The notes: generated from the sequence alone by a model not told the origin. A stretch of 64,000 bases of DNA from Spirochaetia bacterium (GCA_965198005.1 CBDAOI010000001.1:192001-256000); one strand, 5' to 3'. Counted from the first letter of the stretch, positions 1 to 64,000 are shown. Made by a program: numbers and translations.

Positions 1-25
1 CGAGGCGCAAGGAGATCGACACCGT

Positions 26-775
26 ATGGCAGGTTCATCACGATTTGACCCGTCGCTAGCAGATCGTGTCCTACCGCCTGCGCTGCTGGAATCTCTCCGC
101 CATCTGTTCGCGCAGGGGATCGATGACTGCATCCTCGTTGGCGGTACCGCCTTGGCCGGCTTCTACGCCGGGCATCGTCGGTCGGACGACCTCGACCTGT
201 TCACCGGCGATGCGGTCTCGTTCCGACAGACCGTTCTGGCGACTCGCTCGCTGCGTTCCATTGGCGTCGAGGTGGAGGAGCGGAGTCGCAGCAACCAGTA
301 TTATCGCGCCGTCTGTGATCTCAAACAGCTTAGTTTCACGGTGGACGTCGTTCTTGACGAGCGAATTCTCGGTACTGCCGAATCCAACTCCAGCGGCGCA
401 GTGGTCGTTGCCGGTTTGCCCACGCTCTTTGCCATGAAGGCAGCCACGCTTGTTTCGCGGTGCAGCGAAAAGGACCTCTACGATCTTCTGTGGCTGTTCA
501 ACGCCCATCCCGACACAGAACTCTCCGCGCTCATTGAGCTTGGGCAGACTGTCGATGCCGGAATGAACGGTGAGGCCCTCGTCTACAGTATCGGGAGTGT
601 CGAGCTGGAGCGGCAAGCATGCGCATTCGCGGTGCACTTCGGCGTCTCCGAGGCCACGGCATTCACCAGAATAACGGCGTTCCGAAACAAGCTCCTGAGA
701 GCGCTGGATCTCCACCTTACCGCTGGAACGAACAGCACGCTCCAGGACATTGTCCGCCGAATAGCAAGACTGTAA
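26..775 (+). CDS. AbiEii/AbiGii-family nucleotidyltransferase (type IV TA toxin-like)
   Basis: LVGGTALAGFYAGHRRSDDLDLF (GG…HRxSxDLD) and 'KAATLVSRCSEKDLYDL' motifs typical of AbiEii. Confidence 0.85.
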   Translation: MAGSSRFDPSLADRVLPPALLESLRHLFAQGIDDCILVGGTALAGFYAGHRRSDDLDLFTGDAVSFRQTVLATRSLRSIGVEVEERSRSNQYYRAVCDLKQLSFTVDVVLDERILGTAESNSSGAVVVAGLPTLFAMKAATLVSRCSEKDLYDLLWLFNAHPDTELSALIELGQTVDAGMNGEALVYSIGSVELERQACAFAVHFGVSEATAFTRITAFRNKLLRALDLHLTAGTNSTLQDIVRRIARL

Positions 776-814
776 GTGTAGAAGTGAGCATTCTCGAGAG
801 CGTGAAGCGGGAAT

Positions 815-927
815 TGATCGGGCAGGCGCAGGGGAATCACGCGGTGGGAGATCAAGCCGGCCTCGGACGGGCATGTGCGGAGACCGTTTATTGCGCCGTA
901 ACCAAATTGTGCGCTACGTGTTGAGTG
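815..927. repeat. 113-bp direct repeat, copy 1 (copy 2 at 24062-24174)
   Basis: tgatcgggcaggcgcagggg…ctacgtgttgagtg reads the same at both positions. Confidence 0.9.
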
Positions 928-1242
928 CGTGGCGAGCCAGAAATTGGGCGTCGCCAGACCGATGATGGCGATGGAGCGGCCGGTGTAGTCGCCCGCGGTG
1001 TCCTGCCGCACCGCCGAGTAGATGCCCACCGGCACGGCGATCACCAACCCGATGAGGATGGACAGGACACCCAGCTCGACGGTGATCGGCAGCCGCCCGA
1101 TGATTCTCTCCTCGACGGTAGCTCCGCCGAACAGCGAGTCGCCCAGGGTGCCGCGCAGGAAGATGCCGCCGAGCCAGCGCACGTACTGCACCGGCGCCGG
1201 CACATCCAGCCCGAGCATGCGCTCAATCCGTTCGCGGTCCAA
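928..1242 (-). pseudogene. internal fragment of dppB/oppB-like permease
   Basis: DRERIERMLGLDVP…GRSIAIIGLATPNFWLAT; truncated at both ends. Confidence 0.85.
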
Positions 1243-1274
1243 GTGTGCTCTGCCGCCTACTTCCTGCCCCAGCC

Positions 1275-1774
1275 GGGCCATGGTGTGGGACCCGGACCCG
1301 AGACATGCCAGTGCTGGCTTATGGCGTACAGATTCCCCTCTTTGACGAGCCGAGTCCGCTCCTCAAGCGTGGTGGCCGCCTTGGCGGCGTCGACCAGCGC
1401 GTCCATGTGCGGGTCGTTGACGCCCAATCCGTCGTTGTTCACGCCGTAGAAGGAATCGGAGCGGTAGAACACCTCAAGGTGTACGAGATCGCCATACACG
1501 GCAGCGCCTTCGCGTTCTCGTTGACCACGCCCATGAAGTGGGTTGCCCAGCCGCTGATCGACCAGTAATCGCAGTGCTCGCCGGTGCCGGTCCGGCCGTA
1601 GGTGAGGGTCCCTCCATACTGCGGCGCCTCCACCATCTCGCCGGTGGCGGGGTCGAGCACCATCTCCTTCTCGGCCGCGGCGGCCGCTTGGTCGCTCTCG
1701 CCGCTGGCAAACGTAACGGTAGCCACCAGCGCGAGCGCCAGTGTCAATATGCCGATTCTGAAAACGTAGTTCAT
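1275..1774 (-). pseudogene. family 5 ABC solute-binding protein with large internal deletion
   Basis: N-terminus MNYVFRIG…APQYGG…VVNE joined near 1500 to C-terminal DAAKAATTLEERTRL…; over 1 kb missing relative to the paralogue at 7724-9514. Confidence 0.85.
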
Positions 1775-2180
1775 GAGAAGAACCTCCGATTCTCGATTCT
1801 TGTTCGAGAGCATTCGCTGATCTTGCTGCCGGCCCCTCGCCTGCTCTCGTTGCCTGTCTGCCGCCCTGTGTCGTGTGCGGCGCAGGCGGGTCCCGATGAG
1901 GGCGACAACCTGGAACTCACCCCGGGGGCGATCAGGCGCAACTGCCGTCGATCGCGTCCGGCGGTGGATTACGGCTTCACGGGCACCTCCTGAATGGGTA
2001 CCGGACAGACGCAGGACGGCGCCGGTTGGAGGCGTGAACGGGTCTGGCCGGTGGATTGTTCTGTTGTCCGGCAACGCCGGGGGTGATTGCTGACTGGGGA
2101 CCAAGCAGGGCGGTGGCCGACGCGCGCGGTCGTCGGTTCACGGAGCCGGGCGCTTGGTGGGTGACGTGAGAGCTTACTGC
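1775..2180 (-). repeat. conserved SBP 5' leader, paralogous to 9515-9925
   Basis: about 400 bp of collinear non-coding similarity upstream of two SBP starts. Confidence 0.8.
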
Positions 2181-2191
2181 CCCTGGGGAGC

Positions 2192-2200
2192 GGGGGGGGG
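2192..2200 (+). repeat. poly-G tract (G9) in SBP upstream region
   Basis: direct read. Confidence 0.9.
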
Positions 2201-2341
2201 AGAGGGAGGGAGTAGACGGACGGGATGGGCCAAGCAGCACGCCGGACGGCAGTGCTCGGGCGCCACTAGCGTGGACCGGTGGCAGGGCTGTAGTGCGTAG
2301 TCAAGCATCATCCGTATTCCGTTCAAGTCCCCAACCCCGAT

Positions 2342-2371
2342 ACCATAGCACATCCCCGCCAGAGCGGTCAA
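2342..2371 (-). promoter_or_regulatory. sigma70-like promoter (TTGACC-18-TATGGT, extended -10)
   Basis: lies in a ~165-bp element (2212-2375) repeated at 23716-23880; points toward the SBP. Confidence 0.6.
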
Positions 2372-2475
2372 GCGTTACTTCGTGCTTGACGAGCGGCGCG
2401 TAGGGGCGGACGATTTACCGAGCCGCAATCGGATGAGCGCGGTGATCGGGTTGGAGCAGAGCCGGTCGCTGAGCG

Positions 2476-2612
2476 ATGATCTTGCGGGATGCCCTGCCCC
2501 ACCACGGTCATGATCGTGAGCGGCAGCAACCGGCCGGGGAACGACATCCAGGCGTCGACGCCGCGCTGCAGGAGCATGTCCAGCTTGCCGCCCATGACCT
2601 CGCCCGCGCAGC
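2476..2612 (-). pseudogene. small dppC-like permease fragment
   Basis: GGKLDMLLQRGVDAWMSFPG…TIMTVVGQGIPQ. Confidence 0.75.
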
Positions 2613-2639
2613 CGGCGTGTGGCGACCACGTTGCTCGGC

Positions 2640-2915
2640 TCAGGAACGCGTCTCCGGCAAACGGTCCCACTCGGGAACGGTTCGTTCCGGAACCGTAGCG
2701 AGGATCTCATCCACCGCCCGCAGTAGCTGTTTCTTGTTGACGTTGCTCAGGATACCGTCGAAATAGGACTGATTCTCCAGTTCCGCGATCTCCTTGGTGA
2801 ACGCGTACAGGGCAAACTGATTGATCGAGACCCCTTGCAGGGCTGAGACCTTCTCGATCCGTTTCTTCAGCACTGCGGGAACCCTGATCGTCATCGTATT
2901 CGTGCTACTTCCCAT
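2640..2915 (-). CDS. HicB-like / RHH antitoxin
   Basis: MTIRVPAVLKKRIEKVSALQGVSINQF RHH-type motif; overlaps the upstream PIN gene. Confidence 0.75.
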   Translation of the reverse strand: MGSSTNTMTIRVPAVLKKRIEKVSALQGVSINQFALYAFTKEIAELENQSYFDGILSNVNKKQLLRAVDEILATVPERTVPEWDRLPETRS

Positions 2916-3345
2916 CCGACTTCCTCCACTCAACGAGAAACTGGTACGGCGTCACAACTCGAAAGGAATCGTGCTTCAGTTCCGAGCCAGACACGAAGTC
3001 TCTAGTGTTCTGCGTAATCAAGTGGCTGCTCTCACTCGCCACCGCGAGCTCTACGAACATGTTGTCCGCCTCATCTTGCAGATTCGGGCGCCACAGGTAG
3101 TACACCCGGCTTGGGCTCGAAACGAATGCGACGAATCGCAAGACCGTATCGAGCTGATCCGCAGAGAGACTCAGCAGCGCCATGTTCTCCGGGCGGGTGA
3201 GCACCGCCCGATACTCCTCAAACACGGGAACTGACAGCGCCAGCCGGAGATGCCCGTCTCGAATCAAGCGAAACACCGCGTGTGACGCACCCGATCGACT
3301 GCAGAACGCCTGAAACAGAACGTTCGTGTCGAGAGTGACGGTCAC
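2905..3345 (-). CDS. PIN-domain toxin
   Basis: VTLDTNVL…EEY…DEADNMFVELAV…LITQNTRDF PIN acidic motifs; GTG start inferred. Confidence 0.85.
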   Translation of the reverse strand: MTVTLDTNVLFQAFCSRSGASHAVFRLIRDGHLRLALSVPVFEEYRAVLTRPENMALLSLSADQLDTVLRFVAFVSSPSRVYYLWRPNLQDEADNMFVELAVASESSHLITQNTRDFVSGSELKHDSFRVVTPYQFLVEWRKSDGK

Positions 3346-3462
3346 AGACAAGAGATACCATATATGCTGGCAAAGGGCCAGGTGCCGAAGACACCGTAAC
3401 GCACGCCACCGTGCCCGACGTGGCGGCACCCGGTCGCGGACAGGCATGGCCGCCGGCCGGTA

Positions 3463-4425
3463 TCAGCCGGAGCGCTCGGCCTTTTGCAGGGCGCGGCGGG
3501 CGCCTTCGATGGCGCGGGCGCTCATGCCGCCGCTGCCGAGGCCGGCGCCGCCGCCACCGCCCCGCAGCCGGGGGTCGAGCAGGTCGCGCACCGCGTCGCC
3601 GAACATGTTGAGGCAGTACACCACCACCGTGAGCGCCACCCCCGGCCACATCGCCAGGCGCGGCGCCATCTCCATGAACTGGCGCCCCTCGCGGCTCAGC
3701 ATGCCGCCCCAGCTCGGCACCGTGGTCGGCAGCCCGAACCCCAGGAAGCTCAAGGACGCTTCGGCGATGATGATGCCGCCGATCGTGATCGAGAACACGA
3801 CGATGACCGGCGCGGTGATGTTCGGCCACACGTGGCGCCTGAGGATGTGCCAGGGAGCGCTGCCGATCGCGCGCGCGGCCTCGAAGTAGGGGTTCTCCTT
3901 GATCCCGATCACGGCACTGCGGATCACGCGCGAGTTGCCGATGCCGGAAGTGACGCCGAGCACGACGATGATCTGCAGGATGCCCTGGCCGACGATGGTG
4001 ATGATCGTCAGCAGCAGCAACAGGCCGGGGAAGGACATCCAGGCGTCGACGAAGCGCTGCACCAGTATGTCCAGCTTGCCGCCCGCGAAGCCGGCCACGC
4101 CGCCCACCAGCAGCGCCACCACTGTGCTCAGCAGGGTGGCGGCAAAGCCCACCCCGAGCGAGGTGCGGGCGCCGTACACCAGCCGGCTCAACACGTCGCG
4201 GCCGAGCTGGTCGGTGCCCAGCAGGTAGGTGGCCGACGGGTCGCCCAGCCGGTCGACCAAGTGCATCTCGGCGAAGGGGAAGGGAGCCAGGACATCGGCC
4301 AGGATGGCGATCAGCGCCAGCAGCAGGACTACCACCGCGCTCGCCGCCCCCAACGGCCGCTCCCCCACCAGCCGCCGCAGCAGGTCGAGCAGAAAGGGCC
4401 GCGGTTTGGGCTGAGTCGGTCGCAT
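3463..4425 (-). CDS. peptide/nickel ABC permease (DppC/OppC-like)
   Basis: LGTDQLGRD, EAARAIG (EAA loop), EASLSFLGFG, PSWG, GDAVRDLLDPR. Confidence 0.92.
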   Translation of the reverse strand: MRPTQPKPRPFLLDLLRRLVGERPLGAASAVVVLLLALIAILADVLAPFPFAEMHLVDRLGDPSATYLLGTDQLGRDVLSRLVYGARTSLGVGFAATLLSTVVALLVGGVAGFAGGKLDILVQRFVDAWMSFPGLLLLLTIITIVGQGILQIIVVLGVTSGIGNSRVIRSAVIGIKENPYFEAARAIGSAPWHILRRHVWPNITAPVIVVFSITIGGIIIAEASLSFLGFGLPTTVPSWGGMLSREGRQFMEMAPRLAMWPGVALTVVVYCLNMFGDAVRDLLDPRLRGGGGGAGLGSGGMSARAIEGARRALQKAERSG

Positions 4426-4434
4426 GCGCCAGAC

Positions 4435-4990
4435 TCTACCGGTACTGCACCCGCGGGTCCAGGTAGCCGCAGAGGATGTCGATGAACAGGTTGATCGTCA
4501 TCACCGCGGTCGCGAAGAACAGGTTGATGTCCGATGTCCGATACCAGCGGGTAGTCGCGCACGTTGAGCGCTTCCAGCATCAGTCGGCCCAGACCCGGCA
4601 GCGCGAACATGTTCTCCATGATCACCGAGCCGCCGACCAGGATCGGGAGCTGCAGGCCGATCAGGGTCACCACCGGGATCAGCGCGTTCTTGATCAGTGC
4701 CGGAGGATGATCAACCGCTCCCTGAGTCCCTTCGCCCAGGCGGTGCGGATGAAGTCCTGGCGCAGCACCTCCAGCATCATGGTGCGCGTCATGCGCATCA
4801 CGGTGGCCGACAGGTAGGTGCCCAGAATGAGGCTGGGAATGAACAGGTGGCCGAGATTGCGAAGCGGGTCGTCGGCGAACGCCACCATGCGCAGCGGCGG
4901 CGCCCACGCCCACCAGATGGCGGGAAAGGTCAGCATCAGGGTGGCGAGCCAGAAATTGGGCGTGGCCAGGCCGATGATGGCGATGGAGCG
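4435..4990 (-). pseudogene. 3' half of dppB-like permease with small indels
   Basis: RSIAIIGLATPNFW…MRMTRTMMLEVLRQD…KNALIPVVT with frameshifts; 5' end replaced by an SBP fragment. Confidence 0.85.
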
Positions 4991-5360
4991 GACCGGAAGG
5001 TAAGCTCCCACATGTTGATGTCGGGATCGGTATTCTGCAGGTTCTCGACCTGGTCGAGCGCCCGCAATTGGGTGTCGCCTACCGTCCCCAACATATCGAG
5101 TTGACCCGAGCGCAGGGCCACGATCCGCGCCGCTGCATCCGGCATGATCAGGACGTTCACCTCGTCGACGTAGGGCAACCGGTTGTTCGGAAACTTATCG
5201 TCAAACCCCCAGTAGTCGGGAACCCTGCGCCAAGTGATGGAGCTGTCTTCGACCAGGTCGGTCAGCTCCATCGGCCCGGTACCCACCAGATTCATGCAAT
5301 CCTGCAGGTCGCCGTGTTGCTGGATCACCTCCGGCGGGTAGATGAAGGTAACCCACGCGT
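4991..5360 (-). pseudogene. internal SBP fragment fused to dppB fragment
   Basis: IYPPEVIQQHGD…GTGPMEL…NRLPYVD…ALRSGQLD. Confidence 0.85.
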
Positions 5361-5405
5361 CGAGTGTCGTTTCTTGTTGTGTCAGCGTTAGTGCTCAGTT
5401 ACTGG

Positions 5406-5431
5406 TATGGAACCATAAATACTGTAGTATT
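5406..5431. promoter_or_regulatory. paired palindromes (TATGG-aa-CCATA; AATACT-gt-AGTATT), putative antitoxin operator
   Basis: immediately upstream of the antitoxin ATG at 5437. Confidence 0.5.
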
Positions 5432-5436
5432 GCATC

Positions 5437-5739
5437 ATGAAGACCACCATCGATCTGCCGGATGCCCTCTACCGGAGAGCGAAGATCCGCGCGGCCGAGC
5501 GCCGCACCACACTGCGCGCACTGCTCACCGAGTCGCTGGAGGCTCACCTGCTCGAACAGCAGGCGCCGGGTCCGGAGTTGCCGCAACGGGACCGGTTCCG
5601 CACCGATGAGCGCGGCTGGCCGATTCTCCAACGGCCAGCCGGCGACCGCCGAGTGATCACCGATGACTTCATCAACCAGCTTCGGGAAGAGGAAGACCCC
5701 GGCGGCCCCGGATCGCCGGCCGGCGCTACCCACCCCTGA
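5437..5739 (+). CDS. RHH/CopG-type (VapB-like) antitoxin, orphan
   Basis: MKTTIDLPDALYRRAKIRAAERRTTLRALL; no downstream toxin, it runs into the dppC 3' end. Confidence 0.75.
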   Translation: MKTTIDLPDALYRRAKIRAAERRTTLRALLTESLEAHLLEQQAPGPELPQRDRFRTDERGWPILQRPAGDRRVITDDFINQLREEEDPGGPGSPAGATHP

Positions 5740-6622
5740 GCCGCGGGTCGAGCAGGTCGCGTAGCGCATCGCCGAACATGTTGAGGCTGTAGATGACTAT
5801 GGTGAGGCACAGCCCCGGCCACAGCGCCAGCCAGGGCGCCGTTTCCATGTACTGCATGCCCTCTCGACTGAGCATGCTACCCCAGTCCGGCGTGCTCGGC
5901 GGCAGGCCGTAGCCGAGAAAGCCCAGCGACGCGGCGGACAGAATATTGCCGCCAATGCCCACCGAGAACACGATGAGCATCGGCGCCATGATGTTCGGCA
6001 GGACGTGTCGGAACAGCGTCATCCGCAGCGGGGTGCCAATGGCGCGCGCCGCCTGGAAGTAGTCGTTCTCTTTGATGGCGACCACGGCTCCCCGCGGCAC
6101 GCGCGAGCCGCTGATGCCACCCGATACGCCAAGCACGACGATGATCTGCACTAGCCCGGGGCCCGTCAGCGACATGATCGTCAGCAGCAGGAGCAGGCCC
6201 GGGAAGGCCATCCACGCGTCGACGACCCGCTGCACCGCCAGGTCAAACCTGCCGCCGACGAAGCCCGACGTGCCGCCAACCAGAATCGCGACGACGATGT
6301 TGAGCGTAGTCGCCGCCAGACCGACGAACAGCGAGATGCGACCGCCGTTGATGAGACGACTCAACAGATCGCGGCCGACCTGGTCAGTGCCGAGCAGGTA
6401 CTTCGCCGAAGGACCCTGCAGCCTGTCGATCACATGCAGCTCGTTGTGCGGATACGGCGCGACGGCGTCGGAAAAGATGGCAACGAAGATCAGAATCAGG
6501 AAGACGGCGGCACCGGCCGTTCCCAGCGGCTTGGTCTTGACCAGCCGAGTCAAGAAGTCGATCAGACCCGTGCGCCGCGCTGTCCTGGGCGTCGTGACAG
6601 AAGTCGTTGTCGAGTCACTCAT
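5726..6622 (-). CDS. DppC/OppC-like permease
   Basis: LGTDQVGRD…QAARAIG…PDWG…GDALRDLLDPR. Confidence 0.92.
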   Translation of the reverse strand: MSDSTTTSVTTPRTARRTGLIDFLTRLVKTKPLGTAGAAVFLILIFVAIFSDAVAPYPHNELHVIDRLQGPSAKYLLGTDQVGRDLLSRLINGGRISLFVGLAATTLNIVVAILVGGTSGFVGGRFDLAVQRVVDAWMAFPGLLLLLTIMSLTGPGLVQIIVVLGVSGGISGSRVPRGAVVAIKENDYFQAARAIGTPLRMTLFRHVLPNIMAPMLIVFSVGIGGNILSAASLGFLGYGLPPSTPDWGSMLSREGMQYMETAPWLALWPGLCLTIVIYSLNMFGDALRDLLDPRLRGG

Positions 6623-6634
6623 CAGTCCGCGTCC

Positions 6635-7597
6635 TCACCGGTACCTGATTCTCGGGTCCAGGAATGCGTAGACCACGTCGATGATGATGTTGTTCAAGAC
6701 CACAACGGTCCCGAACACCAGATTCACGCCTGACACGACGGTGTAATCGCGATCCTGCAACGCGAGCAACATCAGCCGCCCCAGTCCCGGAAGATTGAAG
6801 ATGTTCTCCATGATCACCGAGCCACCTACCAGGATTGGCAGCTGCAGGCCGATGAGTGTCACGACGGGGATCAGTGCGTTCTTGATGGCGTGTCGCACGA
6901 CCACCACGCGCTCGCGCGCCCCTTTGGCCCACGCGGTGCGAATGTAGTCCTGCCTCAGCACCTCGAGCATCATCGTGCGCGTCATGCGCATGACGGCGGC
7001 GGCGCCTGAGGTGCCGAGGATCAGACTCGGTACGAAGAAACCCGAGAGGTTCCGTAGCGGGTCCTCGAGGAAGGGGACCAACCGGAGCGGAGGCGACCAC
7101 GCCCACCAGATCGCCGGGTAGATCATCACCATGACGCCCAGCCAGAAGTTGGGCGTGGCCAGGCCAACGATCGCCACCGATCGTCCGACGTAGTCGCCCA
7201 CCTTGTCCTGTCTGATGGCGGAGTAGATGCCCACCGGCAGCGCGATGACCAGGCCAATCAAGATCGCCAGCAAGCCTAGCTCAAACGTGACCGGCACGCG
7301 TCCGATAATTCGCTCGCCGACCTCCCAACCGTGCAACAGGGATTTGCCGAGGCTGCCGCGTAGGATGATGTCGCCCACCCAGCGCCCATACTGGACGTAT
7401 ATGGGCTGGTCGAGCCCGAACATCTTCTCGACCGCCGCGGGATCCGCATCGAGAATGCCACCGGTCAGCATCATCTGCTCCATCATCACATCGACGATGT
7501 CGCCGGGGATGAAGCGGACCGACAGGAACACCAGCATCGACAGGATGACCAGGGTCGGAATCGCAAGCAACAGACGACGGATCAGGTACGCTGTCAT
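6635..7597 (-). CDS. DppB/OppB-like permease
   Basis: MTAYLIRRLL…PNFW…QDYIRTAWAKG…DPRIRYR. Confidence 0.92.
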   Translation of the reverse strand: MTAYLIRRLLLAIPTLVILSMLVFLSVRFIPGDIVDVMMEQMMLTGGILDADPAAVEKMFGLDQPIYVQYGRWVGDIILRGSLGKSLLHGWEVGERIIGRVPVTFELGLLAILIGLVIALPVGIYSAIRQDKVGDYVGRSVAIVGLATPNFWLGVMVMIYPAIWWAWSPPLRLVPFLEDPLRNLSGFFVPSLILGTSGAAAVMRMTRTMMLEVLRQDYIRTAWAKGARERVVVVRHAIKNALIPVVTLIGLQLPILVGGSVIMENIFNLPGLGRLMLLALQDRDYTVVSGVNLVFGTVVVLNNIIIDVVYAFLDPRIRYR

Positions 7598-7673
7598 CTC
7601 ACTTGGCAGCCGCAGACCACGCTCCCCGCCCTGAGGCGGGTCCACTGCGAGTCGCTTACGGCGAGACGCTCGG

Positions 7674-7697
7674 GGAGCCCGCCCTAAGGCGGGCTCC
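7674..7697. terminator. intercistronic stem-loop between SBP and dppB
   Basis: GGAGCCCGCC-ctaa-GGCGGGCTCC perfect 10-bp stem; such hairpins often stabilise SBP mRNA in ABC operons. Confidence 0.55.
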
Positions 7698-7723
7698 TTG
7701 ACGATCCGTCCGTGGACGGATCG

Positions 7724-9514
7724 TCAGAACCCCATCTCCCGCTTCAGATCCTGATCGATCCAGAGACGCGAGTAGATCAGAATACGGTCCATGTCGCCGG
7801 GGTCGGCCTCGCCGTTGTAGCCCTTCACCCACGGCCAGAACGCGTTGAACTGTGGCACGCGGGCGCCCCAGATCGGAACGTGCTGACGGTTGAGATAGTC
7901 GGAGGCCTCCCTGGAGAGTCGCTGGCGCTCTTCCAACGTGGTGGCCGCCTGCACGCGCCTGACCATCTCGTCGTAGCCCGGATCGTCGAGTCTGCGGGGC
8001 GGGTCGTTTGTCCAGTATAGGAGCTGACCCGTCGGATTCCATTCGTATCCGGAAGCCCCCATGCGGACGTCGAAGTCCTTCGCGCGGCGCCGAGCCATCA
8101 CTACGGGGCCCTCAAGATACGAGATCGTTACGTCGATGCCGATCTCTCGCCAGCCCGCCGCCAGGAGCTCATTCCAGCCTTGGTCGCCCCACGTTGGTGT
8201 AGAGATTACCTCCATCTCGAAGCGGGTCCCGTCGGCGCCGCGCGGTAAGCCGGCTTCGTCGAGCAGCCTCTCGGCCTCTGCCGGATTGTAGGAATACGCC
8301 GCCTTGAGGTCCGCCGGCCAGTCCTCGTAGCGAGTCATGTAGGGATACAGGGCTCGCCCCAACCACCCCTGTGGCTGGGTGATTGCATGGCCCTTGAAGT
8401 AGGTTTCGCCCCAGCCCTCGATGTCGAGGGCCAACTGCAGAGCGCGGCGCACGCGGACGTCGTCGAAGGGCGGCTTGTTCGGGTTGACGACGGGGGACGT
8501 CTCAGACCGATAGGAGTAGCCCTCGACGACGATGCCAGGGTTGGTGCGTTGCAGGGTCTCCACCTGGTCGATCGACGTAAGCTGTGCGCTTCCCTGGAAG
8601 CCGACGAAATCGACCTTTGCCGAGCGCAAGGCGGCAAGACGCGTCTGGGGCTCGGACATCACCAGTGCGGTGATGGTGTCGACATAGGGCAGCCGGTTCT
8701 GGGGGAACTTCTCGTCGAAGCCCCAGTAGCCGGGAGCCTTGTCCCAGGTGATGGAGCTGCCTTCCACCCAGTCCGTGAGCTCAAAGGGTCCGGTGCCTAC
8801 CAGGTTCTGCCAATCGCCGATATCGACTCCGGTCCCCGCCCGAATCACCTCCGGCGGATAGATGAACAGGACGTTCTGCGTCAGGAGCGTCTTGACCGCG
8901 TCCAGGTTCAGCTCCGCCAGCTTGAAGACGACGCTGTTGCCCTGGGCCGTTACGGAGGTGATGCCGAGGTTGTCCGCGGACGACACGGCGGCGACGCCTT
9001 CCGGCACCTCGGTGAAGCCGCTACCCAACCCGAGGAAGCGGTGGAAGTTGAACTCCACGTCCTTGGCGGTGAGCGCGCGACCGTTCATCGGCGCCTTGTC
9101 ATGCCAGTTCACGCCCTGGCGGATGTGAAAAACGATGGTCGTGGGGTCGGGCTGCTCCCAGCGCTCGGCCAGGCGTCCGACGATGATGTCGTCGGGCAGG
9201 TAGGTGGTGCGGAAGTCGAACTTGTCGCGACTGACGCCCCAGTCACCGATACCGAGCTTCTCCACCACGAGGCCTGCCACGATCGCGGGCGGGTGGCGGT
9301 AGTACGTGTCCACCGTTGGCGGATCCCCGCGTAGCGTGACGGTGAGCGTGCCGCCGTACTCTGGGGCGGTGACCATCTTTCCGGTGGTCGGGTCTGTCAC
9401 CATCGGCTTCTCGGTCGCCGCAGCTGCCCCTTCGCCTTCTCCGCTGGCAAACGTAACGGTAGCCACCAGCGCGAGCGCCAGTGTCAACAAACCGATTTTG
9501 GAAACGTAGTTCAT
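7724..9514 (-). CDS. family 5 ABC solute-binding protein (DppA/OppA-like)
   Basis: signal peptide, APEYGGTL, LAERWE, GTGPF, PFDDVRVRRAL. Confidence 0.92.
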   Translation of the reverse strand: MNYVSKIGLLTLALALVATVTFASGEGEGAAAATEKPMVTDPTTGKMVTAPEYGGTLTVTLRGDPPTVDTYYRHPPAIVAGLVVEKLGIGDWGVSRDKFDFRTTYLPDDIIVGRLAERWEQPDPTTIVFHIRQGVNWHDKAPMNGRALTAKDVEFNFHRFLGLGSGFTEVPEGVAAVSSADNLGITSVTAQGNSVVFKLAELNLDAVKTLLTQNVLFIYPPEVIRAGTGVDIGDWQNLVGTGPFELTDWVEGSSITWDKAPGYWGFDEKFPQNRLPYVDTITALVMSEPQTRLAALRSAKVDFVGFQGSAQLTSIDQVETLQRTNPGIVVEGYSYRSETSPVVNPNKPPFDDVRVRRALQLALDIEGWGETYFKGHAITQPQGWLGRALYPYMTRYEDWPADLKAAYSYNPAEAERLLDEAGLPRGADGTRFEMEVISTPTWGDQGWNELLAAGWREIGIDVTISYLEGPVVMARRRAKDFDVRMGASGYEWNPTGQLLYWTNDPPRRLDDPGYDEMVRRVQAATTLEERQRLSREASDYLNRQHVPIWGARVPQFNAFWPWVKGYNGEADPGDMDRILIYSRLWIDQDLKREMGF

Positions 9515-9926
9515 GATGAGAACCTCCGATTCTCGACTCTCGTTCGAGAGCATGTACTGATCCTGGTGCCGGCCCCTCGTCTGCTCTCGTGGCCTGTCTG
9601 CCGCTTTGTGTTGTCTGCGGCGCAGGCGGTTCCAACGAGGACGACAACGTAACTTCGCGATGACCCCGGGGGGCGATCAGGCGCAACCGTTGATCGCGTC
9701 CCGCGGTGGATTACGGCTTCACCGGCACCTCCTGTATGCGTACCGGTCAGACGCAGGTCGACGCCGGTCGGCGTGAACGGGTCTGGCCGGTGGATTGTTC
9801 TGCGGTCCGGCAACGCCGGGGGTGATTGCTGACTGAGGACCAAGCAGGGCGGTGGCCGACGCGCGGGGGCGTCGGTTCACGGTGCCGGGCGCTCGGAGTG
9901 TGACGTGACAGTTGGAGCTTACTGCC

Positions 9927-10050
9927 GGCCCTGGTGCCTCTGGCGGTTGCAGCACCAGGCGCGCCCACTCGCCGGCGTTCCCTGGGCTGCAAGCCCGTCC
10001 GCCTGCCGCGCTCCCGAATCGACCGCTTCGAGGGGCGACTCGAGTATTGG
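9927..10050 (+). pseudogene. N-terminal fragment of a Uma2-like endonuclease; duplicated at ~23914-24060
   Basis: GCKPVRLPRSRIDRFEGRLEYW; near-identical DNA at both sites. Confidence 0.55.
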
Positions 10051-10226
10051 CACGGCTGCGGTCGCCGGCAAGGGCGCGGGCGGTCCGCATGCCGGTTCGG
10101 CGATGGACCGAGCCGGCGCCACGGATAACTACGGCGGTGGTGAAGGCGACGGCGTGCGCGCTTTCGCGTACGGGGCGATCAGCCGGAGCGGTTAGTTGTT
10201 TCTCGGTTCGAAAATGTTGTGTGTGT
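10050..10226 (-). repeat. leader element 'L1', paralogous to ~57625-57800
   Basis: ggtccgcatgccggt…gatcagccggagcggttagttgttt…cggttcgaaaa shared. Confidence 0.8.
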
Positions 10227-10237
10227 GGGGGGGGGGG
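10227..10237 (+). repeat. poly-G tract (G11)
   Basis: direct read. Confidence 0.9.
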
Positions 10238-10453
10238 ACTCCTCACCATAAGCAAGCGCGCCGCGAGCTGATTTTCAGCAAATCTCGGCGAGCGGCTGTC
10301 AGGGGAACAGAGTGTCATAAGCGTTGACGTGTTATAAGTCACTCAAGCCCTCCGCAGGTGAGGCACAGCCATACCCAGATGTAGTCGCGATGTCGCGATT
10401 GACTGCATCCCACCCTATCATAACCTCCGCTCCCGTGGACGTCAACCACGAAT
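10238..10453 (-). repeat. conserved non-coding promoter/leader element 'R2' (copy at ~35753-35961)
   Basis: about 210 bp of high identity with no convincing ORF. Confidence 0.85.
10417..10445 (-). promoter_or_regulatory. sigma70-like promoter TTGACG-17-TATGAT
   Basis: near-consensus boxes with ideal spacing; conserved in the second copy. Confidence 0.7.
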
Positions 10454-10517
10454 GATGGCCTGAAGAGACAGTCTGGGGGGCCCACCATTTGCCAACCCCC
10501 GCCGCGAAAGGATTTCC

Positions 10518-10533
10518 GGGGGGGGGGGGGGGG
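10518..10533 (+). repeat. poly-G tract (G16)
   Basis: direct read. Confidence 0.9.
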
Positions 10534-10635
10534 ATGGGCAAGGGTAGGACACGCCGGCTGCGCTGCCGCTAACCGGTGGCAGCGCTGAGTAGCGTTTTCA
10601 GCCATCTTTTGCATCCGTTCAAACCTGAGACTCTT

Positions 10636-10664
10636 AGTATACCACCTCTGCGGCAACCAATCAA
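10636..10664 (-). promoter_or_regulatory. sigma70-like promoter TTGATT-17-TATACT (extended -10)
   Basis: near consensus; the downstream AACCGGTGGCAGCGCTGAGTAG is shared with 47031. Confidence 0.6.
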
Positions 10665-11078
10665 CAGAAAAAAACAGGCGAATTGAAGGTTTCTTGAGAT
10701 TTCTTTCAGGCAGCCGCGGCAGCCGAGAGCCCCTCGCGGCGCCGACTCGGGCGCATCGCCCCTCCGGAGCCGTCATTCGCCGGCGATGTGGCCGTCCCCA
10801 GGCCGTTCACCGTCCACGTCGGCCTCACAGCGGCCCGCCGCTGAGGGCCTTCCAGCCCCTCGGGGGTAAGCCTGGGGTACCCCCTGCAACACCCGTCAAC
10901 GCCGATTCCCGGCACCGCTGGCTCCGTATTGACCGCGCCGCCACCGCCCGCAGCCCAGCCTGGTCGGGTCGCAGCCACCTCCAGGACCAGCTACAGGAGT
11001 CTGTCGGATTGCGACAGACTCCTAGCGGTCGGACGGGATGGGCCAAAAGCGGCGCCCCGGCGGTTTTGGGGCGCTAGG

Positions 11079-11333
11079 CGACGGCAGACCTCCTCGAGCG
11101 TCAAGCCGCCGCTCCGTCAGTCGCCGCGCGCGGGGGGAATGGGCCGTTGCTGCGGCCGTCGCGGCGCTCCGGAGGTGCAACCGCGAGCCGCTCGTCGGTT
11201 GAGTTCGAGGCTGCTCGGACAGGAGCGGCAGCACGAGCGCCGCCGCGGCGACGATCTCGGCACTCGGACCCGTTCAGGGCCGGCATTCACCGCCGATTGG
11301 CCGGCCCCCTGAGGGCCTTCCAAACCCAGGGAG
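11079..11333. repeat. ~255-290 bp direct repeat, copy 1 (copy 2 at 12379-12670)
   Basis: cgacggcagacctcctcgagcg…ccttccaaacccagggag flanks the IS1634 remnant. Confidence 0.9.
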
Positions 11334-12375
11334 GTGCTCACCGGGGCGCGCATCCGTGAAGACCTGCAGGGCGTCGACGGGCTGCGCTGGATCACGACCT
11401 TGCGCGTGCCTACCATCCGCAAGCTGATTGCGAACGGTCAGGTGGCGCAGTCGATGTTCGACCAGCGTGATCTGGCCGAGATCAGCTCACCCGACTTCCC
11501 CCGCGAGCGGCTGATCGTGTGCCGCAACCCGGTGTTGGCTGACCAACGCCACCGCAAGCGGCTGGAGTTGCTGGCCGCCACCGAGGACAAGCTGGCCCCC
11601 ATCGTGAGAGCCACGCAGCGTGCCAAAGATCCGCTGCGCGGCGCCGCTGAGATCGGTATGCGGGTGGGCAAGGTGATCAATCAGCACAAGGTGAGCAAGC
11701 ATTTCATCACCACGATCACTGAGGACTCATTCACCTATGAACGTGACCTCGAGAAGATCGCTGCCGAAGAAGAACTGGACGGGCTGTACATCGTCCGCTC
11801 CAACGTCGAGCCGGAGTTGTTCGACGCCGATCAGACGGTACGCGCGTACAAGGACCTGTCCAAGGTAGAGCGCGCCTTCCGCAGTATGAAGACGGTGGAT
11901 CTGAAGGTGCGCCCGATCTACCACCGGCGCGCTGACCGGGTACGGGCGCACGTACTGTTGTGCATGCTGGCCTACTACGTGGAGTGGCACATGCGCAGCG
12001 AGTTGGCGCCGGTGCTGTTCGATGACCACGATCCGGAGGCGGCACAGCAGCAACGGTCATCGGTGGTGCGACCGGCACAGCGGTCGCCCCGGCGGCACAG
12101 AAGAAGGCGGCCAGGAAGCGCACCGCTGACGATCTGCCGGTGCACAGTTTTCGCAGCCTGATGAACGACTTGGGGACTCTGACGGTCAACAAGATGCAAC
12201 TTGCCAAGGCAGGGAGCACGTTCTTGCTGCCGACGCAGCCGACACCGGTGCAGCAGCGCTGCTTCGAGCTACTGGGGGTATCGCCCCGGATGTAGCCACG
12301 CACGGCACATGCCATTTTGAGCGTAACTATATGACCCCTCGTGACTTACCAAGCATTTGGCTCTGGAACTTCGGG
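11334..12375 (+). mobile_element. IS1634-family transposase remnant (5'-truncated, frameshift near 12090) with right end
   Basis: RLIVCRNP…LDGLYIVRSN…YKDLSKVERAFRSMKTVDLKVRPIYH…VRAHVLLCMLAYY; ends …GGAACTTCGGG. Confidence 0.8.
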
Positions 12376-12670
12376 CTACGACGGCAGACCTCCTCGAGCG
12401 TCGAGCCGCTGCTCCGTCAGTCGCCGCACGCGGGGGGAGGGGCCGTTGCTGCGGCCGTCGCGGCGCTCCGGAGGTGCAACCGCGAGCCGCTCGTCGGTTG
12501 AGTTCGAGGCTGCTCGGACAGGAGCGGCAGCACGAGCGCCGCCGCGGCGACGATCTCGGCACTCGGACCCGTTCAGGGCCGGCATTCACCGCCGATTGGC
12601 CGGCAGCGGGCCGCTCGGCGTCCGAGTCGGCCTCATAGCGGCCCCCTGACGGCCTTCCAAACCCAGGGAG

Positions 12671-14586
12671 GGCGCGGTAGGAACGCCGGTTACCCGGCGC
12701 CCCCCGCACAGATCCGGACGTGGTCGTTAAACCATCCGGCTCCTACCTTCGGTGGTTGACGGCAAATCGCCGGTCCGGCCATGAGTGTACGATTCGGGGT
12801 TGGGGCCACAGCTTGATGCTGATCGCCAGCATCCAAGCCCAGGAGAATCGGTCCTTCTGGGACCTCCGGCGTAGAATCTTTACCCAGATTCCTCGCAGAC
12901 GCCACACGAATCGGTGCAGATAGCGGTAGCTGGTGGGTACCGCGTAGTAGTTGAGCCATCCGCGCAGTACCCGTCCCAGCCAGCGCCCGGTTTCCATCAC
13001 GTCATCATGCATTCGTCTGCGGAGCTCGATCTTGATCCTCTTCAGCGTACGATTCATCCGCTTCCGAATTGGCTTCCGCCCCAGCCCGAAGCGTCCTTTC
13101 CTGTCCTTCCTGCAATAATGCGTGAAACCCAGAAAGTCGAACGTCTCCGGTCGCCCTTCCCCACGTGCTCGGCGGTTCCTTTCGGCATACCGTCCAAACT
13201 CGAGGAGTCGGGTCTTGTCGGCGTTCAGTTCCAGCTCGAAGCCTCTGAATCGCTCCTTCAGTTCCCGCAGGAAGCGTTCCGCATCGTCACGATGCTCGAA
13301 CCCGGCGACATAGTCATCTGCGTAGCGCACTATGATCATGTCTCCGCGCGCCTCCTGCGGCCGCCACTTCTTGGTGACCCACAGGTCCAACACGTAGTGC
13401 AAGTATATATTCGCGAGCATCGGTGAAATCACCGACCCTTGCGCTGTACCCCGCCCCGCGTCGATCTGTCGGCCTTCTTCCAGTACCCCAGCGCGCAGCC
13501 ACTTCTTTATCAGCCGCAGCACCCGCCGATCTCCAATCCGATGCTCCAGGAATCTGATCAACCAGTCCCGCGAGATCGTGTCGAAGTAGGCGCGAATGTC
13601 CGCGTCCAATATCCAGTTCACTTCGCGCCGTTCGATGGCGTAGGCCAGTGCGTCCAACGCATCGTGTGCCCCGCGCCCCGGTCGAAACCCATAGCTGATC
13701 CCGAGAAATTCCTCCTCATAGATCGGTGTCAGGATCACATCCACCACGGCCTTCTGGACGATCTTGTCCTCCAGCGCGGCCACCCCCAGCGGTCGTGTGC
13801 CTCCGTCCGGCTTGTCGATGTTGACCCGCCGTACCGGGGTCGCTCGGTACGCTCCTGTGTGTACTCGCCGGTGCAGGTCGTGCAAGCGCACTTCCAACCC
13901 CGTCTCGTACTCCCGCCACGTCATCCCGTCCACCCCCGGGGCCGCTTCACGCTTCAGCGCGTAATAGGCCACCCGCAGCGCTTCCGGCGTCACGTGGTGC
14001 AGCAGCGCAGTGAGTTTCTCCTGCGGTTCTCTCTTTACGAATTGCCGTATCCGCTCGGCCGCCTGTGTCACGGTTGCCCGACTCTGCGTCCGGCCCGTGC
14101 TTTGACCTTGCGAATTCCCGTTGGTCATGGGCCTTCGCTCCACCGTCTCCGCAGTCGCTTGCGCTCCCTTGTTCGCCGGCTTCGCCGCTACTATGCCCAT
14201 GTCCGACTCCTTCGGGTCGTTCATCTTTGGTCCAGCCTCACGCCTTCCCTCCGCGGTCCCGGCGACGACTCGCCGGGACGACCCGAAGACCTCCCAGGTC
14301 CCGGTATATGACGTACGCACGTGCCTGAGTTCTTCGACGCCGTGGAGCCCGGTCGATCCTCACCATACTGGCTCGACCGGTGTTGCCTTCGACCGAGTAC
14401 AGAGTCTCGGCACTCCAGATGTCGTATTTTGCGGCGCTCCATAACTCTGCCCGCACGCACCGCTGCCGACGCTTCGCCTGCACCCTCGCAGGTGCCAACG
14501 CACGGCTCGCGGAGAAACGTGGATTGGCTGCTCCTTCGTTCCGAGGGACTTTCACCCTCTGTCATATGCCAGTTTGCCTGGCGCTC
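12671..14586 (-). mobile_element. group II intron (bacterial class D/E-like, no En domain)
   Basis: 5' GAGCGCCAGGCAAACTGGC…; DV GAGCCGGATG…CACGTCCGGATC with AGC triad; DVI …CCTACCGCGCC; the joined flanks rebuild a repeat homologous to 10822-10920. Confidence 0.85.
12743..14071 (-). CDS. ltrA: group II intron reverse transcriptase/maturase
   Basis: APGVDG, KPDGGTRPLG, GFRPGR, DADIRAYFD, QGSVISPMLANIYLH, RYADD, FDFLGF, GWLNYY; GTG start inferred (the ORF track extends to 14320). Confidence 0.93.
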   Translation of the reverse strand: MTQAAERIRQFVKREPQEKLTALLHHVTPEALRVAYYALKREAAPGVDGMTWREYETGLEVRLHDLHRRVHTGAYRATPVRRVNIDKPDGGTRPLGVAALEDKIVQKAVVDVILTPIYEEEFLGISYGFRPGRGAHDALDALAYAIERREVNWILDADIRAYFDTISRDWLIRFLEHRIGDRRVLRLIKKWLRAGVLEEGRQIDAGRGTAQGSVISPMLANIYLHYVLDLWVTKKWRPQEARGDMIIVRYADDYVAGFEHRDDAERFLRELKERFRGFELELNADKTRLLEFGRYAERNRRARGEGRPETFDFLGFTHYCRKDRKGRFGLGRKPIRKRMNRTLKRIKIELRRRMHDDVMETGRWLGRVLRGWLNYYAVPTSYRYLHRFVWRLRGIWVKILRRRSQKDRFSWAWMLAISIKLWPQPRIVHSWPDRRFAVNHRR

Positions 14587-14786
14587 ATACCCCAGGGCAC
14601 CCCCCGGAATCCCGCAAGTGCCCGTCAAAGCCGTTTCCCACCACCGCTGACACCGCTGACACCGCTGACACGCCGCGCGGTCCGCCACCCGGCTCCCGTG
14701 TGCCACCTCGAACATCAATCCGAGACCGGCACTGATCAGCGCTTGCAGGTCAGGAACGACGTGAGGTGCGGGCTGCAGAGCCCCCC

Positions 14787-15074
14787 TCAGTCGCGCCCAT
14801 ACCCGCGCGGCGGCTCGACGCTCTCCAGTTCGGCAAGATCAAGCCCGCACATCGCCTCCAGCCGCTGTGCGAGCGCGGACTCCTGGAGACTGTCGGGCAA
14901 GTGGTCGAGCCACGCTTGATACTCACCCTGGAGGTCAAGCAGGGTGCGTACCGCATGCTGCCAACGCTGCGGTCGGGACCTGCGGTCTTGCGGCCTGCGG
15001 TACTGCACCCGGGGCTGCGCTGCCTTGCGGCGCTCTCGATAGCGCCGTTGTCGTTCCGCGTTACTTACCGCCAC
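14787..15074 (-). CDS. small hypothetical protein
   Basis: MAVSNAERQRRYRERRK…YQAWLDHLPDSLQES…PPRGYGRD; reads like a real small protein. Confidence 0.65.
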   Translation of the reverse strand: MAVSNAERQRRYRERRKAAQPRVQYRRPQDRRSRPQRWQHAVRTLLDLQGEYQAWLDHLPDSLQESALAQRLEAMCGLDLAELESVEPPRGYGRD

Positions 15075-15213
15075 TGCTCTACTTCCCGTTACGCTCCGTT
15101 ACGTAACAGGTTCGGATTATCCGTGCACCGGTGCCGGTTCGCGCCGCGCAGTCTCCGGTCGCTCCCGTGAGCGGCGGGGACGACGCTTCCCGCGCCCGGC
15201 CCACCTTCCCCCA

Positions 15214-16476
15214 TCAGGCGGTCAGCGGTCGCGGAGCCCGGTGCTGTGGATCAAACTGCGTGCGGTCACGCAGCATCGCGCACGCCACCGCGAGCAACCG
15301 GTCCGCGACCGTACGCAGCGCCCGGCCATGGCGCTGCCCGCGCGCGCGCAGCGCCGCATACCGCTCCCGACTCACCGGATCGTGCTGGATCGCCACCCGC
15401 GCCCAGTGATACATCGCGTTGCTCAGCCGCTGGTTGCAGGCACGGCGCATGCTCACCTGGCAACTCTTCCCCGACCGCTTGGTCACCGGCGCCACCCCGG
15501 TCAGAATCCGCAACCTGTGGTAGTCTCGCTCAGCCAGCAACTGTGAGGCCTCCGCGAACAGCGTGGCGAGCACGATCCGACCGACACCGGGCATCGAACG
15601 CAGGATGACGGCGTCACGCTGCTCTTCTGGTTCACCCGAGTCGTCGGCGGCCACAATCTCGGCCAGCAGTTCGTCGAGCCGGCTGTGCGCCTGTTTGAGT
15701 TGCTGGTCGACCAGCTTCAGCCGGGCGATGACGCTCGCGATGTGCGCCGTAGCCGCCGCTATCGTCCCGCGGCCCACCTCAAGCGGCTGCTGCCGCAGGA
15801 TGCGCAGCACACCGGCAGCAGCGTGGCGCCGGATGCGGTTGCGCTTCAGGATGGCCGCGACCGACGCCTTCCGGACCCGCGCTGCCTCCGCCGGCGTCGA
15901 AGCCTTCTCCCACAACTCCAGAACCCAGCCCGCGCCGAGGTCACCGCCCAGCTCGATCATCTGCGGGTAGTAGCGGCGCAGTTGCTCGCGCATGCGATTG
16001 ATCAGCCCGTTGCGTTCCTCCTGCAACTCGGCAGTCAGGCGCGACCATTCCCGCAACTCGATCACCGGCGGTGCCTGCACCTGCAACTGACGAAAGCTGC
16101 GTCGGTCGGTGCGCAGCGAGTCTGCCAACACCCGCGCGTCGCGCCGGTCATCCTTGGCGCCGGCCACCGTAAACCGGTCACGAAATCGATCCAGCTGCTT
16201 CGGATTGATCGCGTACACCTGCACCTCCCGCTCCAGCAGCATCTCGACCACCGCGCCATGCGGCACCTCGATCCCCGCGTGCACGCGCTCCGGGTGCCCG
16301 CCGGATAGCTCGTGCAACCACGCGCACAAGTCGGCGATGCCGGCGCCGCTATGGGCCACCTGCCGTTCCGCGACCACCGCGCCGTCATCCTCAAGCACAC
16401 AAATCTGATGTTGCTGGGTCGCCCAATCGATACCCACGAACCACTGTTCGGTCTGTTCGGTCTGTTCGGTTGACAT
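15214..16476 (-). CDS. IS110-family transposase / bridge recombinase
   Basis: WFVGIDWA (DEDD RuvC-like), KDDRRDARVLA, SMPGVG, GVAPVTKRSG (Tnp serine loop). Confidence 0.93.
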   Translation of the reverse strand: MSTEQTEQTEQWFVGIDWATQQHQICVLEDDGAVVAERQVAHSGAGIADLCAWLHELSGGHPERVHAGIEVPHGAVVEMLLEREVQVYAINPKQLDRFRDRFTVAGAKDDRRDARVLADSLRTDRRSFRQLQVQAPPVIELREWSRLTAELQEERNGLINRMREQLRRYYPQMIELGGDLGAGWVLELWEKASTPAEAARVRKASVAAILKRNRIRRHAAAGVLRILRQQPLEVGRGTIAAATAHIASVIARLKLVDQQLKQAHSRLDELLAEIVAADDSGEPEEQRDAVILRSMPGVGRIVLATLFAEASQLLAERDYHRLRILTGVAPVTKRSGKSCQVSMRRACNQRLSNAMYHWARVAIQHDPVSRERYAALRARGQRHGRALRTVADRLLAVACAMLRDRTQFDPQHRAPRPLTA

Positions 16477-16479
16477 CCT

Positions 16480-16760
16480 GTCACCTCCCGAGATTGTGGA
16501 GCTCGGCTGCCACGATGTCGTTCCACCCCTGTACTGGTGCTCCGGTGCTCCGGTGCTCCTGCCTGTCATCGTACCGGGGCACATGCACCTTCCCACCTGG
16601 CACTACTCCTCACTGGGTATCCATCGCGGCACTCCTACCGGGGCACATGTCCCCCCCGGGCGCTCTACGGCGCGGGGGGCTCAAGGTTGCTCCCGGTAGG
16701 CTGCCTTGCCCGCCTGGGATTCTAGCAGTCCCTGGCGAACTATCTAATCTCTATAAAGGG
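16480..16760 (-). ncRNA. candidate IS110 bridge RNA (left non-coding end)
   Basis: about 280 nt non-coding stretch upstream of the IS110 gene, with a twice-repeated CATGTGCCCCGGTA motif consistent with two related loops. Confidence 0.55.
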
Positions 16761-16789
16761 TACAGGGGGTATGATGCACCGGTCGCGTC

Positions 16790-17445
16790 ACAGCGAACCG
16801 GTCACTGCGCTGCCTGTCATCGTGACGCTTCATGACCATCCGTCGAACCCCAAGTGAGGCACGCTAGCATAGGCGCGGCGCGCCGTCAACGACTCGTGGG
16901 GGTCACCGGGGTGAGCGAAGGTCACCGGCAACCCGTCACTGCGCTGACTGTCATCATGGCGCTTCATCGGCATCCGTCGCCCCAAGCCAAGCACGCTAGC
17001 ATAGGCGCGGCGCGCCTGTCAACGACTCGGCGGTCACCGAACGTCACCGCCAACCGGTCACTGCGCTGACTGTCGTCATGGCGCGTCATCATCGATCCGT
17101 CGAACCCCAAGCGAGGCAAGCTTGCTATGGACGCGACCACCCTGTCAACGACTCGGACGTCACCGAGGTCACCGACCGTGACCGCCAACCGGCCACTGCG
17201 CTGGCTGTCGTCATGGCGCTCGATCCGCATCTGATCAACCCGAATCACCATCTTCCACGGGCGACTCAGAAAAAGTCAACAGCGATTCTGGCCTGGTGCA
17301 CCTTGCCACGCCAAGCTCTGTGATCGGCTGAACTTGCGCACCTCAGCCCTTCACTGCGCTGGCGGTCGTCGTGGCGCATCATCCGCATTCGCCGAACTCC
17401 TAACGGTGCACTCTCTCGCGAGCGCGGCCACCCTGTCAACAGCGC
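16790..17445 (-). repeat. tandem array of five ~120-160 bp diverged units, each with a -35-like box
   Basis: cactgcgctg anchors at 16803, 16937, 17059, 17194, 17352; TTGACN on the minus strand at 16884, 17017, 17143, 17274, 17434. Confidence 0.8.
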
Positions 17446-17902
17446 CGACCCGTGGATCCCGTGGACCCGTGGACCCGTGGACCCGTGGCTGTGCGCGAAC
17501 GAAGTTCGCGCCGGAGACCGGCACGTCCCGCGGTATCACACCGGGTGAACGGTGACCTCCACCCGTGGCGCCATCCCTGGCCCCCCGGGTGGCATGCAGC
17601 TCCCGGCCCGCCTGGAGCGATGGAAGGACGCTCAGAAGGAGAGGGGCGAGAGGTTCCAGGGTTTCGATTCGGTTGTCGTGGACAACGAGGACGGCGACGG
17701 CGACCGGAAACCGGCCGAGGTTTTGCTGGTGTTGGAGGTTCTGGTCAACGGTGACGAACACATCGAACTCGGTCGCAGCCCTGCGGAGCAGCTCGCCGTT
17801 GCGGACGCCTGCCCAGCCCTTCCGTGGCACGGTCTGCACCTCAAGGCCTTCCAGGAGCCGAGCACACTGACGCGGGACCGACTCATTGAGCAGAATGTGC
17901 AC
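17351..17902 (-). CDS. DUF5615 PIN-like toxin (3' end reads through into repeat DNA)
   Basis: MHILLNESVP…GWAGVRNGELL…FDVFVTVDQNLQHQQN; the usual Asp appears as Asn (LLNE). Confidence 0.75.
   Translation of the reverse strand: MHILLNESVPRQCARLLEGLEVQTVPRKGWAGVRNGELLRRAATEFDVFVTVDQNLQHQQNLGRFPVAVAVLVVHDNRIETLEPLAPLLLSVLPSLQAGRELHATRGARDGATGGGHRSPGVIPRDVPVSGANFVRAQPRVHGSTGPRDPRVGAVDRVAALARECTVRSSANADDAPRRPPAQ
17551..17610. repeat. ~60-bp imperfect inverted repeat, partner at 18981-19049
   Basis: ggtgacctccacccgtggcg…gggtggcatgcagctccc matches the reverse complement of 18981-19049. Confidence 0.7.
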
Positions 17903-18110
17903 GGTCTATGAGCAGTTCGCCGGCAAGCTCGAGCACCTCCTTGGCCTGTCGGCGGGACACCGAGGGGAAGGAATCGAGGAACTTGTCCAGGCTGTCGCCG
18001 GCTTCGAGATGGTCCCACAGACTCTGGACGCGTACCCGTGTGCCGGCGAATACGGGCGTTCCTGACATGATCTCTGAGTCCTGGATAACCAAGCCGGAGA
18101 GGCTACGCAT
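17883..18110 (-). CDS. DUF433 antitoxin
   Basis: DSEIMSGTPVFAGTRVRVQSLWDHLEAGDSLDKFLDSFPSV. Confidence 0.88.
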   Translation of the reverse strand: MRSLSGLVIQDSEIMSGTPVFAGTRVRVQSLWDHLEAGDSLDKFLDSFPSVSRRQAKEVLELAGELLIDRAHSAQ

Positions 18111-18470
18111 CTGTGCTGGCTCCCTTGATACGAGGATAAGGCAATCTCGGTGTTGGTGGAAGAAGAACGTTGACCGCTCTGAGGTTTCAGATCCACCGCA
18201 CGGGAACAGCGATTGCGGACTCTGCCGCGGCCGATGAAGCGGCGACGCCACCGTGATCCGCGCCGGCACCAGCGGCCAACCGTCACTAGCGGTGCGCCCG
18301 CGGCATCAGCACAATGGCGATACCTGCGATCCGGCAAAAGGGCCCACTGGCCGATTCAGAACGTGTCCGAAGGCCCCTTCGGCGCGGGCAGGCCGCGTCT
18401 CGGCGATCACCTGGCAGAGTCGCGGCCGCCGTTCAGACGAATGCTCCCCCATCACCGATTGTACGTGAGC

Positions 18471-18499
18471 TCAACAGTGTGTAGTATACACACTGTTGA
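18471..18499. promoter_or_regulatory. perfect 13-bp inverted repeat overlapping a TTGTAC-17-TAGTAT promoter (hicAB operator-like)
   Basis: TCAACAGTGTGTA-gta-TACACACTGTTGA directly before the hicA remnant. Confidence 0.65.
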
Positions 18500-18502
18500 A
18501 AA

Positions 18503-18625
18503 GTCACGGTGCCCCACCCTAACGCGGATCTGCCCATCGGTACGCTGAAGAGCATCTTTCGCCAGGCTGGGTGGGACTGGAGAGAACGACGAACTACCCG
18601 GTCGTGATCCACAAGGATACGGAAA
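18503..18625 (+). pseudogene. hicA C-terminal and hicB N-terminal remnant
   Basis: manual translation VTVPHPNADLPIGTLKSIFRQAGW followed by NYPVVIHKD. Confidence 0.7.
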
Positions 18626-19043
18626 TGCAGCTCCCTCCGGACGCGCCCCAAGCTGTCCAGAGCACAGCCGCTGTGCACAGGGCAGCCGCACGCTTGTCCT
18701 CCATGGCGCGGGAACGCCTGTGTCTGTGCGGGCGGCGCATTGCGTCTGACCGGGCCCAGGAACGGACGACGCGTCAGTCGTGTGATGAGGTACCTGTACA
18801 CTTCGCCGACTGGGTCTGCGGTGCCCGATGATGCGCCGACACTACGATGCCAGGCGCCGCCTCGAGCTGACCGGCCAGGTCACACCCATGCACAGCCCGG
18901 CGCTGGCTGACCTGGTCGGGCGCGTTCCGGGCGCGCCTCCGGAGCAGCCAACGGGCTCCCAGCCCACGACGTCCCTGTCGCGGTCTGGGAGCTGCATGCC
19001 ACCCGTCGCGCCACGGATGGTGCCACGGTGCCACGGTTGGAGA

Positions 19044-20039
19044 TCACCGAGCATCGGGCATGACACCGCCCCGGCGGGCGGTCGGCCGCGCAGGCACGGG
19101 TCGGTGCGACCTGGCGGCATCGGCACCCAGCCGGCCCTCACCACCAGCGCCCCTTAGCCTGGGATCGAGCAGATCCCGCACCGCGTCGCCGAACATGTTT
19201 AGACAGTAAACGGTAATAGTCAGAGCAAGACCCGGCCAGAGAGCCAGCCATGGCGCCATCTCCATGTATTCACGGCCTTCCCGGCTGAGCAGACCTCCCC
19301 AGCTAGGAATGGTGGGAGGTAGTCCAAAACCGAGGAAGCTCAGAGAAGCCTCAGATATGATCACCCCCCCGATGTTGATGCTGAATATGATGATTACGAC
19401 AGGCATAATATTGGGCAGGACATGCCGCATCAGTGTTGCGTTGGTGGGGCTGCCAATTGCCCGCGCCGCCAGAAAGTAGTCATTCTCTTTAATGCCGATC
19501 ACGGCGCCTCGGAGTACTCTTGACCCGCCAATGCCTCCGGCGATCCCCAGGACGACGATGATCTGGAGGAGACCCGACCCGGCTATGGACATTATGGTTA
19601 ACAACAGGAGCAGTCCCGGGAAAGCCATCCAGGCATCGACAAATCTCTGCACACCCAGGTCCAGTTTACCACCAAGGAATCCTGAAGTGCCGCCGAGCAG
19701 GACGGCGACCAAAACATTGATAGTGGTCGCCGCGAGACCGACAGTTAACGAAAGACGAGCCCCGTAGATAAGGCGGCTCAAGAAGTCTCGCCCCAAGTGG
19801 TCGGTACCCAGGAGATACCGGGCTGATGAGCCCTGCAGCCTGTCTGCCAGGTGTAGTTCAAGAAAGCCATAAGGGGCCAGAACATCGGCAAAGATAGCCA
19901 CAAGAATCAATATCAATACTATAATCCCGCAGGCAGTACCCAGTGGCTTCTCCCTGACCAGCCTGATAAAGAAATCAGCCAGCCGGGAACGTCTCTTTGG
20001 CGCAATTTCTACTGATGGTATCCCTATGGCGTCGCTCAT
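19044..20039 (-). CDS. DppC/OppC-like permease (AT-richer module)
   Basis: LGTDHLGRD…EASLSFLGFG…GDAVRDLLDPR. Confidence 0.92.
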   Translation of the reverse strand: MSDAIGIPSVEIAPKRRSRLADFFIRLVREKPLGTACGIIVLILILVAIFADVLAPYGFLELHLADRLQGSSARYLLGTDHLGRDFLSRLIYGARLSLTVGLAATTINVLVAVLLGGTSGFLGGKLDLGVQRFVDAWMAFPGLLLLLTIMSIAGSGLLQIIVVLGIAGGIGGSRVLRGAVIGIKENDYFLAARAIGSPTNATLMRHVLPNIMPVVIIIFSINIGGVIISEASLSFLGFGLPPTIPSWGGLLSREGREYMEMAPWLALWPGLALTITVYCLNMFGDAVRDLLDPRLRGAGGEGRLGADAARSHRPVPARPTARRGGVMPDAR

Positions 20040-20048
20040 ATTCCCCCT

Positions 20049-21047
20049 TTAGCTGTATCGGACCCTGGGGTCTAAGTACTGATAAATCAGGTCGATCATT
20101 AGATTGATCCCCACAACTGCGGTTGCAAAAAACAGGTTTACTCCGGAGACCACCGGGTAGTCTCTGTCCTGGAGTGCATTCACCATGAGACGACCTAGTC
20201 CCGGCAGGGCAAATATGTTCTCCATGATAACGGAGCCACCTACCAGCAGAGGCAACTGCAAGCCTATCAGGGTAACTACCGGGATGAGGGCATTCTTGAT
20301 GGCATGTCTCATAATAACTACCCTCTCCTTGAGACCCTTGGACCAGGCAGTCCTGATATAGTCTTGGCGGAGCACCTCCAGCATCATGGTGCGGGTCATC
20401 CGCACTGTGGCTGCAGCCATGGCCGTCCCCAGAATCACGCTGGGAATGATGAACACCCCGAGATTGCCCAGCGGGTCTTCGGTGAAAGGAACCAGCTCCA
20501 GCGGTGGCGACCAGCCCCACCAGAGTGCCGGGTAGAGCATGACCATAAGTGCCAGCCAGAAGTTAGGGGTTGCCATGCCGATGATGGCGATGGAGCGCCC
20601 CAGGTAGTCGGCGGCCGTATCCTGGCGAATCGCCGAGTAGATGCCGACGGGCAGGGCTATCAGGAGCCCGATCACGATTGCCATGACACCAAGCTCAATG
20701 GTTACCGGCAATCTACCTATTATCTTCTCCTCTACCGGAGAACGGTCGTAAAGCAGTGAGTGGCCAAGGCTGCCCTGGAGGAGACCTTTAAGGTGGGACT
20801 CACCGGTAACCCAGTCAGGGGTCGGCAACACTCCTATCCAGCGTCCATACTGCACGTAGCCAGGCACGTCTAACCCCAGCATACGCTCAAGAGCTTTACG
20901 GTCTACGTCAACCAGGAAGTCCACCTTGCCCAACATTGCGTCTATTGTATCGCCGGGGATGAAGCGCACCGAGAGAAAGACCAGGATGGTCAATATGAAC
21001 ATGGTGGGGATTATCAGCAATAACCTCCTGATGACATAAGCTCTCAT
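20049..21047 (-). CDS. DppB/OppB-like permease (AT-richer module)
   Basis: MRAYVIRRLL…PNFW…QDYIRTAWSKG…DPRVRYS. Confidence 0.92.
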   Translation of the reverse strand: MRAYVIRRLLLIIPTMFILTILVFLSVRFIPGDTIDAMLGKVDFLVDVDRKALERMLGLDVPGYVQYGRWIGVLPTPDWVTGESHLKGLLQGSLGHSLLYDRSPVEEKIIGRLPVTIELGVMAIVIGLLIALPVGIYSAIRQDTAADYLGRSIAIIGMATPNFWLALMVMLYPALWWGWSPPLELVPFTEDPLGNLGVFIIPSVILGTAMAAATVRMTRTMMLEVLRQDYIRTAWSKGLKERVVIMRHAIKNALIPVVTLIGLQLPLLVGGSVIMENIFALPGLGRLMVNALQDRDYPVVSGVNLFFATAVVGINLMIDLIYQYLDPRVRYS

Positions 21048-21124
21048 GTCACGTGCCTCATCATTCGTCGGACTAGAACTGAATCTCTAGCGTCCATCAT
21101 ATTTCCCGGCAATTTCTTACAATG

Positions 21125-21445
21125 TCCCCCGTCATTGCGAGCCCCGATTTATCGGGGCGTGGCAATCTCGTTGCCCTCTTCCCCCGTCATTGCGGTGAAA
21201 ACCGCAATCCACTTAGACCATCCCCTTGCCCGGCTGGCGCGGCACTCTCTAAGGTGCGAATGACCCCTGCCAAGAAACTCGCCTCTCACCGTTTTGGGGA
21301 GTCCAGAGGGGTGAAACCCCTTTGAAACGGGGGTTCAAGGGGGTGTCCCCCTTGATTCCCCCCGTCATTCCGCCGAAAGGCGGAATCCAGAGTAATTTCA
21401 AATGGTTGCGTTTTCTGGATTCCGGGTCTTCGCGCGGAATGACAG
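21125..21445. repeat. cluster of REP/RPE-like palindromes (GTCATTGCG…GCAATC, GTCATTCCGCCGAAAGGCGGAATCC)
   Basis: three GTCATT-headed hairpins plus an inverted …GGAATGAC. Confidence 0.6.
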
Positions 21446-21544
21446 TAAGAAAGCGCTCCTCGCAAAGACATCTTGTGGGGGAGCTGGGAAGCCTGAACCT
21501 CCCAGCTCCCTCTTTCCTGAGCTCAGCCACAAGGGGCGAAACCC

Positions 21545-23346
21545 CTAATAACCCATTGCTTCCTTCAGCTCACTATCAACCCAGAGGCGGGTCATGATGA
21601 GACTATCCTCCTGGGGTCCCAACATCGTTTCACCGTTATAGCCTATGACCCATGGCTGGAGCGCCCACCACACTGGACTTTTAGGACCCCATATCTGCCA
21701 TTGCTTCTCTATAGTGTACATATCTGCCTCTCTAATCAGCCTCTGCTGCTCCTCAAGGGTAGTAGCGAGTTGGGCGGCTTCAATCTTGGAGTCCATCACA
21801 GGGTCCTGGTGTCCAATGACGCGGTTCCAAATTGAATCAGCATCCGAGTGAAACCAGCCTACCATCGAGAGAGGGTCAAAAGTTTGGAAACCCGCAATGG
21901 AACTCATCATGCCTTCAAAAGTATCCGAGGATACCCTCTCGTTAATTTCCCCGCCGGTATATACATCAATCTCAAGATCGACGCCAATCTCAGCCCAGTA
22001 GGAGCGAGCTATTTCTGAATAGCCTAGATCATAGACGTCGCGGAAGTGCAGGATGGTCTTGAATCTAATGCCGTCCGCGCCGCGCGGATATCCAGCCGCA
22101 TCAAGCAACGCTTCTGCCCTTGCCGGGTCATACATATAGCCTTTCTTGACCTCTTCGGGCCACTCTTCAAATGGGATGTAATACCCTGGCACCCCTACCA
22201 TCCCCTGAGGTGTCGCATTTGCCTGACCCTTAAAGAAGGTATTGTTAAAGGTCTCGAGGTCCAGTGCCATCTGCATTGCCTTGCGCACCCGGATGTCGTC
22301 AAAGGGCGGCTTGCTCGCGACAAGAGCATAAGAAACACCATTCGACCGCCACCACTGCTTGTGCAGCACGATTTCGGGGTTGGTCCGCTGGAGGCTCTCT
22401 GCCTGATCAATAGTAGATATCACACCCCCTGAAGGGCCTCTGAGATCAAGCTTGGCTGAGCGTAGTGCCGCCATAAGTGTTGCTTCCTCTGGAATAAACA
22501 GGTGCATTAACTCGTCAACGTAGGGCAAGCGGTTCTGCGGGTACTTTTCGTCATAGCCCCAGTAGTCAGGATTTTTGGTCCGGGTGAGCTCTCCTCGACC
22601 AATTCAGTCAGCATAAAGGGCCCGGTGCCGACCACGTTCCTCCAATCCCTAACGTCCCCGTGTTCCTTGATTACCTCGGGGGGCATTATGTAAACAGATT
22701 GATCGATGAGGATAGACCACAGCGCAGGGAGGTATGGCTCCTTCAGCTTACAAACAACCGTCCATTTGTCGGTGGCCTCTACCGATTCGAATGGTATAGC
22801 GACGAATCCGACACCAAACATAGGAGGAGCAGGTTCGGTGAAGCCGCTGCCCAGACCCAACATACGGTGAAAGTTGTATTCGACGTCATAGGCAGTCAGC
22901 TCCCGACCGTTCATCGGTGGCTTATCATGCCAGCGAACGCCCTTGCGGATGTGGAAGACATAGGTTGTGTCGTCAAGCACTTCCCAGCTTTCAGCCAGCC
23001 TCCCTGTCATGTAAGACACAGGGGTCGGGCCCGAAAAGTCCCATTCGTCTCTATCTATCCCCCAGTTGCCGATACCTAGCTTCTCTACGACGCCCGTCAG
23101 TTGAGGGTCCAACCAGGCGAAATAGGGGTCACTACCCCACGAACCTAGGGCTTTGGTACTGTAGGTCAATGTCCCGCCGTACTGTGGCGCCACCACCACC
23201 TTGCCGGTGGTGGGGTCGGTCACCATTTCCTTCTCCATGGCGGCTGCCGGCTCCTCTTCCCCGGACGGGCTTGCCCACAGGCCGGTTGCGGTCAGGACGA
23301 GACCGAACAGTACCGCGAGGATCTTGCGAAAGATTGCGTAATGCAT
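21545..23346 (-). pseudogene. family 5 SBP split by one frameshift near 22580
   Basis: ORFs 22507-23346 and 21545-22528 join into a full-length SBP; a short deletion at VEESS/TKNPDYW. Confidence 0.85.
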
Positions 23347-23701
23347 GTTTCACTCCAAAATTGTCGAGAGTGCCAATTCCACTGCCCGTCGCTCGCCCAC
23401 TCTCGAAGTACACCCGCAATGGCAGGTGCCGGAAGCGAGGGACGCCAGCCCGGAGTCCGAATCGGTGAATCAGTTCTGCATCGGCCACCTCCGTGAACGC
23501 GTGCGCGCACCTGATCCGGAGGCTCCGCGGGGGGCGGTGGTCGGCGACGCAGCGAAGGTGAATGACCGGCAACGCCGGCGGTGTGGTTTGCAGGCGGACG
23601 GGGTAGCGGTGGTGCGGGCGAAGTGGCGCGCGCGGCGCGCTGCGCCCTCAGCCTTGACTACCTGGATAGTGTTAGTGCTTCTCGTGCAACTACTTGCCCC
23701 C

Positions 23702-23716
23702 GGGGGGGGGGGGGGG
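23702..23716 (+). repeat. poly-G tract (G15)
   Basis: direct read. Confidence 0.9.
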
Positions 23717-23845
23717 TAGACGGACGGGATGGGCCAAAGCGGCACGCCGGGCGGCGGTGCTCGGGCGCGAGTAGCGTGGGCCGATGGCAGGGCTGCAGTG
23801 CGTAGTCAAGCATCATCCGTATCCGTTCAAGTCCCCAACCCCGAT

Positions 23846-23875
23846 ACCATAGCACATCCGCGCCAAAGCGGGCAA
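23846..23875 (-). promoter_or_regulatory. sigma70-like promoter TTGCCC-18-TATGGT in element 'R1' copy 2
   Basis: paralogous to 2342-2371. Confidence 0.55.
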
Positions 23876-24198
23876 GCGCTGATTGCACTTTCTTCACGTT
23901 TTTTTCCGGCGGCCCCTGGTGCCTCTGGCGGTTGCAGCACCAGGCGCGCCCACTCGCCGGCGTTCCCTGGGCTGCAAGCCCGTCCGCCTGCCGCGCTCCC
24001 GAATCGACCGCTTCGAGGGGCGGCTCGAGTATTGGGATTCGGCCACCGAGACGCCTGGATCTGATCGGGCAGGCGCAGGGGAATCACGCGGTGGGAGATC
24101 AAGCCGGCCTCGGACGGGCATGTGCGGAGACCGTTTATTGCGCCGTAACCAAATTGTGCGCTACGTGTTGAGTGGCCGCAAGCCTGTACCGGGTTGTA

Positions 24199-24970
24199 TC
24201 AGGCTGACCGGGCGGCCTTTTGCAGTGCCCGGCGGGCGCCTTCGATGGCGCGGGCGCTCATGCCGCCGCTGCCGAGGCCCGCGCCGCCGCCACCGCCCCG
24301 CAGCCGGGGGTCGAGCAGGTCGCGCACCGCGTCGCCGAACATGTTGAGGCAGTACACCACCACCGTGAGCGCCACCCCCGGCCACATCGCCAGGCGCGGC
24401 GCCATCTCCATGAACTGGCGCCCCTCGCGGCTCAGCATGCCGCCCCAGCTCGGCACCGTGGTCGGCAGCCCGAACCCCAGGAAGCTCAAGGACGCTTCGG
24501 CGATGATGATGCCGCCGATCGTGATCGAGAACACCACGATGACCGGCGCGGTGATGTTCGGCCACACGTGGCGCCTGAGGATGTGCGAAGGAGCGCTGCC
24601 GATGGCGCGCGCGGCCTCGAAGTAGGGGTTCTCCTTGATGCCGATCACGGCACTGCGGATCACGCGCGAGTTGCCGATGCCGGAAGTGACGCCGAGCACG
24701 ACGATGATCTGCAGGATGCCCTGGCCGACGATGGTGATGATCGTCAGCAGCAGCAACAAGCCGGGGAAGGACATCCAGGCGTCGACGAAGCGCTGCACCA
24801 GTATGTCCAGCTTGCCGCCGACGAAGCCGGCCACGCCGCCGACCAGCAGCGCCACCACGGTGCTCAACAGGGTGGCGGCAAAGCCCACCCCGAGCGAGGT
24901 GCGGGCGCCGTACACCAGCCGGCTCAACACGTCGCGGCCGAGCTGGTCGGTGCCCAGCAGGTAGGTGGCC
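24199..24970 (-). pseudogene. 5'-truncated dppC, near-identical to 3463-4425
   Basis: protein almost identical from TYLLGTDQLGRD onward; 5' end replaced by an SBP fragment. Confidence 0.88.
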
Positions 24971-25810
24971 GGTAGAGAGCCTCAAGATGAAGGAGATCCC
25001 ACCCCATGGCGGCGTTTTCGCCGTGTGCGAGTCCGTCCGAGGTGTGCCCTGGCAGGATGGCCTGGCTCTCCGGGCTGCTGTGAATGCTCATCTCGACGTC
25101 CACGCCAATCTCAGCCCAGTAGCCAACGACGAGCTCCGCGTAGTTCGCATCGTAGCGTTCGAAGTATTTCAGTTCGGTCTTGAGGCCATCGGGATAGCCC
25201 GCCTCGGCCAACAACTGCTTCGCCCGTTCCGGGTCGTAGCGGTAGTACTGCTTGACCTCCTCCGGCCATTCGTCGAACGGCGTCCCAAAAAGGGGGTCCT
25301 CGTTGTTAATGATTCCGTGCGGCGTCGGGTCGATCGAGTTCAACTGACTGTCGCCCCACTGCCCCAACGTATCGATTTGACCCGAGCGCAGGGCCGCGAG
25401 CCGCGCCGCGGAATCCGGCATGATCAGGGCGACGATCTCGTCGACATAGGGCAAGCGGTTCTCCGGAAACTTCTCGTCGAACCCCCAGTAGTTGGGGGTT
25501 CTTGGTCCACGTGATAGAGTTGCCCTCGACGTAGTCCGTCAGCTCCATGGGACCAGTGCCAACCAGATTCCTCCAATCCTTGACGTCGCCGTATTGCTGG
25601 ATGACCTCCGGTGGGTAGATCCAGGCAAGCCGGTTGTTGACTAGCTTGTCGAGCGCAAAGAGGTCTGGCTCTGCCAGCTTGAAGACCACCGTCGATTCGT
25701 CGGTGGCCGTCACGGATTCGATCTTGGGCAGCTGACCCTCAAACGGCGAGGCTTCGCTGAAGCCGCTGCCGATCCCCAAGTACCGATGAAAGTTGAATTC
25801 GATGTCGCTG
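24971..25810 (-). pseudogene. SBP fragment with internal deletion, 5' end abutting the poly-G tract
   Basis: SDIEFNFHR…GTGPMEL…SQLNSID|PTPHG…YDPERAKQLLAEAGYP. Confidence 0.85.
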
Positions 25811-25816
25811 GGGGCC

Positions 25817-25839
25817 GGGGGGGGGGGGGGGGGGGGGGG
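25817..25839 (+). repeat. poly-G tract (G23)
   Basis: direct read. Confidence 0.9.
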
Positions 25840-25964
25840 CGCCGCGACCGACCGCGCCACGCTGCTGTACGGCGGGCACGACCGCCACCACCGCGGCGGA
25901 ATCACCGTGTGTTCCTGGTTCGCGATTTAGGTATCTTAGCTGCTACGATGTGGTGGCGCCTCCC

Positions 25965-27137
25965 ATGACCACGGAACCGGAACCGACGGCACGATCGGAG
26001 TCTGGCGGCCGCACCGCTCCGAGCCGCTCGTTGCGCGAACGGCTGGCACGCTTCGTGGAGCGTACGCGGGAGCGGGCCGAACACGCCAAGGCGGGGTTCA
26101 ACATCCACGCCGTCACCTTCGCCGCGGTCAACTCCCTGCTCCTGCTGATCAACCTGATCTTCTCCTCCGGGGTTCTCTGGTTCCTGTTTCCGCTGGCCGG
26201 CTGGGGGATCGGGCTGCTGCACCACTACGTCGAGACGCGCAACCGGGCGCGGGACGCGCGCGATGCCGCCACCCTGCCGCCGGTCGCGAAACGCACCCTG
26301 CAGCAGGTACGGAAGCTGTTCTTCGTCCGCCGCCGCCTGCGCCATCACCTCATCGCGGTCGCCGGCGTGTCGGCATTTCTGGCCGGCGTAAATGTCCTGC
26401 TCGCTCCCGGGGAAGGGCCATGGGCGCTCATCCCGGCTTGCCTGCTCGGCGTTCCGCTGGCCATCCACTACGGGGTGGCGCGGGCCCGGCGCCGGCGCCT
26501 GCTGCGGCGCCTGCGGGAAGCGGGAGTGGACCTCGATCCGCGCACCGCGGCAAACCTGGCGGCGCTGGAGTCCGACGCCGGCATCACCCTGACGCCGGGC
26601 GACGCGCCGCTGCTGGCGGAGGCGGCGGAGCTGCGCGAAACGATCCTGGCCGAGCTCCAGGACGGCGGCGAGGAGGCGGCGCGCTGGCGGTCGGAATTGC
26701 AGCCGGAGCTCGACACCTATGTCCGCCACGTCGGCTCCCTGCTGCAGGCACGTCGCGAGCTGGAACGGGCCGGCGCCCGCGTGTCGGCGGAGGACGTGAC
26801 CCGGCAGCTCGCCACGCTGCGCGGCAAGCTGGAGAACACTGCCTCCGACGCTCTCCGGCACGAGTATCGGACGGCCATGAACCAGTACGAGCGCCAGCTT
26901 TCGTCGCTCGCCCACCTGCGCGAACAGGCGGAGATGATCGACCTGCGCGCCAAGTCCGCGGTCCTCGCCCTGCAGCAACTCTCGCTCGACATCCCCCGGC
27001 TCCGCACCGCCCCCGCGGGCGAGTCCGCCGCCCTGCTGGCACTGCGCGACAAGTCCCAGGACCTGACCCACTACCTCGACGACCTGCGCACCGGCTTCCG
27101 CGAACTCGATCCCACGGCTGACCCGGCGCCCCAGTAA
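25965..27137 (+). CDS. membrane protein with two 2TM-like repeats and a C-terminal coiled coil
   Basis: FNIHAVTFAAVNSLLLLINL…WFLFPLAGWGIGLLHH and a second copy HHLIAVAGV…WALIP…LAIHY; helical C-terminus. Confidence 0.75.
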   Translation: MTTEPEPTARSESGGRTAPSRSLRERLARFVERTRERAEHAKAGFNIHAVTFAAVNSLLLLINLIFSSGVLWFLFPLAGWGIGLLHHYVETRNRARDARDAATLPPVAKRTLQQVRKLFFVRRRLRHHLIAVAGVSAFLAGVNVLLAPGEGPWALIPACLLGVPLAIHYGVARARRRRLLRRLREAGVDLDPRTAANLAALESDAGITLTPGDAPLLAEAAELRETILAELQDGGEEAARWRSELQPELDTYVRHVGSLLQARRELERAGARVSAEDVTRQLATLRGKLENTASDALRHEYRTAMNQYERQLSSLAHLREQAEMIDLRAKSAVLALQQLSLDIPRLRTAPAGESAALLALRDKSQDLTHYLDDLRTGFRELDPTADPAPQ

Positions 27138-27141
27138 CTCA

Positions 27142-27186
27142 AACAGCACGCTCCAGGACGTTGTCCGCCGCGTACAAAGACTATAG
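27142..27186 (+). pseudogene. 3'-end remnant of an AbiEii paralogue
   Basis: aacagcacgctccaggac…tag closely matches 731-775. Confidence 0.6.
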
Positions 27187-27221
27187 GACGGCGATATTAT
27201 GCTTGCAAGAATAATGTTTGC

Positions 27222-28628
27222 ATGCATAATATCCGAGTGGAGTTCGTAGATCGTCGCGACGAGTTGCTCCGGCTGGATCGGGCGATGCGGCAGCCGGGGG
27301 CGTTTGCCGTCATCTGGGGCCGGCGCCGCGTCGGCAAGTCGCGTCTACTCATCGAGTGGTCGCGGCGGAATCACGGGCTGTACACGGTCGCCGATCAGTC
27401 GGCGCCTGCCATCCAGCGACGTTACCTCGCCGCCGCTGTCGCGCAGCGATTTCCCGGGTTTGCCGATGTCGAGTATCCGGATTGGCGTGCCTTCCTGGAG
27501 CGCCTCTCGACGGCTGCTGCGCACGCGGACTGGCCGGGACCGTTCATCGTCGACGAGTTGCCCTACCTGATCGCCGCTGATCCGTCGGTCGTGGGGGTGC
27601 TGCAGAACTGGCTCGACCGTCCCGAGCGGCGCCCCTGCCTGGTGGTCAGCGGATCGAGCCGGCACATGATGCACGGCGCCGTGCTCAGCGCCGATGCCCC
27701 TTTGTTCGGCCGTGCAGTCGAGGCATTCGCCGTGCGCCCGCTCAGACCGGGATACCTGGCCGACATCTTCGGCGGGTTACGCCCCCGGGACTTGGTGGCC
27801 CTGCACGCGCTGTGGGGCGGTATGCCGCGCTACTGGGAGCTCGCCCGGCCGTACGGAGACGACCTTGGCACGGCGATTGACACGTTGGTTCTCGATCCGG
27901 CCGGGCCGTTGCACGACGAACCGGATCGCCTGCTGCTGGCGGAGACGCCGCCCGCTACCGCGCTACGGCCGGTGCTGGACGTGATCGGTGCCGGTGCGCA
28001 CCGCATGAGCGAGATTGCCGCCCGACTCGGCCGGCCGGCCGCCAGTCTGTCGCGGCCGCTGGCGACCCTGACCGAGATGAACTTCGTGCGGCGCGAGATC
28101 CCATTCGGGAGCAATCCGGCGTCGGGCAAGCGCAGTCTCTACCGGATTGACGATCCGTTCCTGAGACTGTGGTTCCGCGCCGTTGCGCCGCACCGGGCGG
28201 TCTTGGCGGAAGCGCCGCGTGACACGCGGCTGGCCTACTGGGGCCGCCACCGGACGAGTCTGGAAGCGTACGCGTGGGAGGAGTTGTGCCGGATGGCGGT
28301 GCCGATGCTCCATCGGGACGACTCTCCGTTGGCGCGCCTGGGTCCGTGGGAGCCGGCGCAGCGTTACTGGCGCGGCAACGCCCCGGAGTTCGACATCGTG
28401 GCGCGTTCCGTCGACGGACGGCGGCTGCTGGTGGGCGAGACGAAGTGGTCGGCGCGTGAGCGGACGGTGTCCCGTGCCGGCCGGCGAATGGGGGTCGACG
28501 CCATACCCGGGACGAACGACCGTGAGGTAGTCAGCGCTACGTTCGTGCCCGCCGCATCGTCGAAGATGGATTCGGCGACCGGCGTGCACTTGGTTGACGC
28601 CCGCACGATATTGGACCTTCTCCGGTAA
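27222..28628 (+). CDS. archaeal-type AAA+ ATPase (ATPase_2/DUF234-like) with C-terminal PD-(D/E)XK domain
   Basis: FVDRRDEL, GRRRVGKS (Walker A), IVDELPY (Walker B), YRIDDPFLRLWF, EFDIVA…GETKW. Confidence 0.88.
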   Translation: MHNIRVEFVDRRDELLRLDRAMRQPGAFAVIWGRRRVGKSRLLIEWSRRNHGLYTVADQSAPAIQRRYLAAAVAQRFPGFADVEYPDWRAFLERLSTAAAHADWPGPFIVDELPYLIAADPSVVGVLQNWLDRPERRPCLVVSGSSRHMMHGAVLSADAPLFGRAVEAFAVRPLRPGYLADIFGGLRPRDLVALHALWGGMPRYWELARPYGDDLGTAIDTLVLDPAGPLHDEPDRLLLAETPPATALRPVLDVIGAGAHRMSEIAARLGRPAASLSRPLATLTEMNFVRREIPFGSNPASGKRSLYRIDDPFLRLWFRAVAPHRAVLAEAPRDTRLAYWGRHRTSLEAYAWEELCRMAVPMLHRDDSPLARLGPWEPAQRYWRGNAPEFDIVARSVDGRRLLVGETKWSARERTVSRAGRRMGVDAIPGTNDREVVSATFVPAASSKMDSATGVHLVDARTILDLLR

Positions 28629-28694
28629 ACAGCCAGCGGCCCGGTGAGGTCGATCTCCCTGGCGACCTGGCCGCCTCCTTGGAGCGACCGCCGT

Positions 28695-29711
28695 CTACTT
28701 GGTCGGATCGTCGCTCACCTGCACCAGCAGCTTGCCGAAGTTGGTGCCCTCCAGCATGCCGAGGAAGGCGGCAGGGGCGTTCTCCAGTCCGATCACCACC
28801 TGTTCCCTGTACTTGAGCGCGCCGCTGCGCACCCAGGTCGCCAGCAGCGCCAGCGCCTCCTCGTGGCGGTCGGCGAACTCGCCCTGGTTGAATCCGCGCA
28901 TGGTGGCGCGCCGGGCTTGGATAAAGCGGCTCAGGTGCGGGCCGGTCCACTCGCTGTCCAGCGCGTCGTTGTATTCGGCGATGGCGCCGCACAGCGACAG
29001 GCGGGCGCCCAGGGCGAGGTGGGCGGCGACCGCGTCGATCACCGTGCCGCCGACGTTGTCGAAGTAGACGTCGATGCCGTTCGGGCAGGCGGCGGCGAGT
29101 TCGGCCGACAGGTCGCCGGTCTTGTAGTTGACGCACGCGTCGAACTGCAGCTCGTCGACCACGTAGGCGCACTTCTCGGCGGTGCCGGCAGTGCCGACCG
29201 CGCGGCAGCCCTTCATCCGGGCGAGCTGGCCGACCACCGCGCCCACCGCGCCCGATGCCGCGGACACCACCACCGTTTCGCCGGCGACCGGCCTGCCCAC
29301 TTCCAGCAGACCGAAGTAGGCGGTGACGCCGGGCATGCCGACCACGCCCAGGGCGGTCGTAATCGGCACCAGCTCCGGGTCCAGGACGCGCAGCTGCGAC
29401 CCGGCGACGGCGCCGTAACTCTGCCAGCCGTAGCCGCCCACGTATTGGCACACCAACTGCCCCGGCTCGAAACCGGCGGCGTTCGAGACCACCACTTCCC
29501 CGACCACGCCGCCGACCATCACCTCGCCGACCGCCGCGGGCGTGCTCATGCGGCCGCGCATGTAGGGGTCGAGCGAGAGGTAGATGGTGCGCACCAGTAC
29601 TTCTCCGGCCTGCGGTTCCGGCACCGGTCCCTCGACCAACTCCAGGTCGTCAAGGGTGGGCCTGCCCGCTACCAGCCTGCGCAGCACCACTTGCTTGTTC
29701 GTTTCGGCCAT
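28695..29711 (-). CDS. NADP-dependent oxidoreductase (CurA/PTGR-like, MDR family)
   Basis: LSLDPYMRGRM, GMPGVTAYFGL, SAASGAVG, IDVYFDNVGG, GTNFGK. Confidence 0.92.
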   Translation of the reverse strand: MAETNKQVVLRRLVAGRPTLDDLELVEGPVPEPQAGEVLVRTIYLSLDPYMRGRMSTPAAVGEVMVGGVVGEVVVSNAAGFEPGQLVCQYVGGYGWQSYGAVAGSQLRVLDPELVPITTALGVVGMPGVTAYFGLLEVGRPVAGETVVVSAASGAVGAVVGQLARMKGCRAVGTAGTAEKCAYVVDELQFDACVNYKTGDLSAELAAACPNGIDVYFDNVGGTVIDAVAAHLALGARLSLCGAIAEYNDALDSEWTGPHLSRFIQARRATMRGFNQGEFADRHEEALALLATWVRSGALKYREQVVIGLENAPAAFLGMLEGTNFGKLLVQVSDDPTK

Positions 29712-29935
29712 TGGACCTCCTCGCGCCGTCGCGGACGCTTCACTGAAGCTCTTGGATAACGCCATTGGATCATGCCAGCGCGGGTGAATGCAACCGCGCC
29801 GACTGAGCTGCGCTTCCGACGAACGTCAGGCTGTCCCCGACGCTCTGTTTCACGCCGGCCGACTCAGTCGACTTTGAGAATCTGCAAGCCGCGGTGCTGG
29901 TTGCGTTAAGCAGGGTCGGCTTGCTGCTCGTCTGA

Positions 29936-30493
29936 TCACTTCGGGTTGCTTCCGCTCGACCGTTGCGAGGTTCCGTAGCGGCCGGCTCCACCCCGCAGCC
30001 GCGGATCGAGCAGGTCGCGCACGGCATCGCCGAACATGTTGATGCCGTACACGACAATGGTCAGGCACAGGCCCGGCCAGATCGCCAAGCGCGGCGCGAT
30101 CGTCATGTACTGGTGTCCTTCCCGGCTGAGCATGCCACCCCAGCTCGGCACTTCCGGCGGCAGCCCGAAGCCGAGGAGGCTCAGCGAGGCCTCGGCCACG
30201 ATCATGGCGCCGATCGTGATCGAGAAGATGATGATGATCGGGGGCATGACGTTGGGCAGGACGTGTCGGCGCAGGGTCTGCGCGAGCGGGCCGCCAACCG
30301 CCCGGGCCGCCCGGAAGTAGTCGTTCTCCTTGATGGCGATGACGGCACTGCGCACCACCCGGGAATTGGTGACGCCCGAGGATATGCCGAGAACGAGAAT
30401 GATCTGCAGCAGACCGCGGCCGGCCAGCGACAGGATCGTCAGCAGCAACAGCAGCCCGGGAATGGACATCCACGCGTCGACGAAGCGCTGCCG
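29936..30493 (-). pseudogene. 3' half of dppC
   Basis: QRFVDAWMSIPG…GDAVRDLLDPR; 5' end fused to a dppB fragment. Confidence 0.85.
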
Positions 30494-30740
30494 GACACCA
30501 TGGGATAGTCCCGCTCCAGGAGGGCGTCCAGCAACAGACGGCCGATCCCCGGCAGGTTGAAGATGTTCTCCATTATCACCGATCCGCCGACCAGGATGGG
30601 GAGCTGCAGACCGGTCAGGGTGATTACCGGAATGAGGGCATTCTTGATGGCGTGCCTGAGCACCACCACTCGTTCCCGCAGCCCCTTGGACCAGTTCCAC
30701 CAGATCGCCGGGAACACGGTAACCATCACCCCCAGCCGGT
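30494..30740 (-). pseudogene. dppB fragment with internal deletion
   Basis: LGVMVTVFPAIWWNWS|KGLRERVV…RDYPMVSG. Confidence 0.8.
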
Positions 30741-30749
30741 GCGGAATCA

Positions 30750-30875
30750 ATACTCAGCCGAGCGCCTCTCAAGTAATCCAATCCCAGAATGCCGTCGACA
30801 CTCGTACTCGGCGGCAGAGTGTGAGCGAGGACGCTCGTCGGCGTAGCGAACGTCGGATGAACGAGTCTCCAGCGT
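30750..30875 (-). pseudogene. retropepsin-like aspartyl protease C-terminal fragment
   Basis: VLAHTLPPSTSVDGILGLDYLRG. Confidence 0.5.
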
Positions 30876-30879
30876 ACCG

Positions 30880-31690
30880 GAGGTAACGTCGACGGCCGTA
30901 CGGTTGTGCGAGTCAAGCTTATCTTCGAGGCCTCCGATCAGGGGTCCGATCGGGCCATCGAACAGGCGTTCATCCACGATCGGACAGTCGAGCGCGGTGC
31001 CGGCGATGCGGAGGAATTGAACGTAGGCACCCGGAAGGTAGTCCCGCGGGTGCTTTCCCAGGATCAGTATCCCGCAGATCGTGGGCCGCGGGTCGTCGGC
31101 CGAAGCGAGCATCTTCATGCTCGCGAGCCGCTCGATGGTGCTCCGGTCGTTCTGCTCCAACGCCGCCGCATCGATCGCCCGCGGCAGATATTCCTGCTCG
31201 AAGTAGCGCAGATCCAGGTCAGTGAGCCGCGCTCCGGGCGCCGGATGGGCGTCGAATGAGCTTTCGCGGTGACGGCGCTTCTCGTTCAGGATCCGCTCGT
31301 CCTGCAAGCTCGCCACGGCTCGCCGCGGCCCCACGCGGATCCAGGTGCGTCCCCGATAGCGGACCGGCGGGGAGTCGGCGGGTTGCACCGTAACGACTGC
31401 GACCTCGTGTCCTGCCAGAACCTGTTTGCTGACGGTCAGGGTCGGTGGTGGCACGATGTTACCGTCGGTCTTGATGTCGGCAAGCTGGCGCAGGAGTGCG
31501 TCGGTGATCGGCAGACCGATGGGCCTGCCGGCGTCATCCGCCCCCACGAACACGACGCCGGGCCGTTGGTGGTCGGGGAGGTCATTGGCAAACGCACAGA
31601 CCGCCTCCCTGATGCCGGTTGGGGCGTCTCCGCGCAGCGACTCCTTGCGCTCGACCAAGTCGGACTCGACATCTTGCAACATGGACTCAG
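30880..31690 (-). pseudogene. AlbA_2 (Schlafen-like) DNA-binding / RecG_C-associated protein, truncated
   Basis: ESDLVERKES…AVCAFANDL…GVVFVGADD…YLPGAYVQFLR; C-terminus lost. Confidence 0.8.
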
Positions 31691-31719
31691 AACATCTGTT
31701 CCATGATGACCGCGCCGGT

Positions 31720-31982
31720 AGGTCGAGCGCGAGGTAGTCTCCAGTCTCCAGCACGAAGTCAGGCACCTTGCGCTCCTCCCACAGCCGGTAGCTGGAGCGG
31801 TCGGCGTTGGCCACGCCCAGCACCACGAACACGTCCGGCGCCACCCGGCGGCTGCGAAAGTGGTGCCGCAGCCGGTCGACGGCGTAGGTCAGCGGGGTGC
31901 GCTGGAAGTCGCTTTCCGCCATCGGCCGGCCGTCGGATGAGGGGTAGTGGACCTTGGCGGGAGCGAGCAGCGGGCTGGCCAA
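31720..31982 (-). pseudogene. Uma2 endonuclease fragment (paralogue of 39718-40458)
   Basis: YPSSDGRPMAES…APDVFVV…PDFVLE with deletions. Confidence 0.8.
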
Positions 31983-32064
31983 GGCTATCCTCCATTCCAC
32001 CATAGCATACCACACAACGCTACGAGGTCGCCTTCCACCAGGGACTCCATCAGCTTGTTCGCGG

Positions 32065-32408
32065 TTACGGTCGAAAGACCTCGTTCGTGTCGAGGCTGAG
32101 CCCGGCCAACACCGGCGAGGTCAGGCGCTGCCCTTCCGCGTAGCGCTGCACCCGCTCGAAGTCATGCTCGCCCAGGGCCAGCACCTCGATGGTGCGCGCG
32201 TCGGTATCGACCAGCCAATACTCGGACACGCCGTGCCGGGCATACATAGCGACAACGCCACGTGCAGGTAGCCAAGCACGCGCTGATGTATCTCTTTCGG
32301 TGCTGGAGACACGACCAACTCCCCATCCAACAGCTCGTAACGCTTGTCTTCCGGTGCATTCCGGTAGTCCGCGTAGGTGAACTTGATCTCGGGCCTCAGG
32401 GTAACCAT
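32065..32408 (-). pseudogene. Uma2 (DUF820) endonuclease, internally deleted and frameshifted
   Basis: RYELLDGELVVSPAP…HQ and YARHGVSEYWLVD in different frames. Confidence 0.8.
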
Positions 32409-32484
32409 GCCACCCCCTTTGACGAGGATAGCGCCAATCCATGGCATCGTCGAGCCTACCCCGCCGGCCACCGACGGCGCCGGC

Positions 32485-33450
32485 TCACCCATACTGAACG
32501 CGGGGGTCCAGGTAGGCGTACAGCACGTCGACCAGCAGGTTGATGACCATCACCGCGGCGGCGAAGAACAGGTTGATCCCCGATATCAGCGGGTAGTCGC
32601 GATCGAACAGGGCGTCGATCATCAGCCGCCCCAGCCCGGGGATGGCGAACATCTGCTCCATGATCACCGCGCCGCCCACGATGATCGGTACCTGCAGCCC
32701 CACCAGCGTGACCACCGGGATCAGCGCGTTCTTGATCACGTGGCGGAGGATCACCAGCCGCTCGCGCAGGCCCTTGGCCCAGGCGGTGCGAATGTAGTCC
32801 TGGCGCAGCACTTCGAGCATCATGGTGCGGGTCATGCGCATGGTGCTGGCCGCCAGGTAGGTGCCGAGGATCAGACCCGGCACGATGAACAGGCTGAAGT
32901 GGCGCACCGGGTCGGCGCTCAGGCGCACCAAGCGCAGCGGCGGCGACCACGCCCACCAGATCGCGGGAAACACCAGGATGATGGTGGCCAGCCAGAAGTT
33001 GGGGGTGGCGAGTCCGAAGATGGCGAAGGAGCGACCCACGTAGTCGCCGATGGTGTCCTGCCGCACCGCCGAGTAGATGCCGATCGGCACCCCGATCAGC
33101 ACCCCGACGATCAGCGCGACCACGCCCAGCTCGATGGTGGTCGGCAGCCGGCCGGCGATCAGCTCGCCGACCGGTTCGGGCCGCAGCAACGGCGTGCCCA
33201 GATCGCCGCGCAGCAGGATGGCACCCATCCAGCGCGCGTACTGCACGTGCACCGGCACGTCCAGCCCCAGCCGCCGCTCCAGCGCCGCCCGGTCGATGCC
33301 GGTACCGCCACCTGCCTCCATGACCATCCTGCCCAGCAGTACGTCGATGACATCGCCCGGTATGAACCGCACCGAGAGGAACACCAGAATCGTCAGCAGG
33401 AAGAAGGTGGGGATCAGCAGCAGCACGCGGCGGATGACGTACGCTCTCAT
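32485..33450 (-). CDS. DppB/OppB-like permease
   Basis: MRAYVIRR…PNFW…QDYIRTAWAKG…DPRVQYG. Confidence 0.93.
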   Translation of the reverse strand: MRAYVIRRVLLLIPTFFLLTILVFLSVRFIPGDVIDVLLGRMVMEAGGGTGIDRAALERRLGLDVPVHVQYARWMGAILLRGDLGTPLLRPEPVGELIAGRLPTTIELGVVALIVGVLIGVPIGIYSAVRQDTIGDYVGRSFAIFGLATPNFWLATIILVFPAIWWAWSPPLRLVRLSADPVRHFSLFIVPGLILGTYLAASTMRMTRTMMLEVLRQDYIRTAWAKGLRERLVILRHVIKNALIPVVTLVGLQVPIIVGGAVIMEQMFAIPGLGRLMIDALFDRDYPLISGINLFFAAAVMVINLLVDVLYAYLDPRVQYG

Positions 33451-33645
33451 GCCCCTCTGCTCAACTCGATCCCACCGTTGACGGAAGATAACGTCACTTC
33501 ACCGCTGCTCGCGGCAGCACAAGTGAGAGAGCCCGAACCCGCGCTCCTGGAAGGCGCCCGACCCCCAGCTCCCGAATCACCAGCTTGCAGGGCGCCCGGC
33601 GCGAGGCAGGGCGCCCTACAATGGAAACCGCCAGAGGCGGTTTCC

Positions 33646-35436
33646 TCAGAATCCCATCTCCCGCTTCAGATCCTGGTCGACCCAGACGTAGGCGAGCCAC
33701 GTTTTGTGCGCATTCAGGCCGAGATCGGTCTCCCCGGCATAGCCCTTGATCCACGGCTGGCTGGCACCGAACAGGGGCGCCAGTGGCCCCCTGATCACCC
33801 ACAGCTGCTCAGCCACGCGCAGGTCGGCCTTCCGCGCCCACTCCTTCTGCTCTTCTCTCGTGGTAGCGGCCAGCGCATTCTCGAAGTACTCGTCGAACAC
33901 CGCGTCGCTGACGTTTTGAGGGCGCCATCCGTTTTGCGACCAATATGCAGCGATCGGGCCCGTCGGCGTGCCATACTCGGCAGCCCAAACCTCGGAATGC
34001 AAGTCGATGAATTGTTGCCCCCGGCCCATGATGCCCCATTCGGCGCGGGGTACGATCTGAATCTCCACGTCGATGCCAATCTGCCTGAGATAATCCATCG
34101 CAATCTGGTAGTAGCCGAGGTCGACGAACTCGTACTTCTGCAAGATGACGCTCATGCGCTTGCCATCTGCGCCGCGTGGATAGCCGGCCTCATCCAGCAG
34201 CTTCTCGGCCGCCTCCGGGTCATACCGATACCACTGCTTGACCTCGTCGGGCCACTCCTCGGCCGGCGTGAAATACCCAACCACGCTCTTGCCAATTGGG
34301 CCGACCAGGCTCACATCGCCCCAACCCTGCATGTAGTTCTCGGCGATGAACTCGACGTCGACAGCCATGTTGAGGGCCCGGCGCACGCGGATATCGCTCC
34401 AGGGCTCTTTCTGGTTGTTGAAACTGAACCCCGTTTCCGCGCGAAAGGAAAACGGGTGCAGCACCAAGTCGGGATTGGTCTTCTGCAGATTGACCGCCTG
34501 ATCGATACTGGTGAGATGTGAGAGGAAAGCGAACGCCAAAATATCCCCCTGGCCCGAGCGCATCAGCGAAAGCCTGGCCGCGGGGTCGTTGACCATCACG
34601 TACTCGACCGTGTCCGCATAGGGTAAGCGGTATTCGGGATACTTCGGGTCGGTGCCCCAGTAATCATTACTCTTGGTGTAGGTCCAGGTGCTGCCTTCCA
34701 CCACGTCGGTCAGCTCATAGGGCCCGGTCCCGACCACGTTGCGCCAGTCTTGAATGTCCCCAAATTGCTCTACCACCTCGCGGGCGATAACGTACGTATG
34801 TTCTCCCACGAGCATGGATCTCAAGGCGACAAGACTCGGCTGGCTCAACTCGAATACCACGGTGGAGTCGTCGGCAGCGGTAATCGAATCGAAGGGGATC
34901 TTCGCGAGGTCGCCGACTCCCGCAATATCCGCGCTCGGCTCACCGCCGCTCAACCCCAGGACCCGCTGCCACGTGTACTCGACATCGTGCGCAGTCAGCC
35001 GGCGACCGTTCATCGGCTCCTTGTCGTGCCAGAAGACATCATCGCGGAGCTTGAACACGTAGGTGAGAGGATCCGGGGTCTCCCAGCTCTCAGCCAAGTG
35101 CCCAGTGATGACCTCGTCGGGCATATACAACGTATCAAAGGCGTACACACTCCGATCGAAGGTCCAGTCCCCAATACCCAGGGTCTCGTTGACCAGCCCG
35201 ATCCAGAACCCGGCGGTGTAGCGGTAATAGGGGTCGATCCCCTCGGGCTTGAGTGCCACGATCGGTTTGATCGTGCCGCCATACTCCGGCGCGGTGACCA
35301 TCTCGCCGGTGCTCGGGTCGAGCACCATCTCCTTCTCGGTGGCGGCGGCGGTGTCGTCTTCGCCGGCGGGGCTGGCGAACGTAACGGTAGCCACCAGCGC
35401 GAGCGCCAGCGGCAGCAACATGAGTCGTGGAGTCAT
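33646..35436 (-). CDS. family 5 ABC solute-binding protein
   Basis: signal peptide, APEYGG, LAESWE, GTGPY, DIRVRRAL. Confidence 0.93.
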   Translation of the reverse strand: MTPRLMLLPLALALVATVTFASPAGEDDTAAATEKEMVLDPSTGEMVTAPEYGGTIKPIVALKPEGIDPYYRYTAGFWIGLVNETLGIGDWTFDRSVYAFDTLYMPDEVITGHLAESWETPDPLTYVFKLRDDVFWHDKEPMNGRRLTAHDVEYTWQRVLGLSGGEPSADIAGVGDLAKIPFDSITAADDSTVVFELSQPSLVALRSMLVGEHTYVIAREVVEQFGDIQDWRNVVGTGPYELTDVVEGSTWTYTKSNDYWGTDPKYPEYRLPYADTVEYVMVNDPAARLSLMRSGQGDILAFAFLSHLTSIDQAVNLQKTNPDLVLHPFSFRAETGFSFNNQKEPWSDIRVRRALNMAVDVEFIAENYMQGWGDVSLVGPIGKSVVGYFTPAEEWPDEVKQWYRYDPEAAEKLLDEAGYPRGADGKRMSVILQKYEFVDLGYYQIAMDYLRQIGIDVEIQIVPRAEWGIMGRGQQFIDLHSEVWAAEYGTPTGPIAAYWSQNGWRPQNVSDAVFDEYFENALAATTREEQKEWARKADLRVAEQLWVIRGPLAPLFGASQPWIKGYAGETDLGLNAHKTWLAYVWVDQDLKREMGF

Positions 35437-35719
35437 AACGTACTCCTCCTCGTTGTTCTCGGGATCGGAACTGCGTCCCGTTGCCCGTGTTCTTTTCTGT
35501 GGCCGGATACTCCGGCTGTTTCAGATGGTGCTGGTGGTCGCCCCACGCCCACGGCTCGGAGCGCAGGGGGCCGGCAAGTCGCCGCGCGGCAGTGTGGCGC
35601 GATGGATGTGGAGGTCGAAGCGAGCCGCCACGCCGTCAGCGTGGCCGGCGTGGAGTGGTGGACGCGGCTCGGTCGGCGGTCAGGAGTTACCGGGTGCTTG
35701 GATACTCGGCCATGCCCCC

Positions 35720-35747
35720 GGGGGGGGGGGGGGGGGGGGGGGGGGGG
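35720..35747 (+). repeat. poly-G tract (G28)
   Basis: direct read. Confidence 0.9.
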
Positions 35748-35924
35748 AGAGGGACTCCTCACCATTAAGCAAGCCCGCCGCGAGCTGATTTTCAGCAATT
35801 CTCGGCGAGCGGCTGTCAGGGGAACAGAGCGTCATAAGCGTTGACGTGTTATAAGTCACTCAAGCCCTCCGCAGGTGAGGCACAGCCATACCCAGATGTA
35901 GCGGCGATTGACTGCATCCACCCC

Positions 35925-35953
35925 ATAATAACCTCCACTCCCGTGAACGTCAA
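35925..35953 (-). promoter_or_regulatory. sigma70-like promoter TTGACG-17-TATTAT in element 'R2' copy 2
   Basis: paralogous to 10417-10445. Confidence 0.7.
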
Positions 35954-36134
35954 CCACGAATCGGCCCAGCCGGCCCAACTGCCGAGGTCCTCTCGAGGCG
36001 GCGCCGACGCTTGGCCGAGCACCGCACGCAGAGCGGCCTCGAGATCGTCGACCATGGCGAGTTCCCGCTCGATCGGGCGAATCACCTCCGCGCGCATCCA
36101 CAGACCGCGGGTGGCACACAGCAGCTTGAAGCGG

Positions 36135-36293
36135 CGATGCCCTGGCCGATGATGGTCATGATCGTCAGCAGCAGCAGCACGATCCGGCGCTGACCGCGCC
36201 CACCGGCCGCTCCCTTATCAGCCGGCGCAGCAGGTCGCGCAGGAACGACTGGCCCTTCGCCCCCTTCGCCCGTGGCCCGGTCACCGCACCCAT
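36135..36293 (-). pseudogene. collapsed dppC remnant
   Basis: KGQSFLRDLLRRLIRERPVGAVS joined to LLLLTIMTIIGQGI. Confidence 0.75.
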
Positions 36294-36302
36294 ACCGGTC
36301 CC

Positions 36303-37274
36303 TCACTCGTACTGGACGCGCGGGTCCAGGTAGGCGTACAGCACGTCGACCAGCAGGTTGATGACCATGACCGCAGCGGCAAAGAACAGATTGATGCCGG
36401 AGATGATCGGATAATCGCGATCGAACAGGGCATCGATCATCAGCCGCCCCAGCCCGGGGATGGCGAACATCTGCTCCATGATCACCGAGCCACCGACGAT
36501 GATCGGTATCTGCAGTCCTACCAGCGTCACCACCGGAATGAGTGCGTTCTTGATGACGTGGCGGAGGATCACCAAGCGCTCGCGCAGGCCCTTGGCCCAG
36601 GCAGTGCGAATGTAGTCCTGCCGGAGCACCTCCAGCATCATGGTGCGGGTCATGCGCATGGTGCTGGCCGCCAGATAGGTGCCGAGGATCAGCCCCGGCA
36701 CGAAGAAAATGGCGAAGTGGCGGACGAAGTCGTCGCTCAGGCGCACCAGCCGCAGCGGCGGCGACCAGCCCCACCAGATCGCCGGAAAGACGAGGATGAT
36801 GGTGGCCAGCCAGAAGTTGGGGGTGGCCAGTCCGAAGATGGCGAAGGAGCGGCCCACGTAGTCGCCCACGGTGTTCTGCCGCACGGCCGAGTAGATGCCG
36901 ATCGGCACCCCGATCAGCACCCCCACGATCACCGCCACCAGGCCCAGCTCGATGGTGGTCGGCAGTCGACCGGCGATCAGCTCTCCAACCGATTCCGCCC
37001 GCAGCAGAGCCTCGCCGAAATCGCCACGCAGGAGGATGCCGCCCATCCAGCGGCCATACTGTACGTGCACCGGCACGTCCAGCCCCAGCCGCCGCTCCAG
37101 CGCCGCCCGGTCGATGGCGGTGACGCCGCCCGCCCCCGGCCCCTCCTCCATCCTCCACACGAGGACGTCGACGATATCCCCCGGTATGAATCGCACTGAG
37201 AGAAACACCAGAATCGTCAGCAGGAAGAAGGTGGGGACCAGCAGCAGCACGCGACGGATGACGTACGCTCTCAT
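36303..37274 (-). CDS. DppB/OppB-like permease
   Basis: close paralogue of 32485-33450. Confidence 0.93.
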   Translation of the reverse strand: MRAYVIRRVLLLVPTFFLLTILVFLSVRFIPGDIVDVLVWRMEEGPGAGGVTAIDRAALERRLGLDVPVHVQYGRWMGGILLRGDFGEALLRAESVGELIAGRLPTTIELGLVAVIVGVLIGVPIGIYSAVRQNTVGDYVGRSFAIFGLATPNFWLATIILVFPAIWWGWSPPLRLVRLSDDFVRHFAIFFVPGLILGTYLAASTMRMTRTMMLEVLRQDYIRTAWAKGLRERLVILRHVIKNALIPVVTLVGLQIPIIVGGSVIMEQMFAIPGLGRLMIDALFDRDYPIISGINLFFAAAVMVINLLVDVLYAYLDPRVQYE

Positions 37275-37433
37275 GTCGACTCAGATGCCATGTCTCGAGG
37301 AAGGCGCGCGCGTGAAACGCGCACGCCCCGCAGCTCGCCTCTATGGGTCAATTAACTCATGGAGCCCACCCGAAGGCGGGCCCCGTGTTGATTCCGTCGC
37401 TACGCTTCGCTCGTGCGCCAACAGCGAAGCCGC

Positions 37434-39218
37434 TCAGAATCCGAGCTCCCGCTTCAGGTCCTGGTCAACCCACAGATAGGCGAAGATGATAGTCCTGGTT
37501 ATCGCGCCGAGATCAGTTTCCCCGTTGAAGCCCTTCAACCATGGCTGGGTGGCGCCGAACAAGGGGGCTATCGGTCCCCTGATGGTCCACAGCTGCTCGG
37601 CGACGCGCAGGTCTGCCTTCTGCGCCCACGCCTTCTGCTCCTCTATCGTGGTGGCGGCCAGGGCGTTCTCGTAGTACTCGTCGAACACGGGGTCGTGGTT
37701 GTTCGCACGAACCACCGGCAGCTTTGAGTAGTATTGGGTAAGCGCGGCCAAGGGAGGTTCATACTCTTTGGCCCATGTGTCCGTCATCAACCCCTCATAG
37801 CTGAGGCTTGCGATCATTTCGCCGCGTACTGCGCGCGTTAGGACCTCGATCTCGACCTCGATGCCGATCTGCCTGAGGTAGTCCATGGCGATCTGGTAAT
37901 AGCCGAGGTCAAAGAACTCGTAGTGACCGTACTGGGTCCTGAAGCGAACGCCGTCCGCGCCGCGCGGATAGCCAGCCTCGTCCAGCAGCTCTTCGGCCGC
38001 CTCGGGATCATACCGGTAGTACTGCTTGACCTCATCGGGCCACTCTTCGAACGGCAGCGCATACCCCAGCACCGCTGAGCCCATCGGGCCGGAAGGGCTG
38101 GCATCACCCCACCCCTGCATGTAGTTCTCGGCGATGGCGTCGAAATCTATGGCCATGCTGATGGCCCGGCGCACCCGAATGTCGTCGAAGGGCGGTTGCT
38201 GAACGTTCCAGAACAACGCCGTTTCCGACCGAGAGGCAAACGGGTGCAACACCAGGTCGGGATTGGTCTTCTGTAGATTCATCGCCGCATCGACACTGGT
38301 CAGATGTGAGTTGAGCCCGACCCCCATGAAGTCCGCCTGCCCCGAGCGCATTAGCGAGGTGATGGCCGTAGGGTCGTTGACGATGGCGTACTCGATGGTG
38401 TCCGCGTAGGGCAAACGGTTGTCGGGATACTTCGGGTCGAAGCCCCAGTAATCATCGATCCTGGTGTAGGTCCAGGAGCTTCCCTCCACCACGTCGGTCA
38501 GCTGATAGGGGCCCGTTCCGGTCACGTTGCGCCAGTCTTGGATGTCCCCGAATTGCTCGACCACCTCGCGGGCAATCACCATCATGTTATTTCCGATGAG
38601 GATGTTCTTCAGGGCTCCGATCGAGGGCTCTTTTAGCTTGAATTCCACGGTGAAATCGTCGGTAGCGGTAACCGAGTCGACCGGGATCTTGCCTCCCCAC
38701 CCCCGTGCGACATCCAGGCCCGGTTCGCCGCCGCTCAAGCCAAGGAGCCGGTCGAAGCTGTAGGCGACATCGTGCGCGGTCAGCTGCCGGCCGTTCACCG
38801 GCGCCTTGTCGTGCCAGAACACGTCGTCGCGGATCTTGAACACGTAGGTGACCGGATCCGGGTTCTCCCAGCTCTCGGCCAGATATCCGGTGATCACCTG
38901 GTCGGGCAGGTATGTCGTGTCGTAGGCGAACACGCTTCGGTCGAACGCCCAGTCGCCGATGCCCAGCTTCTCGTTGACCAGCCCGACCCAGAGCCCGGCG
39001 GTGTAGACATAGTAGGAGTCGAGCCCCTCGTTCTTGAAGTTCACCACCGCTCTGATCGTGCCGCCATACTCGGGTGCGGTGACCATCTCGCCGGTGGATG
39101 GGTCGCGCACCATTTCCTTCTCGGCCGCGGCAGCCGGCTGGTCGCTCTCGCCGCTGGCGAACGTAACGGTAGCCACCAGCGCGAACGCCAGCGGCAGCAA
39201 CATGAGTCGTGGAGTCAT
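37434..39218 (-). CDS. family 5 ABC solute-binding protein
   Basis: full-length paralogue of 33646-35436. Confidence 0.93.
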   Translation of the reverse strand: MTPRLMLLPLAFALVATVTFASGESDQPAAAAEKEMVRDPSTGEMVTAPEYGGTIRAVVNFKNEGLDSYYVYTAGLWVGLVNEKLGIGDWAFDRSVFAYDTTYLPDQVITGYLAESWENPDPVTYVFKIRDDVFWHDKAPVNGRQLTAHDVAYSFDRLLGLSGGEPGLDVARGWGGKIPVDSVTATDDFTVEFKLKEPSIGALKNILIGNNMMVIAREVVEQFGDIQDWRNVTGTGPYQLTDVVEGSSWTYTRIDDYWGFDPKYPDNRLPYADTIEYAIVNDPTAITSLMRSGQADFMGVGLNSHLTSVDAAMNLQKTNPDLVLHPFASRSETALFWNVQQPPFDDIRVRRAISMAIDFDAIAENYMQGWGDASPSGPMGSAVLGYALPFEEWPDEVKQYYRYDPEAAEELLDEAGYPRGADGVRFRTQYGHYEFFDLGYYQIAMDYLRQIGIEVEIEVLTRAVRGEMIASLSYEGLMTDTWAKEYEPPLAALTQYYSKLPVVRANNHDPVFDEYYENALAATTIEEQKAWAQKADLRVAEQLWTIRGPIAPLFGATQPWLKGFNGETDLGAITRTIIFAYLWVDQDLKRELGF

Positions 39219-39491
39219 AACGTACTCCTCCTCGTTTTCGGGATCGGGACAGGGTCCCGGTACCCGTGTTTTTCTTGGGCCGGATATTCCGGCTGTTTCA
39301 GATAGTGCTGATGGTCAGCCGACGGCTGGGAGCGGACGGCGACGCGAACGCCGCCTTGCGCGAGCGTGGTGCGATGGGTGTGGAGGTCGAAGGGCGCCGC
39401 CAGGTCGTCAGCGGCGCTGATGGCGAACGGGTGATAGATGCGGCTCGACGAGCGGTCCGGAGTTATCGGTTGCTTGGGTACTCGGTCACGC

Positions 39492-39505
39492 GGGGGGGGG
39501 GGGGG
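39492..39505 (+). repeat. poly-G tract (G14)
   Basis: direct read. Confidence 0.9.
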
Positions 39506-39594
39506 TAGAACGCACCGCCGACGTTAACGTCCGAACACCGGCCCTGATGATGTCATCCCGTCTCATGCACGTCTCTCCCGAACCGAGCAACACG

Positions 39595-39623
39595 ACCGTA
39601 GCACAGTGCAGCAAGCACGTCAA
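39595..39623 (-). promoter_or_regulatory. sigma70-like promoter TTGACG-17-TACGGT (extended -10)
   Basis: box spacing and its position upstream of the G tract and SBP. Confidence 0.55.
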
Positions 39624-39717
39624 CCGCCTTTTTCGTGTGACTCGTGTGAGCCGAATCATCGAATCATACTACAGGCTCGCCAGCGTAGCCAACGTCGGGA
39701 CGAGGGTCAACCACGAC

Positions 39718-40458
39718 TTACCCTACCGGTCGATTGCCGTCCTGACCGGACTCGCCGCCGCGCTCCCGGCACAACAAGGCCTCCAGCTCGGCCACCCGCG
39801 CGTCCGCGGCTGCGCGGGCCGCCGATTCCTGCGCGAGGCGCGTCTCCGCCGTTTGCCGCGCCTCGTCGGTTTCCGCAAGGTTCGGCAGATCCTGCCCGGT
39901 CGCCGGATCGTGGAACCGCAGCCCCCGCGCCGTCAGCCGCAACTCCAGCCCCAGCACGCCGCTCGCCAGCGCCAGCGCCCCGTCCGCCAACTCCCGCCCC
40001 GGCAGCCGCCGATACTTCCCCTCCCTCAACTCCAGGCCCTGCAGCGGCGGCTCCAGGTAGTCGCCGGTCGGATCGTACTGCCAGTACTCCCGCACCCCCA
40101 GCGCACGGTACAGCTCACGCTTGCTCTCCTGGTCCTCGCGGTAGGTCGTGCGCGAGGTAATCTCCAGTACGAAGTCAGGCACCTTGCGCTCCTTCCACAG
40201 CCGGTAGCTGGAGCGGTCGGCGTTGGCCACGCCCAGCACCACGAACACGTCGGGCGCCACCACCGCCCGCGGATTCCCCTGCTCGTAGTAGAGCAGCAGG
40301 TTGCCCGACACGTACACGTCCCGGCGGTTGCGAAAGTGGAACCGCAGCCGGTCGACGGCGTAGGTCAGCGGGGTGCGCTGGCAGTCGCTTTCCGCCATCG
40401 GTCGGCCGTCGGATGAGGGGTAGTGGACCGTGGCGGGAGCGAGCAGCGGGCTGGCCAT
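39718..40458 (-). CDS. Uma2-family (DUF820) endonuclease, intact
   Basis: YPSSDGRPMAES, YVSGNL, APDVFVV, PDFVLEITS, GVREYWQYDP. Confidence 0.9.
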   Translation of the reverse strand: MASPLLAPATVHYPSSDGRPMAESDCQRTPLTYAVDRLRFHFRNRRDVYVSGNLLLYYEQGNPRAVVAPDVFVVLGVANADRSSYRLWKERKVPDFVLEITSRTTYREDQESKRELYRALGVREYWQYDPTGDYLEPPLQGLELREGKYRRLPGRELADGALALASGVLGLELRLTARGLRFHDPATGQDLPNLAETDEARQTAETRLAQESAARAAADARVAELEALLCRERGGESGQDGNRPVG

Positions 40459-40599
40459 GGGCTATCCTCCATTCCACCACAGCATACCACAGGTCAGCGT
40501 CCAGCGCTGAGCGCTGGGCTCGGCTTCTGTCATCGCCCAGTCGAACACGCTCCGGTCGATTGGCGGAGCGGCGCTTCGGTCGGGCGCGGCGCGGCTGTC

Positions 40600-41075
40600 G
40601 GCGGTGGAGCGGGATGATCTACCGTGGTCGAACCAGTTCCTCGTCAACCACCGCCAGCAGGCAGTGACCGAACGCCTCAACGCCGTATACAGCGATCTAC
40701 CAGCCCGGCAGTCGCCGGACGCCATGGATGCGGGACTGGAGAGTCTACGGAAGCTGACTCGCGGTGAATTGCGTGGTCGCATCGCGCAACTGGCGCTGAT
40801 GGCGGCGTACCGGGCGAGCTGGCCGGTGATGCAGCGGTTGGTGCCGCTGATGGCGAAACTGGTGCAGGACGGGGGAATCGACGAACTGCGACCGATCGTA
40901 GTGTACATGGCGGCCACGACGAGGGAACCGGAGCGCAGCTTGTCTTCGAAACCTCCGATCAGGGTTCCGATCGGGTCGTCGGCCGAAGCGAGCATCTTCA
41001 TGGTCGCGAGCCGCTCGATGGTGCTGCGGTCGTTCTGCTCCAACCGCGGCAGGTATTCCTCTTCGAAGTAGGTCG
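40600..41075. pseudogene. mosaic of scraps: antitoxin-like (+), Rpn (+; matches ~62330-62510) and AlbA-protein (-; matches ~30916-31205)
   Basis: VTERLNAVY…; RGELRGRIAQLALMAAYR…TTREPER; YFEEEYLPR…LEQNDRSTIERL…GGFEDKL. Confidence 0.7.
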
Positions 41076-41106
41076 TCCTCCGTAGCTTCAAAGAGAAGGG
41101 GCAGGC

Positions 41107-41880
41107 TCAGCGCGATCGTTCCAGCTTCTGCAGCGCCTTCGTGGCGCGCTCGGCGGCGCGGGCGCCTATCCCGCCGCCACCGGCCACCGCGCCTCCGCCG
41201 CCGCGCAGGCGCGGGTCCAGCAGGTCGCGCAGGGCGTCGCCGACCATGTTCAGGCAGTACACCACCAACGTCAGCGCCACCCCCGGCCACATCGCCAGCC
41301 GCGGCGCCATCTCCATGTACTGGCGCCCCTCGCGGCTCAGCATCGTGCCCCAACTCGGCACGTCCGGCGGCAGCCCGAACCCCAGAAAGCTCAACGACGC
41401 CTCGGCGATGATCGCCCAGCCGATCGTGATCGAGTAGATGATGATGATCGGCGCCGTGATGTTGGGCCACACGTGGCGCAGCAGCGTCTGCCGCGACGGG
41501 CTGCCGATCGCATGCGCCGCCTCGAAGTACGGGTTGCCCTTGATCCCGATCACGGCCCCCCGCACCACCCGCGAGTTGGCCACCCCGGAGGCCAGCGCCA
41601 GCATGCCGATGATCTGCGGGATCCCCTGACCGACTATGGTCATGATCGTCAGCAGCAGGCCCGGGAACGACATCCAGGCGTCCACCAGGCGCTGCACCGC
41701 GAGATCGAGCTTGCCGCCCACGAACCCCGCCACCCCGCCGATCAGCAGCGACACCACCACGCTCAGGGTGGTGGCGGCGAACCCCACCCCGAGCGACACC
41801 CGCGCCCCGTACAGCAGGCGGCTGAAGAGGTCGCGGCCGATGTGGTCGGTGCCCAGCGGGTAGGTGCTCGACGGCAAACC
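41107..41880 (-). pseudogene. 5'-truncated dppC
   Basis: PSSTYPLGTDHIGRD…GDALRDLLDPR; near-identical to the copies at 42703 and 50238. Confidence 0.85.
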
Positions 41881-42003
41881 GGTGATCGGACCGCTGCGCG
41901 AGATCTGGTGTGCGGATCTCGGCGTCCGCTCCTGATCGTTCCCGCTTAACCCGCGGCAATCGATTGACATCAGCTTGCGCACGGGTTGATATATGGTGGC
42001 GCA

Positions 42004-42234
42004 ATGGACAAGAGGCGGATATACCACTCCGATCCGGAGATAATGGGAGGAGTGTCCGTGTTTACCGGCACGCGGGTTCCCGTGGACAGTCTGATAGCGC
42101 ACCTGAAGGCAGGGGACTCTCTTGAGCAATTCCTCGAGGGGTTCCCGAGTGTGAGTCGTGAGCAGGCTGAGGGCTTCCTGGAATACGCCCTTTCGGAAGC
42201 GCTCGAGTCCACACCCCGAGAGCACGCGCACTGA
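42004..42234 (+). CDS. DUF433 antitoxin
   Basis: DPEIMGGVSVFTGTRVPVDSLIAHLKAGDSLEQFLEGFPSV. Confidence 0.88.
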   Translation: MDKRRIYHSDPEIMGGVSVFTGTRVPVDSLIAHLKAGDSLEQFLEGFPSVSREQAEGFLEYALSEALESTPREHAH

Positions 42235-42242
42235 TCCGCGTC

Positions 42243-42560
42243 TTGCTGGACGAACACCTGGACTGGCGTCTAGCACGCTTTTTCAACGATGCACACGAGG
42301 TGCGTTCCGTCCGTGGGATGGGCTGGTCGGGGATGCGTAACGGGGAATTGCTGGACGTGGCGGAGCACCTGTTCGACGTGCTCATAACGATGGATCAGAA
42401 CATGCAGCACCAGCAATACTTGCCCCGGTACGATCTGGCCGTGATTCTTCTTACATCAGTGAGCAATCGGCTGAAGGATACCGCGAGGATGGTTCCGTCG
42501 GTCGACAGAGTGATAGCTGCTGGGATCGAGCCGGGGAATCTCTACCTGGTAGTCGATTGA
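42243..42560 (+). CDS. DUF5615 PIN-like toxin
   Basis: LLDEHL…GWSGMRNGELL…FDVLITMDQNMQHQQ; the start may lie a few codons upstream. Confidence 0.85.
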   Translation: MLDEHLDWRLARFFNDAHEVRSVRGMGWSGMRNGELLDVAEHLFDVLITMDQNMQHQQYLPRYDLAVILLTSVSNRLKDTARMVPSVDRVIAAGIEPGNLYLVVD

Positions 42561-42702
42561 GCCGGTCCATCCGCAGTTTCCAAGCGGTATCTCGCCGTTG
42601 CAGCCGCCGATCCACGGTTGCGCAACGTTGAAAGCGGCCGCCCTCACCCCAGCAGGCCGTGGTGGAATCCGGCGTCGCACCGAGAGCGACGAGGCGCCCG
42701 GC

Positions 42703-43590
42703 TCAGTGGGAACGTTCCAGCTTCTGCAGGGCCTTCGTGGCGCGCTCGGCGGCGCGCGCGCCTACCCCGCCGCCGCCGGCCGCCGCGCCGCCGCCGCCGC
42801 GCAGCCGCGGGTCCAGCAGGTCGCGCAGCGCGTCGCCCACCATGTTCAGGCAGTACACCACCAGCGTCAGCGCCACCCCCGGCCACATCGCCAGCCGCGG
42901 CGCCATCTCCATGTACTGCCGCCCCTCACGGCTCAGCATCGTGCCCCAACTCGGCACGTCCGGCGGCAGCCCGAAGCCGAGGAAGCTCAGCGACGCCTCG
43001 GCGATGATCGCCCAGCCGATCGTGATCGAGTAGATGATGATGATCGGCGCCGTGATGTTCGGCCACACGTGGCGCAGCAGCGTCCGCCACGACGGGCTGC
43101 CGATCGCATGCGCCGCCTCGAAGTACGGGTTGCCCTTGATCCCGATCACCGCCCCGCGCACCACCCGCGAGTTGGCCACCCCGGAGGCCAGCCCCAGCAT
43201 GCCGATGATCTGCGGGATGCCCTGGCCGATTATGGTCATGATCGTCAGCAGCAGCAGCAGGCCCGGGAACGACATCCAGGCGTCGACGAAGCGCTGCACC
43301 GCCAGGTCGAGCTTGCCGCCCACGAACCCCGCCACCCCGCCGATCAGCAGCGACACCACCACGCTCAGGGTGGTGGCGGCGAACCCCACCGCGAGCGACA
43401 CCCGCGCGCCGTACAGCAGGCGGCTGAAGAGGTCGCGGCCGATGTGGTCGGTGCCCAGCGGGTAGGTGCTCGACGGCCCCTTCAGTCGGTCGATCATGGT
43501 CATGTCCATGTAGTGGAACGGCGCCAGCAGGTCGGCGAAGACGGCGACCAGGCACAGCAGCAGCACGATCGCGCCGCTGACCGCGCCCAC
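42703..43590 (-). CDS. DppC/OppC-like permease (ATG at 43690 is out of frame; internal GTG start)
   Basis: full permease motifs; one extra C near 43655 relative to 50238-51215. Confidence 0.75.
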   Translation of the reverse strand: MGAVSGAIVLLLCLVAVFADLLAPFHYMDMTMIDRLKGPSSTYPLGTDHIGRDLFSRLLYGARVSLAVGFAATTLSVVVSLLIGGVAGFVGGKLDLAVQRFVDAWMSFPGLLLLLTIMTIIGQGIPQIIGMLGLASGVANSRVVRGAVIGIKGNPYFEAAHAIGSPSWRTLLRHVWPNITAPIIIIYSITIGWAIIAEASLSFLGFGLPPDVPSWGTMLSREGRQYMEMAPRLAMWPGVALTLVVYCLNMVGDALRDLLDPRLRGGGGAAAGGGGVGARAAERATKALQKLERSH

Positions 43591-43780
43591 CGGCCGCTCC
43601 CTGATCAGCCGGCGCAGCAGGTCGCGCAGGAACGGCTGGCCCTTCGCCCCCTTCGGCCGGTAGCGCCTGCGGCGCGGTCAGGTCACCCATAACGGCTCCC
43701 GGTCCGAACGTGCCGGCCGCCGTGCCCGGCCGCGTGCGTCGTTGTCATCGTCTTCCATGTCACGCAGCGACCGTGTCCCC

Positions 43781-44746
43781 TCACCCGTACTGGACGCGCG
43801 GGTCCAGGTAGGCGTACAGCACGTCGACCAGCAGGTTGATGACCATGACCGCGACGGCGAAAAACAGATTGATGCCTGAGATGATCGGGTAGTCGCGATC
43901 GAACAGGGCGTCGATCATCAGCCGTCCCAGCCCGGGGATGGCGAACATCTGCTCCATGATCACCGCGCCGCCGACGATGATCGGTATCTGCAGACCCACC
44001 AGCGTCACCACCGGAATGAGGGCGTTCTTGACGACGTGGCGGAGGATGACCAGGCGCTCGCGCAGGCCCTTGGCCCAGGCGGTGCGAATGTAGTCCTGGC
44101 GGAGCACCTCCAGCATCATGGTGCGGGTCATGCGCATAGTGCTGGCGGCCAGGTAGGTGCCGAGGATCAGACCCGGCACGATGAAGATGGCGAAGTGGCG
44201 TACCGGGTCGTCGCTCAGGCGCACCAGTCGCAGCGGCGGTGACCACGCCCACCAGATCGCCGGAAACACCAGGATGATGGTGGCCAGCCAGAAGTTGGGG
44301 GTGGCGAGCCCGAAGATCGCGAAGGAGCGAGCGACGTAGTCGCCGGCGGTGTCCTGCCGCACCGCCGAGTAGATGCCGATCGGCACCCCGATCAGCAGCC
44401 CCACGGTCACCGCCACCAAGCCCAATTCGATGGTGGTCGGCAGGCGGCCGGCGATCAGCTCGCCAACCGGTTCGGGCCGCAGCAGCGGGGTGCCCAGATC
44501 GCCGCGCAGCACGATCGCCCCCATCCAGCGTGCGTACTGCACAGGCACCGGCACGTCCAGCCCCAACCGGCGCTCCAGCACCGCCCGGTCGATGCCGGTG
44601 CCGCCGCCGGCGGACTCCGCCATCCGGAACAGAAGGATGTCGACGGCGTCCCCCGGTATGAAGCGCACCGACAGGAACACCAGAATCGTCAGCAGGAAGA
44701 AGGTCGGGATCAGCAGCAGGACGCGGCGGATGACGTACGCTCTCAT
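43781..44746 (-). CDS. DppB/OppB-like permease
   Basis: paralogue of 32485 and 36303. Confidence 0.93.
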   Translation of the reverse strand: MRAYVIRRVLLLIPTFFLLTILVFLSVRFIPGDAVDILLFRMAESAGGGTGIDRAVLERRLGLDVPVPVQYARWMGAIVLRGDLGTPLLRPEPVGELIAGRLPTTIELGLVAVTVGLLIGVPIGIYSAVRQDTAGDYVARSFAIFGLATPNFWLATIILVFPAIWWAWSPPLRLVRLSDDPVRHFAIFIVPGLILGTYLAASTMRMTRTMMLEVLRQDYIRTAWAKGLRERLVILRHVVKNALIPVVTLVGLQIPIIVGGAVIMEQMFAIPGLGRLMIDALFDRDYPIISGINLFFAVAVMVINLLVDVLYAYLDPRVQYG

Positions 44747-44834
44747 GTCGGTGGCGACGATGTCGTGTCTCGGCAGTTAGAGGGAGGCCCCCGCCCTGGA
44801 GCGGGGTCCTCCACAAATCGCGACGCGGATTCGC

Positions 44835-46619
44835 TTAGAAGCCCATCTCCCGCTTCATATCCTGGTCCACCCACAGGTACATGAGGACGGTGGACCGCTG
44901 CATCGCGCCGAGTTCGCCTTCCCCGTTGTAGCCTTTGAGCCACGGCTGGGTGGCGCCGAACAGGGGAGCGATCGGCCCCCTGATCATCCACAGCTGCTCG
45001 GCGACGCGCAGGCCGGCCTTCCGCACCCACTCCTTCTGCTCCTCTATCGTGGTGGCGGCCAGCGCGTTCTCGTAGTACTCGTCGAACACGGGGTCGTTGT
45101 TGTTCTGGGGGTGCCAAGTGTTTTGCGACCAGTACGACGAGAGCGGGGCCGTGGCACTTTGATACTCGGCGGCCCATACGTCGGTGCGCAGACCGAGGTA
45201 TGTCTGCTCCAGGGACATCTCGATGTGTTCCGCGCGGGTAACGCCCTGGATCTCGACGTCGATGCCGATCTTCCTGAGGTAATCCATGGCGATCTGGTAG
45301 TAGCCGAGGTCGAAGAACTCGTAATGCTGATAGACGGTACTGAAGCGAACGCCGTCGTCGCCGCGCGGATAACCGGCCTCGTCGAGCAACCTCTCCGCCT
45401 CCTCGGGGTCGTACCGATAGTACTGCTTGACCTCGTCGGGCCATTCCTCGAACGGAACCGTATACCCGAGGACCGCTTTGCCAACAGGGCCGACCGGGCT
45501 TGCATCGCCCCAACCCTGCTGGTAGTTCTCGGCGATGGCCTCTTGGTCGATGGCCAGGCTCAAGGCTTGGCGCACGCGGATGTCGCTCCAGGGCTCCTTC
45601 TGGACGTTGAAACCGATCGCCGTTTCCGAACGGTAGGCATACGGGTGCAGCACCAGGTCGGGATTGGTCTTCTGCAGATTGACCGCCGAGTCGACACTGG
45701 TCAGATGGGAGTTGAGCCCGAACCCGATGAAGTCCGCCTGTCCGGAGCGCATCAGTGAGGTGATGGCGGTCGGGTCGTTGACGATGAGGTACTCGACCGT
45801 GTCCGCGTAAGGCAGGCGATAGTCGGGATACTTGGGGTCGAAGCCCCAGTAGTCATCGATCCTGGTGTAGGTCCAGGAGCTGCCCTCCACCACGTCGGTC
45901 AGCTGGTAGGGCCCCGTTCCGGTCACGTTGCGCCAGTCTTGCATGTCCCCGAATTGGTCGACCACCTCGCGGGCGACCACGAACGTATGTAACCCGTAGA
46001 GCATGGTCCTCAGGGCAAGGAGACTGGGCTCGCTCAACTTGAATACCACGGTAAAATCGTCGGTGGCGGTTACCGACTCGAGCGGGATCGTGCCGACTTC
46101 AGACCCCCCGACATCCGGGCTCGGCTCGCCGCCGTCCACACCCCAGACGAGCCGCTGCCAGCTGTACTCGACGTCGTGCGCGGTGAGCTGCCGGCCGTTC
46201 ACCGGCGCCTTGTCGTGCCAGAACACGCCGTCGCGGATCTTGAACACGTAGGTGAGCGGATCCGGGTTCTCCCAGCTCTCGGCCAGTTGTCCGGTGATGG
46301 CCTCATCGGCCAGGAATAGCGTGGTATAGCCGACCACGCTCCGGTCGATCGCCCAGTCGGCGATGCCGAGCTTCTCGTTGACCAGCCCGATCCAGGCTCC
46401 CGCGGTGTAGCGGTAGTAGGGGTCGATTCCCTCGTTCTTGAAGTTCACGACCGCTCTGATCGTGCCGCCATACTCGGGCGCGGTGACCATCTCGCCGGTG
46501 GTCGGGTCGAGCACCATCTCCTTCTCGGCCGCGGCTGCGGTGTCGCTTTCGCCGCTGGCGAACGTAATGGTAGCCACCAGCGCGAGCGCCAGCGGCAGCA
46601 ACATGAGTCTTGGAGTCAT
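44835..46619 (-). CDS. family 5 ABC solute-binding protein
   Basis: full-length paralogue of 33646 and 37434. Confidence 0.93.
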   Translation of the reverse strand: MTPRLMLLPLALALVATITFASGESDTAAAAEKEMVLDPTTGEMVTAPEYGGTIRAVVNFKNEGIDPYYRYTAGAWIGLVNEKLGIADWAIDRSVVGYTTLFLADEAITGQLAESWENPDPLTYVFKIRDGVFWHDKAPVNGRQLTAHDVEYSWQRLVWGVDGGEPSPDVGGSEVGTIPLESVTATDDFTVVFKLSEPSLLALRTMLYGLHTFVVAREVVDQFGDMQDWRNVTGTGPYQLTDVVEGSSWTYTRIDDYWGFDPKYPDYRLPYADTVEYLIVNDPTAITSLMRSGQADFIGFGLNSHLTSVDSAVNLQKTNPDLVLHPYAYRSETAIGFNVQKEPWSDIRVRQALSLAIDQEAIAENYQQGWGDASPVGPVGKAVLGYTVPFEEWPDEVKQYYRYDPEEAERLLDEAGYPRGDDGVRFSTVYQHYEFFDLGYYQIAMDYLRKIGIDVEIQGVTRAEHIEMSLEQTYLGLRTDVWAAEYQSATAPLSSYWSQNTWHPQNNNDPVFDEYYENALAATTIEEQKEWVRKAGLRVAEQLWMIRGPIAPLFGATQPWLKGYNGEGELGAMQRSTVLMYLWVDQDMKREMGF

Positions 46620-46889
46620 AATGTACTCCTCCTCGTTTTCGGGATCGGGACTGCGTCCCGGTACCCGTGTTTTTCTTGGGCCGGATACTCCGGCTGGTTC
46701 ACAAGGTGCTGGTGGCCGCCCCTGGTCGCCCCACGGCTGGGAGCGGACGGCCGGCTGTCGCGTCGTCGCTGAGGGTGACCGGCGGTGCTGGTCCGAAGCT
46801 GCCGGCCGCCGTGCCCACCGGCCTCGTGCGCAGGGGATGCGGCGCGGTCAGCCCGAGCGCTTAGTGCTTGACGTACAAATAGTTGCCGT

Positions 46890-46899
46890 GGGGGGGGGG
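46890..46899 (+). repeat. poly-G tract (G10)
   Basis: direct read. Confidence 0.88.
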
Positions 46900-47140
46900 T
46901 AGCAGGGCGCACCGGCTGCGTCACCGCTCGGAGCTGGTCGGCGTCACCGGCGAGGTTCGAGCCTATCGGTGGGTTGGGCCACCCGCTTCGCGACCCTGCG
47001 GGGCGGCGCCTCGGGCGTCGGTCTTGGCCCAACCGGTGGCAGCGCTGAGTAGTGTCGTCACGCACCATCCGCAGGGTAACACCCGCGTGGCATGCAGTCA
47101 AATGGCTGGAATTCCCCATCCGTCCGAGTCTCAAGTCGCT

Positions 47141-47169
47141 ACTACACCACGGCGCTCGACACCGGTCAA
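47141..47169 (-). promoter_or_regulatory. sigma70-like promoter TTGACC-17-TGTAGT
   Basis: box spacing; element related to 10570-10664. Confidence 0.45.
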
Positions 47170-47184
47170 GGACGCCATACGGCG

Positions 47185-47883
47185 TTAACCCGCCGCCACG
47201 GTTCGACGCCCAAACGTGCGCGGCCGAAAATCCTGCCGGTTGGTGATGCTGGCGCTGCTACCGGTGGCCCGGATTACGTACAGCCCCTGCCCCTCCGCAT
47301 AGCTAGCCGACGATTCGTCCGCTTTCAGATACGCTACCGCTCCGTAGATCCGCCGGCTGCCATATTCCGGCGCCAGCTCCGGGAAGTCCCGTAACAGTTC
47401 CAGCAGGTGGTCGACGTGCCTCACCTTCAGCGTGGTCTTTACTTCCACCACCACCACCTCGGCACCGTTGACGGCGAGAATGTCGATCTCCCACTGGCGC
47501 GCGCCCCCGCGCTGCTTCAGGTTGGTAACCGTGCGCTCGACCTCGATGCCGCGCCGTTTGAGCAGTTCGATAAGATCGCCCTCCACCAAGGCTTCCATCA
47601 GTTTGCCCCACTGACCGGTGAACAGGTCATCGAGCTTGCGTATGCGGCGGTCGGCGCGCTTGTCGCTTCAGCAGTTGATCAGTCTCCTGCGCTTGTCGCT
47701 TCAGCAGTTGATCAGTGTCCTGCATGCGGCGGTCAGTCTCCTGCATGCGGCGGTCTCCTGCATGCGGCGGTCGGTCTCCTGCATGCGGCGGTCAGTCTCT
47801 GTCTGGCTCTCGGACAGCTCGCGCAGGATATTCCATACTTCCTGTGGGGTTGCCGATTCTCGGTTCCCATCGTGATCAGCCAT
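47185..47883 (-). pseudogene. coiled-coil (ETDRRMQ repeats) + PD-(D/E)XK nuclease, DUF3782-like, frameshifted in the repeat
   Basis: ATPQEVWNILREL…ETDRRMQETDRR; QWGKLMEALVE…EIDILA…VVEVKT…IYGAVAYL. Confidence 0.8.
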
Positions 47884-47978
47884 GGCTACGCTTCCGCGAT
47901 CAACATAGCAGTTCCGGTGCAGACCGGCAATTGCCCGCAGGGAGCACCCGGGTGCCGCCGCACTGCCGGGCTCGACCC

Positions 47979-48515
47979 CTACGCGGCGTCGCCGGCGCCG
48001 AGACGGCCGGCGCCGCCGCGCAGCCGCGGGTCCAGCAGGTCGCGCATGGCATCACCCAACATGTTGAAACTGTACACCACGATCGTCAGGCACAGCCCGG
48101 GCCACAGCGCCAGCCACGGCGCCTGCTCCATGAACCGCCGCCCCTCCCGGCTCAGCATGCCGCCCCAGCTCGGAACCTTGATGGGCAGCCCGAACCCCAG
48201 AAAGCTCAACGACGCCTCGGCCAGGATCACGCCGCCGACGTTGATGCTGAAGACGATGATCAGGGGCGCCACGATATTCGGCAGGACGTGGCGTACCAGG
48301 ATCTGCGTAGTGGGCGCGCCCACGGCCTTGGCTGCCAGGAACTAGTCGTTCTCCTTCGTGGCCACCACCGCGCCTCTGACCACGCGCGAGCCGCCCACAC
48401 CGCCGGCAATCCCCAGCACCACGATGATCTGTGGCAGACCCCGCCCCGCGATCGACATGATCGTAAGCAACAGCAGCAATCCCGGGAACGCCATCCAGGC
48501 ATCGACGAAGCGCTG
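47979..48515 (-). pseudogene. 3' dppC fragment with a nonsense codon
   Basis: QRFVDAWMAFPG…KEND*F…GDAMRDLLDPR. Confidence 0.8.
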
Positions 48516-48739
48516 TCAAGCGCGGCAGCGCTTGCCCACCCGGCTGGCGGGACGGAGTGGAAGCTCAGGTTTCCGCCGAGTGTGCCGGGGTGGCACCGGT
48601 TCACGCCCGAGCGCCGCCGGCGTGCTCACGTTCACGGGCGGCGGTAAGCGTCGGTCACGCTGGACCGCGGGGTCCGGTAGGGGCCGCTCAGGGCGCCTTC
48701 GATCCGCGCCTCGCGCTCCGCCAGGGGGGCGTGCACGTC

Positions 48740-49020
48740 AGCGCTGACGGAGCGGTCGGCGTTGGCCACGCCCAGCACCACGAACACGTCGGGCGCCACC
48801 ATCGCCCGTGGATTCCCCTCCTCGTAGTACAGCAACGGATTGCCCGACACGTACACGTCCCGGCGGTTGCGAAAGTGGTGCCGCAGCCGGTCGACGGCGT
48901 AGGTCAGCGGGTGCGCTGGAAGTCGCTTTCCGCCATCGGCCGAGCCTGAACACTACGGTCGAATCGTCGGTGGCGGTGATCGAATCCCACTCGATCTTCC
49001 CAATATCTCCCCGCTTTCCG
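48740..49020 (-). pseudogene. Uma2 fragment fused to an SBP micro-fragment
   Basis: YVSGNPLLYYEEGNPRAMVAPDVF; GDIGKIEWDSITATDDSTVVF. Confidence 0.7.
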
Positions 49021-49023
49021 CCA

Positions 49024-49602
49024 TCATGATGCGGGTCCGTCTCCGTGCGAGACGCGCAGCGCGCTCAACCGCGCTGGAATGTCCGGCGCTTCCTTCACCT
49101 CGCAGAGCGGTTGCAGCTCGGCTTCAATCATCGCCCAGTCGAGCCGGGCGCCGGTGCGCAGCACGATGCCCTCAATATCCGCCCAGTCGCGCGAGCGATC
49201 CGCGAATGCTTTGAGCACTACCAGATCCTCCGCCGAGCACGTGTTCAGACGGACCTCGGGCAGGAATTCGTAGAGGGTCGCTCGTTCGATTACCCGCTGC
49301 TCGAACGGCAGCGCACCAAGTGAAATGTCGATCGGGATGCCGCGCGCGGATCGGAGCAGGAGCACCCGGGTACGGTGGGCGAATTCGGCAGCGCCCGCAA
49401 TGCGTCCGGGATACGCGCGGCAGAGCTGCTCGACATATGCGGTTTCTCGGCCGAAGCCGGTAAGAATGGTGAGATCCACGTCCCCGGTGAGGCGCGGCTC
49501 TCCCCACCGCTGGAGCGCCAAGCCACCGATGAAACAGAATTCCCAGCCGCGCTCCCCGCAGAACGACTGGATCTCATTCGCCAGGAGAAAGAGGTCGCGC
49601 AT
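49024..49602 (-). CDS. nucleotidyltransferase (AbiEii/DUF6036-like)
   Basis: FIGGLALQRWGEPRLTGDVD…AEDLVVLKAFADRSRDWADIE. Confidence 0.82.
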   Translation of the reverse strand: MRDLFLLANEIQSFCGERGWEFCFIGGLALQRWGEPRLTGDVDLTILTGFGRETAYVEQLCRAYPGRIAGAAEFAHRTRVLLLRSARGIPIDISLGALPFEQRVIERATLYEFLPEVRLNTCSAEDLVVLKAFADRSRDWADIEGIVLRTGARLDWAMIEAELQPLCEVKEAPDIPARLSALRVSHGDGPAS

Positions 49603-49819
49603 CCCGCAGTCTGGCAAACATCGCCTGCTGCTGCACCAGCCCGGACGTGGTTCGTACCGGACCGGCGAGCGTTGCTTCGAACGCACCGTCAAGAGACTCG
49701 ATGTGGTCGGCCACCTCGACATTGCGGAGTTCCGCGCGGCGCAACGCCGCCAGCCGGGCACCGGCAATACGCCACCGTTCGACGAACCCGCGCAACTCGC
49801 CGTTGAGATCGCCCGCCAT
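49574..49819 (-). CDS. small protein overlapping the NTase gene (putative antitoxin/partner)
   Basis: FVERWRIAGARLAALRRAEL…SGLVQQQAMFARLR; operonic overlap. Confidence 0.6.
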   Translation of the reverse strand: MAGDLNGELRGFVERWRIAGARLAALRRAELRNVEVADHIESLDGAFEATLAGPVRTTSGLVQQQAMFARLRDARPLSPGE

Positions 49820-49914
49820 GAGATGCAGTCTACGGATTCCGATCACGTCCGACAACAAAGCCTGCCACCCGCCCCACCCGCAGCCACCCTTGGCACATAG
49901 CGCCCTGCGGAGCG

Positions 49915-50142
49915 GCGGTCATGGGTACGGATCTCAGACCTCGACGTTGGTCTTCAACCTGATGCCATCGGCGCCGCGCGGGTAGCCGGCGTCGTCGAGG
50001 AGTCGCTCCGCCTCTGCCGGGTCGTGCCGGTGGAGGTCGCGGCGGAGGGCCTAACGCGCAACCTGCCCGGCTTCGCGCCGGTTGAAATAGACCCGGTAGG
50101 GCTACGACCTTCGGCGTCGATGTACTCCCTGATCTCGATCAT
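49915..50142 (-). pseudogene. RelE/HigB-like toxin 5' scrap plus SBP scrap
   Basis: MIEIREYIDAEGRSP; DPAEAERLLDDAGYPRGADGIRLKT. Confidence 0.55.
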
Positions 50143-50237
50143 CGCCGGCCGGTAACGAACAAGTTACCATCGGCCAACCAGCAGCGACAAGTGTGTTGGC
50201 ACCGGCGCGCCGCCGCACGGCCGGGGACAACCGAGGC

Positions 50238-51215
50238 TCAGCGGGATCGTGCCAGCTTCTGCAGGGCCTTCGTGGCGCGCTCGGCGGCGCGCGCGCCCAC
50301 TCCGCCGGCCACCGCGCCGCCGCCGCGCAGCCGCGGGTCCAGCAGGTCGCGCAGCGCGTCGCCCACCATGTTCAGGCTGTACACCACCAGCGTCAGCGCC
50401 ACCCCCGGCCACATCGCCAGCCGCGGCGCCATCTCCATGTACTGCCGCCCCTCACGGCTCAGCATCGTGCCCCAGCTCGGCACGTCCGGCGGCAGCCCGA
50501 ACCCCAGAAAACTCAAAGACGCCTCCGCGATGATCGCCCAGCCAATCGTGATCGAATAGATGATGATGATCGGCGCCGTGATGTTCGGCCACACGTGACG
50601 CAGCAGCGTCCGCCACGACGGGCTGCCGATCGCATGCGCCGCCTCGAAGTACGGGTTGCCCTTGATGCCGATCACCGCCCCGCGCACCACCCGCGAGTTG
50701 GCCACCCCGGAGGCCAGCCCCAGCATGCCGATGATCTGCGGGATGCCCTGGCCGATGATGGTCATGACCGTCAGCAGCAGCAGCAGGCCCGGGAACGACA
50801 TCCAGGCGTCGACGAAGCGCTGCACCGCCAGGTCGAGCTTGCCGCCCACGAACCCCGCCACCCCGCCGATCAGCAGCGACACCACCACGCTCAGGGTGGT
50901 GGCGGCGAACCCCACCCCGAGCGACACCCGCGCGCCGTACAGCAGGCGGCTGAAGAGGTCGCGGCCGATGTGGTCGGTGCCCAGCGGGTAGGTGCTCGAC
51001 GGCCCCTGCAGCCGGTCGATCATGGTCATGTCCATGTAGTGGAACGGCGCCAGCAGGTCGGCGAAGACGGCGACCAGGCACAGCAGCAGCACGATCGCGC
51101 CGCTGACCGCGCCCACCGGCCGCTCCCTGATCAGCCGGCGCAGCAGGTCGCGCAGGAACGGCTGGCCCTTCGCCCCCTTCGCCGGTGGCGCCTGCGGCGC
51201 GGTCACATCACCCAT
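50238..51215 (-). CDS. DppC/OppC-like permease
   Basis: intact, all motifs present. Confidence 0.92.
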   Translation of the reverse strand: MGDVTAPQAPPAKGAKGQPFLRDLLRRLIRERPVGAVSGAIVLLLCLVAVFADLLAPFHYMDMTMIDRLQGPSSTYPLGTDHIGRDLFSRLLYGARVSLGVGFAATTLSVVVSLLIGGVAGFVGGKLDLAVQRFVDAWMSFPGLLLLLTVMTIIGQGIPQIIGMLGLASGVANSRVVRGAVIGIKGNPYFEAAHAIGSPSWRTLLRHVWPNITAPIIIIYSITIGWAIIAEASLSFLGFGLPPDVPSWGTMLSREGRQYMEMAPRLAMWPGVALTLVVYSLNMVGDALRDLLDPRLRGGGAVAGGVGARAAERATKALQKLARSR

Positions 51216-51386
51216 AACGGCTCCCGGTCCGAAAGTGCCGGCCGCCGTGCCCGGCCGCGTGCGTCGTTGTCATCGTCGTCCGTGTCACGGCGTGACCGTG
51301 CCCGACCCGAAAATGCGGGCCGGAGGACGATCCCCGTGCGTCGGTTTCATCGTCTTCCGTATCACGGAGTGACAGTGCCTTGCTCC

Positions 51387-51932
51387 TCACCCGTATTGTA
51401 CGCGAGGGTCCAGGTAGGCGTACAGCACGTCGACCAGCAGGTTGATGACCATCACCGCGGCGGCGAAGAACAGGTTGATCCCCGAGATCAACGGGTAGTC
51501 GCGATCGAACAGGGCGTCGATCATCAGCCGCCGAGATAGTCGCCGACGGTGTCTTGCCGCACCGCCGAGTAGATGCCGATCGGCACCCCGATCAGCACCC
51601 CGACGATCAGCGCCACCACGCCCAGCTCGATGGTGGTCGGCAGCCGGCCGCCGATCAGCTCGCCGACCGGTTCCGGCCGCAGCAACGGTGTGCCCAGATC
51701 GCCGCGCAGCAGGATCGCCCCCATCCAGCGCGCGTACTGCACCGGCACCGGCACGTCCAGCCCCAGCCGTCGCTCGAGCGCCGCCCGGTCGATGCCGGTG
51801 CCGCCGCCGGCCGCCTCCGCCATCCGGAACATGAGGAGGTCGACGGCGTCCCCCGGTATGAACCGCACCGACAGGAACACCAGAATCGTCAGCAGAAAGA
51901 AGGTCGGGATCAGCAGCAGGACGCGCCGGATG
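51387..51932 (-). pseudogene. dppB with internal deletion and lost start
   Basis: …QDTVGDYLG|RLMIDALFDRDYP…DPRVQYG. Confidence 0.85.
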
Positions 51933-51982
51933 GCGGACCCCGCCCTCGAGCGGGGTCCTCGCCACGTAGCGACGTGGATTTG

Positions 51983-53078
51983 CTAAAAGCCCATCTCCCG
52001 CTTCAGGTCCTGGTCCACCCAGAGGTACATGAAGACGGTGCTTCGCTGCATCGCGCCGAGATCGCCTTCCCGGTTGTAGCCCTTGATCCACGGCTGGGTA
52101 ACACCGAACAGGGGAGCAATCGGCCCCCTGATCATCCACAGCTGCTCGGCGACGCGCAAGTCGGCCTTCCGCACCCACTCCTTCTGCTCCTCTATCGTGG
52201 TGGCGGTCAGCACGTTCTCGTAGTACTCGTCGAACACGAGGTCGTTGTTGTCCGAGGGACGCCAGCTATTCTTCGACCAGTATGACGTAAGCGGCGAATA
52301 GGGACTGTTATACTCGGCGGCCCATACGTCGCTCCGCAGACCGAGGTAGGTCTGCTCCGCGGAATTCTGGAGGTGTTCCGCGCGGGCAACTTCCTGGATC
52401 TCGACGTCGATGCCGATCTGCCACAAGGTCGGGGTTGGTCTTCCGAAGATTTGCCGCCGCATCGACACTGGTGAGATGTGAGTTGAGCCCGAACCCAATC
52501 CAGTCCGCCTGTCCCGAGCGCATCAGTGAGGTGATGGCTGTCGGGTCGTTGACGATGATGTACTCGACGGTGTCCGCGTAGGGCAGGCGATTGTCGGGAT
52601 ACTTCGGGTCGAAGCCCCAGTAATCATCGATCCTGGTGTAGGTCCAGGAGCTGCCCTCCACCACGTCGGTCAGCTGGTAGGGCCCCGTTCCGGTCACGTT
52701 GCGCCAGTCTTGGATGTCCCCGAATTGCTCGACCACCTCGCGGGCGACGATGTACCCATGGTCATCCACAAGTATGCGGTTCAGGGCGGTGAGAGCGGGC
52801 TCTTTCAGCTTGAATACCACCGTAGAATCGTCGGTAGCGGTAACCGACTCCCACTGTATTTTGCAGATATCAGATATCAAAGGCCCCCGTGCATTCCGGG
52901 CTCGACTCGCCGCCGTCCACCCCGAAGAGGAGCCGCTGCCCGCTGTAGGCGACATCGTGCGCGGTCAGCTGCCGGCCGTTCACCGGCGCCTTGTCGTGCC
53001 AGAAGACGCCGTCGCGGATCCTGAACACGTAGGTGAGCGGATCCGGGTCCTCCCAGCTCTCGGCCAGTTGTCCGGTGC
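51983..53078 (-). pseudogene. SBP with 5' and internal deletions
   Basis: TGQLAESWEDPDP…KTNPDLV|QIGIDVEIQ…DQDLKREMGF. Confidence 0.85.
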
Positions 53079-53252
53079 CCACGGCTCGGCGCGGACGGCG
53101 CCGCCAACGCCGCCTCGGGCGCGCGTGGTGCGATGGGTGTGGATGTCGAAGGGAGGCGCTACGTCGGCGGCGGCGCTAATGGCGAACGAGCGATAGATGC
53201 GGCTCGATGATCGCTCCGGAGTTGCCGGGCACTTGGATACTCGGTCACGCCC

Positions 53253-53265
53253 GGGGGGGGGGGGG
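53253..53265 (+). repeat. poly-G tract (G13)
   Basis: direct read. Confidence 0.9.
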
Positions 53266-53507
53266 TACAGGGCATAAGCGCTAACTTAACTTCGTTCGCG
53301 CACACGCACGAGGCGGCGTGGCGGTGGCGAAAGCTGAAGGATGCCGGCGCCGCGGTGATCGAGCGCGAAGACATCTGGGGCCGACCCGTCGCACCTCGCC
53401 TTGCTGAGTGGGGTGCACGGCCGCCCGCGCGCTGGCGCGTGGCCACCTCCGTGGTCCCAGACGCGCATGCCCGACTGGGAGCCGCATGCAGCCGCAGCGG
53501 GGCTGTC

Positions 53508-54413
53508 TTAGACCGACGTGGCGCCGTCGGCACCCAGACGCCCCCCAGCACCCCTGAGCCTCGGGTCAAGCAGGTCCCTCACCGCATCACCGAACATGTT
53601 TAGACAGTAAACGACAATAGTCAGGCAAAGACCGGGCAAGAGAGCCAGGCGTGGCGCCGCCTCCATATACTTACGCCCTTCCCGGCTGAGCATACCTCCC
53701 CAGCTAGGAAACTCGACTGGCAGACCGAATCCGAGGAAGCTCAGAGAAGCCTCAGAAATAATCACCCCCCCGATGTTGATGCTGAATATGATGATTACGG
53801 GAGCCGCAATATTGGGCAGGACATGTCGGATAAGTGTCCTCCATTTTGAGTTGCCAATCGCCTCCGCCGCCTGAAAATAGACTTTCTCTTTGACACCGAT
53901 AACGGCGCCTCTGACTACTCTTGAGCTGCCGATACCTCCTGATATACCCAGGACCAGTATCATCTGTGGCAGACCCCGCCCCAGTATGGACATTATCGTT
54001 AACAACAGGAGCAGTCCCGGGAAAGCCATCCAGGCATCGACGAATCTCTGCACAGCCAGATCCAATTTACCGCCAAAGAATCCTGAAATGCCGCCTATCA
54101 CGACAGCGATGACAACGTTGAGAGCTGTCGATGCCAGACCGACAACTAACGAAAGACGAGCACCGTGGATAAGGCGGCTCAATAAGTCTCGCCCCACGTA
54201 GTCGGTACCCAGGAGATACCGGGCTGATGGGCCCTGCATCCTGTCTACCAGGTGTATTTCCATATAACGATAAGGAGCCAGAGCATCGGCGAAGATAGCT
54301 ATAAGAATCAATATCAATACGATAATCCCGCAGGCAGTACCCAGTGGCTTCTCCTTCCGCAGCTTGGTAAAGAAATCCGCCAGCCGGCCCCGTCGCTTGG
54401 GCTCGTTATTCAT
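53508..54413 (-). CDS. DppC/OppC-like permease (AT-richer module)
   Basis: paralogue of 19044-20039. Confidence 0.92.
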   Translation of the reverse strand: MNNEPKRRGRLADFFTKLRKEKPLGTACGIIVLILILIAIFADALAPYRYMEIHLVDRMQGPSARYLLGTDYVGRDLLSRLIHGARLSLVVGLASTALNVVIAVVIGGISGFFGGKLDLAVQRFVDAWMAFPGLLLLLTIMSILGRGLPQMILVLGISGGIGSSRVVRGAVIGVKEKVYFQAAEAIGNSKWRTLIRHVLPNIAAPVIIIFSINIGGVIISEASLSFLGFGLPVEFPSWGGMLSREGRKYMEAAPRLALLPGLCLTIVVYCLNMFGDAVRDLLDPRLRGAGGRLGADGATSV

Positions 54414-55365
54414 ACCGCACGCTCGGGTCTAAATAAGGATAGATCAGGTCTATTATTAGATTGATCCCCATAACCGCGGTGGCGAAAAACAGGTTTATTC
54501 CGGAGACCACCGGGTAGTCTCTCGCGTTGAGTGCATCTAGCATGAGACGCCCCAACCCCGGCAGGTTAAATATGTTCTCCATGATAACGGAGCCACCTAC
54601 CAGGATGGGCAACTGCATGCCGATCAGGGTAACTACCGGGATGAGCGCATTTTTGACGGCATGTCTCACAATAACTACCCTCTCCTTGAGACCCTTGGAC
54701 CAGGCCGTCCTGATGTAGTCCTGCCGGAGCACCTCCAGCATCATGGTGCGCGTCATCCGCATTGTGGCTGCAGCCGAGGCCGTCCCCAGAATCAGGCTGG
54801 GAATGATGAACATGCTGAGATTCCCCAGTGGGTCTCCCGTGAAAGAAACCAGCTCCATCGGTGGCGACCAGCCCCACCAGATTGCCGGGTAGATCATGAC
54901 CATCAGGGCCAGCCAGAAGTTAGGCGTTGCCAAGCCGATGATGGCGAAGGAGCGCCCCAGGTAGTCAGGGGCGGTATCCTGACGAATCGCCGAGTAGATG
55001 CCGACGGGCAGGGCTATCAAGAGGCCGATCACCACCGCCAGGAGGCCCAGCTCAATGGTTACCGGCAATCTATCTAATATCCTCTCCTCTATCGCATAAC
55101 CGCCAAACAGTGATTCGCCAAGGGTGCCGTGCAGGAAGATGCCTCCTAACCAGCGTCCATACTGTACGTAAACAGGCATGTCTAATCCCAGCACACGCCT
55201 AACAGATTCACGGTCAATCCCTCCGCCGACAAGCCCTTCCATCCTTATCTCCATTACGTTTATTACGTCGCCGGGGATGAAGCGGACCGAGAGAAAGACC
55301 AGGATGCTCAGGATGAACAGGGTGGGGATGATCAGCAACAACCGCCTGATGATATAGGCTTTCAC
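54406..55365 (-). CDS. DppB/OppB-like permease (AT-richer module)
   Basis: paralogue of 20049-21047. Confidence 0.92.
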   Translation of the reverse strand: MKAYIIRRLLLIIPTLFILSILVFLSVRFIPGDVINVMEIRMEGLVGGGIDRESVRRVLGLDMPVYVQYGRWLGGIFLHGTLGESLFGGYAIEERILDRLPVTIELGLLAVVIGLLIALPVGIYSAIRQDTAPDYLGRSFAIIGLATPNFWLALMVMIYPAIWWGWSPPMELVSFTGDPLGNLSMFIIPSLILGTASAAATMRMTRTMMLEVLRQDYIRTAWSKGLKERVVIVRHAVKNALIPVVTLIGMQLPILVGGSVIMENIFNLPGLGRLMLDALNARDYPVVSGINLFFATAVMGINLIIDLIYPYLDPSVRYE

Positions 55366-55460
55366 GGGGACACCTTATTCAATGAGTGAGGGGCTGGGAG
55401 GCGCGCTCCGAACGCAACCTCCCAGCCCCCTTTCCACGTAGGTCAGAAGGGGTGACCTCC

Positions 55461-57314
55461 CTAGTGACCCATTGCTTCCTTCAGCTCCTGGTCAATCCAA
55501 AGGTGGACGAGGACGTCACGAACGCCCGACTCTTCCAGCATCATTTCACCGTTAAAACCTTTGACCCATGGCTGGTTCGCCTGAAACAGTGGAGCCATAG
55601 GACCCCATATCTGATTGTGCTGCTTTATTAGGAGCATATCATACTCTTTAAATGCCTTGAGCTGCTCCTCATGGGTGGTAGCGGCGAAAAAGGCATCATA
55701 GGCGGCGGTCAGCTCAGGGGTCTCGATTCCGCCCGAGTAATCGCGAAGTAACTGGATTGACCCTCGATAAAAGCCTACCCATATGGATGGTAATATATGT
55801 TGGGCCATGTCGCCAGTGCTCATGTCCCAACGAAGTAGGTCTTCCTGGGGGACATCCTCGGTACGCGCGCCCACACCCCTGCGCTCGAACGCCCAACCTT
55901 GCGTGTCATATATCTCAATCTTTACACCAACGCCAATCTCCTCCCAGTAACCGACAGCTATTTCTCTATAGCCTAAATCTATGATGTCGCGGTGGTCATA
56001 GTCGACCTTGAATCGAACGCCGTCCGCGCCCCGCGGATATCCAGCCTCATCAAGCAGCTTCTCGGCAGCTTCCGGGTCATAGGTATAGTATTGCTTGAGC
56101 TCTTCGGGATAGTCTTCAAATGTGGTGACATATGGCTTGACGGCAATCCCCCCCATAGGTTCCCACCTTGCATAACCGCCGAAGTAGGTATTGTTAATCG
56201 TTTCGAGGTCCAGTGCCATCTGCAATGCGTGGCGCACCCTGATGTCGTCAAACGGCGGCTTGCGAATGTTCAGAGTAAAGGCGTTAAACGACCGCTGGAA
56301 ATATGGCCATATCTCGATTTCGGGGTTCGTCCGCTGGAGGCTCCCTACCACGTCGAGGGAATTTATAGCGGCGCCGCCGCCGGCTTGACTTATTATGTCA
56401 ACCTTACCCGTGCGTAGTGCCGACAGACGTGTTGCTTCTTCGGGCATAAGCAGGGCCCTCATCTTGTCAATATAGGGCAAGCGGTTCTCCGGGTATTTTG
56501 GGTCGTAGCCCCAGTAGTCAGGATTCTTGTCCCAGGTGATAGAGACGCCTTCGACATAGTCCGTCAGTATAAGGGGCCCGGTGCCGACCACGTTCTTCCA
56601 TTCCTCATAGTTGCCGTATTTCTCGATTACCTCGGGGGGTAATATCCACTGCATACCTTCGCCGATGATAACTCTTAGCGCATTGAGGGATGGCTCCGTC
56701 AGCTTGATAACAACCGTATATTTTTCGGTGGCCTCGATCGATTGCCAGGGCAGGTCGATCGCTGCGTAACTCATGAGCGGACGTTCGGTGAAGTCGCCCA
56801 GAGCGTTATTACGCTGATAGGTATATACGACATCATCGGCTGTGAGTTCCCGCCCGTTTACTAAGCGGCTGGCCTCACTGTCTTGATCAAGGGCGTAGTG
56901 AACACCCTGACGGATGTGGAAGATGTAAGTCAGTGGGTCGGGACTTTCCCAGCTTTCAGCCAGACGTCCTACGTAGGCAAACATAGGCAAGTAAGTGTTT
57001 CTAAAGTCACTTACCTTCCTATCTATTCCCCAGTCCGCCCAGGCGAGATGCTCATTAACCGAGCCGATTAGGTGTTGAGCCGCGCCGCCAGCTTGAAACG
57101 GGTCAGTAGTCTCCCCAACAAGTGTGTGGGGATAGGTCAATGTGCCGCCGTATTCTGGCGCGGTCACCGCCTTGCCGGTCGTGGGGTCGGTCACGTACTT
57201 CTTGTCGGCGGCTACTGCCGGCTCCTCTTCAGCGCCGCCGGCCCATAGGCCGGTTGCGGTCAGGACGAGGACCAACGCAACCGCGAAGGTCTTCGTCATT
57301 CGTACAATATTCAT
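55461..57314 (-). CDS. family 5 ABC solute-binding protein (AT-richer body)
   Basis: TATGLWAGGAEE signal region, APEYGG, LAESWE, GTGPL, PFDDIRVRHAL. Confidence 0.92.
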   Translation of the reverse strand: MNIVRMTKTFAVALVLVLTATGLWAGGAEEEPAVAADKKYVTDPTTGKAVTAPEYGGTLTYPHTLVGETTDPFQAGGAAQHLIGSVNEHLAWADWGIDRKVSDFRNTYLPMFAYVGRLAESWESPDPLTYIFHIRQGVHYALDQDSEASRLVNGRELTADDVVYTYQRNNALGDFTERPLMSYAAIDLPWQSIEATEKYTVVIKLTEPSLNALRVIIGEGMQWILPPEVIEKYGNYEEWKNVVGTGPLILTDYVEGVSITWDKNPDYWGYDPKYPENRLPYIDKMRALLMPEEATRLSALRTGKVDIISQAGGGAAINSLDVVGSLQRTNPEIEIWPYFQRSFNAFTLNIRKPPFDDIRVRHALQMALDLETINNTYFGGYARWEPMGGIAVKPYVTTFEDYPEELKQYYTYDPEAAEKLLDEAGYPRGADGVRFKVDYDHRDIIDLGYREIAVGYWEEIGVGVKIEIYDTQGWAFERRGVGARTEDVPQEDLLRWDMSTGDMAQHILPSIWVGFYRGSIQLLRDYSGGIETPELTAAYDAFFAATTHEEQLKAFKEYDMLLIKQHNQIWGPMAPLFQANQPWVKGFNGEMMLEESGVRDVLVHLWIDQELKEAMGH

Positions 57315-57800
57315 AACGAACTCCATAGAGTAGTTTTTTGAGAGTATTGCGTAGCGGATTACCGCTCCCTGGCTACTCTCGGGCCCGCAACGCGGACGGC
57401 CAGTCTGAGTCAGATTCACTAAGCGCGCGGGGTGTGACTCTACGGGCTCACGCCGCGCGCGCGTGCGGTTCTTTGAGTATCATTCGAACCTCCTTCTTCT
57501 CTAGATCTACGTCGGGATCTGCGTTACAACCCCACGCGGGGCGGTGGCCGGCGAAGCAGCGAGTCTGAATGGCCGGCAACGCCGGCGGTGAGTTTTGCCG
57601 GCAGTCAGTCGCAGGCGGGGATCCGGGACGGTTGCGATCGCCGGGAAGGGCGTGGCCGGTCCGCATGCCGGTTTGGCGATGGGCCGAGCCGGCGCAACCG
57701 ATAGCTATAGCTACGGCGGTGGTGAAGGCGCCCGCGTGCGCGGGGTCCCGTACGCGGCGATCAGCCGGAGCGGTTAGTTGTTTGTCGGTTCGAAAAAAGT

Positions 57801-57813
57801 GGGGGGGGGGGGG
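57801..57813 (+). repeat. poly-G tract (G13)
   Basis: direct read. Confidence 0.9.
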
Positions 57814-57834
57814 ATGCACCGGCTGTGTCACTGC

Positions 57835-58465
57835 CAACCGACCACTGCGCTGACTGTCATCATGGCGCTTCATCGGCATCCGTTCGATCCCCGAACTCCC
57901 TATCGTCACAGGCTCGCCTGACCATGTCAAGCGCGGACTCCGGCCTTTCCGGCCGCCCGCCAGCGTAGCCGCCACCGGAGGTGGTGACGTTGCGGTCACC
58001 GCCAACGGGCGACTGCGCTGACTGTCATCATGGCGCGTCATCATCGATCCGTCGAACCCCAGGCGAGGCCAGCTTGCTACGGACGCGGCCACCCTGTCAA
58101 CGACTCGGAGGTCAACGAACGTCACTGCCAACGGGCGACTGCGCTGACTGTCATCATGGCGCGTCATCATCGATCCGTCGAACCCCAAGCGAGGCCAGCT
58201 TGCTACGGACGCGGCCACCCTGTCAACGACTCGGAGGTCACCGACCGTGACCGCCAGCCGGTCACTGCGCTGGTCGTCGCGGCGTTTCGCGTCGGACCCC
58301 AAGCGAGGCGAGCTTGCTATGGACGCGGGCACCCTGTCAACGACTCGGAGGTCACCGACCGTGACCGCCAGCCGGTCACTGCGCTGACTGTCTTGATGGC
58401 GCTCCATCCGCATCTGATCAACCCGAATCAACATGTTCCACGGGCGACTCAGAAAAGTCAACAGC
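57835..58465 (-). repeat. second tandem array of five ~115-170 bp units, each with a -35-like box
   Basis: actgcgctg anchors at 57843, 58011, 58137, 58263, 58377; TTGACN at 57925, 58095, 58221, 58335, 58456; same family as 16790-17445. Confidence 0.85.
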
Positions 58466-58627
58466 GCCCTTTGAACTGCTGGGCATCCATTCGGACGGTG
58501 GTGGGGAGTTCATCAACGCCCATCTGCTGCCACATCTGTGACGTCGCAGCAGTGGCGCGCACCAGCGGGAGGGTCGGGAGCTCCACGAAGTCATCAGGGC
58601 CTGCGGGGAGCACCGCAGTAGATTAGG

Positions 58628-59203
58628 TTAGCGGGGTGCGCTGGAAGTCGCTTTCCGCCATCGGCCGGCCGTCGGATGAGGGGTAGTGGACCTTGGCAGG
58701 AGCGAGCAGCGGGCTGGCCATGGGCTATCCTCCATTCCACCATAGCATACCACAGGTCAACTGTCGAGCGCACCCCAAGCGACACCGGCAGCACCGCCGC
58801 CGCGGAGCCGCGGGTCGAGCAGGGCGCGTAGGACATCCCCGGATCGATTGGGCTGATCGCGCTTGACTGCGGGCCATCGTCGCCGAAGAGGTCGCCACCG
58901 CCATCGGCCGGCCGTCGGTGTACTGCCGACCCTCACGGCTCAGCATCGTGCCCCAACTCGGCACGTCCGGCGGCAGCCCGAACCCCAGAAAGCGATCGGA
59001 TCTCTTCAATCGTTGTCTCACACACGACAGTGTCGACCTCCTCCGCCGTCCTCAGCCTTTGAGGCAGCGAAGAGCAGGTTGATCCCAGAACGGGTAGTCG
59101 CGATCGATCAGGGCACCGATCATCAGCCGTCCCAGCCCGGGGATGGCGAACATCTGCTCCATGATCACCGCGCCGCCGACGATGATCGGTAGCTGCAGAC
59201 CCA
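58628..59203 (-). pseudogene. mosaic of Uma2 5' end, dppC and dppB scraps
   Basis: MASPLLAPAKVHYPSSDGRPMAES; FLGFGLPPDVPSWGTMLSREG; GGAVIMEQMFAIPGLGRLMI. Confidence 0.75.
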
Positions 59204-59274
59204 CTAATTTAATTTCTTGATCTCACGACGCGCGTGATGTTACTTTGTTACAAAGATACGTTGGAGGTGGCGTG

Positions 59275-59850
59275 ATGCCAGTCATTCGCATTTCGGCGCA
59301 AGCGCTGGAGCGCCTCAAGGAGTGGGCGGAACCGCTCACGGACACCGCGGAGTCGGCTCTCGTCAAGGTTCTGGACGCCGCCGGCCATGAATCCTCGCCG
59401 GCTGCGGACCGGGGCACGGCTGCCCCCGATCGACGGGCAACGCGACCGCGCAGCGGAAACCGCCTTAGCCTGGAGGAGCTCCGTCAACCGCTCATGGAGA
59501 CCATCTACGAGATGGGCGGTTCGGTCCGCGCCGGCGCGTTGCGTCCCGTCATGAGGGAGCGCTTGTCCGGCCGTCTTTCTTCTGATGACCTCGAGTCGCT
59601 CTCATCAGGCGAGGAACGATGGTGGAACGCCACTCGATGGGAGCGCCGCCAGTTGGTGGAGGAGGGCTTGCTGCGGAGTGATTCGGAGCGCGGCACGTGG
59701 GAGCTCTCTGAGAAGGGAGCGAGCCTCGTCGAAACGTCGTTCGAGAAGATGCCGGCGAGCTTCATCGATCATCTCCTTGCGCTGCCTGACGTAGGCGACG
59801 ATGCCGACTTCGACCAGCCGCGTTCGGGGCCGCGACCGGTTGAACCGTGA
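59275..59850 (+). CDS. Mrr N-terminal-like winged-helix protein with a VapB-like tail (putative antitoxin)
   Basis: GEERWWNATRWERRQLVEEGLLRSDSERGTWELSEKG; C-terminal SFIDHLLALPDVGDDADF; GTGA overlap with vapC. Confidence 0.7.
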   Translation: MPVIRISAQALERLKEWAEPLTDTAESALVKVLDAAGHESSPAADRGTAAPDRRATRPRSGNRLSLEELRQPLMETIYEMGGSVRAGALRPVMRERLSGRLSSDDLESLSSGEERWWNATRWERRQLVEEGLLRSDSERGTWELSEKGASLVETSFEKMPASFIDHLLALPDVGDDADFDQPRSGPRPVEP

Positions 59851-60275
59851 AGTATCTCCTCGACACGAATGTGGTTTCCGAGCTGCGCAAGCGTGATCGC
59901 GCCAACCAGTTCGTCACCACTTGGTTTCGGGAGCGCAAACCCAGGGAACTGTTCCTGAGCGTCCTGACATTGGGGGAACTGCGGCGCGGTGCCGAACGTG
60001 TAGCCCGCCGCGACCCGCGCTCCGCCGTCGCTTTGCGCGCCTGGCTGGACCAAACCCGTACCCGGTTCCGGGAGCGTATCGTGAACGTGGATGGCACGGT
60101 GGCGGATCAATGGGGGCGGCTCGGCATTGTCGATCCCCTGCCGGACATCGACAGCCTCCTCGCCGCCACCGCACTGGTGCACGGAATGACCGTCGTGACG
60201 CGAAATGTCCGTCACATCGCTCCAACCGGAGCACCGCATTTCAACCCGTTCGAACCCACAACAGATCCCGACTAG
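59847..60275 (+). CDS. vapC: VapC PIN-domain toxin
   Basis: YLLDTNVVSE, SVLTLGELRRG, IDSLLAATALVHGMTVVTRN. Confidence 0.9.
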   Translation: MKYLLDTNVVSELRKRDRANQFVTTWFRERKPRELFLSVLTLGELRRGAERVARRDPRSAVALRAWLDQTRTRFRERIVNVDGTVADQWGRLGIVDPLPDIDSLLAATALVHGMTVVTRNVRHIAPTGAPHFNPFEPTTDPD

Positions 60276-60519
60276 ACTAGACTAGACTATGGGGCGCGTT
60301 CGAACCGGCCCAGCGGACGAACCCTGTGCGCCGATGGCAATCAAGCCTCCAACCCGCGACAGCGCAACTTCCTCGGAGTGGAGTCCATGTACTCGTTTGA
60401 CGGGCAAACTGTTGTATGTCGGCGGCGTGCCGGCGCAGCAGCTCGGCGACATCTTCGGTAGTGCAATTGGTTAGGGAAGGGGGGACATGTACTCCGTAGC
60501 TTCGAGAGAAGGGGAGGGC

Positions 60520-61507
60520 TCAGCGCGATCGTTCCAGCTTCTGCAGCGCCTTCGTTGCGCGCTCGGCGGCGCGCGCGCCTACCCCGCCGCCGCCGGCCGC
60601 CGCCGCCGCCGCCGCCGCGCAGCCGCGGGTCCAGCAGGTCGCGCAGCGCGTCGCCCACCATGTTCAGGCAGTACACCACCAACGTCAGCGCCACCCCCGG
60701 CCACATCGCCAGCCGCGGCGCCATCTCCATGTACTGGCGCCCCTCCCGGCTCAGCATCGTGCCCCAGCTCGGCACGTCCGGCGGCAGCCCGAACCCCAGA
60801 AAGCTCAAAGACGCTCCGCGATGATCGCCCAGCCGATCGTGATCGAGTAGATGATGATGATCGGCGCCGTGATGTTCGGCCACACGTGGCGCAGCAGCGT
60901 CCGCCACGACGGGCTGCCGATCGCATGCGCCGCCTCGAAGTACGGGTTGCCCTTGATGCCGATCACCGCCCCCCGCACCACCCGCGAGTTGGCCACCCCG
61001 GAGGCCAGCCCCAGCATGCCGATGATCTGCGGGATGCCCTGGCCGATTATGGTCATGATCGTCAGCAGCAGCAGCAGGCCCGGGAACGACATCCAGGCGT
61101 CCACCAAGCGCTGCACCGCCAGGTCGAGCTTGCCGCCCACGAACCCCGCCACCCCGCCGATCAGCAGCGACACCACCACGCTCAGAGTGGTGGCGGCGAA
61201 CCCCACCGCGAGCGACACCCGCGCCCCGTACAGCAGGCGGCTGAAGAGGTCGCGGCCGATGTGGTCGGTGCCCAGCGGGTAGGTGCTCGACGGCCCCTTG
61301 AGCCTGTCGATCATGGTCATGTCCATGAAGTGGAACGGCGCCAGCAGGTCGGCGAAGATCGCGACCAGGCACAGCAGCAGCACGATCGCGCCGCTGACCG
61401 CGCCCACCGGCCGCTCCCTGACCAGCCGGCGCAGCAGGTCGCGCAGAAACGACTGGCCCTTCGCCCCCTTCGGCCGGTAGCGCCTGCGGCGCGGTCAGGT
61501 CACCCAT
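60520..61507 (-). pseudogene. dppC with frameshifts
   Basis: same +1 near the start as the 42703 copy, plus a frameshift near 60812. Confidence 0.85.
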
Positions 61508-61676
61508 AACGGCTCCCGGTCCGAAAGTGCCGGCCGCCGTGCCCGGCCGCGTGCGTCGTTGTCATCGTCGTCCGTGTCACGGAGTAACCGTGCCCTGGTC
61601 CGAAGGTGCCGGCCAGCGGGCAACGCAAGTGTTTCGATTTCATCGTCTTCCATGTCACGCAGCGACCGTGTCCCCT

Positions 61677-61827
61677 CACCCGTACTGGACGCGAGGGTCC
61701 AGGTAGGCGTACAGCACGTCGACCAGCAGGTTGATGACCATGACCGCGACGGCGAAAAACAGATTGATGCCTGAGATGATCGGGTAGTCGCGATCGAACA
61801 GGGCGTCGATCATCAGCCGTCCCAGCC
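61677..61827 (-). pseudogene. dppB 3' fragment
   Basis: LGRLMIDALFDRDYPIISG…DPRVQYG. Confidence 0.8.
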
Positions 61828-62020
61828 GCTTGTCGGGGTGGACGATGGCGGTCTGCAGGATGTCGTGGTGGTAGCGTACGGTGCCGTTCTTGGTGGCGGT
61901 CAGACAGCACTCACAGTTCACCTGGTACGAGCTGAAGTACTGGGAGCCGTCCATGGTGATGAGGTAGCGACCGTCGAGGAACTGGTAGTGCTGCAGCCAT
62001 TTGGTGTACTGCATGCGCTG
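61828..62020 (-). pseudogene. DDE transposase fragment (family uncertain)
   Basis: YLITMDGSQYFSS…CECCL…YHHDILQTAIVHPDKR. Confidence 0.6.
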
Positions 62021-62813
62021 GGTCCAGCGTAAAGCCGATGACACACCGGCATGGCTGTACGTCTTGCTGGAGCACCAGTCGACGCCGGACCCCTGGTTAC
62101 GGCTGCGGCTGCTGAAGTACAGTATCAGGATCTGGGAACGGGATCGGAAGCAGCACCCCGATGAGGAGCACCTGCGCCCGATAGTGCCGCTGGTGTTGTA
62201 TCAGGGCAAGCACGGCTGGAGCCCCGCGCGCGAGTTCTCGGAGCTGTTCGCTGCGGCAGTCCGAGGTTGGCCGGGAGTGCCGCGCTACGCGCATCTGTTG
62301 ATCGACCAGACGAAGGTGGGGCCAGACGAGTTGCGCGGTGAGTTGCGCGGTCGCATCGCGCAACTGGCGCTGATGGCGGCGTACCGGACGAGCTGGGCGG
62401 TGATGCAGCGGTTGGTGCCGCTGATGGCGCAACTGGTGCAGGACGGGGGCATCGACGAACTGCGACAGATCGTAGTGTACATGGCGGCCACGACGAGGGA
62501 ACCGGAGCGCTGGCACAGATTCGCGGAGGCGGTACGGCGACACGTACCGGGAGGTGGAGAACTGATGAACAAGACGCAGGAGATGCTCGAGATTTACGGC
62601 GAGGTGATAGAGCAGGAGGCCCGTCAGAAGGGCCGTCAGGAAGGCCGGCAGGAAGGCGTACTGACTCAGGTGCGAACCATCGAGGGATTGCTGGGCCGAG
62701 ATGTCCCGTGGTCCACGATAGAAGCGACCACTGGAATCGACGAGGCCGCATTTGGACGGCTCAAGCAGCAACTGGAGACCGCCGGCGGCAGCACCAACCA
62801 TCCCATGCGATGA
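62020..62813 (+). pseudogene. Rpn/YhgA-like (Transposase_31) recombination-promoting nuclease, 5'-truncated
   Basis: LYVLLEHQSTPD…LRPIVPLVLYQG…KGRQEGRQEG. Confidence 0.8.
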
Positions 62814-63215
62814 ATAGTGACGTTTCAGATAGCCGAGTCGGCGCACGGTCGACGCAGCCGATCGCGCAGGCAGCGAACATTTTCGCAGGAATTATACATA
62901 TGGGTGGACGGCCGTTCTTTGCGTTCCAGCCTCTGCAGCGCCTTCCGGGCGCGCTCGGCCGCGCGCGCGCCTACCCCGCCGGCCACCGCGCCGCCACCGC
63001 CCGTCACCAGCCGTGGCACTTCAGTACCCTGTTCGACCTGTTCGACAATGATACTCTGGCGCTGCGTTGTCGTCTCCCGGCCGGCAGCAAGGGGGTCATG
63101 GGTACTCCATTCGTATGGGCGTAGGTCTCAAATTGACCGGTCAAGGCAGCACGGCCGTGTGCCAGCTCGACCATGCGCGGGCGCGGGCGCATCCCGCCGG
63201 CAGGTGGCGCGGCCG

Positions 63216-64000
63216 TCATGAACCGCCGGCCGGCGGCGGTTCCCACAACAGGTCGAGCGCCGCCGCCAGGTCGAGCGACTCCCCGTACCACTCCGGCGTC
63301 GCCGTATGCGGGCCGATCGTGATCCCCGCCTGCCGCAGCCGCGCCTCGGTCGGCTCCAGCGGCGCCCCCTCCCAGCGAGGTGCCACCGGCACCGCCGGCA
63401 GCGGCGTACCATCCGGCCGCCGGAACACAAGCTGCCCATCCGCGCCAGAGACCACCTGAAACCCCTCCTCGTGCACCGCCCGGTGGTGGTAGCGACACAG
63501 ATAAGGTTCGGGAGCCGCGTCGCCCCGCCGTCCGCCCAGTGCACGACGTGATGCGCGTCGCAGTGGCGGAGCTGACAGCCGGGGAACTGACACTGATGGT
63601 GGTCTCTGACCTCCAGCGCGCGGCGCAACGGGGTCGGCACCGTGCGCGTTCTGCGCCCGACCTCCAGGACTGCGCCGTCGGGAGCGTGGGTCACCAGCAC
63701 GCGGCCGGCGTCGCAGGCGATGCGGCGGGCTGCGGTCGCAGCGAGGTGAATGCCATTCGCCTGTTCGATGACCGCCGCGCCGGCGGCGGGGTGACGAGCC
63801 TCGGGGTGCTCAGGGGCGTCCGCGACGGGAGCGGTGACCGGCGGTGCGACCGGCTGGGCGGCAGTCTCACCGGCGGCGCACGGTGCTGCCGGCATCGCCG
63901 GTGGCGCAGTCCGGCCGGTGCCCCGCGTTTCCGCTGAAACTGCGCCGGCGTCAGCGGCTGCGCAGCCGGCTGCCGCCGCAGTCGCGGCGCTCGCTGCTGC
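63216..64000 (-). pseudogene. DUF222/HNH endonuclease, frameshifted, runs off the window edge
   Basis: ARRIACDA…GRRTRTVP…RDHHQCQFPGC…DAHHVVHWADGGAT; LCRYHHRAVHEEG in another frame. Confidence 0.8.

Follow-up and report, generated by a model that had tools for sequence, protein, structure and literature searches.

The window, the whole 64-kb stretch of DNA analysed here, comes from a sponge-associated spirochaete. It contains five intact SBP_bac_5 genes, each followed by two permease genes:

7724..9553, minus strand, intact SBP gene
33646..35436, minus strand, intact SBP_bac_5 gene of 596 aa
37434..39218, minus strand, intact SBP gene
44835..46619, minus strand, intact SBP gene
55461..57419, minus strand, intact SBP gene

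Exactly ten G runs of at least 7 nt were found on the plus strand of the window. C runs of at least 9 nt were absent from this strand, the longest being four C7 runs, and its A/T runs comprised one A7 and one T7. The genes are encoded by the minus strand, so the ten G runs are poly-C tracts on the sense strand. The initial annotation had reported all ten with their positions and lengths and placed them upstream of SBP genes or remnants; this was confirmed, and tblastn detected an SBP_bac_5 match 10-922 nt downstream (in the minus-strand sense) of every tract. Six tracts precede the five intact genes, two of them (10227 and 10518) belonging to the gene at 7724-9553, and the remaining four (2192, 23702, 25817 and 53253) precede remnants or broken SBP genes. 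The tracts and the flank families joined by them (U, upstream; D, leader) are:

2192..2200, minus strand, C9 tract, U5-D5, with an N-terminal SBP remnant (1514-1813) downstream
10227..10237, minus strand, C11 tract with (AC)n behind it, U1-D1, the gene-proximal one of two tracts in the SBP 7724-9553 operon
10518..10533, minus strand, C16 tract, U3-D2, the second, distal one in that operon, with the U1 promoter module after it
23702..23716, minus strand, C15 tract, U5-D6, ahead of an SBP gene broken across two frames (21545-23346)
25817..25839, minus strand, C23 tract, both flanks singletons, 10 nt from an SBP fragment beginning at about residue 151; a deletion scar
35720..35747, minus strand, C28 tract, U1-D4, ahead of intact SBP 33646-35436
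39492..39505, minus strand, C14 tract, U6-D7, ahead of intact SBP 37434-39218
46890..46899, minus strand, C10 tract, U2-like singleton upstream flank, leader D3, ahead of intact SBP 44835-46619
53253..53265, minus strand, C13 tract, leader D7, ahead of a truncated SBP gene (51986-53082)
57801..57813, minus strand, C13 tract, U2-D1, ahead of intact SBP 55461-57419

With 9-28 nt, all ten are perfect simple repeats long enough for slippage (homopolymers of ~7-8 nt or more); four of them reach 15 nt and six are shorter. The upstream flank at 53253 resembles an IS terminal repeat (14/15 positions by eye, ~53274-53287).

Recurring flank types mixed across the tract had also been described in the initial annotation, and clustering of the flanks agreed with its types: R2 corresponds to U1 (10227, 35720), R1 to U5 (2192, 23702), L1 to D1 (10227, 57801), L2 to D4/D7 (35720, 39492, 53253) and L3 to D6/D3 (23702, 46890). 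Homology of the upstream flanks stopped within 2 nt of the tract in 207 of 679 pairs. A common upstream flank abutting the tract was present in 370 pairs, and in only 127 of these was the downstream flank common as well. Leader family D1 was partnered with at least eight upstream families and U1 with at least six leader families; identity among the 18 U1 copies was 95% up to the tract but only 63% immediately beyond it and 65% across the SBP gene. These data support the view that the tracts are exact junctions at which upstream, promoter-bearing families and downstream families of leader plus SBP gene are combined. Part of the mixing stems from an IS element whose end, carrying an outward promoter-like site, abuts a tract, the insertion being accompanied by a C10 duplication; another part consists of deletions that terminate at the tract (25817, D5-type leaders). 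It is promoters and leaders that are exchanged, and not coding cassettes. Of the proposal that the tracts are recombination hubs reassigning promoters, the exact combinatorial junctions are supported and a programmed reassignment function is not.

Promoter-like sites were located 100-180 nt upstream of five of the ten window tracts. Within 1500-11200, all three promoter-like sites found lie upstream of a tract, compared with a shuffle mean of 1.6. The sites, listed together with a tandem U2 array, are:

2342..2371, minus strand, TTGACC-18-TATGGT, promoter-like, module U5
10417..10445, minus strand, TTGACG-17-TATGAT, promoter-like, module U1
10636..10664, minus strand, TTGATT-17-TATACT, promoter-like, module U3
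35925..35953, minus strand, TTGACG-17-TATTAT, promoter-like, module U1, 178 nt upstream of the tract
39663..39692, minus strand, TTGGCT-18-TATGAT, promoter-like, module U6
57995..58402, minus strand, 3.3 tandem copies of a 126-nt U2 unit, each with a promoter-like TTGACA and a leader-peptide start

In the U2 array the last unit alone is joined to the tract. None of the promoter-like sites scanned spanned a tract, and a role of the tract as promoter spacer was rejected, the tract lying downstream of the predicted promoters and within a short predicted leader ORF. Such frames in the window are:

9719..10342, minus strand, open frame of 207 aa that crosses C11 and leader D1, stopping ~200 nt before the SBP start
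35433..35798, minus strand, predicted leader ORF of 121 aa spanning the whole leader, C28 read as poly-Pro, TGA overlapping the SBP ATG; in frame, 'ON' as assembled
39486..39566 (approximate), minus strand, short predicted leader ORF with SD-like GGGAGAG, its ATG 61 nt ahead of the tract, its stop 6 nt beyond C14; 'OFF' as assembled
46616..47068, minus strand, open frame that crosses C10 and leader D3, TGA overlapping the SBP ATG

Genome-wide, an ATG-started open frame runs into the tract at 78 of 87 loci. When independent upstream units were counted, this held for 26 of 31, and control positions gave 6-20 of 31. Among the U2 copies, in-frame indels of 12 and 21 nt and many third-position changes were seen by eye. 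Beyond the tract, the density of stop triplets was maximal at 20-40 nt (0.066 versus 0.004-0.028 elsewhere), and of 29 leader units, 18 had two frames closed by 60 nt, compared with 2-8 of 29 in controls. Of 17 leaders of the D3, D4 and D7 types from five genomes, 16 keep the third frame free of stops over 243-340 nt, and in all 17 its TGA overlaps the SBP ATG. The distance from the anchor to this ATG was divisible by 3 in 14 of 15 leaders, which had six different lengths (243-279), and the sole exception is the leader with a frame-breaking stop.

The D1 leaders behaved differently. In all 35 copies one frame stays free of stops over the 177-535 nt that follow the motif. It ends short of the SBP match by ~10-190 nt (most 30-170), and direct coupling therefore cannot hold in these leaders; codon periodicity was not seen in them, and gap lengths in their poor alignment were not multiples of 3.

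The open frame covered 0.80 of leader length versus 0.62 in shuffles, only a moderate excess, and a C-rich composition by itself reduces the number of stops. The SBP genes themselves carry a strong Shine-Dalgarno sequence, GAGGAGGAG, and the U2/U3 leader ORFs of this genome have weak ones (by eye). The initial annotation had suggested that tract length may tune expression. This is supported in a changed form: because the tract lies inside the predicted leader ORF, its length would set the reading frame.

A survey of G/C runs of at least 9 nt, proposed in the initial annotation, revealed 121 runs in the whole genome and a concentration at SBP leaders: 87 have an SBP paralogue no more than 1 kb downstream and carry C on its sense strand, and none is in antisense orientation. 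The runs outside the window share the same SBP-leader context, so that their being common elsewhere in the genome does not speak against the case. As the loci are paralogues, these locus counts are not independent events. Tract orientation follows the gene and not the direction of replication. Of 126 near-full-length SBP loci, 69 have a run of C8 or longer within 1 kb upstream and 16 further loci another perfect repeat, mostly with a 7- or 8-nt unit. G/C runs of 4 to 8 nt number 26294, 5982, 1091, 230 and 39, a drop of ~5-fold per base, and counts then reach a plateau from 9 nt onwards (26, 22, 12, 6, 5, 6, 9, 6, 3, 8, 4, 6, 2 and so on, with three runs of 28 nt), although an i.i.d. model predicts in total less than one run of 15 nt or longer. 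The tracts are thus more abundant than expected by chance, and G/C runs are otherwise strongly avoided in this genome. At the 87 loci, tract length modulo 3 was uniform (30/32/25), which is compatible with switching and also with irrelevance.

In relatives of the same genus this leader position is occupied by perfect 10-nt repeats of 5.2, 7.5 and 20.4 copies, and the copy number varies among paralogues. These 10-mers are C-rich, lack G runs and do not encode proline runs; the leader ORF of the relatives has a strong Shine-Dalgarno sequence, GGGAGGAGGA. Among paralogues sharing one leader ORF, two (L074 and L077) keep the frame as far as the SBP ATG and three (L075, L078 and L081) stop right after the repeat. 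In another genus (genome G012, locus L001), the tract lies within a lipoprotein ORF, between start codon and signal peptide. Altogether, repeat units of 1, 7, 8 and 10 nt were seen.

Short-read contigs (not raw reads) of other public runs span three of the window tracts with otherwise identical flanks. The 35720 tract was 17 and 15 nt shorter in contigs of two other runs, that at 39492 had six additional G in one contig of run X1, and that at 46890 was unchanged in a contig of run X2; the differences may also reflect technical error or strain mixture. Homopolymer lengths are error-prone in long-read assemblies and short-read contigs alike, and therefore the frame calls at single loci and the difference of 28 versus 11 or 13 nt are soft.

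At the RNA level, the first 40 nt past the tract contain 0.31 C and 0.23 G, and positions +40 to +200 contain 0.39-0.46 C and 0.28-0.31 G. The predicted unpaired probability was 0.68 in the tract, compared with 0.39 and 0.43 in the flanks. The leaders hold a C-rich, G-poor and predicted unstructured stretch of ~80 nt or more, as in Rho-dependent attenuators, and Rho is encoded (PF07497 match, 117.6 bits, in a 583-aa open frame), as are EF-P and tRNA-Pro(GGG). In the leaders covered by a simple scan, no intrinsic-terminator-like site and no alternative terminator/antiterminator hairpin was detected on the sense strand, and attenuation of the his/trp leader-peptide type finds no support there. 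Against Rfam, a group II intron alone reached the threshold, and no leader gave a match at E <= 0.5.

We consider it about an even bet that the poly-C repeat drives phase switching of a leader ORF, which would take effect via Rho polarity and/or translational coupling. The tract would represent a hypermutable simple-sequence repeat transcribed with the 5' leader of a minus-strand SBP_bac_5-permease-permease operon, one of about 87 such leaders in the genome. From a putative sigma-70-like promoter 100-250 nt upstream of the tract, a leader ORF starting 9-100 nt before it would be transcribed, with the tract read as CCC (proline). Past the tract, conserved stops close two of three frames, and the third remains open over a C-rich, G-poor stretch of ~200 nt, predicted to be largely unpaired, and extends in D3/D4/D7 leaders to the stop overlapping the SBP start codon. 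Slipped-strand changes of tract length would then set the frame. In frame, ribosomes may cover the C-rich leader, block Rho loading and reach the SBP start, leaving the operon ON; out of frame, translation would stop early and Rho could load on the naked C-rich RNA, turning the operon OFF or low. Each transporter operon would switch stochastically. Of this picture, the anatomy, the constraints on frame, the mixing of modules and the different tract lengths among data sets are observed, and leader-ORF translation, the part played by Rho and the ON/OFF switching are inferred. Judged from sequence, the tracts probably act both as random on/off switches and as breakpoints for the exchange of control regions. 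The repeat is also the site of module exchange, deletion ends and an IS4-like insertion, which would follow from its being the only sequence common to otherwise unrelated leaders and from the ability of slippage to restore any frame.

A deterministic attenuator, in which the poly-C serves as a run of proline codons within a leader peptide, as an ideal loading site for Rho or as both, and in which length variation is incidental, seems unlikely. Stalling at poly-Pro, depending on prolyl-tRNA or EF-P, would mask or expose a rut site, and peptide transporters would respond to amino-acid supply. The predicted leader ORF reading into the tract, the C-rich, G-poor, largely unpaired leader, the encoded Rho, EF-P and tRNA-Pro(GGG) and the peptide-type transporters of these operons all fit, and there is precedent in PMC5021804 for E. 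coli polyproline stalling combined with rut sites causing Rho termination, and in PMC12360218 for the established uORF-controlled attenuators tnaC, speFL and CruR. Yet the relatives have replaced poly-C by 10-nt repeats that do not encode proline, the model needs neither conserved stops in two frames nor frame-preserving indels in the third, repeat periods of 1, 7, 8 and 10 nt indicate frame shifting, and the scanned leaders offered no alternative terminator/antiterminator hairpin on the sense strand.

The tracts might also be neutral by-products, slippage-expanded C-rich repeats in non-essential leader DNA of a rapidly duplicating and decaying gene family, which break and recombine owing to their fragility and play no regulatory role. 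The four window tracts in front of remnants, the uniform length modulo 3, the IS insertion and deletions at tracts and the lack of codon periodicity in D1 leaders are in line with this. We regard it as quite improbable, however, since the tract keeps one strand and one place with respect to the leader ORF even where the leader families cannot be aligned, and does so in another genus with other genes too. Furthermore, the repeat is kept at the same site despite a changed unit type, the stops after it, the stop-free third frame and indels in multiples of 3 (14 of 15 leaders) are maintained, and G/C runs are otherwise strongly avoided.

That G-quadruplexes actively promote recombination, as at pilE, to reassign promoters to transporter modules, the model drawn from the initial annotation, has a slim chance. 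The breakpoints of flank homology do concentrate at the tract, and runs of at least 15 G could in principle fold, but six of the ten window tracts are shorter than 15 nt, orientation follows the gene and not replication, the RNA carries C, the relatives' C-rich 10-mers at the same site lack G runs, no silent donor cassettes were seen, and the IS insertion with C10 duplication explains part of the mixing. An artefact of assembly or sequencing (two-colour poly-G or polishing error), to which tracts at contig ends in two fragmented relatives (G006, G008) might point, is negligibly probable in view of the 87:0 orientation, the position of tracts inside multi-Mb contigs without N and the bridging of three tracts by contigs of other runs, which also argues against the joins being assembler products.

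Extending the phase-switch reading, we tentatively propose a 'transporter lottery', doubtful as it may be in this full form: ~90 peptide-type ABC operons, each with a leader ORF framed by a hypermutable C-rich repeat (1, 7, 8 or 10 nt), would have their Rho-dependent read-through switched independently, and the repeat, since slippage can restore any frame, would also serve as a frame-agnostic adaptor for module swaps. If so, promoter and leader-ORF modules, including the IS-borne outward promoter, would be swappable between operons, and the regulation and on/off state of the uptake repertoire would be continuously reshuffled in the symbiont population.

Among known systems, siaD of Neisseria meningitidis combines a poly-C frameshift leading to a premature translation stop with Rho-dependent polarity. 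The early stop and Rho termination we infer here are alike, except that the siaD tract lies within the structural gene and not in a dedicated leader ORF. In G-quadruplex-dependent antigenic variation at Neisseria pilE, a G-rich element upstream of the variable locus is likewise linked to recombination. The analogy is not supported, and the present tracts differ from that system in that silent donor cassettes were not seen, a four-tract motif is missing, promoters and leaders are exchanged, the functional strand is C-rich, four of ten tracts reach 15 nt and relatives lack G runs.

According to PMC7864442, variable-length poly-G at the tpr and tp0126 promoters of Treponema pallidum, also a spirochaete with G/C homopolymers upstream of envelope-protein genes, affects expression; being located within the promoter or a short way ahead of the transcription start, that tract acts on initiation, whereas at five of ten loci here it follows the predicted -10 by 100-180 nt, inside a predicted ORF, which sets it apart from that type. 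Poly-G/C tracts in Neisseria and Campylobacter genes are SSR contingency loci that phase-vary by frame shifting (PMC5084427 and PMC6321876). Shared with these are many loci per genome and a hypermutable repeat, not a multiple of 3, near the 5' end of a translated (here predicted) frame. Unlike in these, the repeat belongs to a distinct leader ORF, and the intact structural gene, which has a ribosome-binding site of its own, follows 160-900 nt downstream, so that any effect must pass through polarity or coupling, and ~87 leaders of one transporter family are concerned, in a sponge-associated symbiont and not a pathogen.

Invertible DNA controls Rho termination in the E. coli fim and C. difficile flgB switches (PMC12360218 and PMC7446863). 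A heritable, reversible DNA change that exposes or hides a rut site and results in phase variation would be common to both, by repeat slippage here and by site-specific inversion there. In the uORF-controlled Rho-dependent attenuators tnaC-rut, speFL, CruR, hisL and mgtL/mgtP (PMC12360218 and PMC3641672), a leader ORF likewise lies beside a C-rich Rho-loading region, here predicted, ahead of a transport or metabolic operon. The position of the ribosome decides Rho loading in these attenuators and is set by a ligand or charged tRNA; at the SBP leaders, where a role of Rho is presumed, the length of a DNA repeat would set it.

All ten poly-G tracts of the initial annotation were present on the plus strand of the window, which has 64% G+C and contains no N, and no C run of at least 9 nt was found in it. 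The long ORFs near the runs lie on the minus strand and encode an SBP_bac_5 solute-binding protein (SBP; PF00496), followed in each case by two DppB/DppC-like permeases; thus, the runs are sense-strand poly-C upstream of SBP genes. A tblastn map bore out their reported position ahead of SBP genes or remnants: six tracts precede five intact genes, with those at 10227 and 10518 sharing one (7724-9553), and four (2192, 23702, 25817, 53253) precede remnant or broken genes. An ABC ATPase is absent from the SBP-permease-permease operons, and none of the reading frames across the 64-kb window contains a Walker A or a true LSGGQ motif.

The region is rich in mobile elements, and other genes and gene fragments separate the operons:

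2-775, plus strand: AbiEii-type nucleotidyltransferase toxin domain, between transporter operons
11334-12161, plus strand: DDE_Tnp_1 fragment
12743-14552, minus strand: group II intron (RVT_1 reverse transcriptase ORF and Rfam D1-D4-6 match, 169.5 bits)
15214-16596, minus strand: IS110-family transposase
27222-28628, plus strand: ATPase_2/DUF234 protein, between transporter operons
30747-32015, minus strand: Schlafen AlbA_2 protein, between transporter operons
62001-62813, plus strand: YhgA-like (PF04754) transposase
3463-4425, 24161-24985, 29936-30916, 36082-36290, 41107-42276 and 60341-61507: duplicated, truncated or frame-shifted DppC-like permease copies between operons

The many permease copies of this kind indicate frequent rearrangement.

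The window occupies positions 192001-256000 of contig C1 in the source genome (G000; 4.89 Mb in four contigs), which as a whole has 121 G/C runs of at least 9 nt versus 6 A/T runs. Up to a length of 8 nt, each extra base makes G/C runs about 5-fold fewer; beyond it the counts level off as far as 28 nt, pointing to a second class of runs on top of a genomic background in which such runs are avoided. Near-full-length SBP paralogues numbered 136 by tblastn. Against the possibility that such runs are equally common elsewhere, 87 of the 121 are found no more than 1 kb ahead of an SBP N-terminus, with C as the sense-strand base, and none in the opposite orientation, a split that is counted on paralogues and does not represent 87 independent events. 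One further run is intragenic, and many of the remaining 33 adjoin permease genes, IS transposases or repeated elements. At 10238-10250 an (AC)n dinucleotide repeat directly abuts the poly-C to give a compound microsatellite, an arrangement seen at 10 of the 87 loci.

The joins at the tracts were checked with Logan contigs of other public sequencing runs; some of the runs that contain these sequences are labelled sponge metagenome. Contigs from two runs (X1, X2) bridge tracts with the same flanks, which excludes a join made by the assembler. The tract at 35720 is bridged between otherwise identical flanks with 17 letters fewer in X1 and 15 fewer in X2; the tract at 46890 has unchanged length in an X2 contig, and that at 39492 has six additional G in one X1 contig. 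These differences suggest length polymorphism, with the reservation that all sequencing technologies make errors in homopolymer length and that strain mixture may contribute. Contigs of an RNA run (X19) were uninformative on transcript ends and levels due to cross-mapping of paralogues.

To describe the flanks, all 121 tracts were oriented as poly-C and clustered on either side. Upstream, on the promoter side, 79 of 121 flanks fell into 12 families (U1-U12) and downstream, on the side of leader and SBP, 82 of 121 into 14 families (D1-D14). The recurring flank types that had been reported as mixed across the tract match these families, and the contingency table of U and D shows a combinatorial pattern: D1, with 41 members, pairs with U1 (9), U2 (15), U4 (3), U5 (2), U6 (2), U7 (3) and others, and U1, with 19 members, pairs with D1, D4, D6, D8, D9 and D13. 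Homology between upstream flank pairs stops within 2 nt of the tract in 207 of 679 cases; among pairs with an abutting upstream match (n = 370), the downstream side is also shared in 127 and shows no match in 214. Across the 18 U1 copies, identity is 95% in the 150 nt leading up to the tract and falls to 63% immediately beyond it and 65% within the SBP coding region, indicating that U1 spread or was homogenised over anciently diverged operons with the tract as border. Ungapped identity profiles across the tract, blurred by small indels, were uninformative. When a swap in progress was sought in close orthologues, the nearest genus members were only 67-81% identical at the window locus, so no recent swap could be dated.

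Part of the mixing traces to a mobile element: the U4 and U7 modules correspond to the right-hand terminus of an IS4-like element, represented as follows:

G000:C4:2039868-2041506 (source genome, outside the window): complete IS4-like element, 1639 bp, 15-bp terminal inverted repeats, C10 on both sides
about 53274-53287 (window): IS-end-like match

Each of the 11 right ends in the source genome lies directly against a C run of 5-18 nt, and by eye the right end bears an outward-facing TTGACC-17-TACGGT motif. This suggests that poly-C tracts are the insertion target of the element, which would bring with it a promoter directed outward; C10 on both sides of the full copy implies that the tract is older than the insertion. 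Deletions also end at tracts: the 25817 tract is joined to SBP residue ~151, and D5 leaders are the distal part of D1-type leaders. Part of what had been proposed as reassignment of promoters between transporter modules is therefore IS insertion into the tract. The tracts can be called recombination hubs as a description of breakpoints and IS targets; the G-quadruplex mechanism offered for them found no support.

At five of the ten window loci a promoter scan gave promoter-like sites, 100-180 nt ahead of the tract; on this position a role of the tract as promoter spacer was rejected. The scan gave no site at 23702, 25817, 46890, 53253 or 57801, several of which have weaker matches by eye. Upstream of 57801, the U2 module is a tandem array of 126-nt units.

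At 78 of the 87 loci a frame opened by an ATG 9-100 nt before the tract enters it while the other two frames are closed; counted as independent upstream units, an ATG-started open frame enters the tract in 26 of 31, versus 6-20 of 31 at control positions. By eye, U2 copies are alike in their encoded peptide (M-K-R-H-D-D-S-Q-R-S-D-R-L-A-V-T-Q-P-V-H-H-T, followed by prolines) and differ by 12- and 21-nt indels and many third-position changes. Stop triplets are most frequent 20-40 nt past the tract, and in 18 of 29 leader units two of the three frames have closed by 60 nt, versus 2-8 of 29 at controls. In every one of the 35 D1 copies the third frame remains open until a first stop 177-535 nt past the motif. 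At the tract lengths assembled for the window, ORF 35433-35798 runs in frame to the SBP ATG and the leader ORF at 39492 stops 6 nt past its tract; frame states at individual loci are uncertain, as homopolymer lengths are. D1 leaders showed no codon periodicity and gap lengths that were not multiples of 3 in a poor alignment of 1093 columns, so D3/D4/D7 leaders were used for frame analysis.

The picture is clearest in relatives, which carry other repeats at the same position. In four genomes of the same genus (G001, G005, G006, G007), D4/D7 leader homologues bear perfect tandem 10-nt repeats exactly where the poly-C sits, with C-rich sense units such as TCCTGCTCCG and 5.2, 7.5 and 20.4 copies at three loci (TRF). 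Within the source genome, 16 more SBP leaders lacking C runs of at least 8 nt have other repeats (90-100% match, mostly 7- or 8-mers), and the period listed first is indivisible by 3 at 15 of these 16 loci, though only in about nine of ten distinct unit types. Among SBP-homologue loci in other records, a C run of at least 7 nt within 1.5 kb upstream was found in 5 of 24 by a screen that missed 10-mer repeats. Two of these records' loci (L024, L028; CBDBHR..., 'MAG: bacterium') have SBP homologues of 63-67% identity and, ~370 nt upstream, C9-C11 plus an A run in an AT-rich leader. Locus L033 (OY761144.1, titled Dehalococcoidia MAG), in a MAG of another phylum, has an SBP 65% identical to the window's; either gene transfer among symbionts sharing a host or an error of binning or labelling may account for this.

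Seventeen leaders of the D3/D4/D7 types made up the frame set: those of window operons B, C and D and 14 others from relatives. Frame +1 relative to the SBP ATG is stop-free from repeat to gene in 16 of 17 and terminates in all 17 on a TGA overlapping that ATG (ATGA or TGATG); the other two frames have conserved stops just past the repeat and more later. Distances from the conserved GGTAA stop motif to the ATG (243, 246, 252, 255, 261, 279) are multiples of 3 in 14 of 15 leaders, the lone exception (L072, 256) being also the sole leader in which that frame is interrupted by a stop. Leader ORFs preceded by a strong Shine-Dalgarno sequence cross the repeat and reach the SBP ATG in L074 and L077, or stop right past it in L075, L078 and L081; the peptides of L074 and L075 begin identically, but the two loci have different numbers of repeat copies.

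Of 12 other genomes in the same family, 11 have a C12 pattern, and it also occurs in some other families of the order. A one-contig genome of another genus (G012) has 28 tracts of at least 11 nt. In the 20 examined, a TTGACA-type promoter, a Shine-Dalgarno sequence and a short ORF lead into C11-C38, and a lipoprotein ATG with lipobox signal peptide follows 12-25 nt past the tract; at L001 no start codon follows and the tract lies in frame inside the lipoprotein ORF. The SBP expansion is not shared by this genome (1 match at E <= 1e-30).

On the RNA level, the leader is rut-like in composition: the sense strand is C-rich and G-poor for ~200 nt past the tract (C 0.39-0.46 and G 0.28-0.31 at +40 to +200; C 0.31 and G 0.23 in the first 40 nt). 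Overall leader skew is +0.13 to +0.23, versus ~0 elsewhere; most families show it, but D2 and D14, short spacers that lead to a second promoter, do not. Structure prediction leaves the tract largely unpaired (0.68, versus 0.39 and 0.43 in the flanks); a hairpin pairing it with G runs is predicted in the U3, U5 and U7 modules only. The genome encodes Rho, EF-P, MutS and tRNA-Pro(GGG). No leader family matched Rfam at gathering threshold or at E <= 0.5.

The best-supported model, to which we give about an even chance, is a repeat-driven frame switch of the predicted leader ORF; its translation, the action of Rho and the switching itself are what we infer from these features. With the tract in frame, ribosomes would shield the C-rich leader and get as far as the SBP start; in either other frame, translation would end early, leaving Rho able to terminate. 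Counting against this model are the lack of D1 periodicity, the termination of the D1 open frame before the SBP start, an only moderate excess of open frames over shuffled leaders (0.80 vs 0.62), a uniform tract length mod 3 and the strong ribosome-binding site carried by the SBP genes themselves. A deterministic attenuator based on proline stalling fits less well, because the relatives' 10-mers are non-proline and the stops are specific to frames. A scar of retro-duplication or non-templated tailing, considered since the window has a group II intron, was set aside as less likely: C10 flanks the full IS copy and the relatives' 10-mers are templated. If true, the frame switch would give a concrete reason for repeats marking the borders of swapped control modules and would amount to bet-hedging over nutrient-uptake repertoires in a symbiont; the ~87 leaders offer internal replicates for testing the frame prediction within one metatranscriptome.

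Repeat-driven phase variation is known chiefly from pathogens, within structural genes or promoters. The putative case here involves a repeat in a separate predicted leader ORF that leaves the protein untouched; it recurs in ~87 leaders of one transporter family and belongs to an uncultured sponge-associated spirochaete lineage. Searches of the open-access literature turned up no description of these leaders. The nearest known systems are SSR contingency loci, promoter poly-G tracts of T. pallidum (PMC7864442), uORF/Rho attenuators and inversion-controlled Rho termination (both PMC12360218) and polyproline/EF-P/Rho coupling (PMC5021804). If the leader-ORF frame gates Rho termination, SSR slippage and uORF/Rho attenuation would be linked in a new way.
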